Origin: an uncultured archaeon
Lineage (GTDB): Archaea > Aenigmatarchaeota > Aenigmatarchaeia > CG10238-14
NCBI GenBank assembly: GCA_964392445.1
Contig: CAYMPD010000016.1
Location: 9,858 to 26,495, forward strand
Length of the DNA: 16,638 nt
Reading direction: 5' to 3'
In this document: positions 1-16,638 of the stretch, piece after piece
Layout of the letters: the number at the start of each line of letters is the position of its first letter
Position numbering within the stretch: position 1 is the stretch's first letter
Position numbers and translations under genes: made by a program
Notes under the pieces: model-generated
Database searches by the model: none
Told to the model about the DNA's origin: nothing
The model's input: the letters and a program-made list of their open reading frames with translations, nothing else

Positions 1-659
1 GACATCATATAAACAAATCTCATGTTTAAATTCAAGAAATCATTGTCTTTTTTATAATTTCCTATAATAGTGGGGATAAAATGTTTTTCTCCTTCTTGAA
101 TATCAGAATCGTAAAATGAAAATAAGGTTACAAGTTTCCATTTATTTCCCTTATTTGGTAAGTAGTGAATAAAGTCAAATAGAGGTAAATCTCCCGTAAT
201 TTTATCATTTTTAATAAGTTTTATTAGAAAATTTTCAAGGTTTTTATCCTTTCTTATATCTGAGAAACTAAGTAGAGCGGGCAACTCATCATATGAATTA
301 ACGCTTTTCTGGGGTATCATTAAATTCACTGCAGTTGTTATTTTATTTTCCTTTCTAACAGAGATAGAATGTAGTTTCTGGTTTATCTGATTTTTCACTG
401 CTGGTAATTTTGGTGTATATCCATATATGACATCTATTCCCTTTCTTTTTTTAGATTCAAAGAAATGAATTTTAGGTTTGGATCGAAATTTTTCAATTAA
501 AACTAAGTATTTTTCATTATCTTTGGAATATTCACATCCCAATCTAATTGGACTACTTTTTTTATAATAGTTTAAAAAGAAATTTCCAGGACGATATCCG
601 GAATCTTTCATATTCGGTAATGAACTTAAAATATCTGCTGCATTTTCATTGATTTCCAT
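1..659 (-). CDS. Hypothetical protein, >=219 aa, runs off the left edge of the window
   Basis: Hand translation of the minus strand from ATG at 659 is stop-free to the window edge (MEINENAADILSSLPNMKDSGYRPGNFFLNYYKKSSPIRLGCEY...FLNLNMRFVYMM). Divergent from hxsD across 39 bp. No family motif recognised. Not in the ORF track because no stop lies in the window. Confidence 0.8.
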   Translation of the reverse strand, partial: MEINENAADILSSLPNMKDSGYRPGNFFLNYYKKSSPIRLGCEYSKDNEKYLVLIEKFRSKPKIHFFESKKRKGIDVIYGYTPKLPAVKNQINQKLHSISVRKENKITTAVNLMIPQKSVNSYDELPALLSFSDIRKDKNLENFLIKLIKNDKITGDLPLFDFIHYLPNKGNKWKLVTLFSFYDSDIQEGEKHFIPTIIGNYKKDNDFLNLNMRFVYMM

Positions 660-698
660 AACTTAAGTATAAATTTTAAAAATTAAATTAATTAACTT
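660..698. promoter_or_regulatory. Very short bidirectional AT-rich promoter region, probably driving leaderless transcripts
   Basis: 39 bp between two divergent ATGs, almost entirely A/T, with TATA-like TATAAATT (668-675) and TTTAAAAA (675-682). No room for a Shine-Dalgarno leader. Confidence 0.45.
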
Positions 699-944
699 AT
701 GAGACCTATTGAAGTTTCAAGTAATAAATCAAGGATATTTTTTAATACCGAAATTTATGACATGTATCCAATCACAAAGGTTTGTGAGAGATTTGAAGAT
801 GTAGTTAAAATTAAATTAAGGCTCCTTAGGGATGAAGGTTTAATAGAAATTACATTAAAACCGAAAAGTTCCGACGATCTAGAAAAAACTACTTATGAGT
901 TTTGTAATCATGTTCTACATGAACAGACCATGGTGTTAAAGTGA
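699..944 (+). CDS. hxsD: HxsD-like protein (short form, 81 aa)
   Basis: F-N-T-E-I-Y near the N-terminus and I-T-L-K-P-K...E-F-C-N-H-V-L near the C-terminus match the HxsD pattern and align by eye with 12090-12641 (INPKIY...IKPK...DFNNELL). Two genes upstream of hxsB. Confidence 0.7.
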   Translation: MRPIEVSSNKSRIFFNTEIYDMYPITKVCERFEDVVKIKLRLLRDEGLIEITLKPKSSDDLEKTTYEFCNHVLHEQTMVLK

Positions 945-987
945 ATATAGAATTTTCCTCATCACCTAAAAAATATATTCACGGCTA

Positions 988-1848
988 TTGGATAAGACAG
1001 AAAGTCCAGAGGTAACAATAAGTAATACAAAGAAAGCATTGAAAAAAGCCGGTTTGGAGGTTGATTTGACCGACATAACAAATCATTATTTTCTTGAGAT
1101 TCCGGCCTATACTTGTGATCTTGTCAAAGGGAATTTTCATGGTCCTGTGGGGGGGGGTTCAAGGAGTTGGGGTAAGGGACTCACTGAAGAAGAGGTAAAA
1201 GTAAGTACTTTAATGGAGTTTATCGAAAGGAGGACTGGGAACTTGTATTTTATTGATAAAGAAAATACAATTCAGTCTAGTGAAACCGTTTTTGATAGTT
1301 ATGTCAACATAAAGGAAAAAAAGCTCCCTCTCGATCCTTTGATTTATCATAGTGAAGCTAAAGAAGATTATAAAAAACTCCGTAGTCTTATTTCAAAAAG
1401 TAAAATGCGTTATACTAAGTATTATTCTTTGAATGAGGAGAAATGGAAGTTTTTGCCAGATAAATGGCACCTCTTTTTCCATGGAACTAATGGTTTGGCC
1501 GCGGGGAACACACTAGAAGAAGTTCTACTTCAGGCAATGTATGAAGTAATAGAGCGACATAACACAGCAAAAACACTTGAAATTCCTGTAAAAAGATTGG
1601 ATATAAATGATAAAGGTATGGAAATATTACAGGACGTCATGCGTAAGTTCAGTAGAAAGGGAATAAAGGTCAGTCTTTTTGATATTACAACTGATATAAA
1701 AATTCCTACTATCTATTGTGCTTTTTTAGATGAAAACGAGAAAGGACAATTAAGATACGCTCAAGGATGGGGTACGATACTTAATGAAATAGAAAAGTGC
1801 GTGCTCAAATTACAAAAAAGGGATATGAGGTTTTATTTAAGAATATAA
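988..1848 (+). CDS. ycaO: YcaO-family ATP-dependent peptide backbone-modifying enzyme, main ORF; appears internally deleted and frameshifted
   Basis: Motifs SWGKGLTEEEVKVSTLMEFIERR and GTNGLAAGNTLEEVLLQAMYEVIERH match YcaO signatures. The usual RAxxExxQ motif after G-x-G-T is absent. The last ~11 residues (RDMRFYLRI) look like out-of-frame tail. The start is a TTG and may not be the true start (see findings). Confidence 0.85.
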   Translation: MDKTESPEVTISNTKKALKKAGLEVDLTDITNHYFLEIPAYTCDLVKGNFHGPVGGGSRSWGKGLTEEEVKVSTLMEFIERRTGNLYFIDKENTIQSSETVFDSYVNIKEKKLPLDPLIYHSEAKEDYKKLRSLISKSKMRYTKYYSLNEEKWKFLPDKWHLFFHGTNGLAAGNTLEEVLLQAMYEVIERHNTAKTLEIPVKRLDINDKGMEILQDVMRKFSRKGIKVSLFDITTDIKIPTIYCAFLDENEKGQLRYAQGWGTILNEIEKCVLKLQKRDMRFYLRI

Positions 1849-1973
1849 CATCAAAAGAACTCGATATCCCAGTTGTTTATGTTGTTTGTACTAACACAAT
1901 CAGAAATGAAAGCATGACAACACCTAGAAATGAACCTATAAAGCAGAGACTGTTGAACTTTTTATCGAATTGA
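1812..1973 (+). pseudogene. YcaO C-terminal segment displaced into another reading frame
   Basis: The frame starting at 1812 reads TKKGYEVLFKNITSKELDIPVVYVVCTNTIRNESMTTPRNEPIKQRLLNFLSN, stop TGA 1971-1973. This resembles the YcaO C-terminal G-x-E-V...[DN]-x-T...I-P-V-V element. One extra A in the A6 run at 1814-1819 would join it to the main ORF (...CVLKLQKKGYEV...). Confidence 0.65.
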
Positions 1974-2074
1974 TTTTTAAATGAATTTTAGATATTTATT
2001 TAATAGTTAATCACGCACTATGTTGAGTCCTGATCTAGAGTATACCTTGAAGATTTTGGGATTATACTAGTAAA

Positions 2075-2082
2075 TTTTTATA
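2075..2082 (+). promoter_or_regulatory. Putative archaeal TATA box for hxsB
   Basis: TTTTTATA ends 23 nt before the ATG at 2106, the spacing expected for a leaderless archaeal transcript. AT-rich background lowers significance. Confidence 0.4.
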
Positions 2083-2105
2083 GTTTAATTTTATCAATAT
2101 ATGTT

Positions 2106-3545
2106 ATGGCTTTTACCTATTCATCAGATTTTAAGGGTTATGTATTGAATAAGTATTCTAATATGAAATTAGATAAGGATAAAATTTTATTGACGACTAA
2201 TCACGGGGGTTGGGTAATTTTAGATAATGATGAGTTTGAACTTCTGAGGCATGGGAAAGTAGAAGAGGATATAAAATTATACAATCTCTTGAAACAGGAA
2301 GGCATAATAATGGGTGGAGATGAGATTGATAGAATATCTGGTTTTTATAAACAAAAATTAGCTCAATTGTCTACAGCTACAACATTGCATATAATTACTC
2401 CTACTTTGAGGTGTAATCATAAATGTGTTTATTGTTATGCAAAATCGAAACCTCCAGATGCTAAGGAATATGATATGGATGAAGATACTGCTAAAGAGGT
2501 AGTTGATTTTATTTTTCAATGCCCTTCTAAAGGCATCACTTTGGAATTTCAAGGTGGTGAACCATTATTGAATTATTCTATTATAAAATTCATCGTAGAT
2601 TATGCGAACAAATTAAACGAGGAGAAAAAGAAAAAAATAAATTTTAGATTAGTCACCAATTTAACCCTGATGGACGAAGAAAAGTTAGAATGGTTTGTGA
2701 ATAATGATATCGGCCTCCATACTTCACTTGATGGTCCTAAGGAGGTGCATAATAAGAATAGAAAATACTTAAGTGGTAAAGGAAGCTATGATATTGTCGT
2801 TGATTGGATTAAGAAATTGAAAGAGAAAAACATACATATTTCTTGTATGCCCACGGTAACCAAATATTCATTATCACACTGGAAGGATTTGATAGATGAA
2901 TATGTGAATTTGGGTTTAGATAATTTTTGGTTGAGGAAATTGAATGTAGGTGGATTTGCCGTAGATTATTGGGAAAAAATAGGTTACACTTCGGAAGAAT
3001 TTTTGAAATTTTGGAAGAAATCAATTGATTATATTTTCCAATTAAATAAAGAGGGCATAGTTATAATTGAGAATTCCTTAAGTATAATGCTGAGGAACAT
3101 ATTATTTTCAAAGAAATATAATCATTTTGTTTGTCTTACCTCACCTTGTGGTTGTGCTTGGGGACAAGTCAGTTATAACCATAAAGGGGATATATATACT
3201 TGTGACGAAGCAAGAAGTTTTGACGTTTTCAAATTAGGAAATGTTAAGGAAACTACTTATAAAGAATTATATTCTTCTTGGAAAGTGCTTGATATGGTAG
3301 ATTTAACAACGGGTTTATCTTTTGATTGCCAGTCCTGTGTTTATCATCCATTTTGTGGACCTTGTATAGTTGATGAGTATGGTGAGCATGGAAATATAAT
3401 CAAAAAACCCAATTCCTTTAATTGTAGAATAAAGAAAGGTATGTTAAGGTACATATTTGAGAAAATAATCTTAGATGAAGAGAAGTTTCAAATGGCTAAA
3501 GAGTGGGTTGGGTTGAAGAGTAAAAATATACCACATACACCTTAG
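2106..3545 (+). CDS. hxsB: His-Xaa-Ser system radical SAM/SPASM maturase HxsB (479 aa)
   Basis: LHIITPTLRCNHKCVYC (CxxxCxxC), ITLEFQGGEPLLN, TSLDGP...HNKNR, SPCG, YTCDEAR and a SPASM-type CQSCVYHPFCGPC...C. The N-terminal LLTTNHGGW extension is typical of HxsB. Context has HxsD-like and HxS-repeat genes. Confidence 0.88.
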   Translation: MAFTYSSDFKGYVLNKYSNMKLDKDKILLTTNHGGWVILDNDEFELLRHGKVEEDIKLYNLLKQEGIIMGGDEIDRISGFYKQKLAQLSTATTLHIITPTLRCNHKCVYCYAKSKPPDAKEYDMDEDTAKEVVDFIFQCPSKGITLEFQGGEPLLNYSIIKFIVDYANKLNEEKKKKINFRLVTNLTLMDEEKLEWFVNNDIGLHTSLDGPKEVHNKNRKYLSGKGSYDIVVDWIKKLKEKNIHISCMPTVTKYSLSHWKDLIDEYVNLGLDNFWLRKLNVGGFAVDYWEKIGYTSEEFLKFWKKSIDYIFQLNKEGIVIIENSLSIMLRNILFSKKYNHFVCLTSPCGCAWGQVSYNHKGDIYTCDEARSFDVFKLGNVKETTYKELYSSWKVLDMVDLTTGLSFDCQSCVYHPFCGPCIVDEYGEHGNIIKKPNSFNCRIKKGMLRYIFEKIILDEEKFQMAKEWVGLKSKNIPHTP

Positions 3546-4543
3546 TTTTTATTAGGGAATTTAATTACTCTATTAACCATTTTTTCATAAAAGTCATGCT
3601 TACCTTCATTTCTTAGATTTATTATTTTGTTTAGAAAGTCATCTAATGAGCGATTATCAATTATAGTATCTTTAATTTCTAAGTATTTTGGAATTGGGCC
3701 AGCTAGAATATCTAATAGATTCCCGTCATATTTCTCGTTTAGATAGAACCTAACTACGTCTTTTATCCATTCATTTGGCATTGTTCTACCAACAATTTTA
3801 AAATAATCTGTGATTTTCTTGTATTTCTTAAGATCTTCTGGTCTTATCCACCCTGATTTCAATATAGTACTTGGATTTCTCGCCCTTTCTCTAATACATA
3901 TTTCAGAAGCAAAATCTATGAAGTCTTCACTGGATCTTGAAAGATGAGAAGTATAGTTATTGTGTACAATTCTATAGGGACATTTCCACAAACAACCTTC
4001 ATTAACCATTAATCTAATTTTTAAGTTTGTCCCCTCTTTTATTTTTTTGAGCATATTGAAATCTCTATTAATATCATTAGGAACTATTGTCGTTGCTCCC
4101 AAATTTTCATAATATTTTGCTTTTTCTAATGAATCAATACAACAAAAAGCTGATGCTATGATTTCCATATCTTTAAATTCTTTTTTTGTTTTTTGTATGT
4201 AGAGAGGATTGGAAAAAATCGCCCCATTCACCCCAATTTTTCTCATTTTTTTAATAAAGTTTAAAGTTCTTGAAATGAAAGTTACATTATACCAGTCTAA
4301 ACCTTCACAGGTTGAGTTAAACGCCAAATCTACTTTGTAAGAGTATTTTTTACAGAATTTAATCACTTTTCTGATGTGGTCGGGATTTATTTTTTTTACA
4401 TCTCTCCCAGAACCGAATATATCCTGAGGAGCTGAAAGGTAAATCCCCTCTATTCTATTTTTTCCTCCTCTATTTAATTGAACTATCTTTTCCAAGGTTT
4501 CAAAATCATTGTTATATGGAATGGAAAAATTTAATTCGGGCAT
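3542..4543 (-). CDS. U32 peptidase-like family Fe-S protein, copy A (333 aa); candidate hydroxylase
   Basis: NSTC, DINRD, LMVNEGCLWKCPYRIVH, WIRPEDL and FKIVGR fit the U32 family with its Cys cluster and K-x-x-G-R motif. Its stop overlaps the hxsB stop by 4 nt (TTAG 3542-3545). Confidence 0.8.
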   Translation of the reverse strand: MPELNFSIPYNNDFETLEKIVQLNRGGKNRIEGIYLSAPQDIFGSGRDVKKINPDHIRKVIKFCKKYSYKVDLAFNSTCEGLDWYNVTFISRTLNFIKKMRKIGVNGAIFSNPLYIQKTKKEFKDMEIIASAFCCIDSLEKAKYYENLGATTIVPNDINRDFNMLKKIKEGTNLKIRLMVNEGCLWKCPYRIVHNNYTSHLSRSSEDFIDFASEICIRERARNPSTILKSGWIRPEDLKKYKKITDYFKIVGRTMPNEWIKDVVRFYLNEKYDGNLLDILAGPIPKYLEIKDTIIDNRSLDDFLNKIINLRNEGKHDFYEKMVNRVIKFPNKN

Positions 4544-4603
4544 AGCATCAAAAGGTTAATTGATATTAATAAACATAAGTTTTTCCTTTTAAATATAGGA
4601 TAT
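4544..4603. promoter_or_regulatory. Divergent promoter region between U32-A and radical SAM 1
   Basis: 60 bp. Minus-strand TTTATTAA (4566-4573) ends 22 nt before the U32-A ATG. AGGA precedes the plus-strand ATG at 4604. Confidence 0.45.
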
Positions 4604-5596
4604 ATGTCTGGTAGAATTGACCTTCAACTTGGATATTCTTGCAATAGTAATTGTATCCATTGTTTTAATTTGGATATTATTAGGGAATTAAGAGGTAGGG
4701 GTAAAAGCCTGGATAAAAGTATGAGTGAAATAAAAAAAATAATACTTAAAGCTAAGGAAGAAGGTATTGGGGAAGTGGTTCTAACAGGTGGTGAACCTAC
4801 TATCAGGAAAGACTTTTTGGAAATACTTAGGTTTATTAAGGAGAATGAATTTAAAATTAGTTTACAAACTAACGGGAGAATGTTTTCTTCGCAGGACTTT
4901 ACTAAAAAAGTTTCCTCGATAGCCCCAGATATAGGACTTTTGATACCCATTCATCATGTGAATCCTAAAATTCATGATTCGGTGACAAGAGTAAAGGGAT
5001 CTTGGGCTGAAACCATGAAAGGTATAAATTACCTCAAGAAATATGAAATTGATAATATCTTTTTCAAGACAATAATTTTAAAACAGAATTATAGAAATTT
5101 AATAGATATAACAGAATATGCCAATACAATTGGGATAAATAATATTGATTTTGCATTTTTGGAAGGTAGTGGTCGGGCTAGAAAGAATTGGTTTAAAATA
5201 GCCCCACATTATTCAGAAATAGCTCATCCACTAAAGGACTCAATAAAGCTTGGTAATAAATGGGGGATGAATATCAGTGTTTACGACGTCCCTTTTTGTT
5301 TTTTAAAAGGATTTGAGTCGCATATATCAGAGATAAAAAGTTATGTGATTCCATATTTAAGCGGAAATTTCCCGAAAAGAATATCATCAAGTAGGAGTGA
5401 TAATATAATTGAGGAACTTGTTTTAAAGAGGAGAAAGAAAATAGAAAAATGTACATCATGTAAGTATTTTAAGGTATGTCTTGGTGTATGGTCAGAATAC
5501 ATAGAGTTTTATGGAGGTAGTGAGTTTAAACCAGTTAAGGGTGAAAAAATAAGCAATATTAGAGATTTAAGAACTCTTTTAGAAGAATCAAATTAA
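4604..5596 (+). CDS. HxsC-like radical SAM protein, paralogue 1 (330 aa)
   Basis: GYSCNSNCIHC, LTGGEPTIR, QTNGRMF, HDSVTRVKGSW, LEGSGRARKN, VPFC and C-terminal CTSCKYFKVCLGVW...EFKP. Confidence 0.85.
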   Translation: MSGRIDLQLGYSCNSNCIHCFNLDIIRELRGRGKSLDKSMSEIKKIILKAKEEGIGEVVLTGGEPTIRKDFLEILRFIKENEFKISLQTNGRMFSSQDFTKKVSSIAPDIGLLIPIHHVNPKIHDSVTRVKGSWAETMKGINYLKKYEIDNIFFKTIILKQNYRNLIDITEYANTIGINNIDFAFLEGSGRARKNWFKIAPHYSEIAHPLKDSIKLGNKWGMNISVYDVPFCFLKGFESHISEIKSYVIPYLSGNFPKRISSSRSDNIIEELVLKRRKKIEKCTSCKYFKVCLGVWSEYIEFYGGSEFKPVKGEKISNIRDLRTLLEESN

Positions 5597-5639
5597 GGAT
5601 TAAATAAATGAAAATCGTTTTGATAAATGGGATGGTTGA

Positions 5640-6605
5640 ATGAAATCAATGACTATGGTATTAGGTTATACATGTAATAATAATTGCATTTTTTGTATAT
5701 TTGGAGATCAGAAACATAAGGGTATAAGGAAAAGTGCAGAGGTAAAAAAAAGGCTAAAAGATATGAGGAAACAGACCTCTAGTATAAATTTTACAGGTGG
5801 TGATCTGACAATCAGGAAGGATTTTTTTGATATTTTGGATTTTGTAAAACAATTGAATTTCTCGGATGTTTCTATTGAAACTAACGGGAGAATGTTCTCT
5901 TCACGGATTTTTACTAAGCGTGTTTTAGCAATTTTCCCTAACATGAGATTTTCTATAAGTGTGTATCACATTAACCCTGAAATTCATGATTCAGTAACAA
6001 GGGTAAAAGGGTCTTGGGATCAGACTGTAAATGGGATAAAGAACATTATAAGCCATGAGAATAATAACATAACAATAGCTTTTGTTGTCGGGAAGTTCAA
6101 TTATAAAATATTACCTTCGGCTGTGGATTTTTTTTCTGATCTGGGAGTTCAAATTTTAGATTTTATTTTGATAAGAAAAGAAGGTGCTGCAAAAGATAAT
6201 TTCGATGATATTGGTGTAAGGATTAGTAAAGTTGTTCCATATTTAACCAAGGCTTTTGATAAGTTGGATAAAACCAATTTAACCGTGAGATCTTATGGAT
6301 TTCCTTTCTGTACTTTAAAGGGGTATGAAAGACATGTTCAAGAATTAGGGTTGATAGAGGCTACATTGGAGGGGCGGAAATCAATTTTCGATTTTGATGA
6401 TCACATTCAAGATCAATTTAGAGAAAGGTTAAGGGGGAGAAGATCTAAATTCAAGAAATGTATGAATTGTAAGTATTACAATATCTGTGAGGGGGTTTGG
6501 ACCCATTATGTTGAGACTTTTGGAAAGGACGAATTTAATCCAGTCCGTGGAGAGAAAATACAAACAAAGAACGAATTAGAGAAATTATTAAAGAACTCTA
6601 GATGA
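5640..6605 (+). CDS. HxsC-like radical SAM protein, paralogue 2 (321 aa)
   Basis: GYTCNNNCIFC, FTGGDLTIR, ETNGRMF, HDSVTRVKGSW, FPFC and CMNCKYYNICEGVW...EFNP. Confidence 0.85.
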   Translation: MKSMTMVLGYTCNNNCIFCIFGDQKHKGIRKSAEVKKRLKDMRKQTSSINFTGGDLTIRKDFFDILDFVKQLNFSDVSIETNGRMFSSRIFTKRVLAIFPNMRFSISVYHINPEIHDSVTRVKGSWDQTVNGIKNIISHENNNITIAFVVGKFNYKILPSAVDFFSDLGVQILDFILIRKEGAAKDNFDDIGVRISKVVPYLTKAFDKLDKTNLTVRSYGFPFCTLKGYERHVQELGLIEATLEGRKSIFDFDDHIQDQFRERLRGRRSKFKKCMNCKYYNICEGVWTHYVETFGKDEFNPVRGEKIQTKNELEKLLKNSR

Positions 6606-6607
6606 TT

Positions 6608-7555
6608 TTAAAATATCTCTTTTGCTAAATTATTACAATAATGGCACTTGGAACAATTTTTATCACAGCTGGTGACTTTATCAAAAAAATCATATGGAAC
6701 TTTTTTGAAGAACTCTGGCATAGAGTCATTTGTTTTCTCCATTAAATAACTTTTGGTTTGTTCTAATATGTTTTTTGTTGGTAATGTTCTACCTTCTATC
6801 TTAAAAAAATTAGTTATTTTCTTATATTTCTTAAGATCCTCTGGTCTTATCCAGGGTGATTTTAGTAATTGTGATGGATCTAGACTCTCTATTTTTCTAC
6901 ATATACCGAATGGATCAAATTCCTCTTCATAGCTTTCTATTGAATAATGAGAAGTGTAATTTTTATGAAATATTCTAAAAGGGCACCTGTAAAGACAAAC
7001 TTCATCTACAAGAAGTTTTAATTCACATCCAACTTCTTTAATGTTTTTTAATTTTTTTAGATTTCTATTAATATCTCTATCTGGAGTTATAGTGTCGGTA
7101 CCAAACTTTTTAAAAAATAAAGCTCTCTGAACAGAAGCTATCTCGGATATTACCGATGTTGTAATTTTTGTATCTGGACATTCTTGCCTAATTTTTTGGA
7201 GGTATAAAGGATTAGCTATGGTGACAGAATCTAATCCCTCTCTTCTCATTCTTTTAATGAAATTTACGGTTTTACTGACTCTAGTTGGTTCGTACCATTC
7301 TATACCTTCGCAAATTGAGTTCAAGATTAAGTTGACCTCTATACCATTATTATGACAAAATTTTATAACATCGATTAAGTCCTTTTTCGTGAATTTGGTT
7401 GTAACCCTACATGAACCAGAAATTTTTTGGGGGCCCGACAAATATATCTCTTTAATTTCATTCCCATTTATTTTTTTTACCTTTATGAGTTCTTCTAGTA
7501 GTTTGAAATCATTGTTATATGGGACAGACAAGTTTATATTTACCAAGTTGAACAC
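6608..7555 (-). CDS. U32 peptidase-like family Fe-S protein, copy B (~312-315 aa); candidate hydroxylase
   Basis: NSIC, DRDINRN, LLVDEVCLYRCPFRIFH, WIRPEDL, FKIEGR and a C-terminal CDKNCSKCHYC. The start may be TTG at 7546 rather than GTG 7555: it gives MVNINLSVPYNNDF, colinear with MPELNFSIPYNNDF of copy A, and is preceded by SD-like AGGTG. Confidence 0.8.
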   Translation of the reverse strand: MFNLVNINLSVPYNNDFKLLEELIKVKKINGNEIKEIYLSGPQKISGSCRVTTKFTKKDLIDVIKFCHNNGIEVNLILNSICEGIEWYEPTRVSKTVNFIKRMRREGLDSVTIANPLYLQKIRQECPDTKITTSVISEIASVQRALFFKKFGTDTITPDRDINRNLKKLKNIKEVGCELKLLVDEVCLYRCPFRIFHKNYTSHYSIESYEEEFDPFGICRKIESLDPSQLLKSPWIRPEDLKKYKKITNFFKIEGRTLPTKNILEQTKSYLMEKTNDSMPEFFKKVPYDFFDKVTSCDKNCSKCHYCNNLAKEIF

Positions 7556-7688
7556 CTAACTTTACTAAATTTTGGATAAATATTCATTTAATCTATATGT
7601 ATTTTATTTATGAATTTAACTATAGATAATAATAATGAGTTGTTTGAAAAGATACTCTCTTGGGCTTTGCTAAACTAAATTGTAAAAA

Positions 7689-8765
7689 TTGAGAATGGTT
7701 GACATGTTAGAACACTTCACTGCCTTAGATTTGGTAAGAATTTCTATTTTTACTATTTTTGGTTCTATCATTTCTTATTATGATATTAAAGAAAAGAAAA
7801 TATATAATAAGCATCTATTAGTCATGTTTATTTTAGGGCTTGTTTTATTTTTTGCTGGCCTTAAATTTTTCTTAATACCAGTTTTTCTAATAAATTTCTT
7901 TCTTTCTCTTTTTTTTGGATTCTTGTTTTGGAAAATGAAAATTTGGAAACCAGGTGATGCTAAACTATTTTCTATATGCTCGATATATTTACCGTTTAAG
8001 TTCTATTCTTCTTTTATAACTTCTCAAATTATTCTGACGAATTTATTCTTAGTGGCGTTCTTTGTATGGGTTATACCTGTTTTAATAAGGACAGATAAAA
8101 ATGCAAAAAAAAAGTCTATTAAACAGGTTTTCAATATAAAGAATATATTTGAGGTATTTTTAACTATTTTCGGTTTATTTTATTTCATAGGACAATTTTT
8201 CACTCTTTTTGACCTTAATTTAATGTACGAATTTGGATATTTCATTACTTTACTTTTTACTTTTTTTCTTTTTGTATTGATTAAGAAGATTTTGCCAGAT
8301 AAAACATTTTATTTTCTGTTATTCTTAACTATAATTAGGTTTTTTGTAGATCCTTCAATATTTGAAATAAATTTTTGGCTGGATTCTTTCTTGAGTATGA
8401 TGGTTATTTTAATTGCTTCTTGGATTGGAGAAATAGCTTATTATATATCTTATGAGAAAAAGAAGGTATCTAATTTGGAAGAAGGGGATATCCCAGTTGG
8501 TTTTGTTACAGAGGGAAAGAGATTAAGAGATTTTGAGAAGTTTATCGAACAAAATTTTGATAATAAAGAAAGAATATTAGAAGATGGTTTAAATGATAAG
8601 GAAATTGGCAAGATCAATAATTTTGAAAGGATAAAATTTATGTTTGTTAAAGAATATATAAGCTTTGCACCATGGTTAATATTATCAACAATTCTGGCAT
8701 CTGTATTGGGTACAGATATTTTCCTATTTTTCATATCCCAGATTTATAGGAGATTTTATGAATGA
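7689..8765 (+). CDS. A24-family (prepilin/preflagellin, FlaK/PibD-like) intramembrane aspartic peptidase
   Basis: Multi-pass membrane protein with first catalytic-Asp motif SYYDIKEKKIYN (D32), second motif WKPGDAKL (D90), a soluble C-terminal insert VSNLEEGDIP and a terminal ISFAPWL helix. The likely start is ATG 7695 or 7704 rather than TTG 7689. Confidence 0.8.
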   Translation: MRMVDMLEHFTALDLVRISIFTIFGSIISYYDIKEKKIYNKHLLVMFILGLVLFFAGLKFFLIPVFLINFFLSLFFGFLFWKMKIWKPGDAKLFSICSIYLPFKFYSSFITSQIILTNLFLVAFFVWVIPVLIRTDKNAKKKSIKQVFNIKNIFEVFLTIFGLFYFIGQFFTLFDLNLMYEFGYFITLLFTFFLFVLIKKILPDKTFYFLLFLTIIRFFVDPSIFEINFWLDSFLSMMVILIASWIGEIAYYISYEKKKVSNLEEGDIPVGFVTEGKRLRDFEKFIEQNFDNKERILEDGLNDKEIGKINNFERIKFMFVKEYISFAPWLILSTILASVLGTDIFLFFISQIYRRFYE

Positions 8766-10617
8766 TCGGTTTCAAACTAAGTATATATTGGTAATTCTAG
8801 TGGTGGGAATCACCATATCTTCCCTTATTTTGCGATCACCTATGAAAATAGGTGATCATATTTTCGAAAAATTAAGTTCCACCTGGCCTATGTTCAGAGG
8901 TGATATATACAGGACAGGGAATTTTGATGGTCTACAAATTGATGAATTTCCTATTTTGATGGATTATGATAAGAGCTGTAAAGATTGTTTAATCTTCAAA
9001 ATTTATGGTAATATAATGGAAAATGAAAGTAAAATAACTGCAAACTTTTCTATAGGGAGAAAAATGAGTTCTATTGCTAAGAAAGTCCCTTTAAATTTAA
9101 GTAGATCTAAGATCGAAGATGAGATAGTCACAATTCAAGTGATAAGATATCAAATATCTGATAAAAACATACTAAAGCCTGAGAAATGGGGTAATTATAT
9201 AATGGACTTTCAGAATGGGTCGGGAACAAGAGAACTCTACTTCCATGAAGGGGAGTATTTTAGTGTGTCACTGGATTTCTTAAATTTTATAGAAGAATCC
9301 GGTTTTCAGGAAAAAGATAATTTTATATTGTCTGACAATGGATTTGACTTTTGGATTTTTGATGGAAGAATTGAAAATAATTTAGATAAAAAATACTTGC
9401 TGGGGAAACCGGATGAAGATTATTTGGATGAAGATTCCATATCTTTATCAAGATCTTCGTCTCGTTTACAAATGCTCACTATTGGGAGTCAAGCTAACGA
9501 GAAAAATAAACAGGATTTTTTTTCAGACGATAATGTTTTTGACCCTTCCCCGATTTTCATAGATTTGAATTCAGATGGTAATGATGAAATAATAACCTAT
9601 TTCAAAAATACTGTTTATAATAATACACAGAAGACCAGAACTTGGGAAGATATGATACTGGCGATTGAATATAAAGAAAATCCAACTCTAATGGAAAGTT
9701 TGGAATTCGGTAATGTCCCTTATATAATGAGTTGGAGATTCATATTATCCGATGAAGTACATACTTCTTTTTCGGCTGGGGATATCAGTTTGGATGGGTC
9801 CCCGGAAATTATTTTCGGCTCTGACGATGGGAATTTATATGTTTTAGATAATAATGGAAATTTGAGATGGAAATTTGACTCTCGGGGAAAAATTAGAAGT
9901 ACCCCCGCAATAGGTGATCTCGATTTTGATAATAAATATGAAATTATTTTCGGCTCTGACGATGGGAATCTATATGTTTTAGACAATAAAGGAAATTTGA
10001 AATGGAAATTTGAGACAGAAAGTATTATAAGATCGAGCCCATTATTTTTTTTGGAAAATTCATCTTCTATAATTACTTTCGGTTCTGACGACGGAAATTT
10101 ATACCTTCTAGATAATAGGGGAAATTTAAGATGTAAGTATGAAACTAGCGGTAAAATAAGAAGCTCCCCTCTGTATTACAATGGAAGTATAATTTTCGGT
10201 TCTGACGACGGTAATATTTATATATTAAACACGGAATGCAACTTAATTAAAAAATATAGAACTAATGATATGGTAAGAAGCTCCCCCTCGTTATTTAATG
10301 GCGAATTTACTATTGGATCAAAAGATGGTAATATTTATTATTTTGATTATAATCAGATTACTAAAAGAATGTTAAATGCGTCGATAATATCAATTCCTGT
10401 GGTTTTAGGGAGCAAATCTTTAGTTTCTACTATTGAGGGGGACATATATTTAATTAATTCCAGATCTGATGAATTACTATTAGATTTGGAAAATGTAAAT
10501 AATTTTTCTTGTTCACCTGCTCTGGGAAAAGTGGAAGAGGGGATAGTATTTTCTTGTTTTTTTATTAAGGAGAGTGCTGATACTAAATATTCGGGTTTTT
10601 TTATTCATACTATATAA
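8758..10617 (+). CDS. Membrane-anchored PQQ-like/FG-GAP beta-propeller repeat protein (619 aa)
   Basis: N-terminal hydrophobic helix (YILVILVVGITISSLIL), WPMFRGDIYRTG motif, five FGSDDGNLY-type blades with RS[ST]P ends, and Ca-binding-like loops DLNSDGNDE, DISLDGSPE, DLDFDNKYE. Overlaps the upstream gene by 8 nt and the downstream gene by 1 nt (TAATG). Confidence 0.8.
   Translation: MNDRFQTKYILVILVVGITISSLILRSPMKIGDHIFEKLSSTWPMFRGDIYRTGNFDGLQIDEFPILMDYDKSCKDCLIFKIYGNIMENESKITANFSIGRKMSSIAKKVPLNLSRSKIEDEIVTIQVIRYQISDKNILKPEKWGNYIMDFQNGSGTRELYFHEGEYFSVSLDFLNFIEESGFQEKDNFILSDNGFDFWIFDGRIENNLDKKYLLGKPDEDYLDEDSISLSRSSSRLQMLTIGSQANEKNKQDFFSDDNVFDPSPIFIDLNSDGNDEIITYFKNTVYNNTQKTRTWEDMILAIEYKENPTLMESLEFGNVPYIMSWRFILSDEVHTSFSAGDISLDGSPEIIFGSDDGNLYVLDNNGNLRWKFDSRGKIRSTPAIGDLDFDNKYEIIFGSDDGNLYVLDNKGNLKWKFETESIIRSSPLFFLENSSSIITFGSDDGNLYLLDNRGNLRCKYETSGKIRSSPLYYNGSIIFGSDDGNIYILNTECNLIKKYRTNDMVRSSPSLFNGEFTIGSKDGNIYYFDYNQITKRMLNASIISIPVVLGSKSLVSTIEGDIYLINSRSDELLLDLENVNNFSCSPALGKVEEGIVFSCFFIKESADTKYSGFFIHTI
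9805..10013 (+). repeat. Intragenic direct repeat: two 74-bp copies (9805-9878 and 9940-10013), 135-bp period, encoding propeller blades
   Basis: The first 30 bp (gaaattattttcggctctgacgatgggaat) are identical and there are 4 mismatches over 74 bp by manual comparison. Confidence 0.9.
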
Positions 10618-11600
10618 TGGGAAGGATTATGGAAGTTGAGGGCTTGAATGTAAATTTTGGACATTCCTGTAATAATAATTGTATTCATTGTTTAATAGGA
10701 CAAGAAATGAGGACAAAATATAGAGACCGGACTACAGAAGAAATCAAAGAACTTCTTTTAGAGGCCAGTAAAAAGACAAATTACACTATATTTATAGGAG
10801 GGGAAGCTACACTAAGAAGGGATTTTTTAGAATTACTTGAATTTGCAAAAAGTTTAGGATTGAATATACATTTAGAAACAAATGGTAGAATGTTTTCTAT
10901 AAAAAGTTTTGCGAGGAGAGTATTTCAAATAGATCCTAATCTTGATATTGTGATGAGTTTTCATCACACTTGCCCTAATATACAGGACAAAATCACGGGT
11001 GTTAAGGGCTCTTTTAAACAAAGTGTTAAAGGTATGGAAAATATCAGAAAATTTGGAAAAGGAGGAGATGGGGAATTAGGAGTGATTTGTGTCATTACTA
11101 AATTAAATTATAAAAACCTATCAGAACTTGTAACTTTTTTGAATAGTAAAAGTATTGATCAATTAGATTTTACTTTAATGAGAATTGGGGGAGACGCTCT
11201 TGAAAATTTTGATAAAATATTTGTTCCAATAAAGGAGATTCAGCCTTACTTGTTTGAGGCTATAAAAAAATCAAGGAAATTGGATATAAGAACAAAAACC
11301 TATGGCTTTCCTTTCTGTACCATAAAAGGGTATGAAAAGTATGCGGTTGAAGTTGGTTTTATTGAAAGTTTGATTAAGAAAAAGAAGTTTGTATTTTGGG
11401 AGTTAAATGAAAGAATTGAGTGGCATAAAACGAGATTAGAGATAAAAACCAAATTATCTAGGTGCCTAGACTGTAAATATTATAATATCTGTGAAGGTCT
11501 TTGGAAAGAATATATGTTATTGGAACCTGAAATATTAAAACCAATTAAAGGTAGAAGATTGAAAAGCCAGAAAGAGACATCGAAATTACTTGGAAAGTGA
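10617..11600 (+). CDS. HxsC-like radical SAM protein, paralogue 3 (327 aa)
   Basis: GHSCNNNCIHC, FIGGEATLR, ETNGRMF, QDKITGVKGSF, FPFC and CLDCKYYNICEGLW...LKP. Confidence 0.85.
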   Translation: MGRIMEVEGLNVNFGHSCNNNCIHCLIGQEMRTKYRDRTTEEIKELLLEASKKTNYTIFIGGEATLRRDFLELLEFAKSLGLNIHLETNGRMFSIKSFARRVFQIDPNLDIVMSFHHTCPNIQDKITGVKGSFKQSVKGMENIRKFGKGGDGELGVICVITKLNYKNLSELVTFLNSKSIDQLDFTLMRIGGDALENFDKIFVPIKEIQPYLFEAIKKSRKLDIRTKTYGFPFCTIKGYEKYAVEVGFIESLIKKKKFVFWELNERIEWHKTRLEIKTKLSRCLDCKYYNICEGLWKEYMLLEPEILKPIKGRRLKSQKETSKLLGK

Positions 11601-11617
11601 TAAAATCCAATCTTACA

Positions 11618-12010
11618 TCAACCGTAATTTAGTACAATATAGTTCTTATGACTAGCATTGGCACTTCTATGGTTGTTTCCATGTCCCCATCCAGCAGACC
11701 CACTACCAGAATTGCCACTACCATGATTACTTGCGTCACAATGGCTAGCTGGAACACCATCAGCTGATGAATGCGCTTCAGAGCTCCAATGCCCCCACCC
11801 ACCCCTCGTACCACTATTATGCGCTTCCGAATGCCCCGGATCACAATGATCATGTTTAGAAGAAATATCAGCGCCCATACCTTTTGAGAACAGATTCAAT
11901 GCTTCAAATCCAGCAAACATTGCACCCATGGAAATCAACGCTTGCTTTGAAGCACCCCCTGATTCTCCAAGTATGAATGATTTTAATTCTTTTTTTATTT
12001 TGGGTAACAT
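11618..12010 (-). CDS. hxsA: His-Xaa-Ser repeat precursor peptide (HxsA-like, ~130 aa)
   Basis: Basic leader and hydrophobic segment, then a G/S/H-rich core with 11 His, including HNS, HWS, HSS, HGS, HRS, HGN, HKN and two HCD. The ORF track starts at TTG 12031. ATG 12010 (MLPKIKK) is preferred because minus-strand TTTATTAA (12035-12042) ends 24 nt upstream; ATG 12019 is also possible. Confidence 0.8.
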   Translation of the reverse strand: MLPKIKKELKSFILGESGGASKQALISMGAMFAGFEALNLFSKGMGADISSKHDHCDPGHSEAHNSGTRGGWGHWSSEAHSSADGVPASHCDASNHGSGNSGSGSAGWGHGNNHRSANASHKNYIVLNYG

Positions 12011-12089
12011 ACTATACATAATTATATTCAATTATTAATAAATTTATCTAGGTAATAATATTTGCAGGTAGGAATTGGAGGTTCATTGA
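12011..12089. promoter_or_regulatory. Divergent promoter region between the precursor and hxsD2, with SD for hxsD2
   Basis: Minus-strand TATA-like TTTATTAA at 12035-12042. Plus-strand GGAGGT at 12077-12082, 7 nt before ATG 12090. Confidence 0.55.
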
Positions 12090-12641
12090 ATGAAAGAAGC
12101 TAAAAAAATAGATGTAAATAAAACTAAAAATGAAGTTATAATCAAAATAAATCCGAAAATATATCCCTTACCAATAGTTTATCAAACATCTGATGTTTTC
12201 ATAGATAAATCATATGTTTTCCTGGATGGTGATCCCGAAGAGGAAATAGAAGTAATGATAAAACCCAAAGAGAAAGGAGTTGATTTAAAAAAGATAGCTG
12301 GTGATTTCAATAATGAATTATTGAATTATTCTGCATATTTCATAAGATCTCAAATGAACAAAGACTTCAGACATATTATATTGGAGAAAGCACTTTCTAC
12401 TGTAGAGAGGGGAGGTAGCAAGATAAAAGAAAAAACTCAGGAAAAGCAAAAGATAGACATAGGACTTAAAGTTCCGTTGTATAAAGCAGAAGAATCCTCC
12501 GAAAATAGAGCTGACAATGAAGAATTCGATGAGGATGAAATAAGAAAAGTCTGGGAAGAACAAAAAGGTGCAATAAAAGATAAGTCTAAAAGAACTAAAA
12601 CCAAGGCCAACAAAGAGGACAGCAATGAAAAGAAAGATTAA
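12090..12641 (+). CDS. hxsD: HxsD-like protein (long form, 183 aa, charged C-terminal tail)
   Basis: INPKIYPL...DKSYVFLDGDPEEEIEVMIKPK...DFNNELLNY...IILEKAL fits HxsD. The acidic/basic tail contains EIRKVWEE. Adjacent to the precursor and overlapping the next radical SAM gene by 17 nt. Confidence 0.8.
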   Translation: MKEAKKIDVNKTKNEVIIKINPKIYPLPIVYQTSDVFIDKSYVFLDGDPEEEIEVMIKPKEKGVDLKKIAGDFNNELLNYSAYFIRSQMNKDFRHIILEKALSTVERGGSKIKEKTQEKQKIDIGLKVPLYKAEESSENRADNEEFDEDEIRKVWEEQKGAIKDKSKRTKTKANKEDSNEKKD

Positions 12642-13623
12642 TAAAGTCGATATAAAATTTGGCTACTCCTGTAATAATAATTGTATACATTGTGTAGTGG
12701 CTGGTCACAAAGAAAGACTTAAAGAAAATAATCTATCGATAGATAGGACAACTAAGGAAATCAAAAAAATTATTTCTGAAGTTAAAGAAAGAGGAGCTAA
12801 CTCCCTCGTGTTCACCGGAGGAGAAGTCACAATACGAGAGGATTTTTTAGATCTATTGAAATACACTAAAAATCTAGATTTAATTATAGGGCTACAGACG
12901 AATGGGAGAATGTTTCATAAAAAGAGTTTTGTTAAAAAAACTTTAAAAATAGCTCCAGATATGCATTTCGAAATCGCTCTTCATTCTGATAAAGAGGAGA
13001 ATCATGATAAAATAACTAAAACTAAAGGTTCTTGGAAACAAACAATAGAGGGTATTAAAAATCTTAAGAGGAATGGAGTCACTAAACTGAATCTGAAGAT
13101 AGTTATTTCGAGATTGAATTATAAAGATTTAGTAGGTATAGTTGAACTTTCAGATAAATTAAATGTAAAACAAATAGATATAGCTTTTCCCCATGGAATG
13201 GGTAATGCTTTGAGAAATTGGCAGGATGTGATCCCAAAGTATAATGAGATAATGGAATATATATTGAAAGCAATAGAATTAGCGAATGAAAAAGATATAT
13301 TTATTAGTTTGGAGGCGGTCCCTTTTTGTTTCTTGGTAGGTTTTGAAAGACATGTTAGTGAGCTAAGATATCTTCATGATTCTTTAGAGGGAAATATCTC
13401 AGAATTAATGCAAATAGGTGACCCAACTTGTGACTGGCATAAGGTAAGATGTAATATTAAGAATAAAACAATAGATTGTAAGGACTGTAAATATTTTTAT
13501 ATATGTGAAGGTGTTTGGGAAGAATATATTGAATTACATGGATCAAAAGAACTTAAACCAGTTAAAGGTAAAAAAATAAGAACTAAAGCTGACTTACAAG
13601 ATATTATTAAGAAATCTAAATGA
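12625..13623 (+). CDS. hxsC: HxsC-like radical SAM protein, paralogue 4 (332 aa), coupled to hxsD
   Basis: GYSCNNNCIHC, FTGGEVTIR, QTNGRMF, HDKITKTKGSW, HGMGNALRN, VPFC and CKDCKYFYICEGVW...ELKP. GAGGA precedes the start inside the hxsD 3' end. Confidence 0.82.
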   Translation: MKRKINKVDIKFGYSCNNNCIHCVVAGHKERLKENNLSIDRTTKEIKKIISEVKERGANSLVFTGGEVTIREDFLDLLKYTKNLDLIIGLQTNGRMFHKKSFVKKTLKIAPDMHFEIALHSDKEENHDKITKTKGSWKQTIEGIKNLKRNGVTKLNLKIVISRLNYKDLVGIVELSDKLNVKQIDIAFPHGMGNALRNWQDVIPKYNEIMEYILKAIELANEKDIFISLEAVPFCFLVGFERHVSELRYLHDSLEGNISELMQIGDPTCDWHKVRCNIKNKTIDCKDCKYFYICEGVWEEYIELHGSKELKPVKGKKIRTKADLQDIIKKSK

Positions 13624-13667
13624 TGATTGATAAATAATTTATTCTTACAACTATAAAATTTATTTAA

Positions 13668-14750
13668 ATGAAAAACGAAATTAGAGTTATGAATCTAAAA
13701 AATGCATCTAGCCTAAATAAGATGTTGAGTTTATTTATAATATTTTTCATGTTAGTTCTAGTATCCAATCAAATATTTGCTCAAGAATGTGGTGATGGGA
13801 GTGGGAGTGATTGCGATACTACCTGTTATGTTTCAGTAAATTTACATGAGGGGTATTCTAGTGAGACTAGCCCCTCTGGTACAAACTTTACCTCTATTCA
13901 TTCTTCAACATCTGGCTCCTGTAGTGATACTAGTGCCTATAGTTTTACATTCGATTTAGATGACCAAGAAACAAACTGGGATAATAGATTATGTTATGGG
14001 TTCAGTGATTCAGCTTATTTTTATGCTTATGGGATAGAAGACGATTATGATTCTACCGACTATCAATTTTTATTCAATACCTCTGAAGTTTCATGTAATG
14101 ACGCTTTAAACATTACCTTCAGAAATTCTACTTCACATGTAACTCAAAATGGAAAAGTCACAGTATACGAAGCAGGTACATCTACTATACTGGGCTGGGG
14201 AAATACAACTGAGACAGGTCAAGTCGTATTTGGTTTGAATAGTACCAAAATATATGATTTCAAAATAGAGACTGATGAATATCAACAAAATATATGGTTT
14301 AGGAATGCAAGAGTCCCTGATACAATAGATGTTTCAGAAAACAAAAAATGGGTTCCAGAATCTACAACAGCTGCCAATAAGAAATTCACAGCAGGTCATA
14401 TCGTACCCACAGAGATGCATATTCTTGCTCCCTATGGAAAATACCCAATAGAAAACATAAGTATAGATAATCCACTTCCAGCAAATATAACTTTTGCGGG
14501 AAATGTAGTTGTTGAAAAACATACTTCAAGTGGGACCTCTACATGTGATAAAATACCAGATTCTTCGACGAGCTTTCTTATTGATAAAACCGACTGTGCA
14601 TTTTTATCTTCTTTGAATGTCACGGATCATGAGTGGTTGAGGGTACATTACAGAATCAAGTTGGCTGGTCCTGAGGCCTATTCAAGTGTAGGTGAAGAAA
14701 AAAATTATACCTTAAATGCAGCTGTATTGAGATTTGATGTCCCAATTTGA
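13668..14750 (+). CDS. Secreted/cell-surface glycoprotein-like protein (360 aa) with a possible DUF11-like C-terminal domain
   Basis: Signal-peptide-like MLSLFIIFFMLVLVSNQIFA. The mature part has 8 Cys and 10 N-x-S/T sequons. ISIDNPLPANITF resembles the DUF11-type D-x-L-P motif. The start may be a downstream ATG. Confidence 0.7.
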   Translation: MKNEIRVMNLKNASSLNKMLSLFIIFFMLVLVSNQIFAQECGDGSGSDCDTTCYVSVNLHEGYSSETSPSGTNFTSIHSSTSGSCSDTSAYSFTFDLDDQETNWDNRLCYGFSDSAYFYAYGIEDDYDSTDYQFLFNTSEVSCNDALNITFRNSTSHVTQNGKVTVYEAGTSTILGWGNTTETGQVVFGLNSTKIYDFKIETDEYQQNIWFRNARVPDTIDVSENKKWVPESTTAANKKFTAGHIVPTEMHILAPYGKYPIENISIDNPLPANITFAGNVVVEKHTSSGTSTCDKIPDSSTSFLIDKTDCAFLSSLNVTDHEWLRVHYRIKLAGPEAYSSVGEEKNYTLNAAVLRFDVPI

Positions 14751-14956
14751 TAGTTGAAAAAAAATTCTAACTTGTTCAAAACAAATTTCTTTTGATTTGT
14801 TCTATAATTTATTTAATCGGGAATTTCTAAAATAATATCTAACTAACTGGGGGATGGGATATAAATTAGACACGATTTTATTAATTTTAATTATTTAGTT
14901 CTGTCAACTTTTTCATATTCATTATTGTCTCTTCTAAACTTCATATTCTTTCTTTT

Positions 14957-15011
14957 TTCAGGAGGTCGTGTCAAACCCATCCCCCGGGTTCGACCTTCTG
15001 AATTTTCTTTT
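14957..15011 (+). terminator. GC-rich hairpin followed by a U-rich tract; terminator/attenuator-like, upstream of the large surface protein
   Basis: ttcaggaggtcg (14957-14968) pairs with cgaccttctgaa (14991-15002): 12 bp including one G.U. Inner aaccc/gggtt stem, 5-nt bulge, 7-nt loop, then ttttctttt. Confidence 0.45.
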
Positions 15012-15035
15012 AAATCCAACATAAATTTCAAAGGA

Positions 15036-16638
15036 ATGGTTATTTTCTTAATTCTCTTCTTGTTTTCAGTTGGTGCTCTTTCCAGTTTAGCTCAATCTGA
15101 TTTAGAGATGATTCAGAAAAAAGAGTATGAACCAGAGATTTTGGGTGATACATGGACTAAAAAAATCATGATATTCACAGAAGGGGATAAGCAATATTTT
15201 GATGTTCCTGTAGTTGTTAGTGTCCCTGAAGATTATGGGAATTTTGAGCTGTATAAAATTTTTGATGAGAATTCTTTTCAAAAGATATCTGAAAAGGAAA
15301 TTTACGAATTTATGAAAATAGATCAAGATGGGAATGGAAAAATAGACCATGTTTCATGGGTCGTGCCTTCAGTTGGTGAAGAAACTTTCTTGATAGAATC
15401 ATTAGAAGAAGAAATCCCAACTAAAGTAGACTCTACCGTTATAACGACTATAAAAACCACGACGCAATCTACAATCTTAACTACACCGACCACCCTTCAA
15501 ACAACAACTATTACCACTGGGACATCTAAAACCTTTACAACACAAAATATAACTCACTCGGTTTCTACAACAACTTCTTCGGTAAAATCTACGATATCTG
15601 ATCAAAAATCAACAATAGAAAGCAAGACTAGATTAACTACAACCTCTACAATGGAATCGGATTACGAGGAAAAGGAAATTGAGAAGATATATGCACAAGA
15701 TTGGGATTTAATACAGGGTGATATAGAAGTTGGAGAAACTGTTAAGTGGGAGAAATCTATAAATATCGAAAATATTGAGGAGGATAAAGTTAATAAAAAA
15801 ATTGAATTAGAACTTCCTCAGGGGGCTGAAAATGTTCAAATAAAGGAAGAGGTAGATTTACTTGTGGGACTTAAGTGGAGAAAAAAAATAGGTTCAGAAA
15901 TCAATTTAGATAAAATTTCGGATAAATTGCTACTGATTGAATTTTATGATGAATTTAATCCACTAGAGAAGAAAAAATATATACTTAATTTCAGGACCCA
16001 GGCTCCAGAAAAATTAGAAATTTATACTGAACAGACTGAAGAAAAATGGCTAAAAAAAGTTAAGATAACAAGTGATGCTTATGTACATTATCAAAACGTT
16101 ATTTCTTATGCTGATATAATGGAATCTAAAAAAGAGCAGATTCATTTATATTGGATGAAAGATGGTGAAAAACAGGATGTTGCCAATGATCCTAAATTTG
16201 ATGTACAATTTATTGACACTAATGCCAATTCTTTAGTAGATAAATTAAGGTGGGTAGTACCTGAATTATCCGAACAAGAATTTTTAATTGAAATTGATTT
16301 AACTGTTATTAATGTTCAGTCCTACCCTGTGGTAGGAGGAAACTGGACGGTAGAATTTAATACCACGGGCACTGCGGATTTAGTTATATGGGGTATCGAT
16401 GGGACTACCTTTTCGGAAAAATTATTTGATGATCCTTTGACAAAAGATGATCTTAATATTATGAGTGTTTTTTGTGGTGAAAAAGAGTTGGAGGACCAAT
16501 ATTACATTTTAGAATCTTTAAAAAAGGAAAATGATAACTTTTCCAACCAAACCACAACAACACTCCAAGAAAACATAACCTTAAACCAAACCACAACAAC
16601 ACTCCAAGAAAACATAACCTTAAACCAAACCACAACAA
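15036..16638 (+). CDS. Large secreted/surface protein, >=534 aa, runs off the right edge
   Basis: Hand translation from ATG 15036 (preceded by AAGGA) is stop-free to the end. It shows signal peptide MVIFLILFLFSVGALSSLA, a Thr/Ser-rich linker, two copies of an 82-aa domain and terminal NQTTTTLQENITL repeats. The frame is open back to 14865, so an upstream TTG (14925) cannot be excluded. Confidence 0.85.
   Translation, partial: MVIFLILFLFSVGALSSLAQSDLEMIQKKEYEPEILGDTWTKKIMIFTEGDKQYFDVPVVVSVPEDYGNFELYKIFDENSFQKISEKEIYEFMKIDQDGNGKIDHVSWVVPSVGEETFLIESLEEEIPTKVDSTVITTIKTTTQSTILTTPTTLQTTTITTGTSKTFTTQNITHSVSTTTSSVKSTISDQKSTIESKTRLTTTSTMESDYEEKEIEKIYAQDWDLIQGDIEVGETVKWEKSINIENIEEDKVNKKIELELPQGAENVQIKEEVDLLVGLKWRKKIGSEINLDKISDKLLLIEFYDEFNPLEKKKYILNFRTQAPEKLEIYTEQTEEKWLKKVKITSDAYVHYQNVISYADIMESKKEQIHLYWMKDGEKQDVANDPKFDVQFIDTNANSLVDKLRWVVPELSEQEFLIEIDLTVINVQSYPVVGGNWTVEFNTTGTADLVIWGIDGTTFSEKLFDDPLTKDDLNIMSVFCGEKELEDQYYILESLKKENDNFSNQTTTTLQENITLNQTTTTLQENITLNQTTT
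16545..16638 (+). repeat. 39-bp perfect tandem repeat (2 full copies plus 16 nt), encoding NQTTTTLQENITL
   Basis: aaccaaaccacaacaacactccaagaaaacataacctta at 16545-16583 and 16584-16622, with a partial copy at 16623-16638. Confidence 0.95.

What the first reader, a model, noticed from the sequence alone, without database searches (positions are those of the whole stretch)
699..13623. Greatly expanded His-Xaa-Ser RiPP cluster in a probable archaeon: one precursor, five radical SAM enzymes, two U32 proteins, two HxsD, YcaO and a prepilin peptidase
Seen: all of these genes lie within 13 kb, many overlapping. Established: the TIGRFAM His-Xaa-Ser system is a four-gene unit (HxsA precursor, HxsB, HxsC, HxsD) whose product I do not know to be characterised. 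Inference: a single precursor here is served by up to 8 modifying enzymes of three chemistries plus a membrane peptidase, implying an unusually heavily modified peptide and possibly an undescribed branch of the system.
Basis: partly seen in the sequence, partly recalled or inferred. Interest (0 to 1): 0.9.

Follow-up and report, generated by a model that had tools for sequence, protein, structure and literature searches.

The report
Expanded archaeal His-Xaa-Ser maturation cluster
A small-genome archaeon carries a conserved, greatly enlarged version of the bacterial His-Xaa-Ser (HXS) protein-maturation system, in which one histidine-rich precursor sits among five radical SAM enzymes, its own prepilin-type peptidase and three U32 iron-sulfur proteins, next to a stand-alone pathway that can make prephenate, the oxygen donor that U32 enzymes are thought to use.

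Summary
HxsB scores above its curated cut-off, as does an HxsD-like protein. Four intact HxsC-like radical SAM genes, a second HxsD-like gene, one His-rich precursor, two U32 genes, an A24 peptidase and a YcaO all lie at the stated coordinates.

Corrections:
- The YcaO is frameshifted and internally shortened, and it is absent from every related cluster, so it is not a conserved part.
- A membrane beta-propeller gene sits inside the operon.
- A third U32 gene and a chorismate mutase plus shikimate operon lie just left of the window.
- The Hxs system is no longer uncharacterised: a 2026 paper shows it is an anti-phage system in Proteobacteria.

The architecture recurs. HxsB, U32 and A24 occur together in eight other contigs (Aenigmarchaeota, Altiarchaeales IMC4 and metagenomes). 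In one of them HxsD-HxsB-HxsA-U32-A24 is a single same-strand operon. A24 sits beside HxsB in about 19 of 22 archaeal loci. The four HxsC paralogues form four old orthologous groups.

The genome lacks the enzymes that use prephenate or chorismate. None of 40 relatives has chorismate synthase or this U32.

I read this as a new archaeal variant of the Hxs system. U32-type, possibly prephenate-dependent, hydroxylation of a protein is the most novel inference and is untested.

The parts
3..659 (-). unk0: C-terminal two thirds of a roughly 320-aa protein that continues across the 10-N gap. It is a conserved companion of the cluster.
   Evidence: The ORF is in frame across the gap. The family has only 6 members among 5.8 billion proteins, and all 6 lie in U32+HxsB+A24 clusters. 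It has no Pfam hit. The model has pLDDT 84, and its C-terminal domain is Mog1/PsbP/RseB-like at a borderline Z of 9.2.
699..944 (+). HxsD-like small protein (HxsD_rel), the likely partner of HxsB.
   Evidence: NF038315 scores 47.9 bits against a cut-off of 41. An 81-aa orthologue sits directly upstream of HxsB in L120, IMC4, L203, L204, L207 and L208.
988..1973 (+). Degenerate YcaO, with a frameshift near the A-run at 1814-1819 and an internal deletion.
   Evidence: PF02624 scores 125 bits over profile 2-212 of 325 in frame 1, and profile 293-321 matches in the overlapping ORF 1797-1973. No YcaO is present in any related cluster.
2106..3545 (+). HxsB, a radical SAM/SPASM maturase.
   Evidence: TIGR03978 scores 437 bits against a cut-off of 370, over profile 7-466 of 466. 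It is 70% identical to L120 and 62% identical to IMC4.
3542..4543 (-). U32A, a U32-family Fe-S protein that lacks the C-terminal four-Cys motif.
   Evidence: PF01136 is above cut-off. The paralogue profile matches PDB 5d88 at E 6e-14. Four Cys (79, 184, 188, 216) are conserved in 32 of 32 relatives, and the C-terminal Cys motif is missing only in this copy. It forms an orthologous group with L120 and L203 at 95/93 support.
4604..5596 (+). HxsC-like radical SAM protein, group C1.
   Evidence: Best models are HxsC4 (139 bits) and HxsC (126 bits), both below cut-off. The CxxxCxxC motif and four C-terminal Cys are intact. It falls in a starred orthologous group.
5640..6605 (+). HxsC-like radical SAM protein, group C2.
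6608..7555 (-). U32B, a U32-family Fe-S protein that carries the C-terminal four-Cys motif.
7689..8765 (+). Dedicated A24 (prepilin-type) aspartyl peptidase.
   Evidence: PF01478 scores 31.5 bits against a cut-off of 26.5. Both catalytic Asp are conserved (D32, and G89-D90 in PGDAKLF). It is one of three A24 genes in the genome, two of which lie beside HxsB.
8758..10617 (+). Beta-propeller protein (PQQ/FG-GAP-like blades), translationally coupled to the A24 and C3 genes. A first-stage note, not checked here, describes a single N-terminal membrane helix.
   Evidence: Pfam propeller families match. Orthologues occur in L120 (53%), L203, L204, L176 and L116.
10617..11600 (+). HxsC-like radical SAM protein, group C3.
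11618..12010 (-). HxsA-like precursor (130 aa). It has a conserved leader MLPKIKKELKSFILGESGG, a hydrophobic segment, and a His-rich core with 11 His.
   Evidence: Translation is. HxsA3 (NF038309) scores 21 bits against a cut-off of 65. A leader HMM finds it and only one other ORF in the genome. It is 75% identical to the L120 orthologue over aligned columns, and an orthologue is present in L204.
12090..12641 (+). HxsD-like protein with a charged C-terminal tail, overlapping the start of C4.
   Evidence: TIGR03976 scores 38.2 bits against a cut-off of 50. The proteins at the same position upstream of a C4-like radical SAM gene in L203, L204, L206 and L208 carry PF27806 HxsD.
12625..13623 (+). 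HxsC-like radical SAM protein, group C4, the likely partner of HxsD.
   Evidence: An HxsD-then-radical-SAM gene pair is conserved in L203, L204, L206 and L208, and the tree places the L203 and L204 radical SAM genes in group C4.
13668..14750 (+). unk1, a probable Ig-like or prealbumin-fold surface protein. Its membership in the system is uncertain.
   Evidence: It has no Pfam hit. The protein atlas gives only a lead to SpaA/DUF11 families at a score of 0.88. An Ig-domain protein that is partly similar (32% identity) lies next to HxsA in L120.

Best explanation
This is an archaeal, envelope-directed variant of the His-Xaa-Ser (Hxs) radical SAM protein-maturation system.

A 130-residue precursor has three parts: a conserved N-terminal leader, a hydrophobic segment, and an 85-residue core with 11 His, 2 Cys and 3 Trp.

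Proposed steps, all inferred from homology and gene coupling:
1. The precursor is modified in the cytoplasm by HxsB, probably working with the small HxsD-like protein encoded just upstream of it.
2. It is further modified by four non-redundant HxsC-like radical SAM enzymes. One of these, C4, is paired with the second HxsD-like protein.
3. Three U32 iron-sulfur proteins add oxygen-independent hydroxylations, most plausibly on His or Trp rings. Prephenate made by the adjacent chorismate mutase plus shikimate operon is the likely oxygen donor.
4. The dedicated A24 aspartyl peptidase removes the leader at the invariant Gly that precedes the hydrophobic segment, as for a class III (pilin-type) signal peptide.
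5. The mature product stays at the cell surface, next to the membrane beta-propeller and Ig-like proteins.

By homology with E. coli HXS, the role may be to block entry of viral DNA. This last point is the weakest.

Shown here: gene identities, intact catalytic motifs, and recurrence of the gene set in other genomes.

My odds for the separate steps:
- Hxs-type system: about 0.9.
- A24 processes the precursor: about 0.7.
- U32 proteins act on the precursor: about 0.55.
- The prephenate supply serves the U32 proteins: about 0.45.
- Antiviral role: about 0.3.
For: Core identities:
- HxsB scores 437 bits and HxsD_rel 47.9 bits, both above curated cut-offs. The four other radical SAM proteins have HxsC4 and HxsC as their best models.
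- All five radical SAM proteins match Radical_SAM (PF04055) above its cut-off. The four HxsC-like proteins keep CxxxCxxC plus four C-terminal Cys, and HxsB also matches SPASM.
- The four HxsC paralogues fall into four starred orthologous groups shared with L120, L204 and L203. They are therefore old, maintained and presumably non-redundant.

Precursor:
- One leader-bearing ORF lies beside HxsB in the window, on C26, and in L101, L102, L104, L114-L117, L120 and L204.
- The Gly before the hydrophobic stretch is invariant. The core motifs KHDHCDPGH, ADGVPASHC and HKNY are conserved between the window and L120, with near-identical forms in L204.

A24 peptidase:
- Both catalytic Asp are conserved.
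- An A24 gene lies beside HxsB in 6 of 6 relatives that have HxsB, in both loci of this genome, in IMC4 and in three to four loci of its relatives, and in L120, L176, L203, L204 and L206-L208.
- The genome has a third, better-scoring A24 elsewhere, so the two Hxs-linked copies are extra.

U32 proteins:
- They match the U32 family and PDB 5d88. Four Cys are conserved in 32 of 32 relatives.
- U32 is interleaved with the Hxs genes in the eight related loci that carry it. In L176 it follows the precursor by 2 bp on the same strand, with an A24 gene two genes further on.
- All 11 Hxs-linked U32s sit in one clade, separate from the methanogen and Asgard copies.

Prephenate:
- A PNAS 2024 paper (PMC10990095) shows that prephenate is the oxygen donor for the UbiU/V-dependent hydroxylations and proposes the same chemistry for the whole U32 family.
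- Here chorismate mutase (PF01817, 41.5 bits, above cut-off), DAHP synthase, DHQ synthase, shikimate dehydrogenase, shikimate kinase, EPSP synthase and chorismate synthase lie within 9 kb of the cluster on the same contig.
- The 95%-complete genome has no prephenate dehydratase, no prephenate dehydrogenase and no chorismate-binding enzyme. All 14 control genomes have all three.
- All three U32 genes of the genome are in this locus.
- None of 40 relatives has chorismate synthase or this U32.
- DAHP synthase also sits beside related U32 genes in six metagenome contigs.

E. coli parallel: HxsB, HxsC and HxsD are needed for a site-specific modification at an HxS motif and for N-terminal cleavage of HxsA by an unidentified protease, and HxsC binds HxsD (PMC13128918).
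Against: - No biochemistry exists for any archaeal member.
- The HxsC-like, HxsD-like and HxsA-like proteins all score below the curated Hxs cut-offs (100-139 bits against 268 and 500; 38 against 50; 21 against 65).
- The minimal archaeal module (A24+HxsD+HxsB+HxsA) has no HxsC or U32. These are therefore add-ons, not core parts.
- In the window the U32 genes are on the opposite strand to their neighbours.
- The Aenigmarchaeota genome that carries a three-U32 cluster (G072) has no detectable chorismate synthase, so a local prephenate supply is not universal.
- Neither type of dehydroquinate dehydratase was found in this genome, so the pathway as detected has a gap.
- The residue at -2 of the proposed cleavage site is Gly, Glu or Asp, not the Lys or Arg typical of archaeal class III signal peptides (typical residues are from my own knowledge).
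- U32A has lost the C-terminal Cys motif.
- The antiviral role rests only on distant homology to a proteobacterial system. That system's HxsA has a peptidoglycan-binding domain, which is absent here.
Confidence: 0.6

Rival explanations
1. The U32 proteins and the shikimate operon are neighbours without a shared job. The U32 proteins hydroxylate RNA or a small molecule, as TrhP, RlhA and UbiU/V do. The shikimate pathway serves some other need, or is a remnant of a transferred island.
For: All characterised U32 substrates are RNA bases or quinone precursors (PMC10990095, PMC6599085, PMC5727448). In the window the U32 genes are on the opposite strand to the Hxs genes. G072 has three cluster U32 genes but no chorismate synthase. 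Most members of the wider U32 subfamily, in Methanosarcinales and ANME, are not next to Hxs genes. No dehydroquinate dehydratase was found.
Against: U32 is embedded in the eight related loci that carry it, from different lineages (Aenigmarchaeota, Altiarchaeales and unplaced metagenome contigs), with conserved micro-synteny: U32 convergent with HxsB and divergent from HxsC. In L176 it is in the same operon, 2 bp after the precursor. The Hxs-linked U32s form their own clade. A 1.2-Mb genome keeps three paralogues, all in this locus. The genome has no other detectable consumer of chorismate or prephenate.
Confidence: 0.2
2. The product is a released, heavily cross-linked His/Cys-rich peptide, such as a metal-binding metallophore-like molecule or an antimicrobial. 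It is not an envelope-anchored effector, and the A24 enzyme acts only as a leader protease.
For: The core is 13% His with two conserved His-Cys pairs and Trp, which is typical of metal ligands. A NosD-like (copper-binding family) 950-aa protein lies in the L120 cluster. Classical RiPP logic is a leader plus a protease plus many maturases.
Against: The hydrophobic segment lies after the proposed cut, so it would stay on the product. In relatives the homologous precursor is a large protein (557 aa in L101) with Thr/Ser-rich linkers, not a peptide. No exporter (ABC transporter or similar) is conserved in the clusters. E. coli HxsA acts as an anchored protein (PMC13128918).
Confidence: 0.15
3. The precursor is a type IV pilin-like structural subunit. 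The radical SAM and U32 modifications harden or cross-link a surface fibre or adhesin. The propeller and Ig-like proteins are fibre-associated, and there is no defence role.
For: The leader plus hydrophobic N-terminus plus dedicated A24 peptidase is the hallmark of pilin-type processing. Propeller and Ig-domain surface proteins recur next to the clusters.
Against: No pilus assembly ATPase or platform protein (PilB/PilC-like) was seen in any cluster. The -2 residue and the lack of a conserved early acidic residue differ from known pilins (from my own knowledge). The hydrophobic segment is short and contains Glu.
Confidence: 0.15
4. Artefact: the contig is mis-binned or mis-scaffolded, so the apparent link between the shikimate operon, the third U32 and the Hxs cluster (and the 'missing' aromatic pathway) is not real for one organism.
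For: A 10-N scaffold gap separates the two halves. Contig GC is 0.313 against a genome mean near 0.345. No relative has these genes.
Against: One ORF runs in frame across the gap, and its full-length orthologue in L120 aligns to both sides. The tetranucleotide correlation of the contig with the genome is 0.984, inside the genome's own range (median 0.988, 5th percentile 0.914). unk2 has a paralogue on contig C11. The Hxs+U32+A24 cluster itself lies on single contigs elsewhere.
Confidence: 0.05

Closest known systems
Proteobacterial HXS anti-phage system (HxsD-HxsB-HxsC-HxsA; TIGR03976-03979; PMC13128918, Nat Commun 2026)
   Same: Both have an HxsB-type radical SAM/SPASM enzyme (equivalog cut-off passed here). 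Both have HxsC-type radical SAM enzymes with an auxiliary Cys motif, small HxsD-type partner proteins encoded next to a radical SAM gene, and a substrate protein with several His-Xaa-Ser motifs and an N-terminal export signal that is cleaved.
   Different: This cluster has four old HxsC-like paralogues instead of one, all lacking the N-terminal extension and scoring far below the HxsC cut-off. It has two kinds of HxsD. A dedicated A24 peptidase is present, whereas the E. coli protease is unknown. The precursor has a pilin-like leader and hydrophobic segment instead of a Sec signal and a peptidoglycan-binding domain. U32 proteins, a beta-propeller, unk0 and DUF483 are added. The hosts are archaea, whereas 99.7% of known HXS systems are in Pseudomonadota.
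U32-family O2-independent hydroxylases (UbiU/UbiV, TrhP, RlhA) that use prephenate (PMC10990095, PMC6599085, PMC5727448)
   Same: U32 domain, four conserved Cys for a 4Fe-4S cluster, several paralogues together (as with UbiU/UbiV), an anaerobic Fe-S enzyme context, and genomic coupling to the shikimate and chorismate mutase genes.
   Different: The substrate would be a protein side chain rather than a quinone precursor or an RNA base. These copies belong to a separate archaeal clade and carry an extra C-terminal four-Cys motif, which is lost in U32A. No activity has been shown.
Archaeal class III signal peptide processing by A24 peptidases (PibD, FlaK, EppA) and bacterial Flp/TadV
   Same: An A24 aspartyl peptidase with both catalytic Asp, and a substrate with a charged leader, an invariant Gly and then a hydrophobic stretch.
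   Different: The leader is long (about 19-24 residues), acidic near the cut and strongly conserved, as a RiPP recognition sequence would be. The peptidase gene is dedicated to a radical SAM operon. No pilus assembly genes are present.
Multi-enzyme radical SAM RiPP clusters (for example SCIFF, ranthipeptides, triceptides)
   Same: A leader-bearing precursor, a SPASM-type maturase, and a leader protease encoded in the cluster.
   Different: The substrate is a 130-aa protein, and much larger in relatives. The combination of five radical SAM enzymes with U32 proteins is not described in the literature searched.

Membership tests
His-Xaa-Ser (Hxs) system | HxsB equivalog (TIGR03978) at or above 370 bits | tested here: met
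   437 bits, full-length match over profile 7-466 of 466. A second HxsB on contig C26 scores 445 bits.
His-Xaa-Ser (Hxs) system | HxsC equivalog (TIGR03977) at or above 267.9 bits | tested here: not met
   The four paralogues score 99.6-126 bits over profile positions about 28-255 of 292. HxsC4 (NF038332) scores 119-139 bits against a cut-off of 500. These are still the two best models for each protein.
His-Xaa-Ser (Hxs) system | HxsD (TIGR03976, at or above 50 bits) or HxsD-like (NF038315, at or above 41 bits) small protein next to a radical SAM gene | tested here: met
   699-944 scores 47.9 bits on NF038315 (met). 12090-12641 scores 38.2 bits on TIGR03976 (below cut-off), but the proteins at the same position in L203, L204, L206 and L208 carry PF27806 HxsD.
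His-Xaa-Ser (Hxs) system | HxsA substrate with repeated His-Xaa-Ser motifs and an N-terminal signal | tested here: inconclusive
   There are five HxS and nine Hx[S/N/D] motifs and 11 His in an 85-residue core, with a conserved leader. However, HxsA3 (NF038309) scores only 21 bits against a cut-off of 65, and no peptidoglycan-binding domain is present.
His-Xaa-Ser (Hxs) system | [quoted passage not shown] | tested here: not met
   The window has 15 or more genes on both strands. The minimal archaeal unit is A24+HxsD+HxsB+HxsA, without HxsC.
His-Xaa-Ser (Hxs) system | Protection against viruses by blocking genome entry | not testable with these tools
   PADLOC models gave only generic viperin-type radical SAM matches. 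There is no host-virus system.
U32 prephenate-dependent hydroxylases | U32 domain | tested here: met
   PF01136 scores 37.5, 32.1 and 30.2 bits against a cut-off of 22.4. The paralogue profile matches PDB 5d88 at E 6e-14.
U32 prephenate-dependent hydroxylases | Four conserved Cys that bind a 4Fe-4S cluster | tested here: met
   Cys at U32A positions 79, 184, 188 and 216 are present in 32 of 32 subfamily members. That they ligate a cluster is inferred.
U32 prephenate-dependent hydroxylases | Availability of prephenate in the cell | tested here: inconclusive
   Chorismate mutase and six of the seven shikimate-pathway steps are adjacent. Prephenate and chorismate consumers are absent. No dehydroquinate dehydratase was found, and G072 lacks chorismate synthase.
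U32 prephenate-dependent hydroxylases | O2-independent hydroxylation of an aromatic ring | not testable with these tools
   This needs mass spectrometry and 18O-shikimate labelling.
A24 prepilin-type peptidases | Peptidase_A24 domain with two catalytic Asp | tested here: met
   31.5 bits against a cut-off of 26.5. D32 and G89-D90 are invariant in four orthologues.
A24 prepilin-type peptidases | Substrate with a class III signal peptide (charged leader, Gly or Ala at -1, then a hydrophobic stretch) | tested here: inconclusive
   An invariant Gly is followed by x-I/A-S-K and an 18-residue hydrophobic stretch in 11 precursors. The -2 residue is Gly, Glu or Asp rather than Lys or Arg. The cleavage site has not been mapped.
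YcaO (ATP-dependent backbone modification) | Complete YcaO domain in one frame | tested here: not met
   Profile positions 2-212 of 325 match in one frame and 293-321 in another, and about 80 positions are missing. No partner gene (TfuA or E1-like) was found, and no YcaO occurs in related clusters.

The most novel reading that the evidence does not exclude
U32 iron-sulfur proteins hydroxylate His or Trp side chains of a ribosomally made protein without O2. A genome that has otherwise lost aromatic amino-acid synthesis keeps, or acquired, a shikimate-to-prephenate pathway solely to supply the oxygen donor. This would be the first protein substrate for the U32 family, a new anaerobic route to hydroxylated residues, and a natural 'prephenate as cofactor' operon. 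In addition, the A24 peptidase would be the leader protease of a radical SAM-matured envelope effector.
Probability: 0.35. Interest if true: 0.9.

Novelty: new variant of a known kind. Interest (0 to 1): 0.78.

Why it matters
- The HXS system was shown only in 2026 to be an anti-phage barrier in Proteobacteria. Its chemistry (+8 Da) and the protease that trims HxsA are still unknown. The archaeal clusters supply a candidate protease class (A24) and a natural series, from a four-gene module to sets of more than 15 genes, that could be dissected enzyme by enzyme.
- They extend the system to DPANN-type archaea and Altiarchaeales, where envelope defences are barely known.
- The recurrent embedding of U32 genes among peptide maturases, and here their adjacency to a dead-end shikimate/chorismate mutase pathway, makes the proposed general 'prephenate-dependent hydroxylase' function of U32 proteins testable on a new substrate class.
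- It also points to an anaerobic way of hydroxylating protein residues.

Tried and rejected
- An exact look-up of the window's HxsB in the contig collection found nothing, so the organism's name could not be obtained. Placement therefore rests on the archaeal SSU rRNA and on named relatives of the cluster: Aenigmarchaeota and Altiarchaeales IMC4.
- PADLOC gave only generic viperin-type radical SAM hits.
- The protein atlas gave nothing for unk0 and only a weak Ig/SpaA lead for unk1.
- Foldseek against the PDB gave no real match for the unk0 model (TM below 0.2). VIA-align gave a borderline Mog1/PsbP/RseB-like C-terminal domain (Z 9.2). I therefore claim no enzymatic role for unk0.
- A simple His-richness screen for precursors in relatives failed. 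A leader HMM worked.
- YcaO as a conserved component is rejected. It is degenerate here and absent elsewhere.
- Mis-binning of the contig is considered unlikely on tetranucleotide grounds.
- I considered whether the Hxs-linked A24 might be the genome's housekeeping prepilin peptidase. This is unlikely, because a third, better-scoring A24 lies on contig C21.
- No precursor was found in the stretches fetched from IMC4 and L203. IMC4 has an N-gap there.
- One genome search failed on a parameter error, and one alignment failed on wrong coordinates.

Full report
**What is in the window**

- HxsB (2106-3545) passes its NCBIfam equivalog cut-off (437 bits against 370).
- The 81-aa protein at 699-944 passes the HxsD-like model (47.9 bits against 41).
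- Four proteins of about 325 aa (4604-5596, 5640-6605, 10617-11600, 12625-13623) have HxsC4 and HxsC as their two best models, but score far below the cut-offs (100-139 bits).
- 12090-12641 is HxsD-like (38 bits against 50).
- 3542-4543 and 6608-7555 on the minus strand are U32 proteins.
- 7689-8765 is an A24 peptidase.
- 11618-12010 on the minus strand encodes a 130-aa protein. It has a conserved leader, a hydrophobic segment, and a core with 11 His, giving 5 HxS and 9 Hx[S/N/D] motifs.

Three points need correcting or adding.
- The YcaO is degenerate. It matches profile 2-212 of 325 in one frame, and 293-321 in an overlapping frame after an A-run.
- A 619-aa beta-propeller gene (8758-10617), described in a first-stage note as membrane-anchored, overlaps the A24 gene by 8 bp and the next radical SAM gene by 1 bp.
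- The ORF at 3-659 belongs to the system (see below).

**Whole-genome context**

The window is the right-hand 16.6 kb of a 26.5-kb contig in a 1.2-Mb bin that is 95% complete. The bin's SSU rRNA is archaeal.

A 10-N scaffold gap lies just left of the window. One ORF (unk0) crosses the gap in frame.

Further left lie a third U32 paralogue, a DUF483 protein, and an operon. The operon encodes chorismate mutase (PF01817, 41.5 bits, above cut-off), DAHP synthase, DHQ synthase, shikimate dehydrogenase, shikimate kinase, EPSP synthase and chorismate synthase.

The genome has a second, minimal Hxs locus on contig C26, made of a leader-bearing HxsA-like ORF, HxsB, HxsD_rel, HxsD and A24. It also has two further HxsC-like genes on C43 and C34.

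The contig's tetranucleotide profile fits the genome (r = 0.984; the null median is 0.988).

**Is the architecture conserved?**

Yes, at two levels.

1. The minimal module. Among 40 relatives of the same genus, family or order (0.3-1.3 Mb genomes), six have HxsB. All six carry A24 and HxsD next to it, and three also show a leader-bearing HxsA-like ORF there. The same module occurs in relatives of Altiarchaeales IMC4. A leader HMM finds exactly two ORFs in this genome, one per Hxs locus.

2. The expanded form.
   - A metagenome contig (L120) is syntenic with the window. It has the precursor (75% identity over aligned columns), HxsB (70%), HxsD_rel, unk0, DUF483, two U32 genes, A24, the propeller and five HxsC-like genes. 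It has no YcaO.
   - The unk0 family has only six members in 5.8 billion proteins. All six lie in clusters with U32, HxsB, the 81-aa protein and A24, usually with a radical SAM plus HxsD pair as well. One of them is in a Candidatus Aenigmarchaeota MAG.
   - Altiarchaeales IMC4 has HxsD_rel-HxsB, two U32 genes, one HxsC-like gene and A24.
   - In L176, the genes HxsD, a 77-aa ORF, HxsB, an HxsA-like ORF, U32, an unknown gene and A24 form one same-strand operon with overlapping or 2-bp junctions.
   - A relative of IMC4 (L118) has two HxsB genes and five HxsC-like genes in tandem, with DUF483 and a weakly matching A24 (24% identity) nearby.

**The paralogues are old**

A maximum-likelihood tree of 24 HxsC-like proteins gives four well-supported orthologous groups. 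Each contains one window paralogue plus members from L120, L204 or L203. All keep CxxxCxxC and four C-terminal Cys. Four distinct enzymes have therefore been maintained, which argues for distinct reactions or sites on the one precursor.

Gene coupling suggests two pairs: HxsD_rel with HxsB, and HxsD with the C4 group. The second pair fits the HxsC-HxsD complex shown in E. coli (PMC13128918).

**The A24 peptidase**

Both catalytic Asp are invariant. The genome has three A24 genes. The best-scoring one is elsewhere (C21), and the other two each sit beside an HxsB, so the Hxs-linked copies are dedicated.

The precursors share M..LPKIKKK..F(L/I)L.E.G.(I/A)SK followed by a hydrophobic stretch, and the Gly is invariant. 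This resembles a class III signal peptide, though the -2 residue is atypical. Cleavage there is inferred.

In E. coli, N-terminal cleavage of HxsA depends on HxsB, HxsC and HxsD, is not simple signal-peptide removal, and has no known protease.

**The U32 proteins and prephenate**

The three paralogues match the U32 family and PDB 5d88. Four Cys are conserved in 32 of 32 subfamily members. A C-terminal four-Cys motif is present in all but window U32A.

All 11 Hxs-linked U32s examined fall in one clade, apart from the Methanosarcinales, ANME and Asgard copies.

U32 proteins (UbiU/V, TrhP, RlhA) are O2-independent hydroxylases of aromatic rings. Prephenate is the demonstrated oxygen donor for UbiU/V and has been proposed for the whole family (PMC10990095).

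Several findings tie this locus to prephenate.
- The only chorismate mutase and the only shikimate genes of the genome abut the only three U32 genes.
- Prephenate dehydratase, prephenate dehydrogenase and chorismate-binding enzymes are all undetected, although all 14 control genomes have them.
- None of 40 relatives has chorismate synthase or this U32.
- Related U32 genes in six metagenome contigs also sit next to a DAHP synthase.

The simplest reading is that the pathway ends at prephenate to feed the U32 proteins.

Caveats:
- No dehydroquinate dehydratase of either type was found.
- The Aenigmarchaeota genome with three cluster U32 genes has no chorismate synthase.
- Relatives are not independent samples.

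**Function**

By homology the system matures an envelope-directed HxS protein. In E. coli that protein blocks phage DNA entry (PMC13128918).

The archaeal precursor has no peptidoglycan-binding domain. Instead it has a hydrophobic N-terminal segment that would anchor it. Propeller and Ig-like surface proteins recur nearby.

I favour an anchored surface effector. A released metal-binding peptide and a pilin-like fibre are the main rivals. An antiviral role is possible but unsupported beyond homology.

**Literature**

Full-text searches found no paper that links U32 proteins with RiPP or radical SAM peptide maturation, none that links prepilin peptidases with radical SAM RiPPs in archaea, and no description of archaeal Hxs systems. 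The 2026 paper reports that 99.7% of HXS systems are in Pseudomonadota and that more than 99.8% are four-gene units.

**Verdict**

This is a real, conserved and previously undescribed archaeal variant of the Hxs system. Its interpretation is right in outline but needs four changes: drop YcaO; add the third U32, the propeller, unk0, DUF483 and the shikimate operon; treat the substrate as a small protein with a pilin-like N-terminus; and take account of the 2026 functional work.

Other first-stage notes of this scan on the same window (pilin-like leader, U32 proteins as hydroxylases, the YcaO frameshift, the four HxsC paralogues) agree with what I found. The shikimate link and the conservation in other genomes are new here.

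Noticed in passing
G000 contig C16:914-7050 (locus L009), left of the window: A complete-looking operon encodes chorismate mutase, DAHP synthase, DHQ synthase, shikimate dehydrogenase, shikimate kinase, EPSP synthase and chorismate synthase. The genome has no detectable prephenate or chorismate consumers, and no dehydroquinate dehydratase was found.
   Followed up: yes
G000 contig C26:1-3606 (locus L010): A second, minimal Hxs locus holds a leader-bearing HxsA-like ORF (cut by the contig end), HxsB (445 bits), HxsD_rel, HxsD, and an A24 peptidase with the archaeal C-terminal domain. It has no HxsC or U32.
   Followed up: partly
G000 contig C43:1078-4669 (locus L011) and C34:128-1120 (locus L012): On C43, a PapB-like radical SAM/SPASM gene is followed by a further HxsC-like gene and a DUF362 plus ferredoxin protein. 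Another, more distant HxsC-like gene lies on C34. No precursor was identified for either.
   Followed up: no
L013:7771-9846 (IMC4); L203:5113-7828; L149:4339-9725: Molybdenum genes recur next to U32 genes of this clade. A molybdopterin oxidoreductase lies among the U32 and Hxs genes in IMC4, and in the Aenigmarchaeota cluster it is joined by a MobA-like gene. In metagenome contig L149 a related U32 sits beside a B12-radical SAM gene, a DAHP synthase-like gene, ModABC, MobB, MoeA and FdhD. This may be the unidentified oxidant partner, but it is unexplained.
   Followed up: no
L019, L026 and other ANME-1/Methanosarcinales loci: Tandem pairs of U32 genes lie directly downstream of a radical SAM/SPASM gene in ANME-1 and Methanosarcinales genomes, with no Hxs genes. 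Their function is unknown. Nearly identical pairs appear in bins labelled Desulfobacteria and Bathyarchaeia, which suggests mis-binning or transfer.
   Followed up: no
window 3542-3640 (C-terminus of U32A): Window U32A is the only one of 32 subfamily members that lacks the C-terminal four-Cys motif. Its orthologues in L120 and L203 keep it.
   Followed up: partly
window 14925-16637: A large ORF without Pfam hits runs off the contig end. It has a 44%-identical paralogue at the end of contig C11 and is probably a surface protein. A first-stage note describes an alternative RNA structure and a uORF in its leader (14849-15011), which I did not examine.
   Followed up: no
L101:4104-5738 (relative G001): In a same-genus relative the HxsA-like protein is 545 aa long. 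It has the same leader, a few HxS motifs right after the hydrophobic segment, and then a long Thr/Ser repeat, so it is a large surface protein rather than a peptide.
   Followed up: partly
L120:12626-13039 and 15127-17979: The syntenic metagenome cluster also carries a SAM-dependent methyltransferase fragment and a 950-aa NosD-like beta-helix protein. Neither is present in the window.
   Followed up: no

What the first reader, a model, noticed from the sequence alone, without database searches (positions are those of the whole stretch)
3542..7555. Two U32-family proteins embedded among peptide maturases: candidate O2-independent peptide hydroxylases
Seen: two U32 paralogues with conserved Cys (E-x-C-L-x-x-C-P...H) flank radical SAM 1 and 2. 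Established: characterised U32 members RlhA, TrhP and UbiU/UbiV are Fe-S proteins for O2-independent hydroxylation of rRNA, tRNA and ubiquinone precursors rather than proteases. Inference: here they may hydroxylate the peptide (e.g. His, Asp or Asn beta-carbon), replacing the 2OG-Fe(II) oxygenases seen in aerobic RiPP clusters. I know of no demonstrated peptide substrate for this family.
Basis: partly seen in the sequence, partly recalled or inferred. Interest (0 to 1): 0.78.

Follow-up and report, generated by a model that had tools for sequence, protein, structure and literature searches.

The report
U32 iron-sulfur enzymes in peptide cluster
Three copies of an iron-sulfur "U32" enzyme sit inside a peptide-modifying gene cluster of a tiny archaeon, next to a private pathway for prephenate, the compound that known U32 enzymes use as their oxygen source, so they are good but untested candidates for the first oxygen-free hydroxylases that act on a peptide.

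Summary
Observation confirmed. Window 3542-4543(-) and 6608-7555(-) encode two U32 paralogues (46% identical) that flank two HxsC-like radical SAM genes. Both carry E-x-C-L-x-x-C-P...H. A third paralogue lies just upstream of the window.

They belong to a large, distinct U32 subfamily, far from RlhA, TrhP, UbiU and UbiV. It has four invariant Cys in a non-canonical spacing. Most members also have a C-terminal CX3CX2CX2C motif, which copy A has lost.

All 17 Hxs-linked members sampled are compatible with one clade. Bacterial members are stand-alone.

New evidence for the hydroxylase reading:
- A chorismate mutase plus six-gene shikimate operon abuts the cluster.
- The bin has no prephenate dehydratase, prephenate dehydrogenase or anthranilate synthase.
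- Other loci repeat the link between this U32 subfamily and chorismate mutase or DAHP synthase.
- The sister clade sits beside mcrA in methane archaea.

Against:
- Three other Hxs-U32 genomes have no prephenate route.
- The contig is a compositional outlier.
- There is no biochemistry.
- Known U32 chemistry targets aromatic rings, so His or Trp rings are likelier targets than beta-carbons.

The scan has noted U32-shikimate and U32-radical-SAM links before on other DNA. Verdict: interpretation partly supported; a new variant of a known kind.

The parts
3542..4543 (-). U32-A, 333 aa. Invariant Cys at C79, C184, C188 and C216. Lacks the C-terminal CX3CX2CX2C motif of the family.
   Evidence: AF2 model pLDDT 90.4. 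Best fold match is 5d88.
6608..7555 (-). U32-B, 315 aa. Cys at C82, C187, C191 and C219, plus a C-terminal C297/C301/C304/C307 motif. Has a short internal deletion shared with its orthologue in L006.
4604..5596 (+). HxsC-like radical SAM 1. Divergently transcribed from U32-A, with a 60-bp gap.
   Evidence: An HxsC-like gene lies directly beside a U32 gene in every Hxs-U32 locus examined.
5640..6605 (+). HxsC-like radical SAM 2. Convergent with U32-B.
2106..3545 (+). HxsB radical SAM/SPASM maturase. Its end overlaps the end of U32-A by 4 nt.
   Evidence: TIGR03978, 437 bits against a cut-off of 370.
11618..12031 (-). HxsA-like precursor, rich in His, Trp and Cys. The proposed substrate.
   Evidence: KHDHCDPGH, G-W-(G/x)-H and HSSADGVP are conserved in four clusters.
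3..659 (-). N-terminal 219 aa of a conserved unknown 320-aa protein (unk320). It is co-transcribed with U32-C and is a recurrent neighbour of these U32 genes.
   Evidence: Model pLDDT 87; C-terminal domain is Mog1/PsbP-like, Z about 8-9.
988..1848 (+). YcaO-domain protein of the same cluster (context).
699..944 (+). HxsD-like small protein (context).
   Evidence: NF038315, 47.9 bits against a cut-off of 41.

Best explanation
U32-A and U32-B, together with U32-C just upstream of the window, are iron-sulfur TIM-barrel enzymes of a distinct U32 subfamily. In this island they most likely act as prephenate-dependent, O2-independent oxidases or hydroxylases on the His/Trp/Cys-rich HxsA-like precursor. 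They would work in the cytoplasm alongside the HxsC-type radical SAM enzymes, before the prepilin-type peptidase removes the leader. Prephenate would come from the adjoining chorismate mutase plus shikimate operon. By analogy with UbiU-UbiV, the enzyme would oxidise an aromatic side chain by two electrons through its [4Fe-4S] cluster, and prephenate would decarboxylate to deliver hydroxide, giving a ring-hydroxylated His or Trp (+16 Da) and phenylpyruvate. Copy A has lost the second Cys motif and may pair with B or C as UbiV pairs with UbiU. Shown here: family membership, the fold, the invariant Cys, the conserved synteny with HxsC-like genes, the neighbouring prephenate pathway, and the lack of other prephenate consumers in the bin. 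Inferred: Fe-S binding, prephenate use, the peptide as substrate, hydroxylation as the reaction, the target residue, and heteromer formation.
For: 1) U32 membership and fold: PF01136 above cut-off. AF2 model pLDDT 90.4 with best fold match 5d88, E 4e-13, TM 0.73 by target. The K-I-x-G-R motif is shared with E. coli U32s.
2) Four invariant Cys (C79, C184, C188, C216) across 39 family members. Three lie where the canonical U32 Cys lie and one lies far upstream, as in UbiV (PMC6747719).
3) Conserved synteny: in all Hxs-U32 loci (L004, L006, L007, L019, L020, L041, L106, L110, L113) a U32 gene sits beside an HxsC-like radical SAM gene. 15 of 17 such U32s form a clade (92/94). One clade for all 17 is not rejected (p-AU 0.43).
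4) Prephenate supply: chorismate mutase, DAHP synthase, DHQ synthase, shikimate dehydrogenase, shikimate kinase, EPSP synthase and chorismate synthase lie in one operon directly upstream. The 94.9%-complete bin has no PDT, PDH_N or Chorismate_bind, although all 14 control genomes do. Four of five other chorismate-synthase-positive genomes of the phylum do have PDT.
5) None of 60 relatives has this U32 or chorismate synthase. Four of them, and a second locus in this bin, carry minimal Hxs clusters without U32.
6) Independent links between this subfamily and the shikimate pathway: chorismate mutase inside the L004/L005 Hxs-U32 cluster; a chorismate mutase / B12-radical-SAM / MqnA-like / U32 operon in G088; DAHP synthase directly adjacent in four dispersed bacterial branches.
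7) Capacity for protein substrates: the sister clade lies directly after mcrG-mcrA (L088), beside mtr (L086) or beside AtwA-like ATPases (L094). It occurs in ANME-1, ANME-2c and ANME-2d, whose MCR carries 6- or 7-hydroxy-Trp made by an unknown enzyme (PMC12413448).
8) Prephenate is the established O donor for UbiU-UbiV and is required for RlhA and TrhP (PMC10990095, PMC5727448, PMC6599085).
Against: - No biochemical data exist for any member of this subfamily.
- The Cys spacing (C...CX3CX27C) is not the canonical CX6CX15CX3/4C. NCBIfam TrhP and UbiU models do not hit U32-A, B or C. hhalign to UbiU is weak (E 1e-3, N-terminal half only) and to UbiV gives nothing.
- Three other Hxs-U32 genomes (G061, G063, G064=G080) have no detectable chorismate synthase or CM_2.
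- Across 351 genomes of the phylum, U32 (3 genomes) and chorismate synthase (6 genomes) overlap only in this bin.
- No dehydroquinate dehydratase was found in the bin.
- Contig C16 has 31.3% GC against 34.2 +/- 1.0 and is a tetranucleotide outlier. It may be an acquired island or a mis-binned contig, which would weaken the 'no downstream consumer' argument.
- Most family members are stand-alone bacterial genes, often beside molybdenum oxidoreductases, so the ancestral substrate is not a peptide.
- The canonical E. coli HXS system needs no U32 (PMC13128918).
Confidence: 0.45

Rival explanations
1. The U32s are Fe-S oxidases that assist the HxsC-type radical SAM enzymes without inserting oxygen. 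They might perform a two-electron oxidation or dehydrogenation of the peptide, or dispose of electrons. Prephenate would then be irrelevant or used differently.
For: Each U32 is paired with an HxsC-like gene. The only characterised Hxs modification is +8 Da (+C, -4H), not +16 (PMC13128918). Family members elsewhere sit beside electron-transfer modules: XDH-type FAD/2Fe-2S/Moco subunits and DMSOR-type enzymes with 4Fe-4S proteins, including in L007, L020 and L041. Three Hxs-U32 genomes lack a prephenate route.
Against: It does not explain the chorismate mutase plus shikimate operon beside the cluster, or the chorismate mutase inside L004 and G088. All characterised U32 Fe-S proteins are tied to hydroxylation (PMC10990095).
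Confidence: 0.2
2. The U32s act on a substrate other than the peptide: an RNA base, or a small molecule derived from chorismate or prephenate. They travel with the Hxs genes only as part of one mobile island.
For: Known U32 substrates are RNA and quinone precursors. Most of the subfamily is unlinked to peptide genes. The island is compositionally foreign. G088 has a U32 in a non-Hxs operon with an MqnA-like protein.
Against: Gene-by-gene interleaving with HxsB and HxsC-like genes is conserved at 40-60% protein identity across at least nine loci from several archaeal lineages. The Hxs-linked copies form their own clade. None of 60 relatives needs such an enzyme for housekeeping. The sister clade is embedded in MCR operons, which points to protein substrates.
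Confidence: 0.15
3. The shikimate operon is ordinary aromatic amino-acid metabolism, either of a mis-binned organism or with unrecognised downstream enzymes. Its position next to the U32s would then be coincidence, and the U32 function stays open.
For: C16 is a GC and tetranucleotide outlier. No dehydroquinate dehydratase was found, so recognition of pathway genes in this bin is imperfect. Across the phylum the co-occurrence of U32 and chorismate synthase is not significant.
Against: The operon begins with chorismate mutase and has no PDT or PDH, whereas G217 has CS-CM-PDT in a row. Links between this U32 subfamily and CM_2 or DAHP synthase recur independently in L004, G088 and four bacterial branches.
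Confidence: 0.12
4. They are true peptidases, as the family name suggests, and trim the precursor.
For: Some U32 members (PrtC, HP0169) were reported as collagenases (PMC5727448).
Against: The cluster has its own A24 prepilin-type peptidase at 7689-8765. The invariant residues are four Cys, not a protease triad. No catalytic mechanism for U32 proteolysis is established.
Confidence: 0.04

Closest known systems
UbiU-UbiV (E. coli YhbU/YhbV), the O2-independent, prephenate-dependent ubiquinone hydroxylase
   Same: U32 TIM-barrel proteins. Each subunit binds a [4Fe-4S] cluster through four Cys. UbiV, like these proteins, has its first Cys far upstream of the other three. Paralogues work as a heteromer, and prephenate is the O donor (PMC6747719, PMC10990095). 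Here there are several paralogues, four invariant Cys and a neighbouring prephenate pathway.
   Different: Sequence relation is very distant: hhalign E 1e-3 to UbiU and none to UbiV, with a branch of 3.85 substitutions per site in the tree. Cys spacing is C...CX3CX27C. Most members have an extra C-terminal CX3CX2CX2C motif. There is no UbiT/SCP2 partner. The context is a radical SAM peptide cluster in an archaeon, not quinone synthesis.
RlhA (YdcP) and TrhP (YegQ), RNA 5-hydroxypyrimidine synthases
   Same: Same superfamily. They depend on Fe-S and prephenate, and hydroxylate an aromatic ring carbon (PMC5727448, PMC6599085).
   Different: NCBIfam TrhP and UbiU models give no hit to U32-A, B or C. 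There is no DUF3656 and there are no C-terminal RNA-binding parts. A separate TrhP/UbiU-like U32 does occur in two related Hxs clusters (L007:11112-12092 and L113:2223-3218), but not in this window.
Mk0906 of Methanopyrus kandleri (PDB 5d88), the only solved U32 structure
   Same: Best sequence and fold match in the PDB.
   Different: Mk0906 lacks the CX3C pair: the aligned segment has no Cys. Its function is unknown.
HXS antiphage system of E. coli (HxsD-HxsB-HxsC-HxsA)
   Same: An HxsB equivalog, HxsC-like and HxsD-like proteins, and a His-rich precursor that is processed and exported (PMC13128918).
   Different: The canonical system has no U32, YcaO, prepilin peptidase or beta-propeller. 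Its known modification is +8 Da. Here there are four HxsC-like paralogues below the equivalog cut-off and three U32s.

Membership tests
Peptidase U32 superfamily (PF01136) | Score above the Pfam gathering cut-off | tested here: met
   37.5, 32.1 and 30.2 bits against 22.4 for U32-A, B and C. The match is partial for A and B: profile positions 3-86 of 233.
Peptidase U32 superfamily (PF01136) | (beta/alpha)8 barrel like Mk0906 (5d88) | tested here: met
   AF2 pLDDT 90.4, pTM 0.91. Foldseek top hit 5d88, E 4e-13, TM 0.73 by target. The next hits are generic TIM barrels at E about 1e-7.
U32 Fe-S O2-independent hydroxylases (RlhA, TrhP, UbiU, UbiV) | Four strictly conserved Cys able to hold a [4Fe-4S] cluster | tested here: met
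   C79, C184, C188 and C216 are invariant in 39 and in 25 aligned members. Cluster binding itself was not tested.
U32 Fe-S O2-independent hydroxylases (RlhA, TrhP, UbiU, UbiV) | Canonical CX6CX15CX3/4C spacing | tested here: not met
   The spacing is C(79)...C(184)X3C(188)X27C(216). C184, C188 and C216 lie in the region of canonical Cys 1-3, and the fourth is replaced by the upstream C79, much as in UbiV (PMC6747719).
U32 Fe-S O2-independent hydroxylases (RlhA, TrhP, UbiU, UbiV) | Membership of one of the four characterised subfamilies | tested here: not met
   No NCBIfam TrhP or UbiU hit. In the tree the whole subfamily is separated from the four E. coli proteins by a branch of 3.85.
U32 Fe-S O2-independent hydroxylases (RlhA, TrhP, UbiU, UbiV) | Dependence on prephenate | not testable with these tools
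   Genomic proxy only: an adjacent chorismate mutase plus shikimate operon without PDT, PDH or TrpE in the bin, and links to CM_2 or DAHP synthase in other loci. The link is absent in three other Hxs-U32 genomes.
U32 Fe-S O2-independent hydroxylases (RlhA, TrhP, UbiU, UbiV) | A hydroxylated product | not testable with these tools
   Needs mass spectrometry of the matured precursor.
His-Xaa-Ser (HXS) system | HxsB equivalog | tested here: met
   TIGR03978, 437 bits against a cut-off of 370.
His-Xaa-Ser (HXS) system | HxsC equivalog | tested here: not met
   TIGR03977, 126 and 123 bits against a cut-off of 267.9. The best model is HxsC4 (NF038332), at 139 and 131 bits against 500. These are HxsC-like only.
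His-Xaa-Ser (HXS) system | U32 as a system component | tested here: not met
   The HXS paper never mentions U32. Minimal archaeal Hxs clusters in four relatives and on contig C26 of this bin lack U32. The U32s are an add-on to the expanded form.

The most novel reading that the evidence does not exclude
This archaeal U32 subfamily is a family of oxygen-free hydroxylases that act on aromatic residues of proteins and peptides. The Hxs-linked clade would hydroxylate His or Trp of a radical-SAM-matured surface peptide, using prephenate from a private shikimate and chorismate-mutase operon in an otherwise biosynthesis-poor DPANN archaeon. The sister clade beside mcrA would make the 6- or 7-hydroxy-tryptophan of methyl-coenzyme M reductase. 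That would give the U32 family its first protein substrates and name a long-missing MCR-modifying enzyme.
Probability: 0.3. Interest if true: 0.88.

Novelty: new variant of a known kind. Interest (0 to 1): 0.72.

Why it matters
How anaerobes put hydroxyl groups on proteins and peptides without O2 is largely unknown. The only known U32 substrates are RNA bases and ubiquinone precursors, and no in vitro assay exists for any U32 enzyme. A small peptide substrate with its own gene cluster and its own prephenate supply would be a tractable test system for the proposed prephenate-as-oxygen-donor chemistry. It would add a new kind of tailoring enzyme to radical-SAM peptide pathways. Through the sister clade beside mcrA, it offers a candidate for the unassigned hydroxy-tryptophan of methane-metabolising enzymes. 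It would also be a rare case of a DPANN archaeon keeping a multi-step biosynthetic pathway only to feed a cofactor-like co-substrate.

Tried and rejected
- Housekeeping RNA hydroxylase: rejected. There is no other U32 in the bin, none in 60 relatives, and no grouping with RlhA or TrhP.
- Genome-wide co-occurrence of U32 with chorismate synthase in the phylum: 3 and 6 of 351 genomes, overlapping only in this bin, so not used as support. CM_2 is present in 25 of 351 and in 2 of the 3 U32-positive genomes, which is suggestive only.
- General enrichment of shikimate genes within 10 kb of bacterial members: not above a rough expectation. Only immediate adjacency to DAHP synthase or DHQ synthase stands out.
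- Identifying the conserved 320-aa partner: Pfam, NCBIfam and the ESM Atlas gave nothing. The fold search gave only a generic Mog1/PsbP-like C-terminal domain at Z about 8-9.
- hhalign to UbiV: no alignment.
- Literature searches for U32 in RiPP or biosynthetic clusters, or in DPANN: nothing relevant.
- Not used: the search of protein representatives.


Full report
**1. What is in the window**

The window is G000:C16:9858-26495, from a 1.2-Mb, 54-contig bin that is 94.9% complete. Its phylum sample includes the genome of an assembly labelled Candidatus Aenigmarchaeota (G080 and locus L007 lie on the same 221,408-bp contig). It is therefore a DPANN-type archaeon.

The gene order is as follows:

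| Coordinates | Strand | Gene |
|---|---|---|
| 699-944 | + | HxsD-like |
| 988-1848 | + | YcaO |
| 2106-3545 | + | HxsB (TIGR03978, 437 bits against a cut-off of 370) |
| 3542-4543 | - | U32-A |
| 4604-5596 | + | HxsC-like radical SAM 1 |
| 5640-6605 | + | HxsC-like radical SAM 2 |
| 6608-7555 | - | U32-B |
| 7689-8765 | + | A24 prepilin-type peptidase |
| 8758-10617 | + | beta-propeller protein |
| 10617-11600 | + | HxsC-like radical SAM 3 |
| 11618-12031 | - | His/Trp/Cys-rich precursor |
| 12625-13623 | + | HxsC-like radical SAM 4 |

**2. Checking the observation**

- Both U32 ORFs pass Pfam PF01136, although only the first third of the profile is matched.
- Both match the solved U32 protein Mk0906 (5d88).
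- They are 46% identical to each other.
- A third paralogue, U32-C, lies about 0.3 kb upstream of the window at C16:8521-9522(-). It is co-transcribed with an unknown 320-aa gene whose first 219 codons are window 3-659(-).
- The bin holds no other U32.

**3. What kind of U32**

A search of 5.8 billion proteins returned 230 relatives. Many are full-length at about 40% identity, from Dehalococcoidia, Acidobacteriota, Desulfobacterota and archaea. A scan of species genomes found at least 574 loci, also covering Coriobacteriales, Methanosarcinales, ANME and Bathyarchaeota.

Conserved residues in 39 aligned members:
- Four Cys are invariant: C79, C184, C188 and C216 (U32-A numbering).
- Also invariant are R47, N76, E182, R191, N196, H200 and the K-I-x-G-R motif.
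- At least 90% of members have a C-terminal CX3CX2CX2C motif. U32-B and U32-C keep it; U32-A has lost it.

An AlphaFold model of U32-A is confident (pLDDT 90.4, pTM 0.91). Its best solved match is 5d88 (E 4e-13), and the rest are generic TIM barrels.

In a local-pair alignment with E. coli UbiU, UbiV, TrhP and RlhA, C184, C188 and C216 fall in the region of canonical Cys 1-3, and the upstream C79 replaces the fourth. The canonical CX6CX15CX3/4C spacing is therefore not met. UbiV deviates in a comparable way (PMC6747719).

Other evidence that this is a separate subfamily:
- NCBIfam's TrhP and UbiU models do not hit these proteins.
- hhalign to UbiU is marginal, and to UbiV gives nothing.
- In a tree, the whole subfamily is separated from the four E. 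coli proteins by a very long branch.

They are a distinct U32 subfamily, not housekeeping RNA hydroxylases.

**4. Is there an Hxs-linked clade?**

I ran tblastn with all cluster proteins against 88 genome loci and 80 metagenome loci. Hxs genes lie next to the U32 only in these archaeal loci:
- L004/L005, L006 and L007/L008 (Aenigmarchaeota)
- L019
- L020 (Altiarchaeales IMC4)
- L024 and L041 (Nanohaloarchaea)
- L106/L107, L110 and L113

In each locus with enough flank, an HxsC-like radical SAM gene lies directly beside a U32 gene.

Results of a careful maximum-likelihood tree:
- 15 of 17 Hxs-linked sequences form a clade (support 92/94). It contains an A-type group (96/92) and a B-type group.
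- U32-C and its Altiarchaeales orthologue are unresolved at the base.
- Bacterial sequences form one clade (100/100), and methanogen/ANME sequences form another (100/100).
- Holding all 17 together costs 3.6 log-likelihood units and is not rejected (p-AU 0.43).

Distribution in related genomes:
- None of 60 relatives (same genus to same order) has this U32.
- Only 3 of 351 genomes of the phylum have it.
- Four relatives, and contig C26 of this same bin, carry a minimal cluster of A24 peptidase, HxsD, HxsB and HxsA, with no U32 and no HxsC paralogues.

The U32s therefore belong to an expanded, patchily distributed form of the system.

**5. The prephenate link (new)**

Directly upstream on the same contig lies a + strand operon:

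| Gene | Coordinates on C16 |
|---|---|
| chorismate mutase | 914-1366 |
| DAHP synthase | 1372-2271 |
| DHQ synthase | 2268-3362 |
| shikimate dehydrogenase | 3355-4170 |
| shikimate kinase | 4174-4716 |
| EPSP synthase | 4691-5950 |
| chorismate synthase | 5962-7050 |

It is followed by a small unknown gene, a DUF483 gene, and then U32-C and unk320 on the other strand.

- The bin has no prephenate dehydratase, prephenate dehydrogenase or chorismate-binding (anthranilate/isochorismate synthase) domain. All 14 control genomes have each of them.
- None of 60 relatives has chorismate synthase.
- In the phylum sample only 6 of 351 genomes have it. Four of the five others also have prephenate dehydratase, and G217 has CS-CM-PDT in a row.

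As assembled, this pathway therefore stops at prephenate, next to three U32 genes. Prephenate is the demonstrated oxygen donor for UbiU-UbiV and is required for RlhA and TrhP (PMC10990095, PMC5727448, PMC6599085).

The link recurs elsewhere:
- The L004/L005 Hxs-U32 cluster has a 73-aa chorismate mutase (TIGR01808, 62.6 bits against 52.15) overlapping the start of its unk320 gene.
- G088 has no chorismate synthase. Its operon runs chorismate mutase, two B12-radical-SAM genes, an NMT1/MqnA-like gene, and a divergent member of this U32 subfamily.
- In bacteria, DAHP synthase is the immediate neighbour in L009, L034, L120 and L134/L139, which lie on four separate branches. DHQ synthase is the neighbour in L049.

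**6. Caveats on the prephenate argument**

- Three other genomes with Hxs-linked U32s (G061, G063, G064=G080) show neither chorismate synthase nor CM_2. They would have to import the co-substrate, or they do not need it.
- No dehydroquinate dehydratase of either type was found in the bin.
- Contig C16 has 31.3% GC against 34.2 +/- 1.0 for the bin and is the second most deviant of 30 long contigs in tetranucleotide usage. This fits an acquired island, but mis-binning cannot be excluded. The 'no downstream enzyme' statement holds for the bin, not provably for the organism.

**7. Hints on substrate and partners**

Four expanded-type precursors share a leader and the core motifs KHDHCDPGH, G-W-(G/x)-H, HSSADGVP and a C-terminal YG. 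Known U32 substrates are aromatic ring carbons, and the proposed mechanism starts with oxidation of an aromatic ring (PMC10990095).

Following a lead from earlier notes of this scan, I checked the methanogen/ANME sister clade myself:
- In Methanoliparum (L088) the U32 gene follows mcrG-mcrA and precedes a DUF5402 gene and a B12-radical-SAM gene.
- In Methanolobus (L086) it precedes DUF5402 and mtrEDC.
- In ANME-1 (L094) a U32 pair and a small gene precede two double-ABC ATPases of the AtwA type.

ANME-1 MCR carries 7-hydroxy-Trp, and ANME-2c and ANME-2d MCRs carry 6-hydroxy-Trp. The paper reporting the ANME-2 structures does not mention U32 (PMC12413448). This does not prove anything, but it shows that the nearest archaeal relatives are also embedded among protein-modification genes.

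Other recurrent companions:
- The unknown 320-aa protein. Its model is confident (pLDDT 87), but it resembles only the generic Mog1/PsbP fold.
- DUF483.
- A SAM methyltransferase in L006 and L106.
- A second, TrhP/UbiU-like U32 in L007 and L113.
- DMSO-reductase-type molybdoenzymes in L007, L020 and L041.
- For bacterial stand-alone members, xanthine-dehydrogenase-type FAD, 2Fe-2S and Moco subunits in 15-23 loci. These may be the missing electron acceptors of the reaction.

**8. Verdict**

It remains a genomic inference.

I rate the full chain (Fe-S enzyme, prephenate-dependent, acting on the Hxs precursor, hydroxylating an aromatic side chain) at about 0.45. The main rivals are a non-hydroxylating oxidase role and a non-peptide substrate.

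No paper in the searchable library links U32 proteins to peptide clusters.

Earlier notes of this scan reported U32 pairs with shikimate operons and inside radical-SAM peptide clusters in bacteria, and the U32-DUF5402 module in methane archaea. The theme has therefore been seen before on other DNA by this scan, but not in the literature I could search.

Noticed in passing
L013 (G000:C16) 914-7050, upstream of the window: A chorismate mutase plus six shikimate-pathway genes form one operon in a 1.2-Mb DPANN bin. The bin lacks prephenate dehydratase, prephenate dehydrogenase, anthranilate synthase and both types of dehydroquinate dehydratase. None of 60 relatives has chorismate synthase.
   Followed up: yes
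L013 8521-9522(-) and 9554-10516(-); window 3-659(-): A third U32 paralogue (U32-C) is co-transcribed with a conserved unknown 320-aa protein. That protein recurs beside Hxs-linked U32 genes in L004, L007, L019, L024, L106, L110 and L113. Its model is confident, but only a generic Mog1/PsbP-like C-terminal domain is recognisable. A DUF483 gene (L013 7734-8519) recurs in L106.
   Followed up: partly
L088 7469-12753; L086 10001-14099; L094 1266-7043: The methanogen/ANME sister clade of this U32 subfamily lies directly after mcrG-mcrA, before DUF5402 and a B12-radical-SAM gene, or beside mtrEDC, or beside AtwA-like double-ABC ATPases. It is a candidate for the unassigned 6-/7-hydroxy-tryptophan of MCR.
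   Followed up: partly
L010, L012, L037, L071, L072 and about 20 other bacterial loci; L007 13093-15171, L020, L041, L065: Stand-alone bacterial members of the subfamily recurrently neighbour xanthine-dehydrogenase-type FAD, 2Fe-2S and Moco subunits. Others, including three Hxs-U32 loci, neighbour DMSO-reductase-type molybdoenzymes with 4Fe-4S partners. These may be electron acceptors for the U32 reaction.
   Followed up: partly
L186 (G088:C1) 1-4839 and L187 8468-9130: An operon of chorismate mutase, two B12-radical-SAM genes, an NMT1/MqnA-like binding-fold protein and a divergent U32 (split over two contig ends), in a genome without chorismate synthase. 25 of 351 genomes of the phylum have CM_2 but only 6 have chorismate synthase, so orphan chorismate mutases are common there.
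   Followed up: partly
L007 11112-12092; L113 2223-3218: A second, unrelated-lineage U32 that is closer to TrhP and UbiU (NF011996 E 8e-27; PF01136 E 3e-26) sits in two other Hxs-U32 clusters. U32 proteins were therefore recruited to these clusters more than once.
   Followed up: partly
L006 8300-8992; L106 12626-13039: A class I SAM methyltransferase lies inside two related Hxs-U32 clusters. It could O-methylate a newly made hydroxyl group, as happens in ubiquinone and (c)mo5U pathways.
   Followed up: no
G000:C26:1-2900 (L104); L100-L103, L105: The same bin has a second, minimal Hxs cluster (A24 peptidase, HxsD-like, HxsB, small precursor), as do several relatives. These have no U32 or HxsC paralogues, and their precursors have a different core.
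   Followed up: partly
whole contig G000:C16: The contig has 31.3% GC against 34.2 +/- 1.0 for the bin and is the second most deviant long contig in tetranucleotide usage. It is either an acquired island or possibly mis-binned.
   Followed up: partly
L019 1257-2255: One of two tandem U32 genes in this archaeal MAG has a single in-frame stop codon in an otherwise intact reading frame. This is either a sequencing error or a recent pseudogene.
   Followed up: no
window 699-1848 and 2106-3545: The YcaO here scores best against the McrA-glycine thioamidation family (TIGR03266, E 3e-26, far below cut-off). The cluster's tool set (YcaO, radical SAM, U32) therefore parallels the enzymes that modify MCR.
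   Followed up: no

Follow-up and report, generated by a model that had tools for sequence, protein, structure and literature searches.

A prepilin-type aspartic peptidase as the probable leader peptidase of an archaeal His-Xaa-Ser radical-SAM cluster

We analysed a 16,638-nucleotide stretch of DNA from an uncultured archaeon of the Aenigmatarchaeota (hereafter the window), and read its gene cluster as an archaeal form of the His-Xaa-Ser (HXS) radical-SAM system. The forward strand encodes an HxsD-related small protein (699-944; HxsD_rel, NF038315, 47.9 bits, cut-off 41), a YcaO-domain protein (988-1848; Pfam PF02624, E 4e-36) that looks short, matching profile positions 2-212 of 325, and the HxsB radical SAM/SPASM maturase (2106-3545; TIGR03978, 437 bits, cut-off 370). 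The same strand carries four HxsC-like radical SAM enzymes, numbered 1 to 4 (4604-5596, 5640-6605, 10617-11600 and 12625-13623). These paralogues score below the NCBIfam cut-offs, at 100-126 bits on TIGR03977 (cut-off 267.9) and 119-139 bits on HxsC4 (cut-off 500); HxsC and HxsC4 are nonetheless the families that they match best. An HxsD-like protein (12090-12641, forward) reaches 38.2 bits on TIGR03976 (cut-off 50), and two U32-family proteins (Pfam PF01136) are encoded on the reverse strand (3542-4543 and 6608-7555).

The gene of main concern here encodes a 358-residue GxGD aspartic membrane peptidase of the prepilin/preflagellin type (7689-8765, forward; Pfam PF01478), which we call A24L. 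It overlaps by 8 nt the gene of a beta-propeller protein that bears a hydrophobic segment at its N-terminus (8758-10617, forward; Pfam Beta-prop_CGLA and PQQ_2), whose last base is in turn shared with radical SAM enzyme 3, the propeller gene being translationally coupled between its two neighbors. The unit converges on the gene of the putative modification substrate, from which the radical SAM 3 ORF ends 18 nt away. A first-pass annotation of this DNA had described both overlaps and the convergence, and had seen no ABC transporter or C39 peptidase in the window; the gene arrangement was as described, and domain searches detected neither domain in any window ORF. The propeller gene occupies the same position at three relatives' loci (L006, L007 and L008).

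The substrate, or precursor, gene (11618-12010, reverse) has the coordinates and sequence given in the first-pass annotation and encodes 130 residues from the ATG at 12010. The start codon is uncertain, with ATG 12019 and TTG 12031 as alternatives, and the N-termini of homologues mostly read M-(x)-(x)-[LI]-P-K-I-K-K. Counted from ATG 12010, the protein comprises an 18-residue charged leader, a polar spacer, a moderately hydrophobic stretch (A24-F41; 11888-11941, reverse) that may be a membrane segment or a signal h-region, and a His/Cys/Ser-rich core (HDHCDPGH...HSSADGVPASHC...). The leader ends in the motif F-x-x-x-E-x-G (F12-I-L-G-E16-S-G18; 11957-11977, reverse), in which F12 to G18 run from 11977 to 11957 and Gly18 corresponds to Gly25 when translation is counted from TTG 12031. 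The predicted scissile bond lies after the Gly18 codon (11957-11959). In the core, H-x-S/N/D occurs in scattered form, without tandem repeats; relatives with the same leader have true repeats. The precursor matches HxsA3 (NF038309) weakly, at 21 bits (cut-off 65), and a clostridial precursor encoded beside an A24L gene reaches 106.9 bits, above that cut-off.

Homologues of the window precursor number 21, at 49-64% identity, in DPANN metagenomes, and among 31 related precursors, drawn from gut Clostridia as well as DPANN archaea and with considerably different cores, the motif is near-invariant: Phe at -7 and Glu at -3 in 29/31 each, Gly at -1 in 30/31 and Lys at +4 in 29/31. Positions conserved in at least 90% of the 31 are I5, F12, E16, G18, K22 and G29. 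The loose pattern F...E.G occurs within the first 40 residues of 14 of the 2,656 ORFs of this genome and is therefore weak by itself, whereas the extended pattern F[ILVM]..E.G...K occurs among these ORFs only in the precursor. Downstream of the Gly, the family consensus is variable at +1, has Lys at +4 and stays polar to +6, with hydrophobic residues from +6/+7. These downstream residues are unlike those of any characterised A24 substrate.

The hydrophobic stretch is, as the first-pass annotation cautioned, only moderate and interrupted by a Glu. Its best 18-residue Kyte-Doolittle mean is 1.48, with a median of 1.69 over the 31 relatives; the canonical pilins of the genome give 1.6-3.0 by the same measure, a range that reflects the scan cut-off of >1.6. 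In many relatives the stretch closes with L-L-P-E-V-A-A-A|H-T-N-S-F, a small-x-small (A-A-A|H) site that, on this sequence pattern, could be a release point for the core. Membrane anchoring of the product is possible.

A24L belongs to a distinct, long subfamily of A24 enzymes. On PF01478 (gathering score 26.5), the window protein scores 31.5 bits, the paralogue on contig C26 27.5 bits and a clostridial copy 29.4 bits, and no NCBIfam model matches A24L. A profile of 17 sequences retrieves 36 full-length genes at 156-428 bits in 32 of 371 genomes of the phylum, while housekeeping A24 genes reach at most 68 bits over part of the profile. The two groups separate in a quick tree (SH-aLRT 100) and A24L is the longer (342-395 against 262-351 residues), and a housekeeping A24 gene coexists with A24L in every genome checked. 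We rejected the possibility that the window gene is itself the housekeeping prepilin peptidase: a separate, short third A24 gene on contig C21, adjoining ribosomal protein genes, groups with the housekeeping copies. Asp32 and Asp90 are invariant in 17/17 A24L orthologues, and Asn40, Lys92 and Pro102 are likewise invariant across sequences of only 21-40% identity. The second Asp lies in a relaxed G-x-G-D motif, which reads K-P-G-D in the window copy and [AP]-[GA]-D in the others.

The AF2 model of A24L (pLDDT 85) is matched best by the preflagellin peptidase FlaK in VIA-align (3S0X_B, Z 11.3, rmsd 4.2, 169/186 residues aligned), and the runner-up has Z 6.2; helical bundles may often give Z values below about 13, but FlaK stands well clear of the next match. 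In the PDB, Foldseek listed no match at E<=0.001 and ranked FlaK tenth (E 4). Nor was FlaK found when the A24L profile was run against the sequences of solved structures, where the only matches were insignificant and Sec61-gamma-like, covering the last ~55 residues (E 0.07-0.16). The C26 paralogue also carries the archaeal C-terminal domain PF06819. A24L resembles FlaK, PibD and EppA (MEROPS A24B; PDB 3S0X) in having two catalytic Asp residues in membrane helices and a common fold; it differs in forming a separate, longer clade confined to Hxs clusters and in having a predicted substrate outside the archaeal class III pattern, in which [KRDE][GA] is followed directly by hydrophobic residues.

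The proposal that an A24 enzyme serves an Hxs cluster predicted that the two would be linked elsewhere, and they are. All 36 full-length A24L genes in the 371 phylum genomes lie beside homologues of HxsB, HxsD or HxsC, usually with a leader-bearing precursor as well. By TIGR03976, on which the HxsD genome counts rest, HxsD occurs in 32 of these genomes, A24L in 32 and both in 31. This genome itself has two loci, on contigs C16 and C26, each with its own A24L and precursor. A search with a three-sequence A24L alignment found four loci, and the same neighborhood was seen in three Clostridia MAGs and at three A24L representatives from lower among the best 150 metagenomic matches. A24L matches form about 600 clusters at 50% identity (E<=1e-30), of which gene context was checked at six loci beyond the 36 phylum genes. 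The minimal conserved module consists of HxsB, A24L, HxsD and the precursor, without the propeller or a surface protein. Exceptions within the precursor family of the window are two loci, one with A24L 19 kb away (G356) and one without it within 10 kb (L008). Among searchable papers we found none linking A24 or prepilin peptidases with Hxs proteins or RiPPs.

Co-folding of the precursor leader with A24L, a check suggested with the original proposal, gave an ipSAE of 0.63 against 0.00 for the best control and placed Ser17-Gly18-Gly19 against the P-G-D active-site motif. Precursor residues 17-21 contact A24L residues 85-89, just before D90, and D32 also lies in the interface; the runs share at least 74% of contacts, with a partner pLDDT of at least 63. 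The ipSAE mark is reached by 58/80 solved complexes and 2/110 mismatched pairs, a calibration that holds only roughly because we used our own alignments, and the controls were perhaps not membrane helices. In the model A24L barely touches the first ten residues of the leader (the P-K-I-K-K block), which therefore probably have a different partner.

Together, the conserved motif, the distinct subfamily with its invariant Asp32 and Asp90, the Hxs linkage and the co-fold indicate that A24L is probably the dedicated peptidase that removes the precursor leader, as the first-pass annotation had proposed. Neither sequence finding that the annotation named as refuting, a motif that varies among homologous precursors or A24 genes unlinked to Hxs clusters elsewhere, was obtained. 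Weighing against the proposal are the atypical residues after the Gly, the uncharged Ser at -2 in the window, the weakness of its hydrophobic stretch with the internal Glu, and the two exceptional loci. Cleavage after Gly18 is a prediction drawn from computation throughout. We consider it reasonably likely, with appreciable doubt, that the locus is an HXS variant in which a two-part N-terminal signal is cut by A24L after Gly18. The first part of this signal would be a charged leader of ~18-21 residues ([LI]-P-K-I-K-K ... F-[IL]-L-x-E-x-G), the last seven of which match Flp prepilin leaders; the second would pair a polar spacer of five residues (x-[IAV]-S-K-Q) with the moderately hydrophobic helix downstream of it. 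By homology, the His/Cys/Ser-rich core would be modified in the cytoplasm by HxsB, the HxsC-like enzymes and HxsD, and we assume that radical SAM modification precedes export of the modified core. The helix would then enter the membrane with its N-terminus inside, as the charge distribution suggests, and the FlaK-like A24L would cut after Gly18 at the cytoplasmic face, consistent with conservation, linkage and the co-fold. The core of the product would lie outside the cell, either anchored by the helix or freed by a second cut.

The first-pass annotation had also proposed a candidate 'pilin-RiPP', anchored in the membrane or assembled in a filament, and the pilin part of this is not supported. 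Only positions -7 to -1 are Flp-like. The precursor shares with the Flp prepilins cut by TadV/CpaA-type A24 enzymes (PF04964, Tad pili) an extended charged leader that closes with F-x-x-[DE]-E-x-G, an expected cut behind this Gly and, further on, a hydrophobic helix. Genuine clostridial Flp leaders finish in F-x-x-[DE]-E-[RK]-G|Q-G-M-V-E-Y, whereas the precursor lacks G|xxxxEY, has an uncharged Ser at -2 and a polar x-I-S-K-Q spacer with the conserved Lys at +4 in place of Glu5-Tyr6, and combines a less hydrophobic stretch with a large modified C-terminal domain. In an hhalign alignment the E-x-G of the Hxs leaders fell on the Gly at which Flp is cleaved (57% probability, E 1e-4), a result that is not decisive. 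None of ten precursors matched Pfam Flp_Fap (PF04964) even at E<=10, and no Flp genes were found in the three Clostridia genomes carrying the cluster. A regular-expression scan for the archaeal class III pattern [KRDE][GA][ALIFQMVED][ILMVTAS]x3, which ~14 ORFs of the genome fit, did not return the precursor (S-G|G-A-S-K in the window). Contigs C16 and C26 contain no assembly ATPase or platform gene, and other A24L loci show no assembly genes among the mapped genes, the maps having been made with Hxs-type queries only. The absence of E5/Y6, the polar spacer, the lack of a Pfam Flp match and the lack of nearby assembly genes thus leave the pilin reading unsupported. That the processed precursor is a true pilin, built by type IV machinery or none into a filament or sheet displaying the modified His-rich domain, would agree with the Flp-like upstream half of the leader, the prepilin type of the peptidase and the two type IV assembly loci in the genome. 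Yet a cut after Gly18 would not leave a hydrophobic N-terminus, and those two loci, with their ATPase and platform genes, are on other contigs and already own canonical pilins, so this reading is quite improbable and a pilus-like filament unlikely. The pilins of the genome have short M-K-G|Q leaders, nothing like that of the precursor, a contrast that agrees with the cluster needing a peptidase of its own.

Another reading keeps the cluster as it is and moves the decisive cut. The N-terminus may be a Sec-type signal whose extended n-region is recognised by the radical SAM enzymes, with signal peptidase I freeing the core after the hydrophobic stretch and A24L then clearing or trimming the remaining membrane stub, in the manner of a signal peptide peptidase, instead of maturing the precursor. 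A24 enzymes and signal peptide peptidase belong to the same GxGD class, which suits such a role, the hydrophobicity of the stretch is typical of a signal peptide, and a small-x-small site closes it in many relatives. E. coli HxsA, moreover, bears a Sec-like signal peptide (PMC13128918). We nevertheless regard this as unlikely, though worth keeping in view: the best-conserved positions flank Gly18 on the cytoplasmic side of the stretch, where A24 enzymes cut, the co-fold puts Gly18 at the active site, and stub clearing gives no obvious need for a private, co-evolving paralogue in each cluster. It is improbable that A24L instead acts on another cluster protein, such as the propeller or a surface protein, with the precursor motif only binding HxsD or the maturases. 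The coupling of A24L to the propeller gene in the window and the nearly untouched P-K-I-K-K block would agree with this, but the minimal module has neither propeller nor surface protein, and only the precursor among its members combines a signal-like N-terminus with an invariant Gly. That A24L is a membrane scaffold or export aid without protease activity seems very improbable, since the catalytic Asp pair, Asn40, Lys92 and Pro102 have stayed invariant at 21-40% identity; it would be in keeping with a divergent family lacking an NCBIfam model, with P-G-D instead of G-x-G-D in the window and with the failure of the structure-sequence search to find FlaK.

Leader removal by A24L can be set beside the HXS antiphage system of Pseudomonadota, which is encoded as HxsD-HxsB-HxsC-HxsA (TIGR03976-03979; Li et al., Nat Commun 2026, PMC13128918). 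Like that system, the window encodes HxsB together with HxsC-like and HxsD-like proteins, and its His/Ser-rich substrate, which bears an export signal at the N-terminus, is predicted here to be processed N-terminally and to act outside the cytoplasm. It differs in its four HxsC-like paralogues, two U32 proteins, YcaO protein and propeller, in a precursor with only a loose HxS pattern and no peptidoglycan-binding domain, in a leader with Flp-like positions -7 to -1 where that system has a plain Sec signal, and in owning a private A24 peptidase. More than 99.8% of HXS systems are reported to consist of four proteins, with neither a peptidase nor archaea mentioned, and E. coli HxsA is processed without any A24 enzyme (PMC13128918), which counts against our proposal. 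Blocking of DNA entry as the antiviral action is known for E. coli HXS only (PMC13128918). The HxsA3 (NF038309) and HxsA4 (NF038313) models match the leader with their N-terminal ends, yet none of ten precursors reaches either cut-off, the HDHCDPGH... core of the window differs from HxS repeats, and neither a curated model nor a description connects these families with an A24 peptidase.

In summary, a whole branch of Hxs clusters in DPANN archaea and gut Clostridia appears to possess a dedicated intramembrane aspartic peptidase together with a matching conserved cut site, in genes at present annotated as generic prepilin peptidases and hypothetical proteins. To our knowledge, no prepilin-type peptidase has so far been described that removes the leader of a protein modified by radical SAM enzymes; if true, this would be the first, and Flp-type leader recognition would have been put to use outside pilus biogenesis. 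The N-terminal processing of E. coli HxsA was termed non-canonical and its protease not named (PMC13128918), and A24L offers a concrete, testable candidate for the protease acting at that step.

By sequence comparison, the leader of the radical-SAM-type His-Xaa-Ser (Hxs) precursor at 11618-12010 (minus strand; residues numbered from the ATG at 12010) is a conserved module. The coordinates in the first-pass annotation all proved correct on checking: F12-I-L-G-E-S-G18 lies at 11977-11957 and residues A24 to F41 at 11941-11888, with G18 becoming G25 when the TTG at 12031 is taken as the start. The bare motif F...E.G turns up in 14 of the 2,656 ORFs of the genome and so is no rarity; the extended consensus F[ILVM]..E.G...K has its sole occurrence in the precursor ORF. 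Twenty homologues (49-64% identity) have both leader and core in common, close relatives being from assemblies labelled Aenigmarchaeota, "DPANN group" and "Nanobdellati", with the core consensus HDHCDPGH...HSSADGVPASHC...AHKNYVYLSYG. Searching the phylum genomes with the homologue profile also turned up, in 14 of 371, small proteins that match in the leader alone and are otherwise different.

Once further loci had been fetched, the alignment comprised 31 leaders, behind which lie true His-Xaa-Ser repeats, Cys/Thr-rich or Thr/Ser/Pro-rich tracts, or cores of the window type. The motif is near-invariant among these precursors, as the idea of a dedicated cleavage site had presupposed: with the conserved Gly as -1, we found F at -7 (29/31), E at -3 (29/31), G at -1 (30/31; A once) and K at +4 (29/31), together with L/I/V/M at -6, E/D/G/S at -4, E/K/R at -2, I/A/V at +2 and S/T/Q at +3. 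The leaders have a median length of 21 residues, and a hydrophobic stretch sets in at +6/+7, the best 18-residue hydrophobicity having a median of 1.69 (1.48 in the window precursor). A second conserved block upstream of the site, [LI]-P-K-I-K-K, probably has a role with a different partner, or in topology. The N-terminal parts of the NCBIfam models HxsA3 and HxsA4 match the leaders, and the window precursor scores 21 bits against HxsA3, far under the cut-off of 65.

The candidate peptidase (7689-8765) belongs to a long subfamily of A24 enzymes, here A24L. Three A24 genes are present in the genome, namely a housekeeping copy of 284 aa that adjoins ribosomal protein genes on contig C21, and A24L copies of 358 aa in the window and 376 aa on contig C26, the last with the archaeal C-terminal domain PF06819 in addition. 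All 14 leader-positive genomes contain both a short and a long A24; the distance between the long gene and the leader ORF is 0.8-3.5 kb in most, with values of 12 and 19 kb in two. Across 17 aligned A24L sequences, D32, D90, N40, K92, P102 and F326 are invariant at 21-40% identity. The resulting profile gave bimodal scores over the 371 phylum genomes, with 36 full-length A24L genes in 32 genomes at 156-428 bits and housekeeping A24 at no more than 68 bits with only partial coverage; against 1.84 billion proteins it matched 598 cluster representatives at E<=1e-30. The phylogeny, a quick maximum-likelihood tree only, split 12 housekeeping A24 from 39 A24L sequences (SH-aLRT 100) and grouped the window A24L with copies from two loci encoding the same precursor family. 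The window A24L passes Pfam PF01478, and its AlphaFold2 model (mean pLDDT 85) best matched FlaK (3S0X_B; Z 11.3, rmsd 4.2, 169/186 residues aligned) among 48,161 solved chains, the runner-up reaching Z 6.2; Foldseek and sequence searches of the PDB returned no significant match. With the A24L profile, the last amphipathic helix together with the membrane helix (8550-8762, residues about 290-345) gave weak matches to Sec61-gamma that were not significant (E 0.07-0.16).

Linkage of the A24 gene to hxs clusters, suspected from the window, recurs elsewhere. Every one of the 36 full-length A24L genes in the phylum set adjoins HxsB, HxsD or HxsC homologues, and the recurrent core module consists of HxsB, A24L, HxsD and a precursor. 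HxsD (TIGR03976) occurs in 32 of the 371 genomes, 31 of them within the 32 A24L genomes; these counts carry less statistical weight than they seem to, since the relatives are not independent, even though the module has a patchy distribution over more than 10 families. The two mismatches are one genome with an A24L fragment only and one that is 86% complete. Within the precursor family of the window, one locus has A24L 19 kb from the precursor and another has none within 10 kb. The linkage also holds in sampled loci beyond the phylum set: three representatives from lower among the best 150 A24L matches, one in a bacterial context, each adjoin a leader-bearing precursor or HxsD plus an HxsB-like gene. 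Three gut Clostridia MAGs have the gene order precursor, HxsD, A24L, HxsC, HxsB; the precursor there has this leader too and, at 106.9 bits, exceeds the HxsA3 cut-off. In the quick tree the Clostridia A24L is sister to the window clade (SH-aLRT 89), a placement that hints at transfer of A24L between archaea and bacteria. These loci (L059:7060-11586, L060 and L061) come from the human gut (Hadza).

The window's genome carries a second, compact Hxs locus (C26:1-3606; L003/L005). It consists of HxsB, two HxsD-like ORFs, a leader-bearing precursor that runs off the end of the contig, and a separate A24L; over the N-terminal domain, this A24L shares only about 39% identity with the window copy. On a bacterial contig, close to trigger factor and ClpP, a precursor (L076:7097-7576, plus strand) combines the same leader type with a core that is Trp/Gly/Asp-rich, not His-rich; HxsD-like and HxsB-like genes are its neighbours, and A24L lies about 1 kb upstream. 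In other DPANN, leader-bearing precursors at L016:7059-8366 (minus) and L017:8842-9528 (plus) have a Hint/intein-like domain straight after the His/Ser core (Hom_end_hint, E 7.5e-21; PT-HINT, E 1.1e-16), an arrangement suggesting that the modified core is processed autoproteolytically at its C-terminal end or ligated.

We co-folded A24L with precursor residues 1-60, as the first-pass annotation had advised, both entered as alignments that we built ourselves. The predicted complex reached an ipSAE of 0.63 (best control 0.00). In a calibration that is approximate here because of those alignments, 58 of the 80 solved complexes attain this mark, as do 2 of the 110 mismatched pairs; contact agreement between runs was at least 74% and partner pLDDT at least 63. 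The top-confidence contacts join A24L 85-89 (K-P-G just before D90) to S17, G18, G19, A20 and S21 of the precursor. D32 of the enzyme lies inside the interface, and leader residues 1-10 make hardly any enzyme contact. The model supports binding of the precursor by A24L with Gly18 at the active site.

Whether such a protein should be called a pilin is a separate matter. In 13 real Flp genes from Clostridia, the leader ends F-x-x-[DE]-E-[RK]-G, followed by Q-G-M-V-E-Y-G-L-I-I, and the Hxs leaders therefore agree with Flp at positions -7 to -1; hhalign of the two profiles spans 42 columns with both Gly in register (probability 57%, E 1e-4). Downstream, however, the Hxs proteins lack Glu5/Tyr6; Lys is conserved at +4, and the hydrophobic stretch, which is weaker, comes only after a polar spacer. 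Pfam Flp_Fap found nothing among the precursors even at E<=10, and the precursor does not fit the archaeal class III pattern; in its genome that pattern is found in about 14 ORFs, whose leaders are short (M-K-G|Q). Genes for the type IV assembly ATPase and platform are absent from the window's contig and C26; they sit beside those canonical pilins on C1, C10 and further contigs. The filament loci C1:31394-37373 and C10:15607-20342 contain ATPase, platform and short-leader pilins of the M-K-G|Q-x-S-I-E-Y type, pilins that the housekeeping A24 on C21 is likely to process. On this evidence the term "Flp-like recognition site" is justified for the leader; the label "pilin" is not.

The remaining window genes are an HxsD-related ORF (699-944), a short YcaO gene (988-1848), HxsB (2106-3545; TIGR03978 passed with 437 bits, cut-off 370), two U32-family genes (3542-4543 and 6608-7555), four HxsC-like radical SAM genes (4604-5596, 5640-6605, 10617-11600 and 12625-13623), a beta-propeller gene (8758-10617) and an HxsD-like gene (12090-12641). 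The A24 and propeller genes overlap by 8 nt, and propeller and radical SAM by 1 nt; ABC transporter and C39 peptidase are absent among the window ORFs. The YcaO ORF (286 aa) aligns to the 325-position Pfam profile at positions 2-212 only, and a 58-aa ORF (1797-1973) overlaps its end, so the gene may be frameshifted or truncated. In related loci (L006:1-4358, L007:1-7919 and L008:1-5436), the precursor is flanked by secreted or giant surface proteins (Laminin_G_3, 3,860-4,266 aa), and within 13668-16637 of the window a 360-aa ORF (13668-14750) is homologous to parts of these. The window (16.6 kb) corresponds to C16:9858-26495 in a genome of 1.2 Mb (30% G+C, 95% complete), and a ribosomal protein operon with S4e on C21 marks the organism as an archaeon.

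In E. coli, the four-gene HXS system blocks phage DNA entry, and HxsA, which acts in the periplasm, undergoes a non-canonical N-terminal cleavage dependent on HxsB, HxsC and HxsD (Li et al., Nat Commun 2026, PMC13128918). That study places 99.7% of HXS systems in Pseudomonadota and does not mention a peptidase, prepilin or archaea; our literature search found no paper tying A24 peptidases to Hxs or RiPPs. By homology to HXS (PMC13128918), the radical SAM enzymes and HxsD would modify the core in the cytoplasm, after which the hydrophobic helix would insert with the basic leader inside. A24L would then cut after Gly18; that it is the leader peptidase is a prediction to which site conservation, gene linkage, retained catalytic residues and the co-fold all point. 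In many relatives the helix is followed by A-A-A|H, where a second cut by signal peptidase is possible. The core would end outside the cell. By analogy with E. coli it could serve as an envelope-located antiviral barrier, and its HDHCDPGH-type sequence also suggests possible metal binding.

Follow-up and report, generated by a model that had tools for sequence, protein, structure and literature searches.

A divergent HxsA3-like peptide with conserved His-Xaa-(Ser/Asn/Asp) triads in an expanded radical SAM gene cluster of a DPANN archaeon

Are the many histidines of a short archaeal peptide the sites at which the radical SAM enzymes encoded around it act, and if so, what might those enzymes make of them? 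This question is raised by a window of 16,638 nucleotides, the whole stretch of DNA analysed here, from an uncultured archaeon of the Aenigmatarchaeota (assembly GCA_964392445.1, contig CAYMPD010000016.1), one of the tiny, symbiotic DPANN archaea. A gene at 11618..12019 on the minus strand encodes a precursor of 133 amino acids, read from an ATG at 12019 to a stop codon at 11618-11620. An alternative ATG at 12010 gives a product beginning MLPKIKK, and a start of this kind is seen in several homologues. An open reading frame that overlaps the gene in another frame (11629-11853, minus strand) was rejected, as it encodes hydrophobic nonsense without support.

The His-rich core of the precursor spans 71 residues, from H56 to N126 (residues 56-126; 11642..11854, minus strand, as for all precursor features below). 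A preliminary description of this DNA had counted 11 histidines and nine H-x-[S/N/D] triads here, and translation of the segment bears out both counts: HxS occurs five times (HNS, HWS, HSS, HGS and HRS), HxN twice (HGN and HKN) and HxD twice (HCD in both cases), with an HDH and an HSE in addition, also as described. When the same 71 residues were shuffled 100,000 times, H-x-[SND] triads occurred 3.8 times on average, and nine or more were reached with P = 8.4e-4 (P = 0.03 for HxS considered alone). The enrichment is confined to offset +2, with nine triads compared to two to five at other offsets, and the triads lie scattered at specific positions, not in tandem. A reading of the core in terms of archaeal N-glycosylation sequons (N-x-S/T) was rejected upon inspection of the sequence, the conserved Asn and Ser residues being out of sequon register.

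GWGH, SEAH, HCD and ASH are each present in two copies, as read directly from the sequence, and the duplicated architecture that had been proposed is real in the window copy, where residues 58-92 align to residues 93-133 with a local score of 65, compared to 36 +/- 6 for shuffled sequences (equalled in 0 of 2000 shuffles). Across the family the duplication is weaker, with a median alignment z-score of 2.1 and z > 3 in 9 of 30 members. Both halves share a common order, HC[D/S] - HxS - GGW - HxS; an exact-spacing pattern, HC[DSN]xxHx[SND] occurring twice, is unmatched in most homologues, the second half being spaced one or two residues shorter. The SEAH and GWGH pairs are largely peculiar to the window copy, and the SEAH duplication is underlain by a 12-nt direct repeat with a 48-nt spacing.

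An alignment of 27 sequences allows the triads to be followed column by column. The core opens with HDHCD (H56 D57 H58 C59 D60; 11840..11854), formed by overlapping HDH and HCD triads, in which H56, D57, H58 and D60 are invariant (27/27) and C59 is kept in 24/27; a related HNHSD is found among distant relatives. The H63 column (HSE in the window; 11831..11833) holds His in 25/27 sequences, followed at +2 by Ser in 22, Asn in two and Glu in the window alone, making this HSE the sole core His in the family without Ser, Asn, Asp or His at that position. HNS (residues 67-69; 11813..11821) lies in a variable, lineage-specific segment; histidines in variable columns have Ser (20) or Asn (4) at +2, and one further His, with Leu at +2, sits in the leader. 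HWS (residues 77-79; 11783..11791) follows the first GGWG, and HSS (residues 83-85; 11765..11773) is part of a conserved HSSADGVP block, with H83 in 27/27, Ser at +1 in 26/27 and Ser (25) or Asn (2) at +2. The second HCD (residues 93-95; 11735..11743) has the family form SHC[S/N/D], H93 being present in 27/27 with Ser (23), Asn (3) or Asp (1) at +2; C94 is absent from four sequences, in three of which C59 is absent too. The HGS column (residues 99-101; 11717..11725) has His in 25/27, with Ser (20) or Asn (5) at +2. After the second GW comes a GWGH-GN-N-HRS segment (11663..11683) that contains HGN (residues 113-115) and HRS (residues 117-119), the H117 column holding His in 21/27 with Ser (18) or Asn (3) at +2. 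The final triad, HKN (residues 124-126; 11642..11650), has H124 in 27/27, Lys at +1 in 21, and Asn (25) or Ser (2) at +2. Within the seven conserved triad columns, the residue at +2 is thus exchanged only among Ser, Asn and Asp, and the middle residue is free at four of them.

The same restriction is seen when core histidines are pooled over 30 close homologues, all from DPANN metagenomes and related by descent, so that such counts overstate independence: Ser, Asn or Asp stands at +2 for 231 of 263 histidines, 30 more open the invariant HDH, and HSE is the single exception. Matches to 27 close homologues had E-values from 3e-38 to 5e-19. A family profile search reached 55 proteins, with about 50 distant relatives, 37 of which were scanned against NCBIfam; HxsA3 was matched by 35 of these 37 (best E 1.7e-28) and HxsA4 by 13. 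In the distant relatives, Ser and Asn are enriched at +2 (2.5-fold and 3.3-fold), and Thr and Gly are depleted (to 0.17-fold and 0.24-fold); Asp is not enriched there, its enrichment being limited to the invariant HCD of the close family. The proposal that the functional unit is H-x-[S/N/D] and not just HxS is supported: the triad spacing, whose loss in homologues had been named in advance as evidence against the idea, is conserved, and it extends beyond HxS, but Asp at +2 is not general. A restricted third residue next to a free middle residue indicates what the enzymes would read and directs attention to the beta-carbon of that third residue, and the depletion of Thr, which is beta-branched, fits chemistry at an unbranched C-beta.

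Ahead of the core, residues 1-24 (11948..12019) form a conserved basic leader, LPKIKKELKSFILxExGGAS, which includes E19 and G21. P6 and E19 never vary in the 37 distant relatives, G21 hardly does, and leaders of this type are also found in peptides matching HxsA3 or HxsA4 and at a second locus of the source genome. The leader is followed by a hydrophobic helix (residues 27-48; 11876..11941), read from the sequence and conserved in the homologue alignment, that may be either a membrane anchor or pilin-like N-terminal helix, or else the H-region of a signal peptide; an alternative signal-peptidase-like cleavage site, I-S-[AS], is predicted just before KHDH. Outside the core, at the C-terminus, the tail YIVLNYG (11621..11641) is conserved, with Y132 invariant. 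A Pfam search of the 133-residue precursor detected no domain. An AF2 model built from the 27-sequence input has two N-terminal helices, one of them at residues 25-48 with low confidence, and strands that pair residues 125-132 with 50-57, also with low confidence; as its pLDDT averages 52.6 and falls below 50 in the core, this model is uninformative and carries no weight here.

Radical SAM peptide maturases surround the precursor gene, in agreement with the preliminary description. The radical SAM/SPASM maturase HxsB (2106..3545, plus strand) scores 437 bits against TIGR03978 (cut-off 370) and carries both Cx3Cx2C and the SPASM cysteines. Four HxsC-like radical SAM proteins are encoded on the same strand, at 4604..5596 (Cx3Cx2C intact; 139 bits against HxsC4 and 126 against HxsC, both sub-cut-off), 5640..6605, 10617..11600 and 12625..13623; the third is convergent with the precursor gene, and its orthologue adjoins the precursor in another genome (G026). 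Against HxsC, their best hit, the four reach 100-126 bits, under the cut-off of 268, and the radical SAM motifs are intact in all five enzymes of the cluster. An HxsD-like protein (12090..12641, plus strand) scores 38 bits against TIGR03976 (cut-off 50), and a small HxsD-related protein, HxsD_rel (699..944, plus strand), scores 47.9 bits against NF038315 (cut-off 41); the partner models used were TIGR03977 and NF038332 for HxsC, and TIGR03976 and NF038315 for HxsD.

The remaining genes bring the cluster to at least 13. A prepilin-peptidase-like membrane protein of the A24 family (7689..8765, plus strand; PF01478, 31.5 bits, cut-off 26.5) has two aspartates, D32 and D90 (in PGDAKLF), that are invariant in 16 orthologues; it is present at 16 of 24 archaeal Hxs loci and is likely to be the leader peptidase. 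It is accompanied by a beta-propeller protein (8758..10617, plus strand; Pfam propeller families), two U32-family proteins (both PF01136, minus strand; a at 3542..4543 and b at 6608..7555) and a short YcaO-domain protein (988..1848, plus strand; PF02624), for which the syntenic locus L010 yielded no counterpart. Among the archaeal Hxs loci compared, the propeller and U32 protein a are confined to those carrying the window's precursor family, and two further genomes have the same precursor type in the same expanded cluster. The recurrent archaeal core consists of HxsB, HxsD, the A24 protein and a leader-bearing precursor, and HxsC-like genes are not always found: of two genomes with HxsB, HxsD and HxS arrays, G073 has no HxsC at E<=1e-10, and G070 has no convincing one, its only match (41 bits) containing an in-frame TAG. 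As the HxsC-like genes are not constant and HxsB recurs, the enzyme linked to the triads would be HxsB. PADLOC 2023, which has no Hxs model, returned only generic viperin-level radical SAM hits on the window.

The precursor resembles HxsA3 and HxsA4 (NF038309, NF038313) in having a basic leader, a hydrophobic stretch and a His-rich core, and its cluster resembles theirs in containing HxsB (TIGR03978) and HxsD_rel (NF038315), both above cut-off. Leader homology, repeated HxS and Hxs neighbours thus speak for an HxsA-type peptide, but the curated score does not reach the required level: the precursor lies below the cut-offs of all HxsA models tried (TIGR03979, NF038296, NF038309 and NF038313), the best being a weak match of residues 5-86 to HxsA3 (21.1 bits, E 1.9e-4, cut-off 65). 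Instead of a tandem HxS array, it has dispersed triads with Asn and Asp at fixed positions, along with an invariant HDHCD, SHC[S], two GGW and a KNY..LNYG tail, and its cluster adds two U32 proteins, the propeller, YcaO and four HxsC-like proteins, all sub-cut-off.

The best-studied relative is HXS, an anti-phage system known from Klebsiella and E. coli (Li et al., Nat Commun 2026, PMC13128918), a four-gene operon of HxsD-HxsB-HxsC-HxsA that keeps phage DNA from entering E. coli cells. There, HxsA carries a change of +8.0 Da (+C -4H) on SHRSS, not -2 Da, and function is lost upon mutation of the His, of either flanking Ser or of any one HxS repeat (PMC13128918). The window shares the enzyme families and, by prediction, a plan in which radical SAM enzymes mature a His-x-Ser protein that is exported and processed at its N-terminus; it differs in being archaeal, in its substrate of 133 residues without a detectable domain, and in its size of at least 13 genes, and the canonical HxsD-HxsB-HxsC-HxsA unit is absent from the window, the genes standing in another order and among extra families. 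The precursor can also be compared to type IV pilins and Flp-like proteins with class III signal peptides, which likewise have a basic leader and a near-invariant Gly (here G21) before a hydrophobic helix, and whose A24 processing enzymes are matched here by a co-conserved A24 protein with both catalytic Asp motifs. Unlike in these proteins, the hydrophobic stretch does not begin until four to five polar residues after the Gly (A-S-K-Q after G21), there is no pilin globular domain, and no pilus assembly genes lie within the window.

On balance, we favour the view that the precursor is a divergent HxsA3-like peptide of an expanded His-Xaa-Ser (Hxs) radical SAM system in a DPANN archaeon, with the triads as the unit that the enzymes read and modify before export. 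The peptide is very probably modified by radical SAM enzymes, and the triads are probably the sites. The basic leader (LPKIKK...ExG) would serve as the recognition handle for a cytoplasmic HxsB/HxsD machinery, the core would be modified ahead of export, the leader would be cut off by the A24-type aspartic peptidase or by signal peptidase, and the hydrophobic helix would carry the His-rich core outside or anchor it there. The unit read would be a His, any residue, and a small residue whose beta-carbon is unbranched and bears a heteroatom, in general Ser or Asn, and Asp in the HCD of the close family. In the mechanism that we prefer, HxsB would take a hydrogen from the C-beta of the +2 residue and the resulting radical would couple to the imidazole of the same triad, closing a three-residue macrocycle of the His type. 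Site- or family-specific steps at the Cys pair, the GGW motifs and the Tyr-rich tail, features peculiar to the family, would fall to the propeller, the U32 proteins and the four HxsC-like paralogues. That the modification is such an imidazole-to-C-beta link is itself possible but doubtful.

How do the triads compare to known triceptides? Three-residue cyclophanes based on His are established, with His-C2 joined to C-beta by HaaB on HAA, YhhB on HNR and HtkB on HTK, and their makers are SPASM radical SAM enzymes, the 3-CyFEs (PMC11499958). With these the window shares an aromatic residue followed by any residue and then one with an abstractable C-beta hydrogen, several motifs per precursor, and a SPASM radical SAM maturase. 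Differences are that the third residue of the triad is Ala, Arg or Lys in the known cases and Ser, Asn or Asp in the window, that the window peptide adds an export or anchor segment and an A24 peptidase partner, and that HxsB falls outside the triceptide families by NCBIfam thresholds, with 80.5 bits against YhhB (cut-off 445), 90.4 against GrrM/OscB (310) and 90.1 against AmcB (425). Assignment of the maturase to a triceptide type is thus not upheld, and the idea of the preliminary description that the triads may become His cyclophanes is only partly sustained: established chemistry (PMC11499958), conserved triads and Thr depletion make a His-to-C-beta cyclophane plausible, but HxsB is not a recognised triceptide synthase and the only experimental datum for an Hxs substrate is +8.0 Da. 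The best non-Hxs matches of HxsB are PapB (165 bits), CcpM (130), QhpD (129) and SCIFF (128), and its nearest solved structures are CteB, anSME and ChlB, the last with 46 bits only and over the radical SAM core; by sequence, its nearest characterised relatives appear to be thioether formers and anSME, although NCBIfam bit scores cannot separate C-C, C-N and C-S bond formers, and we draw no reaction type from them.

A different outcome at the same triads would be a multi-step change like that of E. coli HxsA, a net +C -4H (+8 Da) in S-H-x-S-S-like contexts, with HxsC/HxsD acting at the site, HxsB taking a second step, and a charged surface effector as the product. This follows the sole experimental result for Hxs, in which +8.0 Da was localised to SHRSS, S, H and S were all required and an HxsC-HxsD complex was found in pull-downs (PMC13128918), and the window does encode four HxsC-like and two HxsD-like proteins. 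Set against this, the +8 Da species has no solved structure, its in vitro reconstitution failed and, of the five repeats in E. coli, modification was detected on a single one; moreover, G073 and G070 have HxS arrays without a convincing HxsC, and the HxsC-like proteins of the window score far under the HxsC cut-off. We regard this change as unlikely here.

Two further explanations leave the histidines unmodified. The main targets could be the two conserved Cys, through sacti- or ranthipeptide-type thioethers (e.g. from Cys S to an Asp, Ser or Asn carbon), or Trp and Tyr, with the His triads as metal ligands or recognition elements. The proximity of HxsB to thioether formers outside Hxs (PapB, SCIFF, QhpD, CcpM; CteB among structures), the placement of C59 and C94 each within H-C-[D/S], their joint loss in three of four cases and, for Trp/Tyr, the conserved pair of GGW and the Tyr tail would all suit it. 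However, every triad is retained in the four members that have lost Cys (both residues in three of them, C94 alone in the fourth), and most distant HxsA3-like cores are without conserved Cys yet always have H-x-S/N arrays. Since Cys-less cores keep their triads, Cys cannot be the general target of HxsB, although it could be a target of the family-specific extra enzymes. We hold this explanation to be quite improbable. Alternatively, the core might be unmodified or only proteolytically processed, a His/Cys-rich metal-binding or surface peptide in which H-x-[S/N/D] reflects coordination or turn geometry. Ser, Asn and Asp are able to hydrogen-bond an imidazole, the core has 11 His and two Cys in 71 residues, and HDHCDPGH looks like metal-binding motifs; but Thr, strongly depleted at +2, could then replace Ser, the gene sits in a cluster that three genomes conserve, along with its five intact radical SAM genes, and its leader is homologous to those of HxsB-associated HxsA3 peptides. 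We consider this very unlikely. Metal binding by uncrosslinked His, also suggested in the preliminary description, is purely speculative.

In its broadest form, the preferred reading would have imidazole coupled to an unbranched C-beta in His-x-(Ser/Asn/Asp), giving seven to nine macrocycles at fixed positions. The two U32 proteins and the four paralogues of HxsC would add family-specific modifications, and the scaffold bearing all of these, exported and pilin-like, would be freed by an A24 peptidase of its own. This extended form is rather unlikely; if true, it would be an undescribed archaeal class of RiPP or protein and would reveal the nature of the bacterial HXS anti-phage modification. 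By analogy with E. coli HxsA only, the mature product may act at the cell surface, e.g. against virus entry.

The family provides an unusually clean natural 'mutagenesis' set, in which, HDH and HSE aside, +2 is Ser, Asn or Asp and never Thr, Ala or Gly, with the middle residue free. As the peptide is short (133 residues), its triads are fixed and distinguishable and the paralogous enzymes can be added singly, it would lend itself better than E. coli HxsA, which is insoluble, to working out the modification by co-expression with MS and NMR. HxsB-type systems are also common in one DPANN phylum, the window's own, with HxsB above cut-off in 26 of 301 genomes, whereas published HxsA-based surveys had placed 99.7% of HXS systems in Pseudomonadota (PMC13128918). 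The triplet rule narrows the chemistry of the Hxs system, which recently turned out to be a widespread anti-phage defence among enterobacteria.

Read in the frame of ORF 11618-12019(-), the His-rich core (11642-11854, reverse strand) covers residues H56-N126 of the 133-aa product, and its 71 residues include 14 Ser, 13 Gly, 11 His, 8 Ala, 7 Asn, 4 Asp, 3 Trp and 2 Cys. A competing 74-codon ORF lying over the core in another frame found no support. All motifs named in the preliminary description were recovered, namely HNS, HWS, HSS, HGS and HRS, HGN and HKN, HCD twice, and HDH and HSE, along with GWGH, SEAH and ASH in two copies each. Across 100,000 shuffles of the core's residues, H-x-[S/N/D] triads occurred 3.8 times on average and nine or more times in 0.08% of cases, and the triad excess was limited to offset +2 (the residue two after His).

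A word-indexed search retrieved 27 close homologues of 107-133 aa and 48-64% identity, all metagenomic, the named ones being DPANN, Aenigmarchaeota or 'Nanobdellati' archaea. Four parts emerge when they are aligned: the basic leader (LPKIKKELKSFILEEKGGASKQ), which is conserved, a hydrophobic stretch, the His core (consensus HDHCDPGHxS...GGW...HSSADGVPxSHCSxHxS..GGWxHxSxNxAHKN) and a tail (YVYLNYG). Except for the first His of HDH, each core His has Ser, Asn or Asp at +2 in every homologue. In the columns of the window's peptide, this residue is Asp after H58 (27/27), predominantly Ser after H63 (S 22, N 2, E 1), H83 (S 25, N 2), H93 (S 23, N 3, D 1), H99 (S 20, N 5) and H117 (S 18, N 3), and Asn after H124 (N 25, S 2); at four of these seven conserved triads the middle position is unconstrained. 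When 263 His from 30 family members were pooled, Ser (57%), Asn (19%), Asp (12%) and the His of HDH (11%) accounted for all +2 residues but one, the window's own HSE. Newly gained triads also keep this rule, because His in variable-length segments, present in some members only, carry Ser (20) or Asn (4) at +2. Variable spacing among homologues was to have counted against the triads; their spacing is conserved. The gene is real, and the triad is its conserved unit.

The core had also been described as duplicated. Residues 58-92 and 93-133 of the window's copy align with a score of 65 (shuffles, 36 ± 6), and both halves share the order HC[D/S] - HxS - GGW - HxS; family-wide the signal is positive in 30/30 members and modest (median z 2.1; z > 3 in 9/30). 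The duplication thus holds, while the doubled SEAH and GWGH units belong mainly to this copy. Both SEAH copies are encoded by a 12-nt direct repeat (11771-11782 and 11819-11830, 11/12 identical, 48 nt apart), suggesting that 16 codons were recently duplicated here, adding triads (HNS, HWS) and producing the lone HSE exception; the segment is shorter in most aligned homologues. AF2 pairs residues 50-57 (11852-11872) with 125-132 (11621-11644) as two strands, at a low pLDDT of about 45-55. With low confidence, such pairing of the strand before HDH with the C-terminal tail would close the His core into a loop.

The family profile matched 55 of 1.84 billion representative proteins, mostly short peptides whose leader is of the family's type ([IL]PKIKKxxxxFxxxEEGxISKQSL) and precedes a hydrophobic stretch; the His-rich core that follows is often a tandem HxS array with an aromatic residue at its end. 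Among 37 scanned relatives, NCBIfam matches were to HxsA3 (35), HxsA4 (13) and HxsA (4). The window's peptide scores 21 bits against HxsA3, below the cut-off of 65, so that it is a divergent relative that the curated threshold does not admit. With every distinct triad counted a single time per protein, +2 residues in the distant relatives occur at 2.5x expectation for Ser, 3.3x for Asn, 0.7x for Asp, 0.24x for Gly and 0.17x for Thr (background 7.5%). The idea that the triads are 'not just HxS' hence extends generally to Asn, whereas Asp is special to this family's invariant HCD. The Thr depletion in these relatives is the most informative feature; the beta-carbon is an unbranched methylene in Ser, Asn, Asp and His but branched in Thr.

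Many HxsA3-like peptides (P0036, P0038, P0044, P0055, P0057-P0059, P0063, P0081) finish with an aromatic residue that immediately follows the final triad (..HxSY, ..SGW). The window's family has a conserved KNYVYLNYG terminus (11621-11641) with invariant Y132 instead, which may serve C-terminal recognition or cross-linking. At another locus, L019:7059-8366(-), and in P0042, an HxsA3-type leader is fused to a long C-terminal region resembling tandem Hint/intein-type domains (C..GT.VL..DG ... HN), and these fusions suggest that the leader system handles cargo besides His arrays. The same leader precedes His-poor cores, either Thr/Cys-rich (CTT repeats) or built of Thr-Ser-Thr repeats, at L024:3013-3390(-), L034:4104-5741(+) and L018:8708-9301(-), adjoining HxsB, HxsD and A24.

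In the window, the precursor is accompanied by HxsD_rel (699-944, over cut-off), HxsB (2106-3545; 437 bits, cut-off 370), four HxsC-like radical SAM proteins (4604-5596, 5640-6605, 10617-11600 and 12625-13623; 100-126 bits, cut-off 268) and an HxsD-like protein (12090-12641; 38 bits, cut-off 50). Two U32-family proteins (3542-4543 and 6608-7555; PF01136), an A24-family membrane protein (7689-8765; PF01478) and a beta-propeller protein (8758-10617; Pfam propeller families) are also encoded. Cx3Cx2C is kept in 5/5 radical SAM proteins; HxsB retains the SPASM cysteines, and the HxsC-like proteins contain four more Cys apiece. Between HxsD_rel and HxsB lies a short YcaO (286 aa, 988-1848; PF02624), to which nothing in the syntenic locus L010 corresponds and which is therefore not a fixed part of the system. 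The ORFs at 13668-14750 and 14925-16637, downstream of HxsC4, matched no family. A weak relative of the 360-aa ORF (35% identical across 130 aa) lies about 5.6 kb away from the precursor of genome G026 (L037). The window's genome (1.2 Mb, 34% G+C, 94.9% complete) holds a second Hxs locus on contig C26 (L001:2-166(-), 209-1642(-), 1757-2432(-), 2476-3090(+)), with a leader-bearing precursor (MVKLPKIKKKVSGFLL...) that is truncated by the contig end after about 55 aa. This locus also encodes another HxsB (445 bits), a pair of small HxsD-like ORFs and a polytopic membrane protein.

Two further genomes place this precursor type in the same expanded cluster: isolate KA24 (L010) has three HxsC-like genes, propeller, A24, HxsB, HxsD_rel, HxsD and at least one U32 (the second being a candidate ORF), and in G026 the precursor adjoins the HxsC3 orthologue and propeller. 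A fourth locus, on a short contig (L009), pairs the precursor with propeller and A24. Of the 24 archaeal Hxs loci examined, only those with this precursor family have U32 and propeller homologues; the recurrent core is HxsB, HxsD, an A24-like protein (16/24 loci) and a leader-bearing precursor. Bacterial HXS lacks the A24 partner that stands beside HxsB in these 16 archaeal loci. D32 (YDIKxxKIxN) and D90 (PGDAKLF) of the A24 protein are invariant in the window and 15 orthologues (L009-L034), and two such Asp are an aspartic-peptidase signature. HxsB exceeds its cut-off in 26/301 sampled genomes of the phylum and 15/98 high-quality ones. Incomplete genome G073 (90% complete) has no HxsC-like gene at E<=1e-10; in G070, also incomplete, the sole HxsC-like match (C1:9002-9517(-), 41 bits) lies directly beside HxsB, has an in-frame TAG and may be a decayed HxsC. 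HxsC-like genes are not always found; as these genomes are incomplete, this no more than suggests that HxsB is the triad-linked enzyme and that the HxsC paralogues are add-ons.

The precursor has a leader homologous to that of HxsA3, then a hydrophobic segment, then a core of fixed-position triads, and it lies in a conserved cluster of intact radical SAM genes. HxsB-type chemistry probably modifies the triads while the peptide is still in the cytoplasm; removal of the leader would follow, by the A24 peptidase at near-invariant G21 or by signal peptidase before K55, with exposure of the core outside the cell. The preliminary description was right about the unit and the enzyme class, and the homologues strengthen its observation. 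A bond joining the imidazole to the +2 C-beta is plausible but tentative as the form of this modification. SPASM radical SAM 'triceptide synthases' form aromatic-to-C-beta three-residue cyclophanes, including His-C2 links by HaaB (HAA), YhhB (HNR) and HtkB (HTK), each at -2 Da (PMC11499958). By NCBIfam thresholds, HxsB lies outside these families (YhhB 80, cut-off 445; GrrM/OscB 90, 310; AmcB 90, 425). It scores higher on PapB (165), nif11 maturases (147) and DynA (134), scores that do not predict reaction type. The solved structures nearest to it are CteB, anSME and, with a weak match, the triceptide synthase ChlB.

Haft and Basu, as cited in PMC9062424, predicted the His-Xaa-Ser system in silico, and HXS was characterised in 2026 as an anti-phage system in E. 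coli, where HxsC binds HxsD and defence is abolished by mutating the His or either flanking Ser of SHRSS, or any single HxS repeat (PMC13128918). On an HxsA basis, 99.7% of systems were placed in Pseudomonadota (PMC13128918); our literature search found no paper on archaeal Hxs systems. The +8 Da change at SHRSS is the one experimental datum discordant with a specific His cross-link; read as +12 -4, the sum would fit two oxidative couplings together with a one-carbon bridge, which is arithmetic, not evidence. A multi-step change of this E. coli type is unlikely here. C59 and C94 are lost together in three members, which suggests that they act as a pair, whether through a disulfide, a metal site in common or paired thioethers, and do so apart from the triads; that Cys, Trp and Tyr are the main targets, with His as ligands, is distinctly improbable. 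An unmodified metal-binding peptide, encoded beside five radical SAM genes, is very improbable. For the Hxs family, the peptide offers a tractable substrate and a sequence constraint on its chemistry.
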